Part shown: positions 1 to 64,000 of the stretch, piece after piece
Position numbering within the stretch: position 1 is the first letter of the stretch
How the letters are laid out: each line of letters begins with the position of its first letter
Assembly: GCA_030390025.1 (NCBI GenBank)
Contig: CM059432.1
Coordinates: forward strand, 5,518,001 to 5,582,000
Direction of reading: 5' to 3'
Length of the DNA: 64,000 nucleotides
From: Squalus acanthias
Taxonomy: Eukaryota
Position numbers and translations under genes: made by a program
Notes under the pieces: model-generated
Told to the model about the DNA's origin: nothing
Database searches by the model: none
What the model saw: only the letters and a program-made list of their open reading frames with translations

Positions 1-3000
1 TACAGAGATAGGGAGGGGGCCGAGGCCATGGAGGGATTTGAAAACAAGGATGACAATTTTAAAATCGAGGCGTTGCTTAACCGGGAGCCAATGTAGGTCA
101 GCGAGCACAGGGGGTGATGGGTGAACGGGACTTGGTGCGAGTTCTGAAGACGTGAAAGGCCAAGTTTATAATAAACGTTGAGTGTGAAGAACGTCGTGTG
201 TGAGATTATTTCTCAGGAGGATCCTTCTAAATTGATGCTAGAGACACAGACCTATTAGACTGAACCTCCATACACATGAAACGCAAATCCAAACTTAACT
301 GATGAACTCTGCTGCACAAGAAGTCCCTGATAAAATACCCGCTATTTTGAGCACAGATGCTATCACCAGCGGCGCAAATGTAGCACACTGACACCAGCTG
401 TTAGATGGTTGCAGCAACTTCTACACTGCCTGTCAGACAACTTAAGATCTTTGCACAGGGCAAGGTTTAGAAACAGGGGGCACCTAACGTGACTAATGCT
501 GCCGTTATTCTCTGGGAATCATCGTAAGGTGCTTTGAACTTCACTCATGCTAGCCAGAAAGAAAGAATTTGTATTTGTAGATGGCCTTTCATGTCTTCAG
601 GACTTGCACCGAGTCCCATTCGCCCATCGCCCCCTGTGCTCCCGGTTCAGGAACGCCTCGATTTTAAAATTCTCCTCCTTGTTTTCAAATCCCTCCGTGG
701 CCTCGCCCCCTCCCTATCTCTGTAATCACCTCCAGCCCCACAACACCCCCCCCCCCCCACTCCCCCGAGATCTCTGCGCTTCTCCAATCCTGGCCGCTTG
801 AGCATCCCTGATTTTAATCGCTCCACCATTGGCAGCCGTGCCTTCAGCTGCCAAAGCCCTAAGCTCTGGAATTTCCTCCCTACACCTGTCCGCCTCTCTC
901 TCCTCCTTTAAGATGCTTCTTAAAACCTACCTCTTTGACCAAGCTTTTGGTCACCTGCCCTAATATCTCCTTATGTGGCTCGGTGTCAAATTTTGTTTGA
1001 TAATCGCTCCTGTGAAGCGCCTTGGGATGTTCTACTACGTTAAAGGCGCTATAGAAATACAAGTTGTTGTTGTCCCAAAGCTTTTTACAGCCAGTGGGTT
1101 ACTGTTTTGAAGTGTACTCACTGTTGTTGTGTGGGCAAACACAGCAACCAATTCTATCATCGATGCATTTAAGGGGAAGCTAGATAAGTACATGAGGGAG
1201 AAAGGAATTGAAGGATATGCTGATCAGGTGAGATATAGTAGGGTGGGAGGAGGCTCGTGTGGAGCATAAAGACCGGCACGGACCAGTTGATCCGAATGGA
1301 CTGTTTCTGGCTGTAAATTCTCTGTAATTCTCTGTAATTTGCTCACAGTGAGGTCCCACAAACAGCAATGAGATAAATGGCCAGTTATTCTGATTTTGGT
1401 TGTGTTGTTTGAGGGATAAATGTTGACCAGAACATCAGGAGAACTCCTCTACTCTTCTTCAAAGAGTGGCAGGGGACCTTTTTTTGCCTACCTGAACAGG
1501 CAGATCTAAGTTTAGTATCCTATCTGAAAGACAGCACCTCTGACAATGAAGCACTCCTTCACTACTGCACTCACGTTTCAGCCTCAATTACGCACTCAAG
1601 CTTCAGAAGTGAACCCAACAGCCTTCTGACGCAGAGGTGAGAGTGCTACCAACTGAGCCAAGCTGGTCTCCCTTGTGTGGTACTCCAGCTTTCTCAGTAC
1701 CAAGTGTCACTGTCGTAAAATCCCATCTGGATCACTAATGTCCTTTAGGGAAGGAAATCTTCCGTCCTTACCCGGTCTGGCCTATATGTGATTCCAGACC
1801 CACAGCAATGTGGTTTTGACTCTTAACTGCCCCTCTGAAATGGCCGAGCGAGACACTCAGTTGTACCATAAGGAAGGACAATAAATGCTGGCCTTGCCAG
1901 CGATGCCCACATCCAGTGAATGTACAAAAAAAACTATGCCATGCTACAACCAGTCATAGGAACAGGAGGAGGCCATTCAGCCCCTCGAGCCTGTTCCGCC
2001 ATTCAATTAGATCATGGCTGATCTGTACCTTAACTCCATTTACCCTCCTTGGTTCCATATCCCTTAATGCCCTTGCTTAACAAAAATCTATCTCAGTTTT
2101 AAATTTTCAATTTGCCCCCCCCCCCACCCCAGCCTCAACAGTTATTTGGGGGAGAGAGTTGCAGATTTCCACCACCCTTTGTGTGAAGAAGTGCTTCCTG
2201 ACATCACCCCTGAACGGCCTAGCTCTAATTCTAAGGTGATGCCCCCTTGTTCTGGACTCCCCTCCACCAGAGGAAATAGTTTCTCTCTATCTACCCCATC
2301 AACTCTTTTAATCATCTTAAACACTTCAATTAGATCACCCTTTAATCTTCTAAACTCAAGGGAATACAATCCTCGTCAATGCAACCTACCCTCATAATTT
2401 AACCCTTTTAGCCCCAGTATTGTTCTGGTGAATCTGCGCTGCACCCCCTCCAAGGCCAATATATCCTTCCTGAGGTGCAGTGCCCAGAATTGAACATAGT
2501 CAGGCACTTAAGTGTACTTACTGAAGATACCATGATCCCAAATTTCCAAGTCTCACGATCCATTGCTGTAAATAGAATGGTGCTGGATCTCCGACCGATG
2601 GCCCAAAGGCACATGTCCCACCAGCAATTGGCTACTTACACCAGGAGAATACATGGGGAGGTGGATGAAACACTTAAGAGTAGTGCATGCAAGGATTTAA
2701 AGCTAAACAAGAGGCTTAGGAGATGTTAGACCCTGGCTGTTGAGCAACTCGCCAAGGCTTCTTTGGCAGCACCTCCCAAACCCGCAACCTCTACCACCTA
2801 GAAGGACAAGGGCAGCAGCCGCATGGGAACACCACCACCTCCAAGTTCCCCTCCAAGTCACACACCATCCTGACTTGGAAATATATCGGCCGTTCCTTCA
2901 TCATCGCTGGGTCAAAATCCTGGCACTCCCTCCCTAACAGTACTGTGGGAGTACCTTCACCACACGGACTGCAGCGGTTCAAGAAGACGGCTCACCACCA

Positions 3001-4029
3001 CCTTCTCAAGGGCAACTAGGGATGGGCAATAAATGCCGGCCTTACCAGCGACGCCCACATCCCAGGAACGAATTTTTAAAAATTCAGATGGTGATCTCAG
3101 GAATCCTACCATAAAAAACAATTATCTGGAGAGCATCAGAACCTTACAAAAATACACTGCAAAGACTCTCTGAAGATGTGCAGTGGAGGACAGCAGCTTA
3201 AATGCCATGCTTTACAACACTATTGCATGAGCTGTGGCTCAGTTGGTAGCACCCTCACCTCTGAGTCATGAAGGTTGTGGTTTCAAGTCCCACTCCAGAG
3301 ACTTGAGCACAGGAAATCTAGGCTGACACTCCAGTGCAGTACTGAGGGAGCGCTGCACTGTCAGAGGTGCTGTCTTTCGGATGAGACGTTAAACCGAGGC
3401 CCCGTCTGCTCTCTCAGGTGGACACAAAAGATCCCACGGATACTATTTCGAAGAAGAGCAAGGGAGTTATCCCCGGTGTCCTGGCCAATATTTATCCCTC
3501 AATCAACATCACAAAAACAGATTATCTGGTCATTATCACATTGCTGTTTGTGGGATCTTGCTGTGTGCAAATTGGCTGCTGCGTTTCCTACATTACAACA
3601 GTGACTACACTTCAAAAAGTACTTCATTGGCTGTAAAGCACTTTGGGACGTCCTGAGGTTGTGAAAGGCGCTATAGAAATGCAGGTCTTTCTTTATTTGT
3701 GCCCATAACTATTCTACTGAAATATATTTTTTCACCTTGTGTTGTTTTCTGCCTGATCGTTTTGAACTTGTGTTTTATTTTTCTCCCAGTCACGTAATTA
3801 GATTTAATTTCTAATGTATTTCTTTTGGCGATTGGAAGGACTTTGAGCTCACTATTTCCACACTGTCTCCAGCTTTTTTCTAGCCTTAATGGAAATCATA
3901 ATATTGCCCATGATTTGTCCTGGCAATGTTCGAATGTGCCAGAATGGTCCATTTTAGCAACAAGCAAAAAAAAAAATGATTGAGGTGCTCCCTGACGGGA
4001 TAGACGGCTCCACAAACAAAACTAGGGTT

Positions 4030-4226
4030 TTTTTTAAATATATTTCTTAAAGTGCTTTGCTTTTCGCATTTGGAGTCTTGCCGACTTCACCTCAGCCAAG
4101 CGAGCAAGGCAGCAACACTTGACAGGTCTCTGGTTTCTGAAACGACTTTGAATACACCACCAACAGCACCTCTTGGTTCAGAGTGAACGAGTGTGCCGAG
4201 TTCTGCGCAGCTTCACCCAATAGCAG
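4030..4226 (+). promoter_or_regulatory. Possible promoter and non-coding first exon of MATN2
   Basis: Repeat-free stretch with a TATA-like TAAATATAT near 4036 and a strong donor CAG|GTAACG at 4226/4227. The first coding exon has an acceptor just before its ATG, so an upstream exon is likely. The start coordinate is a guess. Confidence 0.35.
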
Positions 4227-5037
4227 GTAACGAGTTATACTTATTGGGTCTTTTATTTAAATTCTAATAGTAAATGTTAGCTGGACAATATGGGAGAGAT
4301 AATTCATGTTCTGCCAAAGCCTTGGTTAACATTTCTGAACTACATCCAGCTTAATTCTAATGAAAGGGTTGTGCTGTTACTTGTGTCCAAGTTATAAAGG
4401 ATTTTTCTTTATAAATTTGGTCCTCAGATTTGCCTCGTTGCGGCAGAATGAATTATAAAATCCAATTATATTGCGTTAAGAGCATCCTTGGTAATCCCGA
4501 TGGATTGTAGCCCAATCTCTCTCTCTCCCGGTTAGTCGGTAATGGTTGGGATCACAGTCTGGGTGAGGGGGAATATGGCAGTTCCGATGTTAATATAACA
4601 GGATTCCTCTAGCAATCGGTTATTTACATCTTGTAATTTACTGTCAACAGTGTCTTACACCCAAGATTGTGTAGCCGGTCTGTTGAAATTTTATTTTGTT
4701 TTAATAAACAAAACAGGAGCTTGTAAACGCTTAGCCATGTCAAAGTTAGCATTAAACCCTTTCAGTACGCGATCAACTGCGGTGTAAGTAGAGATGATAC
4801 TTTATACAGCCAATGAAATACTTTTTCGAAGTAGGCAAGTCATGCTTAACTAACTTGATCGAATTTTCTGATGAAGTAACAGAGAGGGTTGATGAGGGCA
4901 ATCCGGTTGACGAGGTGTGGTCATTATCACATTGCTGTTTGTGGGAGCTTGCTGTGCGTAAATTGGCTGCCGAGTTTCCTACAATACAACAGTGACTACA
5001 CTTCAAAAAGTACTTCATTGGCTGTAAAGCGCTTTGG

Positions 5038-5877
5038 GACACCTGCAACTGAAATAAAGCCCAGACTGGGTTGATGCAGCATCTCTGGTGTTTGCTGAGC
5101 TCCTGATTGCCACAAGCTCGGCATTCTGGCACCGGCACAACAGGTCGTGAAAGGCGCTACAGAAATGCAAGTCTGTCTTTCGATGATGAAATGTGTAAAA
5201 GAATTCACTGCAGTGATCTGTAGATTTTCAGAATTTTAATCAATGGAGTGGAGCAGTTGGAATACTAATATCTATAACCAGAGGACACAGATTCGAGATA
5301 ATTGGCAAAAGAACCAGAGGGGACGATGAGGAGAATTTTTTTTACGCCGCGAGTTGTTGTGATCTGGAATGCGCTGCCTGAAAGGGCGGTGGAAGCAGAT
5401 TCAATAGTAACTTTCAAAAGGATAAATACTCGAAGGGGAGAAATTGGCAGTGCTGTGGGGGAAAGAGCAGGGGGAGTGGGACTAATTGGAGAGCTCTTTC
5501 AAAGAGCCAGCACAAGCACGATGGGCCGAATGGCCTCCTGTATGATTCTATGATCAAGGTAATGGATGTCATTGCTGGCAATGGACCATTACCATTCTTA
5601 GACCAGGTGTAACACACAATCTACGACTCCAGTGAGCAGGGGTGCTGCCCTGAACTGTGCGTCTCTTCTCCTTCCCCAGCCACCCGCACTACCCCCACCC
5701 CCACCCGCCCCGCCCCCAGCATCCCATCGTGGTGGTGATGGGCAGGCAGCTGAAATCCTGGGCATTGTAGACGGTTGTGCCGGTGCCAGAACGCTGAGCT
5801 TGTGGCAATCAGGAGCTCAGCAAACACCAGAGATGCTGCATCAACCCAGTCTGGGCTTTATTTCAGTTGCAGGTGTC
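5038..5877. repeat. 104-bp inverted duplication (arms 5038-5141 and 5774-5877)
   Basis: The arms are reverse complements with 2 mismatches seen. Confidence 0.9.
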
Positions 5878-5937
5878 TGACTCACATCCGAGTAGAAAGG
5901 CCTTTCAGCCTCTGTGTATTGCACCATCTAGTAACGG

Positions 5938-6428
5938 GTAGGCTTAGATTCCTGGGATGAGAGGGTTGTCCTATGAGGAGAGATTGAGTAGATTGGGCCT
6001 ATACTCTCTGGAATGTAGAAGAATGAGAGGTGATCTCATTGAAACATACAAGATTCTGACGTGGATTGACCGGGTAGATGTTGAGAGGCAGTTTCCCCCT
6101 GGCTGGAGAGTCTAGAACTAGGGGGCATAGTCTCAGGATAAGGGGTCGGTCATTTCAGACTGAGATGAGGAGGAATTTCTTCAGTCAGAGGGTTGTGAAT
6201 CTTTGGAATTCTCTGCCCCAGAGGGCTGTAGATGTTGAGTCGTTGAGTATATTCAAGGCTGAGATCGATAGATTCCTGGGCACTAAGGGAATCAAGGGAT
6301 ATGGGGATAGTGCGGGAAAGTGGAGTTGAGGTCGAAGATCAGCCATGATCTTATTAAATGGCGGAGCAGGCTCGAGGGGCCGTATGGCCTACTCCTGCTC
6401 CTAATGCTTATGTTGTTATGTTCTTATG
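5938..6428 (+). mobile_element. CR1 LINE 3' fragment ending at the MATN2 exon acceptor
   Basis: Encodes the TRGHSLRIRGR..FFSQRVVNLWNSLP C-terminus, followed by the CR1 3' UTR hairpin and a (TATGTT)n tail. Confidence 0.9.
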
Positions 6429-6439
6429 TCTCCTCAGAT

Positions 6440-6584
6440 ATGAAGATGACACTTCGAAGTATCTTTCTCCTTCTTCTTTTGGAAGTCGTGCTGGTTGAGA
6501 ATGTTGTGTTGGCCAGACAAACGCAGCAAACAAAGCGATCGAGAGCGAGCAAGGGAGATGAAGCCAATGTACAGCAAGACATCG
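6440..6584 (+). CDS. MATN2: Matrilin-2 coding exon 1 (signal peptide)
   Basis: Acceptor ctcctcag ends at 6437 and ATG is at 6440. It encodes MKMTLRSIFLLLLLEVVLVENVVLA (hydrophobic signal) through ...VQQDI. The phase-1 donor G|GTAGGT at 6584/6585 joins in frame to the vWA1 exon. Confidence 0.85.
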
Positions 6585-8324
6585 GTAGGTGCTGAGATAA
6601 GTCTGCAGCGTTGGCCTGGAAATCACTGAAATTGATGCGCATGCGAAGGGTCTCTGTGATGGAAGACCTTATTAAATGAACATGTCGGGAAACTCTGTGC
6701 GCGTCAAAGGGGAAGCAACAACTTACTTTCCTCCCATGCTCCTGGCATATATGAAAAGGTCTCATAACATTCACAAGGAGGAAGAAAATCAACGGACGCT
6801 GAACAGGAAGGGTAAAAAGAAAGTGAAAAATGCCGGGGGAAGGGCCGAAGGCATAATTAAAAAGATGGATTTTTGAGGAGGTTTTTAAACACAGGGAGGG
6901 TAGTGACAACCTGAGGGGATTAAGGGTGGAGAGGAGATTTACTAGAATGATGCCAGGGATAAGAGATTTCAGTTATATTTAGAGAGACGAGATAACCTGG
7001 GACTGATCTCCATACAGCAGAGAAGGTTAAGGGGAGATTTAATAGAGATGTTCAAAATTATGAGAGGTTTGTGATAGAGTAGATAGGGAGAAACTGTTTC
7101 CAGTGGCAGGAGGGTCGGTAACCAGAGGACACAGATTTAAGGTCATTGGCAAAAGAACCAGAGGGGAGCTGAGGGGATTTATTTTTTAACGTAGTGAGTT
7201 GTTGTGATCTGGAGCGCACTGCCTGAAAGGGCGGTGGAAGCAGATTCAATAGTAACTTTCAGAATGGAATTGGATAAGTACTTGAAGAAGAAAAAATTTG
7301 CCGGGCTCTGGGGAAAGAGCGGGGAGAGTGGGCCTAATTGGAGAGCTCTTTCGAAGAGCCGGCACAAGTACAGGCTCGATGGGCCGAGTGGTCACCTTCT
7401 GTGATGTCTCGTTCTATGATTCTACGAGGTGAAGAGCGCAACGGCCCCAAGAGCAGCCAGAAATAGTGGGTGCAGAGGGAGCGGGAACCAAGGAATAGCC
7501 GAGGGGCAGAGGAGCGTGCATGTGTGGATGGAGGAGCTGGAGGAGATAACTGAGATAAGAGCCGGGATTTTCCCGTTGCCCTCCCGCCTGGAGCGGGGTG
7601 GGGGGGGGGGGACCCGGTAGAGCGGTTTCCCGGCACGACTCAACAGAGCGCGTGTGACGTAATGGGCAGGTTCCCAGCCCGGAAGCTAGTCTGATTGACA
7701 GGCAGGCTTCCAGTCGGGCGGGGAACGCTGGTTGACTAGGACCGCCGCGGCAACAGGTAGGAGCTGGGTCCGGGGGGGGGGGGGAAGGGGAGGAGGGGGA
7801 TTCCAAGCCCGGGGGGTCGGGAGGGGCATCCTGTCCCTGACCCCAGGGCTGAGATGCAATCCCCGGGGGTGGGGGGGGGTCCGAACCTGACCCCGGGGGT
7901 GGGGGGATGCTGCTGGTGGGGGAGCTTGGGGGGCCGGGAGGAAGCACTCCTGTTCCTCCCGGCCCACTAGAATTGTTCCCCTAGGCTGAGCCCGCCTCTC
8001 TGCAGCCACCGGGAATCCCGAGCCCTGGGATCCCCGGCCGCCTGCTGTAAAACCTGCAAACCAGGTTAAAGAAAGAAAGAAAGACTTGCATTTCTATAGC
8101 GCCTTTCAGGACCACCGAACATCCCAAAGCGCTTTACAGCCAATGAAGTACTTTAGAAGTGTAGTCACTGTCGTAATGTGGGAAACGCAGCAGCCAATTT
8201 GCTCCCACAAAAATCAGAGGCTTCAGGCCTCATGACAATAGTTAAAATGACAACCCGCCTCCTGGCAGCGGGTTGGCTGCCCACAGCCCGTCCGGCCTGA
8301 GTAAAAGGTGCAAGTGGGCGGGTT

Positions 8325-9235
8325 CTATGGCAAGTATATCCTTCCTTAGGTAAGGAGATCAAAATTGTACACAGTACTCCAGGTGTGGTCTCACCAATGC
8401 CCTATATAATTGGAGTAAGACTTCTTTACTCCTGTACTCAAATCCTCTTGTAATGAAGGCCAGCATACCATTTGCCTTCCTAATGGCTTGCTGCACCTGC
8501 ACATTCACTTTCAGTGACTCATGTACAAGGGCACCCAGGTCCCTCTGAGCATCTGCATTCCCCAATCTTTCACCATTTAGGAAATACTCTGCCTTTCTGT
8601 TTTTTCTACCAAAGTGGATAACTTCACATTTATCCACATTATATTCCATCTGCCATGTTCTCGCCCACTCACTGAGCCTGTCGAGATCCCCTTGAAGTCT
8701 CTTCACATCCTCTTCGCAACTGACACTGCCACCTAGCTTTGTGTCATCAGCAAATTTGGAACTGTTACATTTAGTCCCCTTATCCAAATCATTGATATAG
8801 ATTGTGAATAGCTGGGGCCCAAGCACCGATCCTTGCGGTACCCCACTAGTCACAGCCTGCCATCCTGAAAAAGACCCGTTTATCCCTACTCTTTGTTTTC
8901 TGTCTGTTAACCAATTCTCAATCCATGCTAGTATATTACCCCCAATTCCATGTGCCCTAATTTTGTTCACCAACCTCTTGTGTGGGACCTTATCTTCTGA
9001 AAATCCAGATACACCACATCTACCGGTTCCCCTTTGTCTACTCCACTAGTTACATCCTCAAAGATTTCCAATAGGTTTGTCAAACAGGACTTCCCTTTCA
9101 TAAATCCATGTTGACTCTGCCCAATCTTACTATTAGTTTCTAAGTGCCCAGTTATTGCATCCTTTATAATAGATTCCAGCATTTTCCCAACTACTGATGT
9201 GAGGCTAACAGATCTGTAGTTCCCCGTTTTCTCCG
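8325..9235 (-). mobile_element. CR1 LINE RT fragment
   Basis: ORFs 8359-8973 and 8967-9365 contain GVPQGSVLGP and FADD. Confidence 0.9.
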
Positions 9236-9749
9236 TTTGGAAAGGTGACGGCGGGGCAGGACTTTGTGAGGGGGAAAGTGAAGGTGCGAGCTCAGCCATT
9301 CTGAATGAGCTGTAATTTGTGGAAGGTGGAGATGGAAGGCAGCAGAAGAGCGTTGAAGAAGTCAAGCCTCAAGGCGATAAAGCAGTGGGATAGGGTTGGG
9401 TGGAGTGGGGTGGTGGGTTGCGGGGGGGGGAGGCGAAGGGGAAGAGGTATTAATGGAGTGGAGGCAAGTGTATAAAACAGTCTTGGAGCAGCATGAATGT
9501 GGGAGTGGAACCTTAGCTTGAGGTCCTGCACTTCCAAGAATTCTGAGGCTTTCGTCCTTTGAATAGGGCTGGGTATCACTTTACGTTTAAAATATTAATG
9601 GGTCTCCTGTGGTGTTGGCGACAGTCAGAGGATAAGATGTGATAAGTGTGAGCTGACTAAGCCCCAACACCAACTGTCTTTCCAATTCCCAGTAGAGTTG
9701 GGGATTCTCCCCCCACCTCCCATTCCTCACTGAGTTTTTCTCCCTCTTT

Positions 9750-10310
9750 TTTTAATTCGTTCCTGGGATGTGGGCGTCGCTGGCAAGGCCGGCATTTATT
9801 GCCCATCCCAAATTGCCCTTGAGAAGGTGGTGGTGGGCCGCCTTCTTGAGCCGCTGCAGTCCGTGTGGTGAAGGTACTCCCACAGTGCTGTCAGGGAGGG
9901 AGTTCCAGGATTTTGACCCAGCGACGATGAAGGATCGGCGATATATTTCCAAGTCAGGATGGTGTGTGATTTGGAGGGGAACTTGGAGGTGGTGGTGTTC
10001 CCATGCGCCTGCTGCCCTTGTCCTTCTAGGTGGAAGAGGTCGCGGGTTTGGGAGGTGCTGCCGAAGAAGCCTTGGCGAGTTGCTGCAGTGCATCTTGTAG
10101 ATGGTACACACTGCAGCCACGGTACACCAGTGGTGGAGGGAGTGAATGTTTAAGGTGGTGGATGGGGTGCCAATCAAGCGGGCTGCTTTGTCCTGGATGG
10201 TGTCGAGCTTCTTGAGTGTTGTTGGAGCTGCACTCATCCAGGCAAGTGGAGAGTATTCCATCACACTCCTGACTTGTGCCTTGTAGATGGTGGAAAGGCT
10301 TTGGGGAGTC
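9750..10310 (-). mobile_element. Non-LTR LINE 3' fragment, clade not resolved
   Basis: Encodes KAQVRSVMEYSPLAWMSAAPTTLKKLDTIQDKAARLIG. Further copies lie at about 2740-3080, 23245-23910, 37760-38368 and 47610-48165. Confidence 0.85.
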
Positions 10311-11570
10311 TTGTTACTCATCCTTTGCTCTACAGGATTTCTGTTTCTCAACCACCCTCCCCGGAATACGGTCTCTGCCTCACATTCCCACCACAACAAA
10401 GTTTCTGAGTCTCTTCGTTTATGCTCCCCCTCAACAGATCCCAAATTCTTCTGTCTCCCACCCCCTTCAAGCACTCTCCCCCTCTCTCTTCCTTGTCCCT
10501 CGAGAAGGTCTCCTTCTTCATCCAATCCCTCAAGAGGGTCGTTCTCCCGCTACGTCATCCCGCCAACAATGTTTGTCTCTCCTCTCCACATTCCGATGGT
10601 TACATTTTGGCGCAAGAAGTAAATGCGGACGCGTATCGGGGGGTCGCTGTTAGTTTATGTGAAGAAACGAAGCGTGTTCCTTAACGCATGCATTGGAGGC
10701 CGTGGAGATCGACGTGGTAACTCCGAGGAATTATGGGGTGGCAAAGAATGGCCTGATCAGCCATGGTGCGGGGGGGGGGACTAGAATCGGAATCCACCTG
10801 GTTTCCACTTGGTGTGACAGTCAAAATGACAATCGGCGGTGGGGGGTGTGAGCCTTGGCAGTGAGTGTGGGTAGACTACTTGACTTTAGATGGTGTCACT
10901 GCTCAATGTAGGCCTCAGTGGCACATTTTGCAACAGGAGTCGCTGGATCGCAATTGTCTTTATTAAAATTTGAATTGTCAGATGGCCATTTTGTCACAAC
11001 TTTATTGCTAGGTTATGTTGTTGCCAGAGTTTGTGTTTCATTGCACTTGGAGTGGTGCAGTTCTTCTGCAACAATAAGCATCTTCCAGTTCTCCATCCCA
11101 CTCAGTATGGTGGGCGTTTTATGCTAAACAACAATCCCACGCTCTCCTGGCCGTCCTCCCACCTTGCACCCTCCATAAACATGAGCTTATCCAAAACTCT
11201 GCTGCCCGTATCCCGAACCCACGCCAAGTCCCGCTCACCCATCACCCCTGTGCTCGCTGACCTACATTGGCTCCCGGTCCACCAACACCTCAAATTTAAA
11301 ATGTTCAACCTCCTGCTTAAATCCCTCCCTGGCCTTGCCCCCATCCCTAGCTCTGTGAGCTCCTCCAGCCCTACAACCCTCCTAGAACTCTGCGTTCCTC
11401 CAACTCTGGCCTCTTGTGCACCCCCCACTCCCTTTGCCCCGCCATTGGCGGCCGTGCCTTCAGCCCGTCTCGGCCAAAGCAGTAGAATTCCCTCCCTAAA
11501 CCTCTCCGCCTCTCTCTCCTTCTGTAAGCCCCTCCTTGACCAAGCGCCTACTCACCCATCCTAATATCTC

Positions 11571-14500
11571 TGTCGTGGTGCATGTAGGTACCAATGATAT
11601 AGGTAAAAAGCGGGAAGAGGTCCTACAAGCAGAATTTAGGGAGCTAGGAGCTAAATTAAAAAGTAGGACCTCTAAGGTAGTAATCTCTGGGTTGCTACCA
11701 GGGCCACGTGCTAATCAGAATAGAGAGAACAGGATAGTGAGATTGAATACGTGGCTTGAGCAGTGGTGCAGGAGGGAGGGATTCAAATTCCTGAGGCATT
11801 GGAACCAGTTCTGGGGGGAGTGGGACCTGTACAAAAGGGACGGTCTGCACTTGGGCAGGACTGGAACCGATGTCCTCGGGGTAATATTTGCTAAAGCAGT
11901 TCGGGAGGATTTAAACTAATATGGCAGGGGAATGGGAACCTATGTAGCGAAACAGGGGGAAGTAATATGCAGTCAGAAACAAATGTTAGAAGGGTGAGAA
12001 ACAATAGGGGAAGGCCGAGTAAACAAAGGCAAGAAACACAAAGGGCCATACTAAATCATAAGTCTAAAAGGACAAAGGATGTTAATAAAACAAGCCTAAA
12101 GGCTCTGTGTCTTAATGCAAGGAGTATCCGTAATAAGGTGGATGAATTGACTGTGCAAATAGATGTTAACGGATACGATGTGATTGGGATTACAGAGACG
12201 TGGCTCCAGAACAATCAAGGCTGTGAACTGAACATCCAGGGGTATTCAACATTCAGAAAGGATAGAATAAAAGGAAAAGGGGGTGGGGTAGCATTGCTGG
12301 TTAAAGAGGAGATTAATGCAATAGCTAGGAAGGACATCAGTTTGGAGGATGTGGAATCAATATGGGTTGAGCTGCAGAACACCAAAGGGCAGAAAACGTT
12401 AGTGGGAGTTGTGTACAGACCTCCAAACAGCAGTAGTGAGGTGGGGGAGGGTATGAAACAGGAAATCAGAGGTGCGTGCAAAAAAGGCACGGCAGTTATC
12501 ATGGGTGACTTTAATATGCATATAGATTGGGCTACTCAAACTGGAAGCAATACGGTGGAGGAGGATTTCCTGGAGTGTTTAAGGGATGGTTTCCTAAACC
12601 AATATGTTGAGGAACCAACTCGAGGGGAGGCCATCCTGGACTGGGTGTTGTGTAATGAGGAAGGACTAATCAGCAATCTTGTGGTACGAGGCCCCCTGGG
12701 GAAGAGTGACCATAGTATGGTGGAGTTCTACATTAGGATGGAGAAGGAAACAGTTAAGTCAGAGACCATGGTCCAGAACTTAAATAAGGGCAACTTTGAG
12801 GGTATGAGGCGTGAATTGCTGAGGTTAAATTGGCAAGCGATATTTAAGGGGCTATCAGTGGAAGGGCAATGGCAGACATTTAGAGATCGCATGGATGAAC
12901 TACAACAATTGTACATCCCGGTCTGGCGTAAAAATAAAAAAGGGAAGGTGGCTCAACCATGGCTAACAAGGGAAATCAGGGATAGTATTAAAAGTTGCAT
13001 ACAAATTGGCCAGAAGTAGCAGCAAACCCGGGGACTGGGAGAACTTCAAAACTCAGCAGAGGAGGACGAAGGGTTTGATTAGGGCAGGGAAAATAAAATA
13101 TGAAAGGAAGCTTGCAGAGAACATTAAAATGGACTGCAAAAGCTTCTATAAATATGTAAAAAGAAAGAGGTTAGTAAAAACAAACGTAGGTCCCCTGCAG
13201 TCGGAAACAGGGGAAGTCGTAATGGGGAACAAGGAAATGGCTGATCAATTGAACAAGTACTTTGGTTCGGTGTTTACTGTGGAGGACACACACAACCTGC
13301 CGGAAATAAAAGGGGTCAGAGGATCTGGTAAGAGGGAGGAGCTGAGGGAAATCCTTATTGGTCGGGAAAAGGTATTGGGGAAATTGATGGGACTGAAGGC
13401 TGAAAAATCCCCGGGGCCTGATGGTCTGCATCCCAGAGTACTTAAGGAGGTGGCCTTGGAAATAGTGGATGCATTGACGATCATTTTCCAACATTCCTTA
13501 GACTCTGGATCAGTTCCGATGGAGTGGAGGGTGGCCAATGTAACCCCTCTTTTTAAAAAAGGAGGGAGGGAGAAAGCAGGGAATTATAGACCGGTCAGCC
13601 TGACATCGGTCGTGGGTAAAATGATGGAAGCAATTATTAAAGATGTCATAACAGACCATTTGGAAAGTGGCGACATGATAGGTCCAAGTCAGCATGGATT
13701 TGTGAAAGGGAAATCATGCTTGACAAATCTTCTGGAATTTTTTGAGGATGTTTCCAATAGGGTGGACAGGGGGGAACCAGTAGATGTGGTGTATTTGGAC
13801 TTTCAGAAGGCCTTCGACAAGGTCCCACACAAGAGATTGGTGAGCAAAGTTAAAGCACATGGGATTGGGGGTAATGTGTTGACGTGGATTGAGAACTGGT
13901 TGGCACACAGGAAACAAAGAGTAGGAGTAAATGGGTACTTTTCAGAATGGCAGGCAGTGACCAGCGGGGTACCGCAGGGTTCGGTGCTGGGACCCCAGCT
14001 GTTTACATTATATATTAATGATTTGGACGAAGGGATTAAATGTAATATCTCCAAATTTGCAGATGACACTAAATTGGGAGGCAGTGTGAACAATGAGGAG
14101 GATGCTAGGAGGCTACAGAGTGACTTGGACAGGTTGGGTGAATGGGCAAATGTATGGCAGATGAAGTACAATGTGGATAAATGTGAGGTTATCCACTTTG
14201 GTGGTAAAAATAGAGAGGCGGACTATTACCTGAATGGTGGCAGATTAGGGAAAGGGGAGGTGCAACGAGACCTGGGCGTCATGGTACATCAGTCACTGAA
14301 GGTGGGAATGCAAGTGCAGCAGGCAGTCAAGAAAGCAAACGGAATGATGGCCTTCATAGTAAGGGGATTTGAGTACAGGAGTAGGGAGGTGATGCTGCAG
14401 TTGTACAGGGCCTTGGTGAGGCCACACCTGGAGTATTGTGCGCAGTTTTGGTCTCCTAACTTAAGGAAGGACATTCTTGCTATTGAGGGAGTGCAGCGAA

Positions 14501-14995
14501 GGTTCACTAGATTGATTCCTGGGATGGCCGGACTGACATATCAAGAAAGATTGGGTCAACTGAACTTGTATCCTCTGGAGTTCAGAAGAATGAGGGGGGA
14601 TCTTATAGAGACATTTAAAATCCTGACTGGTTTAGACAAATTAGATGCAGGCAGAATGTTCCCAATGTTAGGGAAAACTAGAACCAGGGGTCACAGTCTA
14701 AGGATTAAGGGGAAGCCATTTAAGACTGAGCTGAGGAGGAACTTCTTCACCCAGAGAGTGGTGAATCTATGGAATTCTCTTCCACAGAAGGTTGTTGAGG
14801 CCAGTTCGCTAAATATATTCAAAAGGGAGTTAGATATAACACTCACAACTAGGGGGATCAAGGGGTATGGCGAGAAAGCAGGAATGGGGTACTGAGGTAG
14901 CATGTTCAGCCATGAACGCATTGAATGGCGGTGCAGGCTCGAAGGACCGAATGGTCTACTCCTGTACCTATTTTCTATGTTTCTATGTTTCGATG
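11571..14995 (+). mobile_element. Near-complete CR1 LINE (5'-truncated), inserted into an L2 tail
   Basis: Contains the ORF1 SGNH-esterase C-terminus (HVGTND, DGLHL), an AP endonuclease (ITETWL, GDFN, SDH) and RT (GVPQGSVLGP, FADD). One frameshift lies near 13000. It has a (TTCTATG)n tail and a 9-bp TSD TAATATCTC at 11562-11570 and 14996-15004. Confidence 0.95.
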
Positions 14996-15287
14996 TAATA
15001 TCTCCTCCTTTGGCTCAGGGTCAATGTTTGTCTGATTACGCTCCTGTGAAGCACCTTCGGGCATTTTACCACATCCAAGATTCTATATAAATGCAAGTTA
15101 CTGTAAATAATGTAATTACAAAGAGGAAAATCCAAAGTCCGCGTCAACATAAAGATACTCAGACACTATGAACCAGCAAGTGGTCTGAACGATTGCTTTT
15201 ACGGTTCTCCACTGGTGCTTATGATAGAAGTTTTCCCATTGCATATTATTATTTATTTTTGAAGTAAACAGTTGTGTTTCTTTCCAG

Positions 15288-15857
15288 AGAAAGAATGCGT
15301 TGGCAAGGCCTTAGACTTAGTTTTCATCATTGACAGCTCCCGGAGTATACTTCCTCCCGACTTTGAGAGAGTGAAGGAGTTCATCAATAATATTCTCAAA
15401 TTCCTGGATGTCGGCCTGGAAAAGACCAGAGTCGGTCTTGTCCTCTACGGTAGCACCGTCGAAACCGTGTTCTCCCTCAAAACGCACAAGAAGGTGGCGG
15501 ACATGATGAAGTCCGTCAAGGACATGGTGCACCTGGCAACTGGCACCATGACGGGACTGGCCATCGAGTACACGATGAACGTGGCGTTCTCGATGCCGGA
15601 GGGGGCGAGGCCGCTGGACTGGAATATACCGCGAGTGGCGATTATAGTGACAGATGGGAGACCCCAGGACAAGGTGGCAGAGGTGGCAGCTCAAGCGAGA
15701 GACTCCGGTATTCTGATCTTTGCCGTCGGCGTGGGCAGAGTTGACATGAGCACTCTCCGGCTGATAGGGAGCGAGCCGCATGAAAAGCACGTGTTCTTTG
15801 TGCAGAACTTCCGCATGATTCAAAGTCTCCTCTCCGAGTTCCAGACCAAAATATGTG
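15288..15857 (+). CDS. MATN2: Matrilin-2 coding exon 2, vWA1 domain
   Basis: tttctttccag acceptor and G|GTAGGT donor; 570 nt, phase 1-1. It encodes [11 protein letters not shown] (MIDAS), [17 protein letters not shown] and [17 protein letters not shown], which closely resemble MATN2 vWA1. Confidence 0.95.
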
Positions 15858-16194
15858 GTAGGTTTCTCGGGCGTTGTATTGTCATGTTTTACGCACACTG
15901 GGGGAGAAATTCATTGTAGCCCCGTTTGGGTCGCTAACTTTTTTTTAAATTCGGTTTTAGGCTCCTGTCGGTCAAAATGTTTACATGATGAGCTGTTTTG
16001 ACAGCTGGGTCACGCATTTATTGTTGTATTTGAGACGTATTTCAGTTTACCTATATTTTTTTTTTAAATGACTATATTGAAAATTGAAATAAAACGCAAG
16101 GGTTCTAAATAAATTCAAACACTTCATTGCTCACCTTCAAACATTAATCAGTTTTTGATCTAGTTCGATTCATGATCCAACAATGTTGTGATTT

Positions 16195-16612
16195 AGACCA
16201 TAACCTCTGCCCCTACCTTTTATTTCCCTTTACTTCCCCCATTTTTTTTCTCTCTCTCACATGTCGATCATTCTGCCATCGCCATTCTGCCATCTTTTGT
16301 TTCTTAACTTGTCCCATTACCATCTCCTTTTGCCTCGCACCATCATCCCTTTTGTCTGTTAATCTCTCCTGCCTTCCACCCTATCACAGACCTTCCCTTT
16401 TGCTCTTTCCTCCCCTCCCCCCTTTTCCTGCCCCTGCACTTGCTTAAAAACCTGTTCCATCTCCAGCTTTTTCCAGTTCTGATGAAAGGTCATCGACCTG
16501 AAACATTAACACTGTTTCTCTCTCCACAGATGCTGCCTGACCTGCTGAGTGTTTCCAGCATTTCCTGTTTTTATTTCAGATTTCCAGCATCCGCAGTATT
16601 TTGCTTTTGTAG
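16195..16612 (+). mobile_element. Solo 3' end of Penelope-like family A
   Basis: Near-identical to about 27810-28188, including the hammerhead core. Confidence 0.85.
16476..16510 (+). ncRNA. Minimal hammerhead ribozyme core (helix III mutated)
   Basis: GTT CTGATGA A AGGTC-ATC-GACCT GAAA CATT AAC. Confidence 0.7.
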
Positions 16613-18615
16613 CAATGTTGTGATTTACTTAAGTCCAGTATTTTGAAAGGCTTGTGATACTTACAAGAAAGTAAATGATCTGTCTAAAAATACACAGAAA
16701 TATCTCAGTTCACCCCATTGATGAAGAAGTTAATCATAGCAAATAATCATTGTACATGACTCGCATGGTATCCACAACTCTTGGTAAACATTTCTCAAAT
16801 GGAACCCATTTTATGTTTCCAAATTCTACTATAGAATTCTGTAACACAAACAAAAGATATGAACTTATTTTCCATATTTACAGATTAAATACAATAATTA
16901 AATACAAAAATTAAATAAATACAAATACACTCCAGGCTCTGCAAGGGGGAAAACTTACCTGGTCCCCAACGGCAGCTGCGATCTGGCCCGATCAGCCCGA
17001 TGCACTGCAGCAGAGTGCCGGGCTGATCGAGCGCTGGCGAAGACAAATGGACAAAAAAAAAAGAGAACGAGCATTTGAGATTTTTTTTCCACTTACCTCG
17101 GCCGCCTGGCCTTTAAGTCTCGCCCCCGAAGCGCCCGGCCTCCCGATCAGCGCCTCCCGCAGCTGCCGGTGTTGTCGCCCGGCAATGCTGCGGGGGGGGG
17201 GCCGGAACCGAAGTTCGGGTCCGGGGCGCTAGCGGGGCGATGCGCACGGCGATGACGTCACGATCGCCGGGCGAAGGAGATCGGGGGCGCAACGCCGTGC
17301 CGCCGCCGCAAACCTCCCGCCGAATGTAGCGGGAGTCGATCTTCTCGCCGCGCCCGGGCGGTAAGTGCTCAGCGCCCCGTCAGCGCCCCATCAGCGCCCC
17401 GTTAGCGCCCCCGGAGGCGATAATGGGAGGTGCTATGATGCCCAATTTCTAGCCCACTGTTTAAAAGTAAGCCAAGTCACAGAAAGTAGTTGGCTCAGTT
17501 GGTAGCACCCTCTCCTGTAGCAAATCCAGAAGGTTGTGGGTTCAAGTCCCACTCCAGAGACTTGAGTACAAAATCTAGGCTGATGCTCCCGTGCAGGGCT
17601 GACGGAGTGCCGCACTGTCGGAGGTGACGTCTTTTGGATGAGATGTTGAACTGAGGCCCCGTCTGACCTCTCAGGTGGATATAAAAGATCCCACGGCACT
17701 ATTTCAAAGAAGAGCAGGGGAGTTATCCCTGGTCTCTTGGCCAATATTTATCCCTCAATCAACATCACTAAACAGATGATCTGGTCATAATCACATTGTG
17801 ATCTTGCTGTGCGCAAATTGGCTGCTGAGTTTCCTACATTACAACAGCGACTACACTTCAAAAAGTACTTCATTGGCTGTAAAGCACTTTGGGACGTCCT
17901 GAGGTCGTGAAAGGTGCTGTAGAAATGCAAGTCTGTCTTTAAATTAGATTTGAGAAATGATTACGTAAAGATCCAACTCTGCAACCAGCAGTTAGGAATG
18001 AATAAGCCTTTTTAAGTTTGCTGGCCCAGATCAATTTGGCTTTCAATACAATACAGATGCATCAAACTCACGACCATTCAATTCTAGCCAATCAGTACCC
18101 CTTAGCCCAAAACTACAGTCATTACCATTAACTTATTGAGCCCTCTTACCCTCAGTATAAGTTGCTAGGGCTAACCCCAGAGTCCACTTAACATTGGTTT
18201 AATACAATTTAGGTACATTCATTACTAAGAACAACGTTTCTTAATCAAAAAATATATGTAATGCGCAGGTTTAATTATGCAGGATGTTTCATAGATTCAT
18301 ACAGCTCAGAAGGAGACCATTCGGCCCATCGTGTCTGTGCCGGCTCTTTGAAAGAGCTCTCCAATTACTCCCACTCCCCCCTGCTCTTTCCCCATAGCCC
18401 TGTACATTTTTCCTTTTTAAGTATTTATCCAATTCCCTTTTGAAAGTTACCATTGAATCTGCTTCCACCGCCCTTTCAGGCAGCGCATTCCAGATCGTAA
18501 CAACTCGCTGTGGTAAAAAAACAACTCATCGTCTCCACCCTCTGGTTCTTTTGCCACGTGTGTTTATCTTAAGCATTGTACTGACGGTAAACCATTCTCT
18601 TTTTACTGTTTATAG

Positions 18616-18738
18616 ATACAGACCTTTGTGGAGTGATTGGCCACGGATGTGAGCAGATCTGTATTAACAAGCCAGGATCTTACATTTGTAAATGTAAAGA
18701 AGGATTCATCCTAAATGCTGATCAGAAAACTTGCAGAA
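18616..18738 (+). CDS. MATN2: Matrilin-2 coding exon 3, EGF-like repeat 1
   Basis: tttatag acceptor and GTAAGG donor; 123 nt, phase 1-1. [40 protein letters not shown] has 6 Cys. Not in the supplied ORF track. Confidence 0.93.
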
Positions 18739-18987
18739 GTAAGGCGGGTTTATGTTTCAATTTAAATCTCTTTGATGGTTTGAATAGAAACTACGTTGAC
18801 GCCACTTGAAGTTCTCGTGGTCCTCATGAATGTTCGAGAAGGTTCAGAGCTGATCTGAAAATGTTTTGAGGGAATAGCTTAGTGTGCGCAGCACCTGTGG
18901 TGAGTTAGGACTAGAAATTCTCTGCCTGCACACAAATTGGCTGACCTTGCATTCTAATGAGGGGTTTGGATCGAGTAGATAGGGAGA

Positions 18988-20078
18988 CGCTGAGCTTCCG
19001 ATTCCATGTCGGCCCCATCGCCCAGACCACCTACATCCACCTCCGTAACATTGCCCGTCTCCGCCCCTACCTCAGCTCATCTGCTGCTGAAACCCTCATC
19101 CATGCCTTCGTTACCTCTAGAAACATAGAAACATAGGAGCAGGAGTCGGCCATTCGGCCCTTCGAGCCTGCTCCGCCATTCAATATGATCATGGCTGATC
19201 CTCTATCTCAATACCATATCCCCGCTCTCTCCCCATACCCCTTGATGCCTTTTGTGTCTAGAAATCTATCTAACTCCTTCTTAAATATATTCAGTGACTT
19301 GACCTCCACAGCCTTCTGTGGTAGAGAATTCCACAGGTTCACCACCCTCTGAGTGAAGAAATTTCTCCTCATCTCAGTCCTAAATGTCCTACCCCGTATC
19401 CTGAGACTGTGACTCCTCGTTCTAGACCCCCCAGCCAGGGGAAACATCCTCCCTGCATCCAGTCTGTCTCGCCCTGTCAGAATTTTATTCGTTTCAATGA
19501 GATCCCCTCTCATTCTTCTAAACTCTAGTGAATACAGGCCGAGTCGACCCACTCGACTGTTCCAAAGCTCTCCTGGCTGGCCTCCCACCTTGCACATCCA
19601 AACTCTCTTGCCCGTGACCTGACTCGCACCAAGTCCCGTTCACCCATCACCCCCTGAGCTCGCTGACCTACATTGGCTCCCAGTCCGGCAACGCCTCGAT
19701 TTTAAAATTCTCATCCTTGTTTTCAAATCGTTCCATGGCCTCGTCCCTCCCTATCTCTGTAACCTCCTCCACCCCTACAACCCTCCGAGATCTCTGCGCT
19801 CCTCCAATTCTGGCCTCTTGCTCACCCCCGATTTCTATCGATCCACCATTAGTGGCTGTGCCTTCAGCTGCCTTGGCCCCTAAGCTCTGGAATTCCCTTC
19901 CTGAACCTCTCCGCCTCTCTCTCCTCTTTTAAGGTGTTCCTTAAAATTTTTGGTCATCTGTCCTAATATCTCCTTATGTGGCTCGTGTCAAATTTTGTTT
20001 GATTACGCTCCTGTGAAGCACCTTGGGCCATTTTACTACTTTAAAGGTGCTATATAAATGCAAGTTGTGTTGTTGTTG
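18988..20078 (+). mobile_element. L2 LINE 3' part with a nested antisense CR1 (about 19120-19550)
   Basis: Encodes ETLIHAFVTSR..., SPITP.LADLHWL..RQRLDFKIL and ends in a (GTT)n tail. Other L2 pieces lie at about 1-145, 620-1075, 11140-11570 and 30340-30750. Confidence 0.85.
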
Positions 20079-20082
20079 ACAG

Positions 20083-20205
20083 AGATTGACCACTGCGCTC
20101 TTGGAAACCATGGCTGTGAGCACGAATGTGCCAACACGGAAACCTCCTATATCTGCCGATGTCATACAGGACACACACTGAATCCAGACAAGAAGACGTG
20201 TCGAC
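20083..20205 (+). CDS. MATN2: Matrilin-2 coding exon 4, EGF-like repeat 2
   Basis: gacag acceptor and GTAAGT donor; 123 nt. [40 protein letters not shown]. Confidence 0.93.
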
Positions 20206-21149
20206 GTAAGTGTCCGTCCGGGCGTTTACCTTTTCCTAAGAATTTAACTTGTTTCATCTGTATTTTTTCCTCGGTGCTGTAGGATTCCCATGTCTTTATA
20301 TGGTGAGCTGTATCGGACATCTATTTTGTCTCTCACTTTTCTTCTGAGAATGAATCTGGAACTCTCGTCTCCCAAAAGCTGTTGAGGCGAGGTCAAGTGA
20401 TAGAATTTTGTTGAGGCAAGGGTTACGGAACCAAGGCGGGTAAATGGAGTTGAGAGACAGATCAGCCGTGATCTCGTTATAGTGTCAGCCGTGGCTCAGT
20501 GGGCAGCACTCTCGCCTCGGAGTCAGAAGGTCGCGGGCTCAAGAGACTTGCGCACAAAAATCTAGGCTGACACTCCAGTGCAGTACTGAGGGAGCGCTGC
20601 ACTGTCAGAGGTGCCGTCTTTTGGATGAAACTTTAAACCGAGGCCCGGTCTGTCCTCTCAGGTGGACGTAAAAGATCCCACGGCCACTATTTTGAAGAAG
20701 CACAGGGGAATTATCCCCATTGTCCTGGGCCAATATTTATCCCTCAATCAACATCACTAAAAGCAGATTATCTGGTCATTATCACACAGCTGTTTGTGGG
20801 AGCTTGCTGTGCGCAAATTGGCTGCCTGTGTTTCCTACATTACAACAGTGACTATGCTTCAAAAAGTACTTCATTGGCTGTAAAGCGCTTTGGGACGTCC
20901 AGCGGTTGTGAAAGGCGCTATAGAAATGCAAGATATTCTTTCTTTCATTGAATGGCGGAACAGGCTCAAGGGGCTGAATGGCCTCCTCCTGTTCCTATGG
21001 CGTGTGTGAAAAATGTTGTTACTGATGTAACTATTTCTGAAATAACTGAGGTTCAGGCTGCAGGGCAGTGGTTTCTTCAAGCACACTGGCACTGGGCTGG
21101 GTTTTATCGGTTCTTAGCTCAGGTCCTCGGTAGTGTGGAGCACTACATA

Positions 21150-22240
21150 AGTAAGCTCCCCGCTGGAGTGGTGCTAATTTACAGAACAAACGGGAAACTG
21201 TTCAACCTCCGTCACCTCCAGTCCAGATCCAAGGTCGTCCCATCCTCTGTCGTCGAATTACAGTATGCAGACGACGCTTGCGTCTGCGCTCACTCGGAGG
21301 TCGAACTCCAAACCATCGTCAACAACTTCACCGAAGCGTACGAGAGCATGGGCCTTACACTAAACATCCGTAAGACAAAGGTCCTCTACCAACCTGCCTC
21401 CGCCACACAGTACTGCCCCCCGATTATCAAAATCCACGACAAGGCCTTGGACAACGTGGACCACTTTCCATACCTCGGGAGCCTACTGTCAACAAGGGCA
21501 GACGTTGATGATGAAGTCCAACACCGCCTTCAGTGGGCCAGTGCAGCCTTCGGTCGCCTGAGGAAGAAAGTGTTTGAAGACCAGGACCTCAAACCTGGCA
21601 CTAAGCTCATGGTCTACAGAGCAGCAGTGATACCCGCCCTCCTGTATGCCTCAGAGACATGGGACATGGACCATGTACAGCAGGTACATCAAAGCACTGG
21701 AGAGGTACCACCAACGCTGCCTCCGCAAGATCCTGCAAATCCATTGGCAGGATAGGCGCACCAACGTCAGCGTTCTTGCTCAGGCCAACATCCCCAGCAT
21801 CGAAGCTTTGACCACGCTTGATCAGCTCCGATGGACGGGCCACATCATCCGCATGCCCGATACAAGACTCCCAAAACAAGCGCTCTACTCGGAGCTCCAA
21901 CAAGGCAAGAGAGCCCCAGGTGGGCAGAGGAAACGCTTCAAGGACACCCTCAAAGTCTCTTGAAAAAGTGCAACATCCCCACCGACACCTGGGAATCCCT
22001 GGCCCAAGACCGCACAAAGTGGAGGAGAAACATCCGGGAAGGTGCCGAACGCCTCGAGTCTCTTCGCCGGGAGCAAGCGGAAGCCAAGCGCAAACAGCGG
22101 AAGGAGCGCACGTCAACCCAAGCACCCCACCCACCCGCCCCTTCAACCACCGTCTGCCCCATCTGTGACAGAGACTGTAGGTCCCACATTGGACTCATCA
22201 GTCACCTGAGAACTCATTTTTAGTGTGGAAGCAAGTCATC
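21150..22240 (+). mobile_element. RTE-clade LINE 3' part
   Basis: Encodes YRTNGKLFNLR..LQYADD, FPYLGS, QLRWTGH..RM...RLPKQ and a C-terminal CPICDRDC..HIGLISHLRTH zinc finger. It is frameshifted. Confidence 0.9.
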
Positions 22241-24673
22241 CTCGGTTCCGAGGGACTGCCTAAGAAGAAGATGATAATGGAGGTAGCTGTCCCTCACTTC
22301 ACCACAAGTGCACGTCCTAGTCGCAAAGCGGCAGTGGCCGCTGTCATCACCTGGAATGGTCTAAGTGAACAAGCCAATGCAGCGATGAGAGGCTCTGTGA
22401 AACATTAATGAAGAGGGGCAATGAAGAAATCAAAGCTAACAGATCGTGAGGTTAACAACACAGTTCAAACTCCAGATTGATAGTCAGCACAGATATAGGA
22501 ACATAGGAACAGGAGGAGGCCATTCAGCCCCTCGAGCCTGTCCCGCCATTCAATGAGCTCAGGGCTGATCTGTATCTGTGATTTTTTTTTTAATATAGAT
22601 TTTCTCATTGTGTGGGTGACGCTGATAAGGCCACATTTATTGTCCATCCCTAGTTGCCCTGAGAGGTGGTGGTGGACCTTCTCCTTGAGCTGCTGCAGTC
22701 CTTGTGGTGATGATGCTTCCCCCAATGCTGTTAGGTAGGGAATTCCAGGATATTGGCCCAGCAACATTGAAAGAACGATGATACATGTCCAAGTCAGGAT
22801 GGCGTGGGACCTGGTGGGGAACTTTCAGGTGATAGTGTTCCCACTATATTGCTCCTCTTGTCCTTACATAGATAGTTACATAGTATTTACAGCACAGAAA
22901 CAGGCAATTCAGCCCAACAGGTCCGTGCCGGTGTTTATGCTCCACACGAGCCTCCTCCCACCCTATTTCATCTCACCCTCTCAGCATATCCTTCTATTCC
23001 TTTCTCCCTCATGTGTTTATCTAGCTTCCCCTTAAATGCATCTATGCTATTTGCCTCAATTATTCCATGTGGTAGCGAGTTCCACATTCTAACCATATTG
23101 GATTTATTACTGACTGTCTTATATTTGTGGCCCCTAGTTCTGGTCTCCCCCGCAAGGGGAAACATCTTCTCTGCATTCTTTCTTGGTGGTAGAGATCACA
23201 TGGGAGGAAGGTACCATCAAAATAACCCTGGGGAATTGCTGTAGGTTTTTTTTTATTTGTTTTTATGGGATGTGGGCGATCGCTGGTAAGGCCAGCATTT
23301 ATTGCCCATCCCTAATTGTCCTTGAGAAGGTGGTGGTGAGCCGCCTTCTTGAACCGCTGCAGTCCGTGTGGTGAAGGTGCTCCCACAGTGCTGTTAGGGA
23401 GGGAGTTCCAGGATTTTGACCCAGCGACGATGAAGGATCGGCGATATACTTCTAAGTCAGGATGGTGTGTGACTTGGAGGGGAACTTGGAGGTGGTGGTG
23501 TTCCCATGCGCCTGCTGCCCTTGTCCTTCTAGGTGGAAGAAGTCGCGAGTTTGGGAGGTGCTGCCGAAGAAGCCTTGGCGAGTTGCTGCAGTGCATCTTG
23601 TAGATGGTACACACTGCAGCCACGGTATGCCGGTGGTGGAGGGAGTGGATGTTTAAGGTGGTAGAGGGGGTGCCAATCAAATGGGCTGCTTTGTCCTGGA
23701 TGGTGTCGAGCTTCTTGAGTGTTGTTGAAGCTGCGCTCATCCAGGCAAGTGGAGAGAATTCCATCACACTCCTTACTTGTGCCTTATAGATGGTAGAAAG
23801 GCTTTGGGGAGTCAGGAGGTGAGACACTCGCCGCAGAATACCTAGCCTCTGACCTGCTCTTGTTGCCACAGTATTTATGTGGCTAGTCCAGTTAAGTTTC
23901 TGGTCAATGGTGGTTGTATATACTGCAGCCACAGTGCACCGATGATGGATGGATATTGAGCTCAGTGGCAAGGGCACTGATCAAGCGAACTGCTCTGGTC
24001 TGGATGGTGTTGAACTATGAGTGTTGCTGTGACTGCACCCAGCCAAATGAGTGATGAGCTTTCCATTACCCGCCTGGCCTGAGCTTTGTAGATGGTGCAG
24101 AGACTTTGTTGGGTTAGGAAATGAGCCACTCTTCGCAGAGTACCCAGCCTCTTCCCTGCTCTTGTAGTCGGTGTTGATAAAGCTGCTCCATTTAAGCTTC
24201 TGGTCAATGTTGACTCCCAAAGATGGTGGGGAGACTGGGCAAAGGTGGTGACATTGAAGGTCAGGGGAGATGGTTGGGCTTTCTCTTGTTTCAGATGTTC
24301 ATTACCAGACACTTGTGTGGCATGAGGGTAACCTGCCACTTGTCAACCCAATCCTGGGTGTTATTCAGGTCCTGCTGTAGGTTGGCCTGGGCTGATTCCT
24401 CAGAAACAGTCAACTGGTCTGACAGTTATGAGATCTTGAACACATCCTAGGAGACAATTACAAAGCAGAGGCACAGAAATAGATTGCTTGTCCAGTATCT
24501 TTCAAGAGGCAACCCAAAAAAATGGTGAAAGCAAGTCATTAGAGAGAATAGGTTGCCCAATTTTTTTTTAAAGAAGTGCTACTTTTATCCCTCGCCCTCC
24601 ATTCTATTGAGTAGATTGGGCCTATACTCTCTGGAGTTTAGAAGAATGAGAGGTGATCTCATTGAAACATTAA

Positions 24674-25544
24674 GGCCGCGATTTTGTCATTGGATGCAGC
24701 TTGGGAGCGGGTCAGCTGGTTTCCGGGTTCCAGTCCCGCCCCCAACTGCATCCGGCCAACGGACGTGATTTTACGTCGATTGACCTTGTTAACCCCGCCC
24801 TGCGGTCTTATCGGCCAATTAAGAGGAAGCCGGTCAGATGACATCATTTGATGCCGCGTCATCTGCCGGTTTTCTTAAAGGGACCACGCACCAATTTTTT
24901 TTGACAGCTCATTTCTCAGTGTTTGACAGCATTGAGGTGCTGCAAACACTGACAATCGCTGTACAAAGGTGAGCTCTTGCACCCAGGCTCTCCAGTAACT
25001 CCCTCCTTAGGCTAGAACAGATGGCAGCTGCAGGTGAGGTTACAGAAGCGATCTGTCACTGGTGAGAGAGGTTCTCCCAATGAGGTGGGACTAGACATCC
25101 AAATCAAAACTTGTTACCTACAGAAAAGAGTAAATACATTAAAAATGATTTTCCTAACATTTTACCTCTGAAACTCACCAGTGCACCATTGGATCTTCAC
25201 ACCACTTCTGCAGCTGTCATCAATGCAGAAACATTACAGCAGACTCACAGCACGCCACACTTACCTGGCGTGGTGTCCGGATGTCGGGAAACCTGAGGCA
25301 GAAGCGGCAAAATTGAAAAAGAGCCTGTTAACAAGTATCAAGTACCTGTTAACAGGAAGGTAAGTGGCTTTAATCCTCTTCCCGCCACTAGGTGTCGGGT
25401 CCATGTTCAAATCGGGGACCCGACACTTGGGAGATTGATTGGAGGCGGGTTGACAGCGGGTTTCCTGCCCGCTGTCAATCTTTGCGATTTTGACAGCGGT
25501 CCCGCCTCCAAACCCGCCCCCTGAGCGCCGGCAAAATTCCGGCC
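24674..25544. mobile_element. PIF/Harbinger-type non-autonomous element inside a CR1
   Basis: Ends are GGCCGCGATTTTG / CAAAATTCCGGCC with TAA-like flanks. An internal piece resembles the start of the Myb gene near 54250. Confidence 0.7.
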
Positions 25545-26435
25545 ATAAGATTCTGAGGGTGATTGACAGGGTAGATGCTGAGAGGTTGTTTCCGCTGACT
25601 GGAGAGTCTCGAACTAGGGGCATAGTCTCAGGATAAGGGGTCGGCCATTTAGGACTGAGGAGGAATTTCTTCACTCAGAGGGTTGTGAATCCTTGGAATT
25701 CTCTTCCCCAGAGGGCTGTGGATGCTGAATCGTTGAGTATATTCAAGGCTGAGATCGATAGATTTTTGGACTCTAGGGGAATCAAGGGATATGGGGATCG
25801 GGCGGGAAAGTGGAGTTGAGGTCGAAGATCAGCCATGATCTTATTGAATGGCGGAGCAGGCTCGAGGGGCCCAATGGCCGACTCCTGCTCCGAATTCTTA
25901 CGTTCTAATGGCCCCCCATATCATGCACTCACATCTCTCTCTCCTCCCTTAAGATGCTCATTAAGACCTACCTCTTTGACCAAGCTTTTAGTTACCTTTT
26001 AGTCCTAATATCTCCTTTTTTGGCTCCATGAAAATTTTTGTCTGATTACTCTCCTGTGAAAGGCGCAGTATAAATGTAGGTTATTGATTGCCAATTTATG
26101 GACAGTTTTGTACTGTGAACCCACATCCACTGGGAGCAAGGTAGAAAAAAAAAACAAGCCTTACATTTGAAAAGTGCTCATTATGTGAGTTACGCAACTT
26201 ACCTGTTGATTGTTACAGGCAAACACAGCCACTCATTTGCATATATACAAATCCCACAAACAGCAATGAAATGAACAATCATTCTGTTTTGAACATTATT
26301 TGTGCCGGTCCTACTCTGGTCCCCTCCCTCCCCCTCTTTTTCCGGTACATCGATGACTGTATCGGTGCCGTTTCCTGCTCTCGCCCTGAACTAGAAAATT
26401 TCATTCACTTTGCTTTCAATTTCCACCCTTCCCTC

Positions 26436-26730
26436 ACCTTCACATGGTCCATCTCCGACTCTTCCCTTCCCTTCCCTCACCTTCACACGGTCCATCTCCG
26501 ACTCTTCCCTTCCCTTCCTCACCTTCACACGGTCCATCTCCGACTCTTCCCTTCCCTTCCTCACCTTCACACGGTCCATCTCCGACTCTTCCCTTCCCTT
26601 CCTCACCTTCACACGGTCCATCTCCGACTCTTCCCTCCCCTTCCTCACCTTCACACGGTCCATCTCTGACTCTTCCCTTCCCTTCCTCACCTTCACATGG
26701 TCCATCTCCGACTCTTCCCTCCCCTTCCTC
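26436..26730 (+). repeat. 42-bp minisatellite, 7 copies, inside the Penelope RT
   Basis: Unit ACCTTCACACGGTCCATCTCCGACTCTTCCCTTCCCTTCCTC (TFTRSISDSSLPFL). The span is 295 nt = 7x42+1. Confidence 0.95.
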
Positions 26731-28062
26731 GACTTCTCTGTCTCCATCTCTGGGGATAGGCTAATGACCAACATTCACTATAAGCCCACTGACTCCCACA
26801 GCTACCTGGACTACACTTCCTCCCACCCCGCTTCCTGTAAGGACTCTATTCCATTCTCCCAGTTTCTCTGTCTCCGTCGTATCTGTTCTGACGATGCCAC
26901 CTTCCATATTAGTGCTTCCAATATGTCTTCCTTTTTCTTCAACCGAATATTCCACTCTACTGTGGCTGACACGGCCCTCAACCGTGTCCATTCCATTTCC
27001 CCGCACTTCTGCTCTCACCCCTTCCCCTCCCTCCCAGAACCACGATCGGGTTCCCCTTGTCCTCACCTTTCACCCCACCAGCCTCCACATTCAATGAATC
27101 ATCCTGCGCCATTTCCACCACCTCCAGCGTGATCTCACCACCAAACATATCTTCCCCTCACCTCCCCTTTCAGCATTCCGAAGGGACTGCTCCCTCTGCG
27201 ATACCCTGGTCCACTCCTCAATCACCCCCTAACAGCACTGTGGGAGTACCATCACCACACGGACCGCAGCGGTTCAAGGAGGCGGCTCACCACCACCTTC
27301 TCAAGGGCAACTAGCGATGGGCAATAAATGCTGGCCTTGCCAGCGATGCCCACATCCCATGAACGAATTAAAAAAAACCTCCACTTTGCTCGGCACCTTA
27401 CCGTGCAAGTGCAGGAGATGCAACACCTGCCCTTTTACCTCCTCCCTTCCCACTGTCCAGGGCCCCAAACACTCCTTCCAGGTGAAACAGCGATTTACTT
27501 GTACTTCTTGCAATTTAGTATACTGTACTCGCTGCTCACGATGTGGTCTCCTCTACATTGGGGAGACCAAACGCAGATTGGGTGACCACTTTGCGGAACA
27601 CCTCCGTTCAGTCCTTAAGCGTGACCCCGAGCTTCCGGTCGCCTGTCTCTTTAATTCTCCGCTCCACTCCCACTCTGACCTCTCTGTCCTCTGCCTCCTA
27701 CACTGTTCCAACGAAGCTCAACGTAAGCTCGAGGAACAGCACCTCATCTTTCGATTAGGCACTTACAGTCTTCTGGACTCAACATCGAGTTCGACAATTT
27801 CAGACTGTAACCTCTGCCCCTATGTTTTCACATGGCAGCTGTCGATGATTCTGCCATTGCAATTTACACCTCCTCTAGACCCATCTTTTGTTTCTTTACT
27901 TGTCCCATTACCATCTCCTTTTGCCTCGCACCATCATCCCTTTTGTCATTAATCTCTCCTGCCTTCCACCCTATCACAGACCTTCCCTTTTGTTCTTTCC
28001 TCCCTCCCCGCTTTCCCTGCCCCTGCACTTGCTTAAAATCTGTTATATCTCCAACTTTTTCC

Positions 28063-28099
28063 AGTTCTGACGAAGGGTCATCGACCTGAAACATTAACT
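28063..28099 (+). ncRNA. Minimal hammerhead ribozyme core (helix III mutated)
   Basis: AGTT CTGACGA A GGGTC-ATC-GACCT GAAA CATT AACT. Confidence 0.7.
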
Positions 28100-28709
28100 C
28101 TCCACAGATGCTGCCTGACCTGCTGAGCGTTTCCAGCATTTTCTGTTCTTATTTCAGATTTCCAGCATCGGCAGTATTTTGCTTTTGAACCATTCTGTTT
28201 TGTTGGTTTTAGTTGAGGGCAGAATGTCAGGGCACCAGGAGATCTCCCAGCTCTGCCGCAGAGGATCTTTAATGCCGAGCTGAAGAGGCAGGTTGGGCCT
28301 CGGCTTAACGTCTCAACGTCTCAGCCAATAGGCAGCAAGTCTGACAAGGCAACACTCCTTGGACCATTGCAGTGGGGTCCTTGAACGCCCAAATCCGGGC
28401 ACATCTCTCCCGCAACTCCATGTTTCAGCCTCTCCAATCCGGGGTCCACCCCTGCCACAGCACTGAAACAGCCATGTAAAAGTCACAAGTGATATCCTGT
28501 GACTGTGGTGCACTATCCCTCCCGACCTGTCTGCAGCCGTTGTCACGGGTGACCACACAATCCTCCTCCAATACCTCTCCTCCGTCATCCAGCTGGGTGG
28601 GACTGCCCGCGCCTGCTTCCATTCTTGTCTATCCTGTCGTAGCCAGAGAATTTCCTGCAATGGCTTCTCTTCCTGCTCCTGCTCCATTGTCTCTGGTGTC
28701 CCCCGAGGA

Positions 28710-29500
28710 TAGAAACATAGAAGATAGGAGCAGGAGTAGGCCATTCGGCCCCTCGAGCCTGCTCCGCCATTTAATGAGATCATGGCTGATCATCCAAATT
28801 CAGTACCCTGTCCCTGCCTTCTCCCCATATCCCTTGATCCCTTTAGCCTTAAGAAATATATCTAACTCCTTCTTGAATATATTTAATGAATTGGACTCAA
28901 CTGTCATCTGTGGTAGAGAATTCCACAGGTTCACCACTCTCTGGGTGAAGAAATTCCTCCTCATCTCAGTCCTAAATGGCTTACCCCTTATCCTTAGACT
29001 GTGACCTCTGGTTCTGGACTCCCCCGCCATCGGGAACATCCTTCCTGCATCTAGTCTGTCTAGTCCTGTTAGAATTTTATAAGTTTCAATGAGATCCCCT
29101 CTCATTCTTCGAAACTCTAGCGAATACAAGCCTAATCGACCCAATCTCTCTTCATACGTCATTCCTGCCATCCCAGGTATCAGTCTGGTGAATCTTCGCT
29201 GCACTCCCTCCATGGCAAGAACATCCTTCCTCAGATAAGGCGACCAAAACTGCACACAATACTCAAGGTGTGGTCTCACCAAGGCCCTGTACAACTGCAG
29301 CAAGACATCCTTGCTCCTGTACTCGAATCCTCTCGCTATGAAGGCCAACATACCATTTGCCTTCTTAACCGCCTGCTGCACCTGCATGCTTACCTTCAGC
29401 GACTGGTGCACAAGGACACCCAGGTCTCGTTGCACTTCCCCTTTTCCCAATCTATTGCCGTTCAGATAATAATCTGCCTTCCTGTTTTTGACACCAAAGT
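28710..29500 (-). mobile_element. CR1 LINE 3' fragment
   Basis: ORF 28800-29450 encodes the CR1 RT C-terminus, followed by the 3' UTR and tail. Confidence 0.9.
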
Positions 29501-29570
29501 GGATATCCTTGGCCTCCTCCTATTTCTCATCTATTCGCTGCACCTCGGCGACATCATCCGAAAACACAAT

Positions 29571-30336
29571 GGCCCAGAAATTCGGGTCTCCACGGGTGAG
29601 TACGCACTGTGTACTCACCCGTAGGGCCACCGGAAGTGCCGATTTCGTGCATGCACTGCGCATGCACGGGAAACCGGAACTTCCGGTCTCGTGAAGGAAG
29701 GGGTTCGTGGGTCAAACGCGTGCGCGGGAGAGGCAGCGAGCACGCAGCGAACTTCGGCTTTTTTTACAGGTTTCTCCATGCGGGTAAGTCCCTGGCAGCT
29801 GCGCGGGGAAAAAGCAGGCGCAAGGCCTGCTTTTAACAAGGTAAGTGGTGAATTAAGTAAAATTAAAACATTTTTTCCACAGGTTTATTATTTTTAAATA
29901 CTTTAAAGAAAGGTAAGTTTATTTTTAGCCCCATTAAAAACTGTAATTCATTTTTTCAAAAATTTAAATTATTGTTTAAAATAGTTATTTTATGTAATTT
30001 ATAGTTATTTTAAAAATGTGATGTTTTTTTAAAAATTTATTTGAAGTTTTAGTTAGGTTTTGAGGCCGATCTCTATTCATAGATTTGACAGGTCTTCCTG
30101 TCAAATCTATGAATGGAGATTCCCTGCTCCGATTGGCTCTCCATGGCCCACGTGATTCCAGGGGACGCTTCGAACTAACTGCGCCCCTGGGATACGCGAG
30201 CACTGCACACCGGCAGCTGGAGGAGGCCCAGGATCCTGAAGTCCACGCGGGCCCACAGCACAACGGCAGGCGCGCTATGTAAGTGCACCCGCTATGCTTG
30301 CACCCGCGGGAAGCCTCCGACCCGAATTTCTGGCCC
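29571..30336. mobile_element. PIF/Harbinger-type MITE
   Basis: 16-bp TIRs GGCCCAGAAATTCGGG / CCCGAATTTCTGGCCC (1 mismatch) and a 3-bp TSD AAT. It splits an L2 RT sequence cleanly. Confidence 0.85.
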
Positions 30337-31040
30337 AATGTCAGGTTCCACATGTACGCTGACGACACCCAGCTGTACCTCACCCCCCGACCTCTCTCGA
30401 CCCAAGGCTGAGCAAGACTGTTCGCAACCTTGGCGTCGTATCAGACCCTGAGCTGAGCTTCCGGCCCCATATCCTCTCCATCACTAAGACTGCCTACTCC
30501 CACCTCCGTAATATCGCCCGTCTCTGCCCCTGCCTCAACCCATCTGCTGCTGAAACCCTCGTCTCTGCTTTTGTTACCTCCAGACTCGACTATTCCGATG
30601 CTCTCCTGGCCGACCTCCCATCTTCCACCCTCAGTAAACTTCAGTTCATCCAAAACTCTGCTGCCCCATGTCCTAACTCACACCAAGTCCCGTCCACCCA
30701 TCAGCACCCCTGTAATCACCGTCATAAATTAGCTACCGGTCCAGCAACACCTCCTCTATCTCTAGCCTATCAAAACCTTTCATAATCTTAAACAACTCTA
30801 TCAGGTTTAATTGAAAACTCAAAAAGGCACCAGCCTCTGCTTTTTGTTAGAGGGGGGTGGGGCGGGGGGGCGGAGGGAGGTTGTAGCACTGGATTCCTAG
30901 TGGTATGTACGGAAAGGTAATTAGATGTTCACTTGTAATTTCTTTCAAATAGGTTTACAATAAATACCTTGACTGCGGAGAGAACAGTATCAGCTGCTTT
31001 ATAGTAATGCACTCAACATTATTTTCTGCCCATATTACAG

Positions 31041-31163
31041 GAATTGACTTCTGCGTCCAGGCCAGGCACAACTGTGAACATGATTGCGTGAGCACGGAAG
31101 ACAGTTACCTCTGCAGATGTCGGATAGGATACATACTTAACCCCGACGGAAAGACCTGCCAGC
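31041..31163 (+). CDS. MATN2: Matrilin-2 coding exon 5, EGF-like repeat 3
   Basis: ttacag acceptor and GTACGT donor; 123 nt. IDFCVQARHNCEHDCVSTEDSYLCRCRIGYILNPDGKTCQ. Confidence 0.93.
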
Positions 31164-31896
31164 GTACGTCCTTCACCATCCATCTCACCACTTACTCTCT
31201 TCGCTTTCTGTTAAACCTTGCCCTATAATAGAAGAAAGAAAGTCTTGCATTTCTATAGCGCCTTTCATGACCACCGGACGTCCCAAAGCGCTTTACAGCC
31301 AATGAAGTACTTTTTGAAGTGTTGTAATGTAGGAAACACGGCAGCCAATTTGCGCACAGCAAGCTCCCACAAACAGCAATGTGATAATGACCAGATAATC
31401 TGTTTTAGTGATGTTGGTTGAGGGATACTTCAAAATAGTGCCTTTCTTTGAAATAGTGGCCCTGGGATCTTTTACATCCACCTGAGAGAGCAGACAGGCC
31501 CTCGGTTTAACGTCTCATCTGAAAGACGGCACCTCCGACAGTGCAGCACTCCCGCAGCCCTGCACTGGAGTGTCAGCCTAGCTTTTTGTGCTCAAGTCCC
31601 TGGGGTGGGACTCTGAACCCACAACCTTCTGACTCAGAGGCAAGTGTGCTGCCCACTGAGCCACAGCTGACACTACAAATGAGGAGTTCATTTATTCTAA
31701 TCCAACGAATATTTGCAGAAACGTTCATTTGGTCATGTCCTGAGCTTAGGTTTTACCTCTGATTGTCGGCAACAGAAAACAGTACAACAGCTGGACATGA
31801 TTATTAAAATGTCCCCATCAATCAAACCACACTAGGAGGTCCACCAGTCTAGCTTTGCACGGGAGAGTCCAGATTCAGGGGTGGCTATTCAGTAAC

Positions 31897-32355
31897 TGTC
31901 AGCCGTGGCTCAGTGGGTAGCACCCTCGCCTCGGAGTCAGAAGGTTGTGGGTTCAAGTCCCACTCCAGAGACTTGAGCACAAAAATCTAGGCTGACACTC
32001 CAGTGCAGTACTGAGGGAGCACTGCACTGTTGGAGATGCCGTCTTTCGGATGAGATGTTAAACCGAGGCCCCGCCCGCTCTCAGGTGGATGTAAAAGATC
32101 CCACGGCCACTATTTTGAAGAAGAGCAGGGGAGTTATCCCCGGTGTCCTGGGCTAATATTTATCCCTCCATCAACATCACTAAAACAACAGATTATCTGG
32201 TCATTATCACATTGCTGTTTGTGGGAGCTTGCTGTGCGCAAATTGGCTGCCGCATTTCCCACATTACAACAGTGACTGCACTCCAAAAAGTACTTCATTG
32301 GCTGTAAAGCACTTTGGGACGTCGTAAAAGGCGCTATAGAAATGCAAGTCTTTCT
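31897..32355 (+). mobile_element. tRNA-derived DeuSINE (SacSINE1-like), full length
   Basis: A box TGGCTCAGTGG, B box GGTTCAAGTCC, a Deu-like core (GCCGTCTTTCGGATGAGA..AAAGATCCC) and an L2-like tail. Other copies lie at about 3232-3693, 17490-17940, 20482-20945, 31240-31672(-), 36278-36520, 38570-39018(-), 47490-48505(-) and 61653-61840. Confidence 0.8.
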
Positions 32356-33801
32356 TTAATTACAAGAAATTAAAACCAGACAGAACAGGCCCAGTTTTTA
32401 ATTGCTGGATTCTTAAAAAAAAATAGCTGTGCAGATAACCAAAATTGGTCTGCTGAGTATGCACAAGTTGGCCTCCATATTTCACATGGGTGATCATGCT
32501 CATTTTGCATAAAGATTTTTGATTTGATAACGGCCCGCCCTCATTAACTGGACAAATGATGGCCATTCCAAACCGCACCTTTGACTTCTCAGCACTGCTT
32601 TGCCTCACACTGAACATTATTTCAGTATGAAGGCCATTGCAGTGCACGCGTGCTTTTATCTCAGGGGGCGGGGTGGGGGGGTGGGGGGGGGTATGGAAAG
32701 CTAGATAAAGGCCGAGAACCAGAGGACACAGATTTAAGGTGATCGACAGAAGGACCAAAGGCGACATGAGGAAAAGTTTTTTACGCAGCGAGTGGTTAGG
32801 ATCTGGAATGCACTGCCCGAGAGGGTGGGGGAGGCAGATTCAATCGTGGCTTTTTCAAAAGGGAGTTGGATAAGTACCTGAAGGAAAAGAAATTTGCAGA
32901 GCTACGGGGAAAGGGCGGGAGAGTGGGACTGGCTGAAGGGCTCTTGCAGAGAGCCGGCACAGGCTCAACGGGCTGAACGGCCTCCTTCTGTGCTGTAACT
33001 GTTCTATGATTCTATGATTCTAAGTACGCGGGAGAAAGGAATAGAAGGATATGCTGAGAGGATGAGATGAAGAGGGGTGGGAGGAGGCTTGGGTGGAGTA
33101 TAAACACCGGCATGGACCAGTTGGACCGAATGGTCCGTTTCTGCGCTAAACATTCTGTGTAATTTCCTGTGTAGTCATCCAAAATTGGAGCCTCCCTCCC
33201 CCTACCCAAGAATACTTGGACGTGTGGCAAACTCCACGGCCATTTCGTTGACTTTAGATTCACCTAGCTCAAGCCCTCCCTCTACAGGATGGAGAGCTCA
33301 CTGCAACGCCATCCATCGCGATAGGTTAAAGATAGAATGTAAATCTTACCCGACCACACGGACTGAAACTATTCTAGGGCCTGGTGACAAATATAACTTT
33401 TTTTTTAGGCCGGACCTGTATAATTAAATAAACAGGCAGAAGATTCTTAAAATAAATTGCTTAGCATACATTGGCTGGGGGAGAAAAATAGCCGTGGGAA
33501 TTGCCAGGAGAATGGCATTAATGCCTGGCGGCTTTGTGACACTATTCACATAAGAACATAAGAACTAGGAGCAGGAGTAGGCTGTGTTTTTTCGTTGCAT
33601 TGTCCTAGTCCTTCTCACTCGGGCCTGGTATGTATCTGATTTGAGAATTGGAGTGTGTTTGTGCCTGGCACGAGAGTGGGAGTGTGTGAGAGAGATGGGA
33701 TACTGGCGTTTTCATTGAATGACAGTGGGTCTGACTGGCTTTCCAACCCCCCCCCCGCCGACCCCTGTATGGATCAACTTACTAAGTAAACTCGACATGA
33801 T

Positions 33802-34650
33802 GGCCCGGAATTTACGGTGGGTAATAACAGCGAATGAACAGCGCTCGCCGTTATTACCCCTTTGAAACTGACCGCAGAAATCCTGACGTTGCGGTCAGTC
33901 ATTCACTGCTCCGACACTGGCTGCGCTGTGGCCCCTCCCCTCCTCCCCAATAGCCGACAATCAGTGTAATCGGGGAAACTGTCGAAAACTTCTGCTTTTC
34001 CGCGGTAATATCGCTGTTAAACACCCCACTGAAAGTTAGACCCTGTTGGATTAGGTGTAAGTGGGGTTTTAGCAGCGCATTGACTGCGACACAAAGGTTA
34101 TGGCCCTGAAAAAACTAGCTCTAATTTTGTGGTGTGTCAAATTTCTCCATGATAATAAAAATTACAATTTTTAAGAAACTTTAAAAAGAAAAATTATATA
34201 TTTTTTTTAAAGTTTGTTCATATTTATTTCAGGTTGGCCTGTTTCCCCCATGCGAGAGCCCCGAATCTTTATTTTGCTCTCTCGAACATTTTTCAGAAGT
34301 CAGATTAAAAGCAGCTTCTTCACTTCCTGCTTCCGTCTGTGAGAATTCTGCAATGTGATTGGCTGCTTAGACAGCATGTTGACGTCACGGCAGATTCCCG
34401 TGAATTCCCACCAACGTTCCGTCTTATTTTATTTTGGGCGGGCGGCCCCTTTAAGGGGCTGCGTGGCCCGTTCACAGTTTCGCGCAGACGCGCACCTCGT
34501 AGGGATCGTTGATTCCCACTACACTGATCTCACTTGCACGTTGAGAAAGGCAAACTTCTCGCCACAGAGATGGCGAGATCTAAGCGGGCAGCTTTCTTCG
34601 GGGCCATCGGCAAACGCCTTCGCTTCGCCGCTGGCCGCAAATTTCGGGTC
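33802..34650. mobile_element. Harbinger-type MITE with a nested hAT MITE
   Basis: Imperfect TIRs GGCCCGGAATTT / AAATTTCGGGTC, with GC-rich arms and an AT-rich core. Confidence 0.65.
34412..34511. mobile_element. hAT-type MITE
   Basis: Ends CAACGTTCC / GGATCGTTG with a perfect 8-bp TSD ATTCCCAC. Confidence 0.8.
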
Positions 34651-34764
34651 ATTACATAGAACTTGCAGCACAGAAAACAGGAAATTCAGCCCAACTCACT
34701 GGAGTAGGGAATTGCAGTCTAAATCCACGTCCTAAAACGTCAAGTCATCCCATACTGCTTTTCT

Positions 34765-35442
34765 TCCATAAGAACATAAGAAATAGGAGCAGGAGTAGGC
34801 CATACGGCCCCTCGAGCCTGCTCCGCCATTCAATAAGATCATGGCTGATCTTCGACCTCAACTCCACTTTCCCACCCGATCCCCATATCCCTTGATTCCC
34901 CTGGAGTCCAAAAATCTATCGACCTCAGCCTTGAATATACTCAAAGACTCAGCATTCACAGCCCTTTGTGGTAGAGAATTCCAAAGATTCACAACCCTCT
35001 GAGTGAAGAAATTCCTCCTCATCTCAGTCTTAAATGGCCTATCCCTTATCCTGAGACTATGCCCCCTAGTTCTAGACACTCCAGCCAGGGGAAACAACCT
35101 CTCAGCATCTACCCTGTCAATCCCCTTCAGAACCTTGTATGTTTCAATGAGATCACCTCTCACTCTTCTAAACTCCAGAGAGTATAGGCCCATTCTACAC
35201 AATCTCTCATCATAGGACAGCCCTCTCATCCAGGAATCAATCTAGTGAACCTTCATTGCACCGCCTCCAAGGCAAGTATATCCTTCCTTAGATAAGGAGA
35301 CCAAAACTGTGCACCGTACTCCAGGTGTGGTCTCAGCATGGCCCTGTACAATTGTAGCAAGACTTCCTTACTCTTGTACTCCAACCCCCTTGCAATAAAG
35401 GCCAACATGCCATTTGCCTTCCTAACTGCTTGCTGTACCTGT
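34765..35442 (-). mobile_element. CR1 LINE 3' fragment
   Basis: ORF 34858-35229 encodes the CR1 C-terminus, with the tail near 34770. Confidence 0.88.
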
Positions 35443-35616
35443 TAACCAAAAACAAGATTTCCTGGACCTGCGTTTATAACGTTACCTCCTGCACAGGGAC
35501 TAAAAAGCATGCATTAAATATTTATTTGAGATTAGCAATGAGCACCCTCATGACATGAACCTATGTGTTGGCCATGCTCTATGCTTAATGTCCATTCTTA
35601 TGTTTGGCTGCTGTAG

Positions 35617-36030
35617 AGTGTTCCGATGAAGCAATCGACCTTGTCTTCATCATTGACGGATCCAAAAGCCTTGGGGCACGGAATTTCCAATCGGTGAAAC
35701 AGTTTATCAGCAACATGGTGGATGCGTTGGAAGTTGCACCGAACGCAACTCGAGTGGGCCTGGTGCAGTACTCCACGAAAGTCCGGACGGAATTCCCTCT
35801 CCGACGCTACAGCACGGCCAACGAGGTCAAGGCGGCAGTGAGCCGCGCGAAATACATTGGCCGAGAGGCCGTGACAGGACTCGCTCCAAAGCACATCTTT
35901 AGAAACAGTTTCAAGGTGGCCGAGGGGGCTCGAGCGCTTTCGGAGAACGTCCCAAAGATAGCGATCGTGTTCACTGACGGGCGTGCGCAGGTCGACGTCG
36001 CAGAATGGGCAAATAAAGCAAAGCAGAACG
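35617..36030 (+). CDS. MATN2: Matrilin-2 coding exon 6, vWA2 N-terminal part
   Basis: ctgtag acceptor and G|GTAATG donor; 414 nt. CSDEAIDLVFIIDGSKSLG..NF..VKQF...IVFTDGRAQ.DV.EWA.KAKQNG is a MATN2-type vWA2. Confidence 0.94.
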
Positions 36031-36671
36031 GTAATGTGCCCGGCTGCATTTCAACATTGTAATGACAACCAAAAAGGGTAATCTCCCATAGAATCACACA
36101 GCACAGGAGGTCCTTCGGCTCATCGTGCCTGTGCCGGCTCTCTGAAAGAGCTCTCCAATTAGTCCCACTCTCCCCTGCTCTTTCCCCGTAGTGCTGCCAA
36201 TTTTTCCTTTAAGTGTTTATCCAATTCCCTTTTGAAAGTTACTATCCACCACCCTTTGAGGCAATGCAATCTAGATCAGCTGTGGCTCAGTGGGCAGCAC
36301 GCTCACTTGAGTCAGAAGGTTGTGGGTTCAAGTCCCACTCTAGAGACTTAAATGCAAAAATCTAGGCTGACGCTCGCAGTGCTGAGGAAGTGTTGCACTG
36401 TCGGAGGTGCCATCTTTCAAACGTTAAACCGAGACCTTGTATGCACTCTTGGGTGGATATAAAAGATCCCATGGCACTATTTCGAAGAAAAGCAGGGGAG
36501 TTATCCCCGGTATCCTGGCCAAAAAAAAGTTGGTGGAGTACAGCTAGACTGCATATGCTGAGTGTTGTAAATTTTGAACATAATCATAGTCATACTCTTG
36601 ACTCAATCTTTTAACTTACTTAAATTCTAATTATTTAGGAATATTGGTTTCCAATTGTGGATAAAACATTA

Positions 36672-37275
36672 CATAGAATTTAAGAGCAGGGAGGTTATGA
36701 TGGAGCTGTACAAAACGCTAGTTAGGCCACAGCTGGAATACTGTGTGCAGTTCTGGTCGCCACACTATAGGAGGGATGTGATTGCATTGGAGAGAGTGCA
36801 GAGGAGATTCACCAGGATGTTACCTGGGCTGGAGTGCTTCAGCTGTGAAGAGAGACTGGACAGGCTGGGGTTGTTTTCCTTAGAGCAGAGAAGGCTGGGG
36901 GGGTGGGGGGGGGACCTGATTGAGGTGTACAAAATTATGAGGGGCATAGATAGGGTAGATAGAAAGGAACTTTTCCCCTTAGTAGAGGGGTCAATAACCA
37001 GGGGGCATAGTTTCAAGGTAAGGGGCAGGAGGTTTAGAGGGGATTTGAGGAAAAACTTTTTCACCCAGAGGGTGGTTGGAATCTGGAACTCTCTGCCTGA
37101 AAGGATGGTAGAGGCAGGAACCCTCACAACATTCAAGAAGCATTTAGATGAGCACTTGAAACGCCATAGCATACAAGGCTACGGACCAAGTGCTGGAAAA
37201 TGGGATTAAAATAGACAGGGCTTGATGGCCGGCGCAGACACGATGGGCCTCTTTCTGTGCTGTATAACTCTATGA
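36672..37275 (+). mobile_element. CR1 LINE 3' fragment (second subfamily)
   Basis: LYKTLVRPQLEYCVQFWSP...FFTQRVVGIWNSLP. Confidence 0.88.
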
Positions 37276-39196
37276 CCATAACAAACTGACATACCCCACA
37301 ATAATTGCCCTATCGTTGTTTTATCCACACATGAAATTCAATAACATGACACATTAGCAAAGGACACTTCAGTGCAGTGTTGAGAGAGTGCTGCATTGCC
37401 TTTCGGATGAGACGTTAAACCAAGGCCCTGTCTGCCTGTTCAGATTGACACGAAAGATCCCAAAGCACTATCCAAAGAGCAGGAAGTTCTCCTGGTGTCC
37501 TGATCAATGCCACTAAACTGATTAACTGGCAATTGCTGTTTGCGGGATCTTGCTGTACACACGTTGGCTGCTGTGTGTGCGCCTACATAAACAGTGGCTC
37601 CACTTTAATGTAATACATGGGTTGGAATGCACTTTGGGAAGTCCTGAGGTCGTGAAAGAAACTATATAAATCAAAGTTCTCGTCTCGATTCTGCATTTCA
37701 ACAAAGAATTGAAGAAACTATTGATATGCTGATAAAGTCATCTGTAAGCCCATTATCTTTTTTTTTTATTCGCTTATGGGATCTGGGCGTCACTGGCAAG
37801 GCCAGCATTTATTGCCCATCCCTAATTGCCCTTGAGAAGGTGGTGGTGTGCCACCTTCTTGAACCGCTGCAGTCCGTGTGGTGAAGGTACACAGCGCTGT
37901 TAGGGAGGGAGTTCCAGGATTTTGACCCAGCGACGATGAAGGATCAGCGATATACTTCTCAGTCAGGATGGTGTGCGTGACTGGGAGGGGAATTTGGAGG
38001 TGGTGGTGTTCCCATGCGCCTGCTGCCCTTGTCCTTCTAGGTGGAAGAGGTCGTGGGTTTGGGAGGTGCTGCCGAAGAAGCCTTGGCGAGTTGCTGCAGT
38101 GCATCTTGTAGATGGTACACACTGCAGCCACGGTGCGCCGGTGGTGGAGGGAGTGAATGTTTAAGGTGGTGGATGGGGTGCCAATCAAGCGGGCTGCTTT
38201 GTCCTGGATTGTGTCGAGCTTCTTGAGTGTTGTTGGAGCTGCACTCATCCAGGCAAGTGGAGAGTATTCCATCACACTCCTTACTTATGCCTTGTAGATG
38301 GTGGAAAGGCTTTGGGGAGTCAGGAGGTGAGACACTCGTCGCAGAATACCCAGCCTCTGACCTGCTCTAATACTATACAGAGCATTAAACTACTCAGTCT
38401 ACATTTTAGCATCTGACAGAAGCAGCTTGTAGCTGAGGCACCTTCCAGGGTTAAGACTTCAAAATATAGCTTGCAGGCAGAACTGAAAAATGTTACATTA
38501 CTTTATTAAAAAATCCATTTTAAACCATCGAAAGTTACACAATTCTCGTGAGAAGATCCTCACAGAAAGAAAAACTTGCATTTATATAGCGCCTTTCATA
38601 ACCTCAGGATGTCCTAAAGCACTTTACAGCCAATGAAGTTATATTTGAAGTGGAGTCACTGTTGTAATGTGGGAAACGCGGCAGCCAATTTGCGCACAGC
38701 AAGCTCCCACAAACAGCAATGTGATATTGACCAGATAATCTGTTTTAGTGATGTTGATTGAGGGATTAATATTGGCCAGGACACCGAGGATAACTCCCCT
38801 GCTGTTCTTCAAAATAGTGGCCCTGGGATCTTTTACATCCACCTGAGGGGGCAGACGGGGCCTCAGTTTATCGTCTCCTCCGAAAGACGGCACCTCCGAC
38901 AGTGCAGCACTCCCTCAGCACTGCACTGGGAGTGTCAGCCTAGATTTTTTTGTGCTCAAGTCTCTGGACTGGGACTTGAACCCACAACCTTCTGACTCAG
39001 AGGCGAGGGTGCTACCAACTGTGGAGAGGTTTAGGGAGGGAATTCCAGAGCTTAGGGCCTCGGCAGCTGAAGGCACGGCCACCAATGGTGGAGCGATTAA
39101 AATCGGGGATGCTCAAGAGACGAGAACTGGAAGAGGGCCGAGATCTGAGGGTTGTAGGGCTGGTTACAGAGACAGGGAGGTGTGAGGCCATGGAGT

Positions 39197-39363
39197 CAAT
39201 GTTCCCTTTAATTTTTTTTGGGTGGTGCACGGCCCCTTTAAGGGATTGCGCAGCCCATGCAAAATATTGCGCATGCGCGGTTTTACCGATTTAAAAGCCG
39301 GTGAGCCGGCTGCGCGGGAGCATGCAGTGCGCTGCGCGGCCGCGCAGCTTAAAGCAAACATTG
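39197..39363. mobile_element. hAT-type MITE
   Basis: Ends CAATGTTCCCTTTAA / TTAAAGCAAACATTG with TSD CATGGAGT / CATGGAGA (7 of 8 match). Confidence 0.8.
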
Positions 39364-39600
39364 CATGGAGAGAACTGAAAAGAAGGATGGGAGTTTAAAA
39401 AATCGAACAAGCCGAGTCCAGGCACCTCCTCACAGGAAGGGGAGGGTAAACGAACAAGCCAGTCACCGGGGACTGTTAGTGCAACTCCTGAGAGTTGCAG
39501 CAATAGCAGTGCCGGCTTCCCACACGATACCATGGGACACAGAAGGCAAAGTGAAACAAAATACAGAAAATGTAACATACTCATGAAACTGTCTCAACAG

Positions 39601-39753
39601 GTATCAACATATATGCTGTTGGGGTTGGCAAGGCGATTGAAGAAGAATTACAACAAATTGCTTCATTTCCACAAGACGAACACTTGTATTACGCAAAGGA
39701 CTTCAGGACCATGGGCGAAATTGCTGAAAAACTGAAAGCACAGATTTGCAAAG
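39601..39753 (+). CDS. MATN2: Matrilin-2 coding exon 7, vWA2 C-terminal part
   Basis: tcaacag acceptor and G|GTACTT donor; 153 nt. [51 protein letters not shown]. Confidence 0.93.
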
Positions 39754-39951
39754 GTACTTCGAGTAACATGCACTGTAATCCCTGCTGGAATTCATACAAG
39801 TAACATCAGGACTTGAAAAGCATAATTCCTGCCGCAGGCAAAGTGGGAAGAACATTAGAGGGAGTACGAACCGTGTCTCTAATCAGCTGGAGTCTAGCAA
39901 GTAACTCTTTATCCATTTACATTCGCTTTTGTTCTTTCCGATGAACAGAAT

Positions 39952-40591
39952 GGGCCTGAATTTGCGGTCGGAGGCAGATGCCTCTGAACCGCAATAAATC
40001 TACGCACTTACCCAATGGTCCCTGATCCACGGAGACTCGCGCTCCTGGGCCTCTACGCCCAACCAATCAGAGAGAGGGATTCCCATTATGCTTATGGGAG
40101 ATTCCATTTACGCACGGAATCCCCATAAGCATATTAGGAATCCCCTAAAAAAACATGTACACAACATTGAAATAAAGAAAAATCATTACATGTTTAAAAT
40201 GAATTGAAATACAATTTAATTAAACATTTAAAACAAAAATTTATAAAATAAATGTAAACATTTTTCAAGGGGCCAAAAATAACACAAACTTATTTTACAG
40301 GTTTTTGAATTTTGGAAGTGATTTAAAACATTTAATTTTAATATTTATTTTCACCCTTACGCTGGTAAACGAAGGCCCGACGCCTGCTTTTACCAGGCGT
40401 AAGAGTTTCACGGGCACTCGCTGGGCAAGAGTTGGGCAAATCTCTCGGCCAGCGGATGTCCATTTCCCGGGGATGCGGAGGATCTGCCGAGAAGATTCTT
40501 GACAGGATGCAAGCTCTGGGTTTTCGCGCATGCCTGAAACCCAGAACCTGCGAGGTGCGTACGCGGTCCTAGGCCCCGGGAAATCCGGGTC
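39952..40591. mobile_element. Harbinger-type MITE
   Basis: Begins GGGCCTGAATTTGCGGTCGGAGGC and ends AAATCCGGGTC. It is related to 29571-30336 and to about 60417-60960. Confidence 0.6.
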
Positions 40592-41623
40592 TATGTGTTT
40601 CTGTTGTAATTGGTTGTAAATTTAAGGTTTAAAAAATAAACCTGGAAGGGAGAGGAATTTGCAGTTTAAAGTCGTGGTGAGAATGTGGTACCAGCTGCCA
40701 CATGGAATGGTTGAAGCAGACAGCATTGATGCACTGGGGTGATTTGATAGAGATTATGACAGGTTTGGATAGGCTAGATGGGGAAAGGCTGTTCCCACTA
40801 GTTGATGGTACAAGGACTAGGGGATACAGATTTAAGGTTTTGGGCAAGAGATACAGGGGGGGACATGAGGAAAAACTTTTTTACGCAGCGAGTGGTGAGG
40901 ACCTGGAACTCGCTGCCGACGGAAGTGGTGGAAGCGGAGACACTCGATGTTTTCAAGGGGAGACTGGATAGGCACTTGAGGGAAATAAATTTGCAGGGCT
41001 ACGGGGATAGAGCGGGGGAGTGGGACTGACTGGATTGCTCTACAGAGAGCCAGCATGGACTCGATGGGCCAAATGGCCTCCTTCTGTGCCGTCATGACTC
41101 TATGGCTTAAGCAGGGGTTTGATGCATACATGAGGGAGCAGGGAATAGAGGGATACAGAGGCGGGATTGGAAGAGGTAATTAGAGTGGGAGGAGACTAGC
41201 GTGGAGCATCAACGCCGGCATAGACCAGCTGGGCTGAATGGTCCTGTTTCCATGCTTCAGATTCTATGTAATTGGAGGAAGGAAGTGTTTAGCCCTGATG
41301 GTCCGGCCATCGTGGTGTGGGGCAGGCTTGATGGACCGACTGGTCTTTTCCTGCCCGCCCATCAATTTCTCATGTAATTCCACGTATATGAAATTCTACG
41401 ACAAGTACGGCTTGGGTCAGTGAAAGGCGAAAGGAAATGTGGCCGGAACTTCCCAATCTCAGCAGGGCATAGAAAGCAGAGCCAATGAAAAGGACAACTG
41501 GGCAAAGGTGTATAACGGGCGGTTGATCCGTCACCGCTTGATTTCTGCCCCTGCAGAAGTTGCAAGATCCGCCCGATGAACCATCTACACACGAGCTAAT
41601 ACACGTATATTAATTGTTTACAG

Positions 41624-41716
41624 GAAATCCGTCACTTGGGGATCAATGCAAGTGTGAAGCAGTTGTGTCATTCCAGATTCATGCTGATGAAGAAATACAA
41701 AGATTAACCCATAAAT
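41624..41716 (+). CDS. MATN2: Matrilin-2 coding exon 8, CxC motif and start of the coiled coil
   Basis: tttacag acceptor. It encodes GNPSLGDQCKCEAVVSFQIHADEEIQRLTHK and ends at the U12 donor ATATCCTTT. Confidence 0.9.
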
Positions 41717-42437
41717 ATATCCTTTCGATGTATCGTGCAACAGTATTTGGTTGATTTTCGATTTTCTTCTCCGCCGCAGTGAAATACAATCACTTATATT
41801 TATTCTGCATGTACAGATTTCTTTCAAATTGTTTTATAGACATTTTGGTCGCAACGGGCATCACAGTAGAGGAACAGAGGGACCTTGGTGTGCATGTCCA
41901 CAGATCCCTGAAGGTAGCAGGACAGGTAGATAAGGTGGTTAAGACGGCATACAGGATACTTGCCTTTATTAGCCGAGGCATAGAATATAAGAGCAGGGGG
42001 GTTATGCTTGAACTGTACAAAACACTAGTTCGGCCACAGCTTGAGTACTGTGTGCAGTTCTGGTCACCACATTACAGGAAGGATGTGATTGCACTAGAGG
42101 GGGTACAGAGGAGATTTACGAGGATGTTGCCAGGACTGGGGAATTTTAGCTATGAGGAAAGATTGGATAGGCTGGGGCTGTTTTCTTTGGAACAGAGGAG
42201 GCTGAGGGGAGATTTAATTGAGGTGCATAAAATTATGAGGGACCTAGATAGAGTGGGTAGGAAGGACCTATTTCCCTTAGCAGAGAGGCCAATAACCAGG
42301 GGGCATAGATTTAAAGTAATTGGTAGAAGGATTAGAGGGGAGTTGAGGAGAATATTTTTCACTCAGAGGGTGGTGGGGGTCTGGAACTCACTGCCTGAAA
42401 GGGTGGTAGAGGCAGAAACCCTCATCACATTTAAGTA

Positions 42438-42966
42438 TGATGCGGAGATGCCGGCGTTGGACTAGGGTGGACAAAAATGAGAAGTCGCACAACACCAGGT
42501 TATAGTCCAACAGATTTATTTAAAATTACAAGCTTTCGGAGCTGTCGCCCCTTCGTCAGGCAAAGTTACTGTGAGAGAATCTATCAGAATTCACAGAATA
42601 TAAAAACACAGAGAAAATGCATAGATTAAATCTTTCCCTACATCAAAGACACACTAAGAGCACAGCCAAGACAATGAGATGTGTCCCAGGGGGGTCCAAC
42701 GCGTCAGAACACCTGCTGGCTGCATATCCTCTCCATTTTTTGTGTTTGTTTCTTGTGGTTTTTTTTAAAAAACTGGAACGACCGGCAACGATGTCAAGTC
42801 ACGTTCTATAGCATGACATGAACCCGATATCCCGATTGAGGCCGTCCTCATGAGTGCGGAACTTGGCTATCAGTTTCTGCTCGATGATTTTGCGTTGTCG
42901 TGTATCACGAAGGCCGCCTTGGAGAACGCTAACCCGCAGATCCGAGGCTGAATGTCCTTGACTGCT
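42438..42966 (-). mobile_element. Short Penelope-like element (family B), 5'-truncated
   Basis: The reverse complement matches the GIY-YIG C-terminus (..EQKLIAKFRTHEDGLNRD..) and the terminal ~130 nt of 50842-52067. A TSD TTTAAGTA lies at 42430-42437 and 42967-42974. Confidence 0.88.
42526..42563 (-). ncRNA. Minimal hammerhead ribozyme core
   Basis: The - strand reads TTGC CTGACGA A GGGGC-GACA-GCTCC GAAA GCTT GTAA. Confidence 0.8.
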
Positions 42967-44033
42967 TTTAAGTAAGTAGTACTTGGATATGCACTTGAAG
43001 TGCCGTAACCTCCAGGGCCACGGACCAAGAGCTGGAAAGTGGAATTAGGCTGGACAGCTCTTTGTCGGCCGGCACGGACAAGATGGGCCGAATGGCCTCC
43101 TTCTGCGCTGTGAACTTCTATGATTCTATGAACTGCTCCATTAAAATGAATCAATGTATTCCTCAATCTATCCGGTGATTTCTATAACATGTATTTAAAA
43201 TTCATCTGAGCAACAGGTTCATACAAACTTGATGGTGTAGGAAAAGACCTGCTGGCCCATCAAGCCTGCCCCACACCATGGCTGGAGCATTGTGACCAGA
43301 CACTTCATACCTTCCCCCCGCCCCATTAATTAAATTTTACACCATCCAAATGCAACCTACCCCACCAGCCCAGTTCCCAGCTGAGGGTATTTTCGATCTG
43401 TTCTCAGACCTGTGCCAATAGTAGGTATGTGTGGTAATGCATAATAAAAACTGTCCAATGTAGAATCATAGAACGATTACAGCACAGGAGGAGGCCACTC
43501 GGCCCGTCGAGCCCGTGCCGGCTCTCTGCAAGAGCACTTCAGCTAGTCCCACTCCCCCCCCCTTTCCCCGCAGCCCTGCAAATTTATTTCCTTCAAGTAC
43601 TTATCCAACTCCCTTTTGAAAGCCACGATTGAATCTGCCTCCACCACCCTCGCAGGCGGTGCATTCCAGATCATAATCACTCGCTGCGTAAAAAAGTTTT
43701 TCCTGATGTTGCCTTTGGTTCTTCTGTCGATCACCTTAAATCTGTCTCCTCTGGTTCTCGACCCTTCCACCAATGGGAACAGTTTCTCTCCATCTACTCT
43801 GTCCAGACCCCTCAGAATTTTGAACACCTCATGTAGGGGGAAACGGTATGATTCCTGGGATGAGGGCTGTCCTGTGAGGAGAAATGGAGTAGAATGGGCA
43901 GACATTGTTTAGAAGAATGAGAGGTGATCTCATTGAAATGTGTAAAATTCTTAGAGGGCGTGACAGGGTAGATGCTGAGATATTGTTTCCCATGGATGGA
44001 GTGTCTAGTCATAGTTTCAGGATAAGGGGTTAC

Positions 44034-44465
44034 ATAGAAACATAGAAACATAGAATCTAGGAGCAGGAGTAGGCCATTCGGCCCGTCGAGCCTGCTCCAC
44101 CATTCAATACGATCATGGCTGATCATCCAAATCCAGCACCCTGTCCCTGCTTTAATCCCCACAGTACACATATCCCACCCTACCCCCGTAACCCCACGTA
44201 TTTAATTCCCCCTAACATATCCCATCCTATCCCCATAACCCCACATATTTAATCCCCCCCTAACACTAAGGGTCAATTTTATCATAGCCAAATCAACCTA
44301 ACCCGCACATTTTTGGACTGTGGGAGGAAACCGGAGCACCCGGAGGAAACCCACGCAGACACGGGGAGAATGTGCAAACTCCACACAGACAGTCACCCGA
44401 GGTCAGATTCGAACCCGGGTCCCTGGTGCTGTGAGGCACCAGTGCTAACCACTATGCCACCGTGT
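44034..44465 (-). mobile_element. HE1-like V-SINE
   Basis: tRNA head (GGTTCGAATC), V-domain GTGTGGAGTTTGCACATTCTCCCCGTGTCTGCGTGGGTTTCCTCCGGGTGCTCCGGTTTCCTCCCACAGTCC and a CR1-type tail. Confidence 0.8.
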
Positions 44466-44929
44466 TGGCCATTTAGGACTGAGATGAGAGAAATTTCTTC
44501 ACTGAGGGTTGTGAATCTTTGGAATTCTCTACCACAGAGGGCTGTGGATGCTCAGTCATTGAGTGTATTCAAGACTGAGATAGATAGATTTTTGGACTCT
44601 AGGGGAATCATGGGCTATGGGGATCGGGCGGGAAAGTGGAGTTGAGGTCGAAGATCAGCCATGATCTTATTGAATGGCGGAGCAGGCTCGAGGGGCCGTA
44701 TGCTACTTCTTATGTTCTTATGAATCCACAGCAACATTAACTTTCTATTTACCCGTTTAACTACAATCGAGATCAAAACATGGCCTCAAATGTAGAAATT
44801 TAAATGCGTTTGCTAACCCTGAAATTGTTGAAGCAATTTATACAAGTCCACTGTATTTGATCATTGCAGATAAAAAAGGTAACCAGCAAGTGTCAGCATT
44901 TTAACTTTGAGTTCCTTAACTAGAACCAC

Positions 44930-44985
44930 TGGATGAAGTGATGAACAGGCTGAAGATTGTGGAGAACTATTTCAAAGCCAAGTAG
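44930..44985 (+). CDS. MATN2: Matrilin-2 last coding exon, end of the coiled coil
   Basis: Follows the AC acceptor and encodes (L)DEVMNRLKIVENYFKAK* with TAG at 44983-44985. It resembles the matrilin C-terminal heptad segment. Confidence 0.9.
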
Positions 44986-45266
44986 ACACAGCAAAATGAA
45001 TACATTTGCCCTTTTCCACTGTAAATGAAGACTGTAGTTTGATGCAATGTGTTATGTCTCCTAATCAGGTAACCAAACACTGTCATTATACATATTTTAT
45101 GGTTGCAAAGGTAATTACGTCAAACCGGCAAAGGAAAAATGATATTACTGCCTCTATTACCCACCTTTGTGAAACAAATTGTACATGGAGTTTTTTTTAC
45201 ATTCATATGCCACATTAGCAAGTCGACAACTTATATACTTTTAACAAGTTAATCTCACACTGCTAT

Positions 45267-45272
45267 AATAAA
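45267..45272 (+). terminator. Candidate polyadenylation signal of MATN2
   Basis: First AATAAA after the stop codon, about 280 nt into an AT-rich 3' UTR. Confidence 0.55.
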
Positions 45273-45920
45273 AGTGCCTGAGAGTTCATACTTTAAGTTC
45301 AATATACCCAGTAAGAACTCACCCACTTCTAGTTCCATCACAGATCCTTTTAAGGGCAGGAAATGCTGGAAATACTCAGCAGGTCAGGCAGCACCTGTGG
45401 AGAGAGCAACAGAGTTAACGTTTCGGGTCGAACCGCCCAGTTCTGATTCCTGGGATGGCAGGACTGTCGTATGAGGAGAGATTGGGTCGACTCGGCCTGT
45501 ATTCACTAGAGTTTAGAAGAATGAGGGGGGGATCTCGTGGAAACGTATAAAATTGTGACAGGGCGAGACAGACTGGATGCAGGGAGGATGTTTCCCCTGG
45601 CTGGTGGGGCCTAGAACGAGGGGTCACAGTCTCAGGATACGGGGTAGGACATTTAGGACTGAGATGAGGAGAAATTTCTTCACCCAGCGAGTGGTGAACC
45701 TGTGGAATTCTCTACCACAGAAGGCTGTGGAGGCCAAGTCACTGAATATATTTAAGAAGGAGATAGATAGGTTTCTAGACACAAAAGGCATCAAGGGATA
45801 TGGGGAGAGAGCGGGAATATGGTATTGAGATAGAGGATCAGCCATGATCATATTGAATGGCGGAGCAGGCTCGAAGGGCCGAATGGCCGACTCCTGCTCC
45901 TATTTTTCCCTGTTTTCTAT

Positions 45921-45955
45921 GTTCTGACGAAAGGTCACCGACCTGAAACGTTAAC
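45921..45955 (+). ncRNA. Minimal hammerhead ribozyme core
   Basis: GTT CTGACGA A AGGTC-ACC-GACCT GAAA CGTT AAC. Confidence 0.8.
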
Positions 45956-46754
45956 TCTGTTTCTCTCTCTTCACGGATGCTGCTCGACCCACTGAGTGTT
46001 TCCAGCACTTTGTTTCCAGCTCAGATTTCCAGCATCCGCAGTATCGTGCTTTGGTACTAGCATTTTAAGGGGATGTTTTACAAAATATTTCATTTTTTGA
46101 AAACAAGCTATTGTAGCTCAGTGTACACTGCAACCTGTGTACTTTACGCATATTGCCATCATTCTGTTGCAAAAAACACTCAAAATTCGGGGGTGATTGT
46201 TGTCTGCTGCAGGAGACATTTCTTCTAATCATTTACCCCCCCCCCCACCCCCCACTGATGACCCTGTTTCCAAAAAGTGATTAAACATATGTACCGGTTT
46301 ATGTTTATATTAAGTTTAAGCAAATAAAAGCCAAAGAGGAAAAGCTGTCCAAATGCATTGAGTTTGTCTTGAATCCACTTTACAGCCTTTCTTCCCCACC
46401 CCCAAACAAACTAGCCAACAGAAGAGTTTGAAAACCCCAAACGAACATCCTTTCTTCTTCCCAGTTAAGAGAAAAATTGCTGTAAAATGATAACACAAAT
46501 GAAGTCACAGTTGTAATAAAGCTTTGCAACTCTCCCACAGCACAGAATAGTCCTCTTAGACCCCAGGTACTCAGTTCTGAATTGAAACATTAAGACGACT
46601 GAAGGTAGGTTTCCTCGCTGCAACCAAGCAGTATGTGGTCATACTAAAATTCTCTAATTAATTTAAAAAGTGAACTTTTCCAATTCTCCAAAGGTTAATT
46701 CACAGGAGTAGTGGATCGCCTATAAAGCTGCTGATCCACTGTTCTACGAGGCTG

Positions 46755-47310
46755 ATGTACTGGAGAGGTACCACCAACGCTGTCTCCATTGGCAGGATAG
46801 GCGCACCAACGTCAGTGTTCTCGCTCAGGCCAACAGCCCCAGCATCGAAGCTTTGACCTCGTGCGATCAGCTCCGATGGACGGGCCACATCGTCCGCATG
46901 CCCGATACGAGATTCCCAAAACAAGCGCTCTACTCGGAGCTCCGACACGGCAAGAGAGCCCCAGGTGGGCAGAGGAAACGCTTCAAGGACACCCTCAAAG
47001 CCTCCTTGAAAAAGTGCAAAATCCCCACCGACACCTGGGAATCCCTGGCCCAAGACCGCACAAAGTGGAGGAGAAGCATCCGGGAAGGCGCCGAACACCT
47101 CGAGTCTCTTCGCTGGGAGCAAGCGGAAGCCAAGCGGAAGCTGCTCATGTCAACCCAAGCACCTCACCCACCCGCCCCTTCAACCACCGTCTGCCCCACC
47201 TGTGACAGAGACTGTAGGTCCCGCATTGGACTCATCAGTCACCTGAGAACTCATTTTTAATGTGGAAGCAAGTCATCCTCGGTTCCGAGGGACTGCCTAA
47301 GAAGATGACC
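46755..47310 (+). mobile_element. RTE-clade LINE 3' fragment
   Basis: Near-identical to about 21700-22230. Confidence 0.9.
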
Positions 47311-50300
47311 CTGTAATATATATTATTCTGCAGGTGAAGCAGAGTCCCTGTGCAGATTGGGAATATACTCCATCAATTCTGGGCTACAGCTCACCAGCAC
47401 CTAGTGCAAGTCACACTTAAATGGTGGGAAAGGGGAGAGGGAAGTCAGTCTGACTTCTCATGGACTCAATGATCTGCTAAGGAAAACAAGCCTCTCTATA
47501 GCACCTTTCATGACCGCTGGACGTCCCAAAGCACTTTACAGCCAACGAAGTACTTTTTGAAGTGTAGTCACTGTTGTAATGTAGGAAACGCAGCAGCCAA
47601 TTTGCACACAGAGGCGTCTCAACTCCTGACTCCCCAAAGCCTTTCCACCATCTACAAGGCACAAGTGTGATAGAATACTCTCGACTTGCCTGGATGAGTG
47701 CAGCTCCAACAACACTCAAAGAAGCTCGACACCACCCAGGACTATGCAGCCCGCTTGATTGGCACCCCATCCACCACCTTAAATATTCACTCCCTCCACC
47801 ACCGGCGTACCGTGGCTGCAGTGTGTACCATCTACAAGATGCACTGCAGCAACTCGCCAAGGCACCACCCAAACCCGCGACCTCTACCACCTAGAAGGAC
47901 AAGGGCAGCAGGCGCATGGGAACCCCACCACCTCCAAGTTCCCCTCCAAGTCACACACCATCCTGACTTGGAAGTATATCGCTGATCCTTCATCGTCGCT
48001 GGGTCAAAATCCTGGAACTCCCTCCCTAACAGCACTGTGGGAGTACCTTCACCACACGGACTGCAGCGGTTCAAGGCAGTGGCTCACCACCATCTTCTCA
48101 AGGGCAATTAGAGATGAATAAGAAATGCTGGCCTTGCCAGCGACACCCACATTCCAGGAGTGAAAAAAAACCACAGCAAGATCCCACAAGCAGCAATGTG
48201 ATAATGACCAGATAATCTGTTTTAGTGATGTTGATTGAGGGATAAATATTGGCCAGGACACCAGGGATAACTCCCCTGCTCCTCTTCAAAATAGTGTTGA
48301 GATCTCTTTTACGCCCATCTGAGCGAGCAGACGGGGCCTCGGTTTAGCGTCTCTTCCAAAAGACAGCACCTCAGACACTGTAGCACACCCTCAGTACTGC
48401 ACGAGAATGTCAGCCTAGATTTTGTGCTCAAGTCTCTGGAGTGGGACTTGAACCCACAACCTTCTGACTCAGAAGAGAGTGCTACCCACTGAGCCACGGC
48501 TGACACACTAACTCAGTAGTTCTCATACTGGGGTCTGCAGAGTGCTTACCGAACAGGGGGTTTATCCAAACGGCAATTTTTAATAGGGCTGGTCCAGAGG
48601 ATTGGCAGCTTGAATCTCCTGAAGCAGGTCGACTCCTGCAACCAACATTAAGAAAAGATTTCACCCATTCACGCTCATGTATTGATCCCAGCCTTCCCGA
48701 GGATCTAAGTATTTACTGCTCTGATCGCACTTTAAACAAGGTGGCTCTGCGCAAATATTTATTAGACACTTGAGAATGGTTTGCCGATAGCAGATACTGA
48801 GCAAAAGCAAACTACGGGATGGGTTGCTTCAGTTGTGTGATGCCAAACTGCTTCACGTCATTGGCAATCTGATCCGAACACTTAGGCCAGGATTTTCCGG
48901 GGTGGTAGCGGGTGCAATCGGAGGCGGATCGGTGGGAAATTTGTTATTTTTTGGGAGCGGGGTCAGGAACCCGCTGTCATCCCACTCCCACCCGCCTTTT
49001 CCCCCAGGCGTGTCTGTCAGTGCGGACTCGACCCGACCGGCAGAGGCGGGCGACCCAATTTAAGTTATTAGTAGCTAGTTGTCAGACCCTTAAGAGTGGT
49101 TTTAACCTTACCTTTTAAATTTAACTGGGTGGCCACGGGAAACACGCTGCTCGGGAACCACGTGTCAACCTGAGGCGGGAGTTCAGTGGTCATTGCTCCA
49201 GCTGATTAGTTGACAGCATCAAATGTAATATAAAAGCACCCATCTGACAGATGATCACTTTCCTCAGCAGAAGCTGTTTCTCTCTGCATTCCCAGCAGAT
49301 TCTGCAGGCTGCAGTCTTTCCAGCAAAGTCTCCATCCAGTGTCACCTCACTGGAAGAACCTCTCACCGTTGAAAGATGGTTTGTCATAGAGTTATACAGC
49401 ACAGAAAGAGGCCCTTCGGCCCATCGTGTCCGCGCCGGCCATCAAGCCCTGTCTATTTTAATCCCATTTTCCAGCACTCAGTCCGTAGCCTTGTATGCTA
49501 TGGCGTTTCAAATGCTCATCTAAATGCTTTTTGAATGTTGTGAGGGTTCCTGCCTCTACCATCCTTTCAGGCAGTGAGTTCCAGATTCCAACCACCCTCT
49601 GGGTGAAAAAGTTTTTCCTCAAATCCCCTCTAAACCTCCTGCCCCTTACCTTGAAGCTATGCCCCCTGGTTATTGACCCCTCTACTAAGGGGAAAAGTTC
49701 CTATCTACCCTATCTATGCCCCTCATAATTTTGTACACCTCAATCAGGTCCCCCCTCAGCCTTCTCTGCTCTAAGGAAAACAACCCCAGCCTGTGCAGTC
49801 TCTTCATAGCTGAAGCGCTGCAGCCCAGGTAACATCCTGGTGAATCTCCTCTGCACCCTCTCCAATGCAATCACATCCTTCCTATAGTGTGGCGACCAGA
49901 ACTGCACACAGTATTCCAGTTGTGGCCTAACTAGCGTTTTGTACAGCTCCATCATAACCTCCCTGCTCTTATATTCTATGCCTCGACTGATGAAGGCAGG
50001 TATCCCATGTGCCTTTTTAACCACCTTATCTACCTGTCCTGCTGCCTTCAGGGATCTATGTACATGCACGCCAAGGTCTCTCTGATCCTCTGTCCTTCCT
50101 AGGGTCCTACCATTCATTGTGTATTCCCTTGTCTTGTTAGTCCTCCCAAAATGCATCACCTCACACTTTTCAGGGTTAAATTCCATTTGCCACTGTTCTG
50201 CCCATCTGACCAACCCATCTATATCGTCCTGTAGCCTGAGGCTTCCCTCCTCGCTATTTACCACCCCACCAATTTTCGTGTCATCTGCAAACTTACTGAT

Positions 50301-50841
50301 CATACCTCCTACGTTCATATCTAAATCATGAATGTACACTACAAACAGCAAAGGACCCAGCACCAATCCCTGCGGTACACCACTGGACACAGGCTTCCAG
50401 TCACAAAAACAACCTTCGACCATCACCCTCTGCCTCCTGCCACTAAGCCAATTTTGGATCCAATGTGCCAAGTTGCCCTGGATCCCATGGGCTTTTACCT
50501 TCTTGACCAGTCTCCCATGCGGGACTTTGTCAAAAGCCTTACTGAAGTCCATGTAGACTACATCAACTGCACTACCCTCATCCACACACCGTCACCCCCT
50601 CAAAAAATTCAATCAAATTGGTTAGACATGATCTCCCCCTGACAAAGCTATGCTGACTATCCTTGATTAATCCTTGCCTCTCCAAGTGGAGACTAATTCT
50701 GTCCCTCAGAATTTTTTCCAATAATTTCCCTACCACTGATGTTAGGCTCACTGGCCTGTAATTCCCTGGTTTATCCCTACTACCCTTCTTGAATAATGGT
50801 ACTACGTTAGCTGTTCTCCAGTCCTCTGGCACCTCCCCTGT

Positions 50842-52067
50842 AAGAACTCGCCCTCGTAAGAACGGGATATGATGCTCGACTCATCGATCGACAGTTCCGA
50901 CGGGCCACAGCGAAAAATCGCATAGACCTCCTCAGAAGGCAAACACGGGACACAACCAACAGGGTACCCTACGTCGTCCAGTACTTCCCCGGAGCGGAGA
51001 AACTACGCCATGTTCTTCGCAGCCTTCAACATGTCATCGATGACGACAAACACCTCGCTAAGGCCATCCCCACGCCTCCACTACTTGCCTTCAAACAGCC
51101 GCCTAACCTCAGAAGTACCATCGTTCGCAGCAAATTACCCAGCTTTCAGGATAACAGCGACCACGACACCACACAACCCTGCCATGGCAAACTCTGCAAG
51201 ACATGCCAGATCATCAACACAGATACCACCATCACACGTGAGGACACTACCCACCAGGTACATGGTACATACTCATGTGACTCGGCCAACGTTGTCTACC
51301 TCATACGTTGCAGGAAAGAATGCACCGCGGCATGGTACATCGGCGAGACCATGCAGACACTGAGACAACGTATGAACGAGCACCGCGCAACAATCGCCAG
51401 GCAGGATTGTTACCTCCCAGTCGGGGAACACTTCAGCAGTCAAGGACATTCAGCCTCGGATCTGCGGGTAAGCGTTCTCCAAGGCAACCTTAGAAACACA
51501 CGACAACGCAAAATCATCGAGCAGAAACTGATAGCCAAGTTCCGCACTCATGAAGACGGTCTCAATCGGGATCTTGGGTTTATGTCACGATACATGACGT
51601 GATCCGGACTCGAGTCGTCGTTAGCTTGTTCACAGATGTGATTCCCAGTAAAAAAGTAAAAATTTTCCCAGTAAAAAAGTAAATTTTTTTTAAAGCTTTT
51701 CGTTTTACATACAGACGGCAGCTTTTGACACGTTAGAACCCCTGCGACTACACCTCATTGTCTCAGTTGTATCTTGCTATGTCTTTTGATGTGGTACCTT
51801 CCTGGCTGACTTAATTAACTTTATCACACCTCGGCAGATAGTCAGGATGATTTAATTTATTGGTCTGCAATTGTAAAGTACACATGCTTTGTTTTCTATC
51901 TATATATGCTCTGGCGATTCTGTATCCAATTTACTTCACCTGAGGAAGGAGCAATTGATAGCTCCGAAAGCTTGTGATTTCAAATAAAACTGTTGGACTA
52001 TAACCTGGTGTTGTGCGACCTCTCAATTTTGTCCACCCCAGTCCAACACCGGCATCTCCGCATCATG
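50842..52067 (+). mobile_element. Penelope-like element (family B), 5'-truncated, with GIY-YIG endonuclease and a hammerhead in its 3' repeat
   Basis: Encodes CHGKLCKTCQII...NVVYLIRCRKEC..AWYIGETMQTLRQRMNEH. An 11-bp TSD ACCTCCCCTGT lies at 50831-50841 and 52068-52078. Confidence 0.9.
51936..51977 (+). ncRNA. Minimal hammerhead ribozyme core
   Basis: TCAC CTGAGGA A GGAGC-AATTGATA-GCTCC GAAA GCTT GTGA. Confidence 0.82.
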
Positions 52068-53439
52068 ACCTCCCCTGTGGCCAGAGAGGTTCTGAAAATT
52101 TGTGTCAGAGCCCATGCAATCTCCTCCCTTGCCTCACACAGCAGCCTGGGATACATCACGTCTGGGCCTGGGGATTTATCCACTTTTAAGCCCGCTAAAA
52201 CCGCTAGTACCTCCTCCCTCTCAATACTAATTTGTTCAAGTATATCAAAATCCCCCTGCCTGATTTCTATGCCTACATCGTCCTTCTCCATAGTGAACAC
52301 AGATGCAACATATTCATTTAAAACCCCACCTACATCTTCTGGCTCTACACACAGATTGCCACTTTGGTCCCTAATGGGCCCTACTCTTTCCCTGGTTATC
52401 CTCTTGCCCTTAATATACTTATAAAACACATTGGGATTTTCCTTTATTTTGCCCGCCAGTGTTATTTCATGCCCCCTCTTTGCTCTCCTAATTTCTTTTT
52501 TTAAGTACCCCCCTGCACTTTCTATACTCCTCTAGGGCTTCCACTATTTTTAGTCCTTTGTATCTGCCAAAAGCCTCCCTTTTTTCCCCTAATCCATTCT
52601 CGTATATCCCTTGACATCCAGGGTTCCCTGGGCTTGTTGGTCCCACCCTTGACCTTTACGGGAACATGTTCCCGTTATACACTCTATTTCCTTTCTGAAA
52701 GACTCCCGCTGCTCTGATGTGGATTTTCCTACAAGTAGCTGATCCCAGCCCACTTTGGCCAGATCCTGCCTTATCATATTAAAATCAGCCTTCCCCCAAT
52801 TTAGAACCTTTATCTCCGGTCCATCTTTGTCCTTTTCCATGACTACCTTAAATCTCACCGAATTATGGTCACCGTCACCAAAATGCTCTCCTACTAATAC
52901 TTCTACCACTTGCCCGGCTACATTCCCTAGAATTAGGTCCAGTACCGCCCCCTCTCTTGTAGGACTTTCTACATGCTGGCTCAAAAAGCTCTCCTGGATG
53001 CACTTTAAGAATTCTGCACCCTCTAAGCCTTTCACACTGGCTATCCCAGTTAATATTGGGGAAGTTGAAATCCCCTACTATTATTACCCTATTATTTCTA
53101 CACTTCTGAGATTTGCCTACATATCTGTTCCTCTATCTCCCCGATTGTTTGGGGGCCTATAGTACACTCCCAGCAAAGTGCTTGCCCCCTTTTTGTTTTT
53201 AAGTTCTACCCATATGGCCTCATTAGAGGAATCTGCGAAGATATCATCCCTCCTTACAGCAGTAATTGACTCCTTGATTAATATTGCAACACCCCCTCCT
53301 CTTTTACCCCCCCCCCCCCTGAAGATTCTATACCCCGGAATGTTGAGCTGCCAGTCCTGCCCCTCCCTCAACCATGTCTCTGTGATAGCAACAATATCAC
53401 TTCATCTCTACTTCACCTGCCATCTATTCCTTCAGCATG

Positions 53440-54510
53440 GGTGCCCTTTATACTCTCACCTTGGTCCTCAGAATCTGACCACAATGAAGCCCAACACCAG
53501 CAGCACCAACACCACCAATCTTCTCCGCAATCACGATGCACAGGACAGAGGGCATCAGCACCCGACCACATTGCTGCCTGGGAGGCCAGGGATGGCCTCA
53601 TGGCCAGATTTACTTCACTTTACACCCATATGGCTGCCACGATGCACCAGGTTGGCACCACCCCACAGCAACACCATAAAGCATCCCTGCAATGACCAAG
53701 CCATTCCTTGCACACTCACCACCATTGCTGGAGGTAGTTGTCTCATCATTCATTAAGCCACTTACAAAAGTGCACACAAATCTGTTGAAAATAAAGATTT
53801 TTATGTTTGCCAGCACATTAATGGAAACTTTACATAAATATTGGATAAAATACCAAAGTGGCCTCCTTGTGTTAGTTGGTATGATTGCACTTGGATGAGG
53901 GCGAGGGCTGGCTAGAGAGATGGGGATGTGATGACATGCAAGGTATGTTGGTGTAAGGATGTGCAGGGTAGGGTTGGGAAAGCAGAGTAATAGGGATGTG
54001 ATGAGGCACAGCAGGATGAAGGTGAGTGTGGCTTTGTACTAACATTTCCTGATCTAATTGAGATCATTGAAACATTTGCGGCACTGCACCCAGGTCTCTT
54101 GACCACATCCCTGCTTGTGACCTCCTCTGCAATCAGGCTGTTTTGTTGTCTTGGGGAGGTCTGTTCCACCCATTGGAAGGGATGGGGACCTCCCTGCGTG
54201 CTCGGACTCCCTCCATAAGCATATGGAGGGAGTCATGGGAGAGCCTGGGTGCAGCCCTCTGTCTCTGTGCAGTCATCGTCAGTGTTTGCAGCACTCCAAT
54301 GCTGGAGTGCACTGGCAGCACTATGTTACACTGACATTCAAATCCAATGTGGCCATGGACCCTTTAAAGATCCCAGCTGAAAAATCATCATCGATGAAGT
54401 CACCAAACCCGCACCATTTAATTGGGCCGGGTAACACGCAGGGCAGACTTAATAGGCTCTATTAAGGGAAGGTCATAGCGAAACTCAGTAAAAAAATTCC
54501 CGACTCCAGT
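53440..54510. mobile_element. Decayed PIF/Harbinger transposon: transposase C-terminus (+) and Myb/SANT-like gene (-)
   Basis: The - strand at 54276-54045 gives RAAPRLSHDSLHMLMEGVRARREV...IAEEVTSR...TWVQCRKCFNDL, with a stop and frameshifts. The + strand near 53575-53615 gives AAWEARDGLMARFT, which resembles Harbinger transposase ends. Confidence 0.7.
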
Positions 54511-57500
54511 GAAGCAAAAGGTGAGAAATAACAATCTCTCAAACCTCACAAATTCATTGAAATGTGCAATAGAACAATGATCATACATCACTTCCAGAGG
54601 CAGCGAAACAAAGAGCACCAGCTGGTCGGCAACTCCTTTCAGCATTGATGCCAACGTTTGTGAAGTCAAAGCAAGAAAGACTTGCATTTATAAAGCGCCT
54701 TTCACGACCACTGGACGTCCCAAAGCGCTTTACAGCCAATGAAGTACTTTTTGAAACACGGCAATTTTGCGCACAGCAAGTTCCCACAAACAGCACTCCA
54801 GTATTCGAGCGAGTACCATTTTGAAATAAAAATACATTTTTGGAAGTTTATTAATTTTACCAAAATGTCACTTGCAAAAGAAGTTGCCTTGCAGAATTTG
54901 TGCATCTTTTAATATCTCCTTTTTCTGTATTTTTCTGCTGCTCGCTTTTACTTATTGGCAGCTCTCGTTTTCTCCTTTCTTATCCCAGTACCACCTCATA
55001 CACAAACGAATCCCAGTTGAGAATTGCGCGCGGTTCTGGGCACCTCATTAGAGGAAATATATTAAGAGCCATAGGAATGCTGTAGCTAAGATTAACTAGC
55101 ATGATTCTAGTTATGAAGGCGTAAAATATTAGGACATTATTACTGGAACAGAGAAGACTGAGGGGGGGGGATCTAACAGGTTTTCAAAATTGTCACTGTC
55201 AAACATCACACCGAGGACAGACAGACCCTGCAGTGAGAAGCAGGCACACCCACCTCACTGATATCTGTAAGTAAATACCTGTTTTCTTAAAAGCATTATT
55301 AAAACACTTTTTACATGCAGCACTTTCATATTATATAGTATTATAATTTAGATGGGAGGGGTCCATGATTACTAATTCATTTGAAGAGGGCTCCTTCAAC
55401 CAAAAAAGTTGAGAACTGCAGACAATGGGCTGAATGGCCTCCTCCTGTGCTGTAAATTTCTATTAATAACCACTGTTGTCTCTCACCTCAGGAGGGCACA
55501 AGAATTAACAGTGTGGCTTTAAGGTGACAAAGTGAAACACGGGAGCACTTGAATACATCATATAATGCTCTCCTTATAAAAGCGAGCATATCTTCTGACA
55601 AGAAATATTTATATACATCAAATTCATATTTAAAAAAATTAGCTCCAAAAAGATTGTCCCTCACCGGGAGTGCCAGTCTGCAATAAGCTGATGCTCTGTA
55701 CATGATCGGCACTATACTAAATGTTGAACCGCTGTTCATATTCATGGCATAAATACAGCACTCAAGCACCAGAAGCATGTGGCTCTGCTCCAATCTTTGA
55801 GCGAATACCGTAACAACTTACGAGAGGCATCTGAAGTACCAGCACCGTAACTTTTTTTAAATATATAAATCGAGAAACCAAGGTAAAGGGCCAATGCCTA
55901 ATGCAGCACACCAAGCTCGAAATGAATTGGAGCAAAGACAAGGTGTCTCAAATCTTGCATTTTAAAGTCACAAGATTTCCATTAAAAGCTCAAACCGCCT
56001 TCCACAAAACAGCACGAATCATAGATTAGTACAGTACAGGAGGCTGCTATTCAGCCCATCGTGCCTGTGAAAGAGCTATGTTCTATGTTTCTATCCGGTT
56101 AGTCCCGCTCCCCTGCTTTCCCCATATCCCTGCAATTTATTCGCCTTCAAGTAGTTATCCAATTCCCTTTTGAAGGCTGCTATGAATCTGTATCCACCAC
56201 CCTATCGGGCAGTTAAAAGAAAGCCGGCATGGCTCGACAGGCCGATTGGCCTCCTCTGTGCTGTAACCATTCTGATTCAGTGCATTCCAAATCCTAGCCA
56301 CTCCTTGCGTAAAAAAGTTCTCATGTCGCCTCTGGTTCTTTTGCCAATCACCTTAAATCTGTGCCCTCTCGTTATCGACCCTTCAGCCATTGGAAACAGT
56401 TGCTCTTTGTTTACTCTATCTAATCCCTTCATGATTTTGAACACCTCTATCAAATCTCTTCGCCTTCTCTGCTCCAAGGAAAACAACCCCAGCTTCTCTA
56501 GTCTATCCACGAGATAAAGAAATTTAAAGATCAGATTGTCTGTGATAAGCTGCTGAAAAAGAATTCTAATGTTATACAAGTCTGTTTCAGCAGGAGTTCC
56601 AAGAAAATATATATAATTGCAAAATGTGCCAGATCTACAGAAAGTCTTTTTGTAAATATATGGTTAAAAAAGGGAAGCAGTTCAGGTAAATACACAAGCA
56701 CAAATACAAGCAACCCAATTTTAGGCAGCTAGGTATAACCAGCTCCAATTTTTTCCACTCTGCCATGTGCCAACTGACAAGATCAGTCACTCCCGGTGGA
56801 AAATTGCTGCTAAAACCCATGCAATATTGAGTTGCATGCTGCACCTAATCATTCCTGCCAAATTTAACACACATTAATTGGGTAGTTATTGCTGCCATGA
56901 CTAATGCACAAAATACAGTACATGCAAGTATTTAAAGCAACTTCTGCACAGTGCAAATAGTGTAATGGTTCAAAACCAGCAAGCTAAGCACAACAGTACA
57001 AGAAAATAAATCAAGCAACATCAGGAGTAATTTACATTAGAAAACACAAGGGGGGGGGGGGGTTAGGGGGAAACTAACGCATGCAACTGTGGCTACGTGT
57101 ACTATTCAAATAAGCTGATGAGTACAGTAGCAGCAAGGCATAAACATGGCTCATAGGAAACGAAGGTTATTGAGCTCCTCCAGACTATTGCACCATTTTA
57201 TTAGATCACTGCTGATTTGTACCCCAGCTCCTTATCCTTTTTAACATTGCCTAGCACAAATCTAACGATCCCAGTCTTTAAAATTTCAATTGACTCAGCA
57301 TTAAGTCTTGGGGTGGGTGGGGGGTAGTTCCAGATTTCCACGACAAAAAATTGCTTCTTGGTTTCACTCCTAACTGGTCTAGTTCTAATTTTAAGATTAT
57401 GCCTCATTGTTCTGGATTTGCCACAAGGAAATAGGATAGAGAAATGTTCAAATCCATTTATCATTTGAAGCACCACAATTAGATTACTCCTCAACCGTCT

Positions 57501-57686
57501 AAATGCAAGAAAATAAAGTGTATGAAACCTGTCCTCATAATTTAACCCTTTAGCCAAGACTCATTACCTGAATCACAAGTGAATGCAGCTTCAAAAAGTA
57601 CGGACATTAATTTCCGTTGACACCGTCAGTGTCAATGTTGTGAACGTAATTAAAAACAAAAACAGTTTGCCTTTTTACAGAATAAT

Positions 57687-57692
57687 TTTATT
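57687..57692 (-). terminator. RPL30 polyadenylation signal
   Basis: AATAAA on the - strand about 28 nt after the stop, consistent with the short 3' UTRs of ribosomal protein genes. Confidence 0.75.
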
Positions 57693-57719
57693 TGTAAAAT
57701 ATTTGAGTCACAGGCAAAT

Positions 57720-57769
57720 TTACTTTTCACTGATCTGCTCTGGCATGCTCCTGATGATATCAGAGTCAC
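57720..57769 (-). CDS. RPL30: 60S ribosomal protein L30, last coding exon
   Basis: Encodes GDSDIIRSMPEQISEK* with TAA. The four exons total 348 nt (115 aa). Confidence 0.96.
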
Positions 57770-58326
57770 CTGAAAAAGAGACATAAGATTGTCAATAGTG
57801 AAACAGATCCATCAGTTCAGTAGGTGCAACTTTCACTCAGAGTAACACACACATACATAAAGACTGGAAGTCAGATTAGGTCCAAAATATTGACCTTTAC
57901 CTCCAAAGTACTCATGGAAAGCAGACTTAAGTCTCCTCCGCACCAATTGATGGATATAGATGACACGTGTACGTGGCCACATCTAGTCACCTTGCAACAT
58001 CACATACTGAATATGCGTTATTGCACCAAGCATCAAGAACAGCCACGAGTTCGCTTCCAAAAAGTCAAAATAAAATATTCCCAACCGCAGCCATATGAAA
58101 CAAAACCATAACAGACAGGTCTTCACTGGATCTAGACACCAAGACCAAGTCAGAGCCACCTGGGCCCACTGCTCGATGCCAATCCACTGTATTGTCAGAG
58201 ACATACATTTCTACATCACCCCAAGTCAGTTCCCAATTAAAATGCGTGCTCTCGACCACGCTGAACAAAACCCCACCACCTTTCAGATGTGACAGACCAG
58301 GTTTATTACATTACATAATAAAGTAA

Positions 58327-58458
58327 AGTTGTTGCTGGCAAATATTACAACAGGACTTGGCAAACTAGCCCTGCGGACAATAAGCACAGCATTAATCTAG
58401 CGAATGTCTAGCCTGACTTGATCGGAGATAAAAATCAAGCCAGCGAGAATATTCGCAT
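58327..58458 (-). ncRNA. SNORA72: H/ACA box snoRNA SNORA72 (U72) in the last RPL30 intron
   Basis: The - strand reads ATGCGAATATTCTCGCTG...CAGGCTAGACATTCGCT, then an H box AGATTA, a second hairpin, and ACA three nt from the end. It matches my recollection of human SNORA72, which RPL30 also hosts. Confidence 0.88.
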
Positions 58459-58732
58459 TAAGAGTAAATTCTTGTATATATTCAAGTATCAATGGCTAAG
58501 CATGCAAGCGACTATGCCACTCATTCATGTACTGTACATGCGCAGAACAGTAATCCGACATGCAACCCCATGGTCACTTTCAACCTCAGCTAAAGTCCAA
58601 GCATGTGAAGATTAGTTTACATTAGTACCTTACTAGATCAATTACAATAATCAGATCCAATTATATGCGCTACTTTCAATGGGTTTTTAGCAGCGGTGTA
58701 CCCCAAGGAAACATGTTTTTGGAAGAACTTAC

Positions 58733-58863
58733 CAGGATCAATGATTGCCAGTGTGCACACTCTGTAGTATTTACCACAAGCTGTTCCTAGCTCAATATTG
58801 TTGCCGCTGTAGTGATGCACACCAGTCTTGGCTAACATAGCATAGTATTCAATCTCTGATTTC
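58733..58863 (-). CDS. RPL30: 60S ribosomal protein L30, third coding exon
   Basis: 131 nt encoding [44 protein letters not shown], with a CAG acceptor and GTAAGT donor. Confidence 0.97.
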
Positions 58864-59241
58864 CTGAAACAAATACAATTCACCATCAAAACAGTATCAT
58901 TACAATTTCATATCCTTTTATTGAGACAAGGCTATCCATTACAACAGACATTACTCCAATGCAAAACAAGGCACGGCAAATCTGGACAACTGATGGAAAG
59001 CACATTCAAAAAAAGTCAAAGGACAGGCTTTATACCAGTGATTTCAAACTTACAGCTATTTTGTGTAAAGGATGCAAAGAAAGCTGTTCAGACAACATTA
59101 CCATGTGTTCTATTAGTACAAACTTACCCCTCCAGCCAGCAATGCAGCTGGTTAGCTCACAAATGGATTGATTCGAGGATAAACATTACAATCAGAGGCA
59201 ATCTTATGCAGAAACTTGGACTAAATTTAACACATTACAAC

Positions 59242-59390
59242 CAATGTTCCCGTTAATGTTTTTTTTGGGTGCGCGGCCCCTTAAAGGGGCTGCACGGTCC
59301 ATTCAAAATGCAGCGCCTGCGCAATTTAACTCATCGAAAAGCCGGTTGAGCGGCAGGTCCAGAGAGCTGCGCAGCTTAAAGGGAACATTG
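59242..59390. mobile_element. hAT-type MITE in an RPL30 intron
   Basis: Ends CAATGTTCCCGTTAA / TTAAAGGGAACATTG, with the same internal GGCCCCTTAAAGGGG motif as the other two copies. No TSD is recognisable. Confidence 0.75.
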
Positions 59391-61205
59391 GCTATAATTA
59401 ACACCTGCATTGAAACAGCAAAGGAATTTGACATAAGCAGATCTAAGAACACTGCGAATTGTAATTTATACTCAATGGTTATGGACAAGTCCTTTAAATC
59501 AAAAGATACCCACAGAACACCAGAGACAAAACCTGTGGGCCAAAATATCCAAAGCAAATGCACAATCAGCACATTACTTACTTCCCAAATAGAGTCTTTT
59601 AGCTAGTAAACTTTTTTTTGGTGGGGTGGGGATATAAAATGAAGAGGGGAATACATAAAAGTTCCTTGTGCATTGATTCACATCTCTTATTTTCCATAGT
59701 CAAGAGAGAACAATGCACAAGTTAAATAAAGTTCCACTCTGCTTCAAAAAGTGTAGTAATTTATGTAGACAAATGCTGCAGTGAATTTGCTCACAGCAAG
59801 GGTCCACAAAAAGCAAGCTCTGTTTATGTTGGTTGGGGGAAGCATTTTGGCCAGGGCATCAAGAGTGCCATGGGATATTTTACACCCATCTCAAACAGGT
59901 TTAACATCTCACCCAATAGACAGCACCTCTAATAATGCAGCATTTCCACAGTACTGCATCAAAATGTCAGCATGTGTGCTGAAATCCTAAGACATTTTAG
60001 TGAATGTCATGAACATTAATAGCAGTTGAAGAAAATCTTTGATGTGTAAATATATCTATCTATCTACCATAGCAATGCACCAAGGAATCAAGACTAAGTG
60101 TAGTCTCTGGGTCAAACAGGGCTTACAGAAGTAATTCAGCCTCCATTTAAAATCATATTTTGTCCTTAACCTTCATATTTCCATGATAAACCCCATTGAT
60201 AAGATTTATAATGGAATCTGCCAATAAATTTGTCAACATGTTTACAGTTAAATGTGGGCCCGAGAAGATTATTTTAAAATAAGACAGGCAACAGAGTCTG
60301 AAGTACATTTTAAAAACCAATTATGTTATTCCAGGTAGAGACCAATCATGGGTGTCTTGGTCCCCTTTATTCACACATTGGCGTGCTGCACAATTCCAGG
60401 AGTTGTTTTACATTACAGGCTAGGAGTTACGGTCGGAGGCGTATCTCCGGATTACGCCACCGACCAGTGAAGTAATTACAAAAGTACCTCCTGGCACTCA
60501 GGCTGCGAAGAGTTGCGGTCTCAGGCCTCAAGGCGGAGGGCAGCGTAATGGCCCACGGATCCCAGGTGGTGCGGAAACGTCCCTGAGATCACGTGGGCCT
60601 GGTCCTCCAATCAATAAGCAGAATTTCAATTCAATATTTACAAAGGGAATCCCCAATTCTAATTATACAAAGTACAGAATTGGAATTTTATTCATAATTA
60701 CCTTCATTCCAACATCACTAAAAATGTAATTGATAATTTTACACATTAAAACTCATTTAATACAGTGCATAATTTAGGATATAAAAATGTTTAATTAATA
60801 GCCTAGAAATCCCCTTACGCTGATGCAATTTACATCAACCGTAAGACTTCCATGCGCAATAGCCCAACTCTGCGCCAGCGATTGCTTTTTCGTGGCCCGC
60901 GCAGATGGCCTGTCAGCAGGTACGTCAACAGGCCGCAAGTTCCAGATTTCACGCATCTACAGGAATCAAGGGATATGGGATAGGGCATGACAGTGGAATT
61001 GAGGTCGAAGATCAGCCATGATCTTATTGAATGGCGGAGCAGGCTCGAGGGGCTGTATGGCCTACTCCTGCTCCTATTCCAAAAGAGAGACTTAGACATT
61101 TGGCTATTCCTAAAAGTCAGTAAGTGTATATTATAAAAAAAGACAAGACAATATTTTGAATTAATGTTATATTCTGCTGTTTACTTCTCGAAACGGTTCA
61201 GCTTA

Positions 61206-61376
<171 letters not shown>

Positions 61377-62904
61377 TTAAACTACGAACTCAATCAAACA
61401 ATACATGTTACAAAACAATGGTCTTCAACTAACACTCCAAACGCTCAAATGGTTCGACATACCATTTTTCTCTAAATATATACATTAGATGAATACGCTT
61501 AGAATGACACCGCACCGAGATCTTTGCTAAATGTTATGTTCTGCCAGCAACAGGTACACCTCGTTCAAATTTAAGCAAGCTTTACAATCACTCTTCCCCA
61601 CTATTTGGGCCATCATGCCTGTACCAGCTCTTTGAAGGAACTATCCAAGTTTGTCAGCTGTGGCTCAGTGAGTAGCACTCTCCTGAGTCAGAAGGTTGTG
61701 TGTTCAAGTCCCACTCCAGAGACTTAAACACAAAAATCTAGGCTGACAGAATCCAGTGCAGGCCCCATCTGCTCTCAGGTTGGCGTAAAAGATCCCATGG
61801 CACTATTTTGAATAAGAGCAGGAGAGTTCTGCCCAGTGTCAAGCACATATACAATTCCATGTTTGAAAAGGTTACTATTGAATCTGCTTCCACCACCCTT
61901 TCAGGCAGTGCGTTCCAGTTCATAACATAACATGGTACGGTAGTTATAGTGGTTATGTTACTGGGCTAGTAATCCAGATTAAATAAACCTGGAATAAAAA
62001 GCTGGTATCAGTAATGGTGACCATGAAGCTCCCGGACTGTCGTAAAAACCCACCTGGTTCACTAATGTCCTTTAGGGAAGGAAATCTGCCGTCCTTACCG
62101 GGTCTGGCCTGTGTGTGACTCCAGACCCACAGCAATGTGATTGACTCTTAACTGCCCCTCTGAAATGGCCTAGCAAGCCACTCAGCCCACCTGCTCAAGG
62201 GCAATTATGGATGGGCAATAAATGCTGGCCTTGCCAGTGATGCCCACATCCCAGGAACGAATACATTTTTAAAAAGCAAGATTTTTTTGCCAGTTCTATT
62301 AAATCTGTGTCCTCTGGTGACCGACCCTCCTACTAGTGGAAATGATTTCTTCATTCAATCAATAACCCGTATAATTTTGAACACTTCGATTAAAGTTCCC
62401 CTTAACCTTGCCTGCTCTAAAGGCGAGCAATGGCAGCTTCTCCAGACACAAGTCTCTGCTCTGCACCCTTAAACCCCCGCCGGATCCCGGTCTCCAAGGG
62501 CCTCGACACCAGTGCGCTTCACTCCCGAAATAAAACGATGGCAACTGAGGCGGGCAAACACTCCACACTCGGCCTCTCCTTTCCCCCCCCGAGTGTGGGG
62601 CTCGGTGCGGAGGCGCCCAAATCATTCGGGAAAAGCGGCAACCCACCCCCTACTACCTCAGCGCTGGAGCCAGGCCGCAACCTCGAGGCCCGGCTGGAAG
62701 CAGCCCGGCGCGGACCGCAAACCCCAACCGGCGGCGAAGCCAAAGCTGAGCGGAGAGCCGCCGATCCGCACAACCTCGGGTGGGTTAGAAGAAACCAAAC
62801 ACGGGCCCCCCGTTGCCCCCCCACACACCACCCAGGCCCCGGCCTGCTTCCACTCCACGTGAAGGCCTCCTCCCCAGGCCTCCCCACACCACCGCAGGCC
62901 TCAC

Positions 62905-62925
62905 CGTCTTCTTCGCCGCCACCAT
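62905..62925 (-). CDS. RPL30: 60S ribosomal protein L30, first coding exon
   Basis: ATGGTGGCGGCGAAGAAGACG encodes MVAAKKT, followed by a GTGAGG donor. The acceptor ttttttcag ends at 62960, so the exon spans 62959-62905. Confidence 0.93.
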
Positions 62926-63054
62926 CCTGCCCGGCCGCTTTGTTTCTTCCTCTCTTCTACTGAAAAAAGTCAAGTGAGAGCGGGAGTGAGCCGCCGCGGA
63001 GGGCCGGGGTGCGAGTGCGTGTGTGAGGGAGGGAGCGCCGCGAATCCGCCAGCC

Positions 63055-63090
63055 GACTCCAAGATGGCCGCGGACACCAAAGGAAGGGGC
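63055..63090 (-). promoter_or_regulatory. RPL30 TOP/TCT initiator and YY1 site within a CpG island
   Basis: The - strand reads CCCCTTCCTTT (pyrimidine initiator at about 63089-63079), then CGGCCATCTT (YY1-type motif, 63070-63061). It lies in a GC/CpG-rich island of about 62470-63240. Confidence 0.75.
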
Positions 63091-64000
63091 GGCCGCCCCG
63101 CCGCCCGCTTTACAGCGCCCAGCCCTCGCGAGAGCTGGCTGAGCTCACGTCCTCGGCCCCGCCCCCCCGCGGAGAGCAAGGGAGGACACGTGACACACAC
63201 CGCCCGGTTCAATTATACCACGTGACCCCCCCCCTCAAGCTCCATGGCAACGCTGACAGCAGCTCCCCAGACTCCAGCCTCAGAGAATTCCATTGGGAAA
63301 TGTTGATTTTGATCATTTTCCTTTTGTTTTTCATTTGCATTTTATTGTTTGTGCCCCTTTAAAAGGCGGCACTATTCTTAAATTGCGGAGCTGCTGGTGT
63401 TGGACTGGGGTGGACTAACGAACGACCTCATGGGGTAGTGGTCGAACGAACGATTCGAGCGAACGCAAGCATGCACATTGGAACTTACACTCGATCGAAC
63501 GAATGATCGCGTGGGGAACGATCAGACGAACGATTCGAGCGAACGCACGCAGGCGCGCACTTAGATAACTGATACGCACGCACGCATTCAGACATAATGG
63601 AACTTACGCTCGAGCGAACGAACGAACGCTTGAATGAACGAACGAACAATTGAATGAATGATCGAATGATCGAACGAATAATGCCAGTAGGACTGGCGTA
63701 AAACGGGTTTTTTCTTGGTTTATTGGAATAAATGTTATTTGTAGCATTAATTGGATTATGATGGTGCTATGTGTTTGTACACTGGTGTTGAAATGGGTTT
63801 TGTTTTACGTGGAGTTAACTTTGAGATTTATTATTTTAAATCTAAAAAGTTGTGTGTATTTAAGGGTATTTGTACTGTAAACATTATTGATTATTTGTAA
63901 AAGTAATCATTGCATTTATATTAACTAAGGCTGTTTTTAAGGCTTTATTTTTTACTGTGATGGATGAATGTAATGGATTTACTATGTAATGGATTTACTA

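Follow-up and report, generated by a model that had tools for sequence, protein, structure and literature searches.

The five motifs found in the window (the whole 64,000-nucleotide stretch of Squalus acanthias DNA analysed) are probably minimal type I hammerheads residing in the pseudo-LTR (pLTR) of two endonuclease-bearing Penelope-like element (PLE) families, A and B, the five copies themselves being likely inert by-products of retrotransposition. The arrangement is already described in the accessible part of Cervera & de la Peña 2014 (PMC4209133), and A and B are two further families of a known ribozyme class.

All five hammerheads reported in the earlier note were recovered by a structure descriptor run over the whole window. 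Their coordinates in Table 1 follow that note and are the outer helix I ends of each motif; C3 of CUGANGA falls at 16479+, 28067+, 42559-, 45924+ and 51940+. The five have a common layout of CUGANGA, an extra A, a 5-bp helix II, GAAA-NN-UU and a helix I of 3-4 bp (only 3 bp at 16479 and 45924), so that the minimal core with helices I and II was found in every one; the extra A is also present in all 11 motifs of a 600-kb genome sample. Helix II of family A is AGGUC/GACCU at 16479, GGGUC/GACCU at 28067 and AGGUC/GACCU at 45924 (closing pairs A-U, G·U and A-U), and that of family B is GGGGC/GCUCC at 42559 and GGAGC/GCUCC at 51940. Both families, and three of the five window copies, have no real helix III and a palindromic 15.1-16.1, the tetranucleotide being ACGU or AGCU in these three and ACAU at 16479 and 28067. 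The Rfam scan returned no hammerhead match at E<=5, so none lay above the gathering threshold.

Table 1. Hammerhead motifs, Penelope-like copies and matrilin exons in the window.
Feature	Position	Strand	Remarks
Family A copy, 5'-truncated	16196..16612	+	3' UTR, hammerhead, tail; 15-bp target duplication at 16181 and 16613
Family A hammerhead motif	16476..16510	+	predicted cut after 16507; helix I 3 bp; helix III ACAU, palindrome broken; sense, matrilin intron
Family A copy, 1.9 kb, 5'-truncated	26292..28187	+	RT end; GIY-YIG end 27392-27810; 12-bp target duplication at 26280 and 28191
Family A hammerhead motif	28063..28099	+	predicted cut after 28095; closing pair G·U; helix III ACAU, palindrome broken; sense, matrilin intron
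Family B copy, 5'-truncated	42437..42966	-	last 55 endonuclease codons, 3' UTR, hammerhead, tail; 8-bp target duplication
Family B hammerhead motif, GUAA helix I subfamily	42526..42563	-	predicted minus-strand cut after 42530; AGCU intact
Inverted tail-less partner of the 45921 copy	45351..45431	-	truncated inside helix II; sixth, partial motif
Family A hammerhead motif	45921..45955	+	predicted cut after 45952; ACGU intact; helix I 3 bp
Family B copy, 1.2 kb, very young	50844..52067	+	99% identity to full-length units; 11-bp target duplication at 50831 and 52068
Family B hammerhead motif	51936..51977	+	predicted cut after 51973; AGCU intact; helix I 4 bp
Family B tail-only fragment	63384..63418	-	without hammerhead
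Matrilin exons found	15290, 18615, 20082, 31040, 35616, 39597, ~41624, 44930	+	context 15290..44985

Each motif lies in the 3' pLTR of a 5'-truncated Penelope-like element, with target duplications of 8-15 bp at all five insertions. The attribution to two Penelope-like families was borne out by GIY-YIG ends directly upstream of three of the five motifs and by full or long RT-EN ORFs elsewhere. In the 1.9-kb family A copy the RT end carries a 42-bp tandem expansion (26423-26800), and a dispersed repeat is inserted at about 27229-27383. The 45921 copy and its inverted partner have a common 9-bp target duplication (45348 and 46063); helix I of this copy was shortened by a later LINE insertion (7-bp duplication GTTCTGA, 45440 and 45921), and the motif lies downstream of both the stop codon and the first AATAAA of matrilin. 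The motif at 42526..42563 is antisense in the last matrilin intron, which is of the U12 type. The very young family B copy comprises the RT thumb, a CX4CxxC linker, a GIY-YIG endonuclease (frame 50844-51602), 3' UTR, hammerhead and tail; its motif, the best preserved of all, has the stop codon of matrilin on one side and the RPL30-like exons found on the other.

The proteins of families A and B are about 34% identical. The intact family B element is a unit of 3138-3142 nt with one hammerhead and a single 892-aa ORF in which an RT (DKG, YxDD) is followed at the C-terminus by an endonuclease of the GIY-YIG type; the predicted cut is 91 nt before the ATG, where the tail ends. Domain scores were E 3e-8 for RVT_1 and E 3e-4 and 0.015 for GIY-YIG, the latter two under the Pfam cut-off, and Atlas neighbours (0.98) carry RVT_1 and GIY-YIG. 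Family B is very young, as most of the best 150 matches are identical over 250 residues and several tandem arrays are intact. Family A has an open frame of 741 aa, and no full-length intact ORF was seen among 10 loci. The layout of tandem pLTRs, inverted 5' copies and a one-sided tail of 30-40 nt is that of endonuclease-bearing PLEs, with the hammerhead located in the pLTR. Weak further evidence is that the hammerhead-tail region is alike in the run of one other organism, in which the 3' UTR is uncovered. Both families contain the CX4CxxC linker between RT and endonuclease, which is absent from Penelope/Poseidon; judged from this Cys linker, their placement would be of the Neptune or Nematis type. 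They resemble Neptune/Nematis elements, as described in the part available of Craig et al. (bioRxiv 2021.04.23.441226), in the DKG motif, the C-terminal GIY-YIG, the CX2-5CxxC linker, the inverted 5' copies and the one-sided tail, but the microsatellite targeting of those elements was not observed in 42 family B target sites. Reading these 42 sites by eye, after a suspicion raised by reused LINE sites, also revealed no clear target motif beyond A/T richness.

The motifs match the published minimal, dimer-type hammerhead class of PLEs, as the earlier note had supposed. Like the motifs in the accessible part of PMC4209133, they show the core, an extra nucleotide after position 9, a 4-bp helix I, a palindromic 15.2-16.2, location in pLTRs, mostly solo truncated copies, close pairs on opposite strands and covariation between subfamilies. 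They differ in a helix II of 5 bp rather than the 7-8 bp of schistosome motifs, and in a closing pair that in family A is mostly A-U or G·U instead of the published G10.1-C11.1. The hosts named there include fish Xena, Poseidon and Neptune elements, coelacanth (~4,000) and Xenopus (~9,000); copy number here is about 10-20 times higher, although the search methods differ, and no shark is named in that part of the paper. A literature search for a shark-specific account of PLE hammerheads was without result, the nearest being one chondrichthyan genome screened for retrozymes. The non-LTR retrozymes reported from that genome (bioRxiv 10.64898/2026.07.22.740005, part available) likewise have type I hammerheads related to those of PLE pLTRs, but they consist of short tandem repeats that are non-coding and carry a hammerhead in every unit, whereas the copies in the window stand singly and are truncated ends of coding elements. 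A retrozyme identity was rejected, the window copies being solo with their own target duplications and the tandem units examined being 3.1-kb coding elements. Repbase, Dfam or the supplements of papers may already list both families.

Covariation had been read from a comparison between the two families, which is unable to show it; within each family, however, pair counts over genome copies do reveal it, as C-G/U·G/U-A in helix I and A-U/G·U/G-C in helix II. At helix I pair 3 of family B, 148 fetched copies gave 101 C-G, 29 U-A, 12 U·G and 6 others. The genome contains 12,627 copies with the GUAA arm, with a U partner in 95 of 100 among the matches listed, and 2,330 GUGA copies with a non-C partner, of which 85 of 100 among those listed have U·G. 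The helix II closing pair in 91 fetched family A copies was A-U in 39, G·U in 27, G-C in 24 and other in 1. The G10.1-C11.1 pair, a typical trait of minimal hammerheads that is outside the published descriptor, occurs in 144 of 148 family B copies and in a minor set of family A (24 of 91; 1,432 pattern matches). These fetched copies are biased by the search patterns, which also partly fix the palindrome centre (GC in 147/148 family B copies, CG in 84/91 of family A). When pairs were counted formally over 20 distinct rows of family A chosen by hand, the outcome was only marginal, with 15-23 of 500 shuffles as high and one compensated pair. Since covariation holds within families, master elements keep the fold. 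The palindrome of dispersed copies seems to lose its CpG neutrally, as fast as CpGs ordinarily decay (9 of 50 helix III CpGs decayed, compared with ~13% for ORF CpGs). A strand bias of this decay (9 CA and 0 TG in 100 matches among those listed) was considered and rejected, ORF CpGs decaying evenly (6.3% and 6.9%).

Genomic copies stop downstream of the predicted cut, at 53-63 nt in the case of the short end and at 87-96 nt in that of the tail end. Often two copies are paired in inverted orientation, one with a short and the other with a tail end, and the target duplication is about 12 bp long. Exactly one tailed end was present in 42 of 46 inverted pairs, and 34 of these 42 had duplications of 11-14 bp. 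The 5' ends did not pile up at the predicted cut, where 211 were counted and control positions gave 82 and 188, and 20 of 30 inspected 5' ends at the site were junctions of inverted pairs. Three full-length copies that apparently started at the cut were also discarded, their real starts being 50-70 nt upstream of it, so that none of the three checked begins there. Given that the 3' ends of insertions are downstream of the cut, and that no accumulation of 5' ends is seen at it, the RNA that is reverse transcribed would be continuous across the cut, either uncut or re-ligated. The endonuclease would make a staggered double-strand cut, each 3' end of which would prime reverse transcription at one of two internal sites, as demonstrated in vitro for the anole element (PMC11167929, part available). 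The hammerhead would be copied first, and therefore even heavily truncated insertions would tend to retain all or part of it; its position, rather than any ribozyme action, would account for the ~10^5 copies. In transcripts of master elements the motif would be under selection, probably cleaving at a slow rate as a dimer that forms through the ACGU/AGCU palindrome and is assisted by protein, and so processing tandem transcripts into unit-length RNA. Comparable features are found in the Poseidon-type element PAc from Anolis carolinensis (Frangieh et al. 2024, PMC11167929), which in the sections available has tandem units, two insertion ends 30-40 nt apart (the tail), a hammerhead at the pLTR-ORF junction and a template continuous across the cut; its ORF starts within stem II and its cut falls 26 nt past the ATG, whereas the family B cut precedes the ATG.

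An unlikely alternative to catalysis in master elements is that they keep the hammerhead-shaped fold for another purpose, such as a protein-binding or positioning structure beside the two reverse-transcription start sites, and that it rarely or never cleaves. Cleaved templates have left no genomic trace, and helix I is weak in context, its predicted probability with flanks being 0.00-0.59 (0.00-0.13 in family A). The predicted cofold minimum was never the active dimer, the 4-bp helix III duplex being worth -1.7 to -2.5 kcal/mol. Position 17 is U, the slowest NUH option, in 118 of 148 family B copies. It is nevertheless U or C in all 148 and never G, the palindrome is kept in two forms, and the core letters, although partly fixed by the search patterns, are kept across families with such divergent proteins while N7 and loop II vary freely. 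In the accessible part of PMC4209133, minimal PLE hammerheads did not cleave as monomers and were weak as dimers; in that of PMC11167929, cleavage of the anole motif needed the protein of the element, with partial rescue by C3G/G8C, but ribozyme mutants remained able to insert in vitro, and RNA-seq showed no reads terminating at the cut. Naiad elements lack hammerheads and yet thrive (bioRxiv 2021.04.23.441226, part available). Assembled contigs of presumed RNA runs covered repeats only and are not informative on RNA ends or on the matrilin 3' UTR.

That dispersed copies are active self-cleaving RNAs cutting host pre-mRNAs, here that of matrilin, is very unlikely. The motif has more than 90,000 genome matches, ACGU is kept in 91 of 100 family A matches among those listed, and helices I and II of the 51940 and 42559 copies are predicted to fold well in isolation. 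The suggestion that gene introns have been seeded with potentially self-cleaving RNAs is nevertheless not supported in the window, where only two of the five copies are sense in (matrilin) introns; these lie in different introns, 11.6 kb apart, and both have lost the dimer palindrome by CpG decay. Of the others, one is antisense (42559), one has lost part of its helix I to a LINE and has an inverted partner expected to base-pair across the cut site (45924), and one is intergenic, outside the coding exons found (51940). Moreover, of the 41 family alignments in the 600-kb sample no more than 11 satisfied the descriptor, and the monomer tested in the part available of PMC4209133 did not cleave. 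The 51940 copy is intact and, judging from its sequence, could cleave if transcribed and paired with a partner.

The high genome-wide number proposed earlier is confirmed by 94,375 matches (the sum of four disjoint exact patterns), although straight extrapolation from the window (290,000) is about 3-fold too high, the window being denser than the genome mean (5 motifs where 1.2-1.6 are expected per 64 kb; P 0.007-0.025). In evenly spaced genome samples of 600 kb the descriptor found 11 matches, against 3 in total across 20 shuffles; all were assigned to family A or B and all were on the + strand, BLAST finding copies on both strands. A search for other large families, combining A/T-only palindromes with closure by G-C, revealed none (133 matches, 351 in the control). 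Despite the empty Rfam scan and a loose core-only pattern that is unenriched in the window (12 matches; 13 of 100 shuffles reach as many), chance matching in repeat-rich DNA has a negligible probability and is refuted by the absence of descriptor matches from each of 200 dinucleotide shuffles of the window, by reversed-pattern controls of 0 against 15,486-47,637 real-pattern matches, and by the fixed position of the motif within elements.

It may tentatively be proposed, with the odds rather against it, that in family B hammerhead cleavage and re-ligation yield a 3.1-kb circular RNA which the RT of the element copies repeatedly into multi-unit arrays; the circular-RNA idea was already put forward in 2014. 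Between units of one array 0-3 letters differ (four arrays, 10 comparisons, median 0), and between loci the median difference is 19 letters (161 comparisons). The low difference within arrays and the fact that all templates run across the cut favour the proposal. In one array, however, two units have a common variant absent from the third, which a single circle does not predict, and template jumping or DNA duplication fit the arrays equally well. If true, family B would be a vertebrate retrotransposon of very young age that passes through a circular RNA intermediate, and the ~10^5 dated ribozyme variants would constitute a natural mutational scan. The finding gives no indication that matrilin is controlled by a ribozyme. 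It adds two PLE families to a described ribozyme class, and its main value is as a test system, family B being very young and having subfamilies with complete compensatory paths.

All five minimal hammerhead motifs that the earlier note had claimed for the window are present in the sequence, and a descriptor (CUGANGA with or without an extra base, a helix II of 4 bp or more, GAAA, 0-4 bases, UH and a helix I of 3 bp or more) recovers exactly those five, against 0 in 200 dinucleotide shuffles. The core pattern by itself is not enriched in the window and an Rfam scan of the window gave no hammerhead match; therefore the signal resides in the helices. Helix III is ACGU or AGCU, palindromes that allow a dimer, in three of the five copies and ACAU in the other two. 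In predicted folds of the motifs in context helix II has a probability of 0.29-0.94 and helix I of 0.00-0.59, and no cofolding model has the active dimer as its structure of lowest energy.

Hammerhead motifs, named by C3 of the core, and other features of the window
Feature	Position	Strand	Predicted cut after	Target duplication (bp)	Remarks
Motif, family A	16479	+	16507	15	
Motif, family A	28067	+	28095	12	
Motif, family B	42559	-	42530	8	cut on minus strand
Motif, family A	45924	+	45952	9	
Motif, family B	51940	+	51973	11	
Near-full LINE	11895-14895	+			two overlapping frames with APE and RT domains
Matrilin (host gene)	15290-44985	+			VWA, three EGF, VWA, coiled coil
Tandem expansion, 42 bp	26423-26800	+			within the RT region of copy 28067
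Last matrilin intron	41717-44929	+			U12 AT-AC type
Matrilin stop codon	44983-44985	+			
SNORA72	58327-58458	-			E 2e-14, in intron of RPL30-like gene
RPL30-like exons	near 62925, 61300, 58850	-			

The five motifs terminate five different insertions, each with a target duplication of its own, and in three of the five copies the end of a GIY-YIG endonuclease lies 240-340 nt upstream. Used as a genome query, this end of the 51940 copy had at least 150 matches scored at a rounded identity of 100% (61,004 candidates). The carriers are two families of Penelope-like elements (PLEs). Family B forms head-to-tail units of 3138-3142 nt (six fetched stretches, four arrays), each with a single hammerhead whose predicted cut is 91 nt before the ATG and with an ORF of 892 aa holding DKG, YIDD, a CX4CxxC linker and GIY-YIG. 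Family A, with an open frame of up to 741 aa and about 34% identity to family B, shares the linker and the downstream hammerhead; no intact full-length ORF was found among the 10 loci examined. The linker is in common with PLEs of the Neptune/Nematis type, as described in the available text of bioRxiv 2021.04.23.441226, and judged by it both families would be of this type. They add to the known class of PLE minimal hammerheads. A literature search limited to articles gave no description of these shark families; a retrozyme screen included one chondrichthyan genome (bioRxiv 2026.07.22.740005, in part).

The high genome-wide number expected by the earlier note was borne out by 94,375 exact matches to four non-overlapping patterns, only some of which demand helix I (47,637 + 1,432 + 32,679 + 12,627; reversed controls, in the same order, 0, 68, 0 and 0). 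The full descriptor gave 11 motifs in 60 evenly spaced 10-kb genome stretches, all 11 of family A or B, from which 68,000 motifs are estimated for the 3.7-Gb genome (95% interval 34,000-122,000). Motif density in the window is 3-4 times the genome average, and therefore the 290,000 scaled from it is too high. Covariation was found within each family, whereas the comparison between families offered for it previously cannot show it. Helix I pair 3 of family B was C-G in 101, U-A in 29, U·G in 12 and other in 6 of 148 distinct fetched copies, and the helix II closing pair of family A was A-U in 39, G·U in 27, G-C in 24 and other in 1 of 91. Where family B has the GUAA arm, the partner in pair 3 was U for 95, C for 4 and A for 1 of the first 100 copies listed of 12,627, and the GUGA arm with a non-C partner had U·G in 85 of the first 100 of 2,330. 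All these samples are biased by the search patterns and tally copies, not events; overall about two pairs are compensated. Any of the four letters occurs at N7, and the length of loop II is 3-9 nt. The formal count for family A (97.2% paired in 23 hand-picked sequences, 20 distinct) was marginal, 15-23 of 500 shuffles being as high.

Only three EGF exons were found between the two VWA domains of the host matrilin. The neighbouring RPL30-like gene, on the minus strand from about 58 kb on, would by synteny presumably make it matrilin-2, where more EGF repeats would be expected. The last intron (ATATCCTT donor, TTCCTTAAC branch point, AC acceptor), of a U12 type common to matrilins, holds several repeat insertions, the antisense family B copy 42559 among them. 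Copies 16479 and 28067 lie in sense in two different matrilin introns, have both lost the palindrome and show about 90% identity to their nearest fetched relatives. Copy 45924 lies beyond the first AATAAA (45267), with an inverted partner at 45351-45431, and a LINE insertion removed part of its helix I. Copy 51940, which is intact, falls outside the coding exons mapped in the two genes. Of 50 family A copies, 9 showed decay of the helix III CpG, vs 13% at ORF CpGs; as these rates are near each other, this comparison does not point to selection on the dispersed copies.

The fetched loci hold 46 inverted family B pairs. One end is short and the other tailed in 42 of them, and an 11-14 bp duplication accompanies 34 of these 42. 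In all but two of the mapped young loci the ends lie 53-63 or 87-96 nt past the predicted cut, two classes that match the two internal start sites demonstrated in vitro for the element PAc of Anolis carolinensis in the available text of PMC11167929. This match suggests that reverse transcription begins just 3' of the hammerhead and would then cross the cut site. Cleaved RNA as a common template would give a pile-up of 5' ends at the cut, the absence of which speaks against it: 211 copies start there vs 82 and 188 at control positions three bases to each side, and of 30 copies inspected that start at the cut 20 are inverted-pair junctions. As the motif adjoins the start sites and the pile-up is missing, the large motif count is likely a by-product of this placement. 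In loci L210-L238 several inverted pairs are joined at GTGA, the helix I arm, or close to the AGCT palindrome, which suggests that the two cDNAs are joined by microhomology provided by the motif. In addition, independent family B insertions occupy identical sites of common LINE sequences (L031/L032, L039; L042, L048; L035/L036, L049/L050), for which abundant targets or a weak preference may be the reason.

The data establish the anatomy and position of the motifs, their copy number, covariation and the ends of the insertions. Selection would act on the master elements; in these the motif probably works as a dimer with help from protein, cleaving slowly and so processing tandem transcripts. This reading draws on published tests: the available text of PMC4209133 reports that PLE minimal hammerheads failed to cleave as monomers and cleaved weakly as dimers, and that of PMC11167929 describes cleavage of the anole element as protein-dependent and dispensable for insertion in vitro. 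PMC4209133 put forward a circular RNA intermediate, which PMC6765202 reviews (both in part); for these elements it is a compatible but hypothetical step. Units within four arrays are 0-3 letters apart (10 comparisons) and those of different loci a median of 19, minimum 0 (161 comparisons); one array has a variant in two units that is absent from the third, which a single circular template would not predict. Because the family B leader is 91 nt, a role in translation start, as reported for viral type I hammerheads in the available text of PMC13725137, might be another option. In some family B subfamilies the cleavage triplet is CUC, as in 30 of the 148 copies fetched (locus L269 included), and the CUC subfamily with the U·G intermediate in helix I has about 2,000 copies. 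The CUC subfamilies are a natural comparison for cleavage rate.
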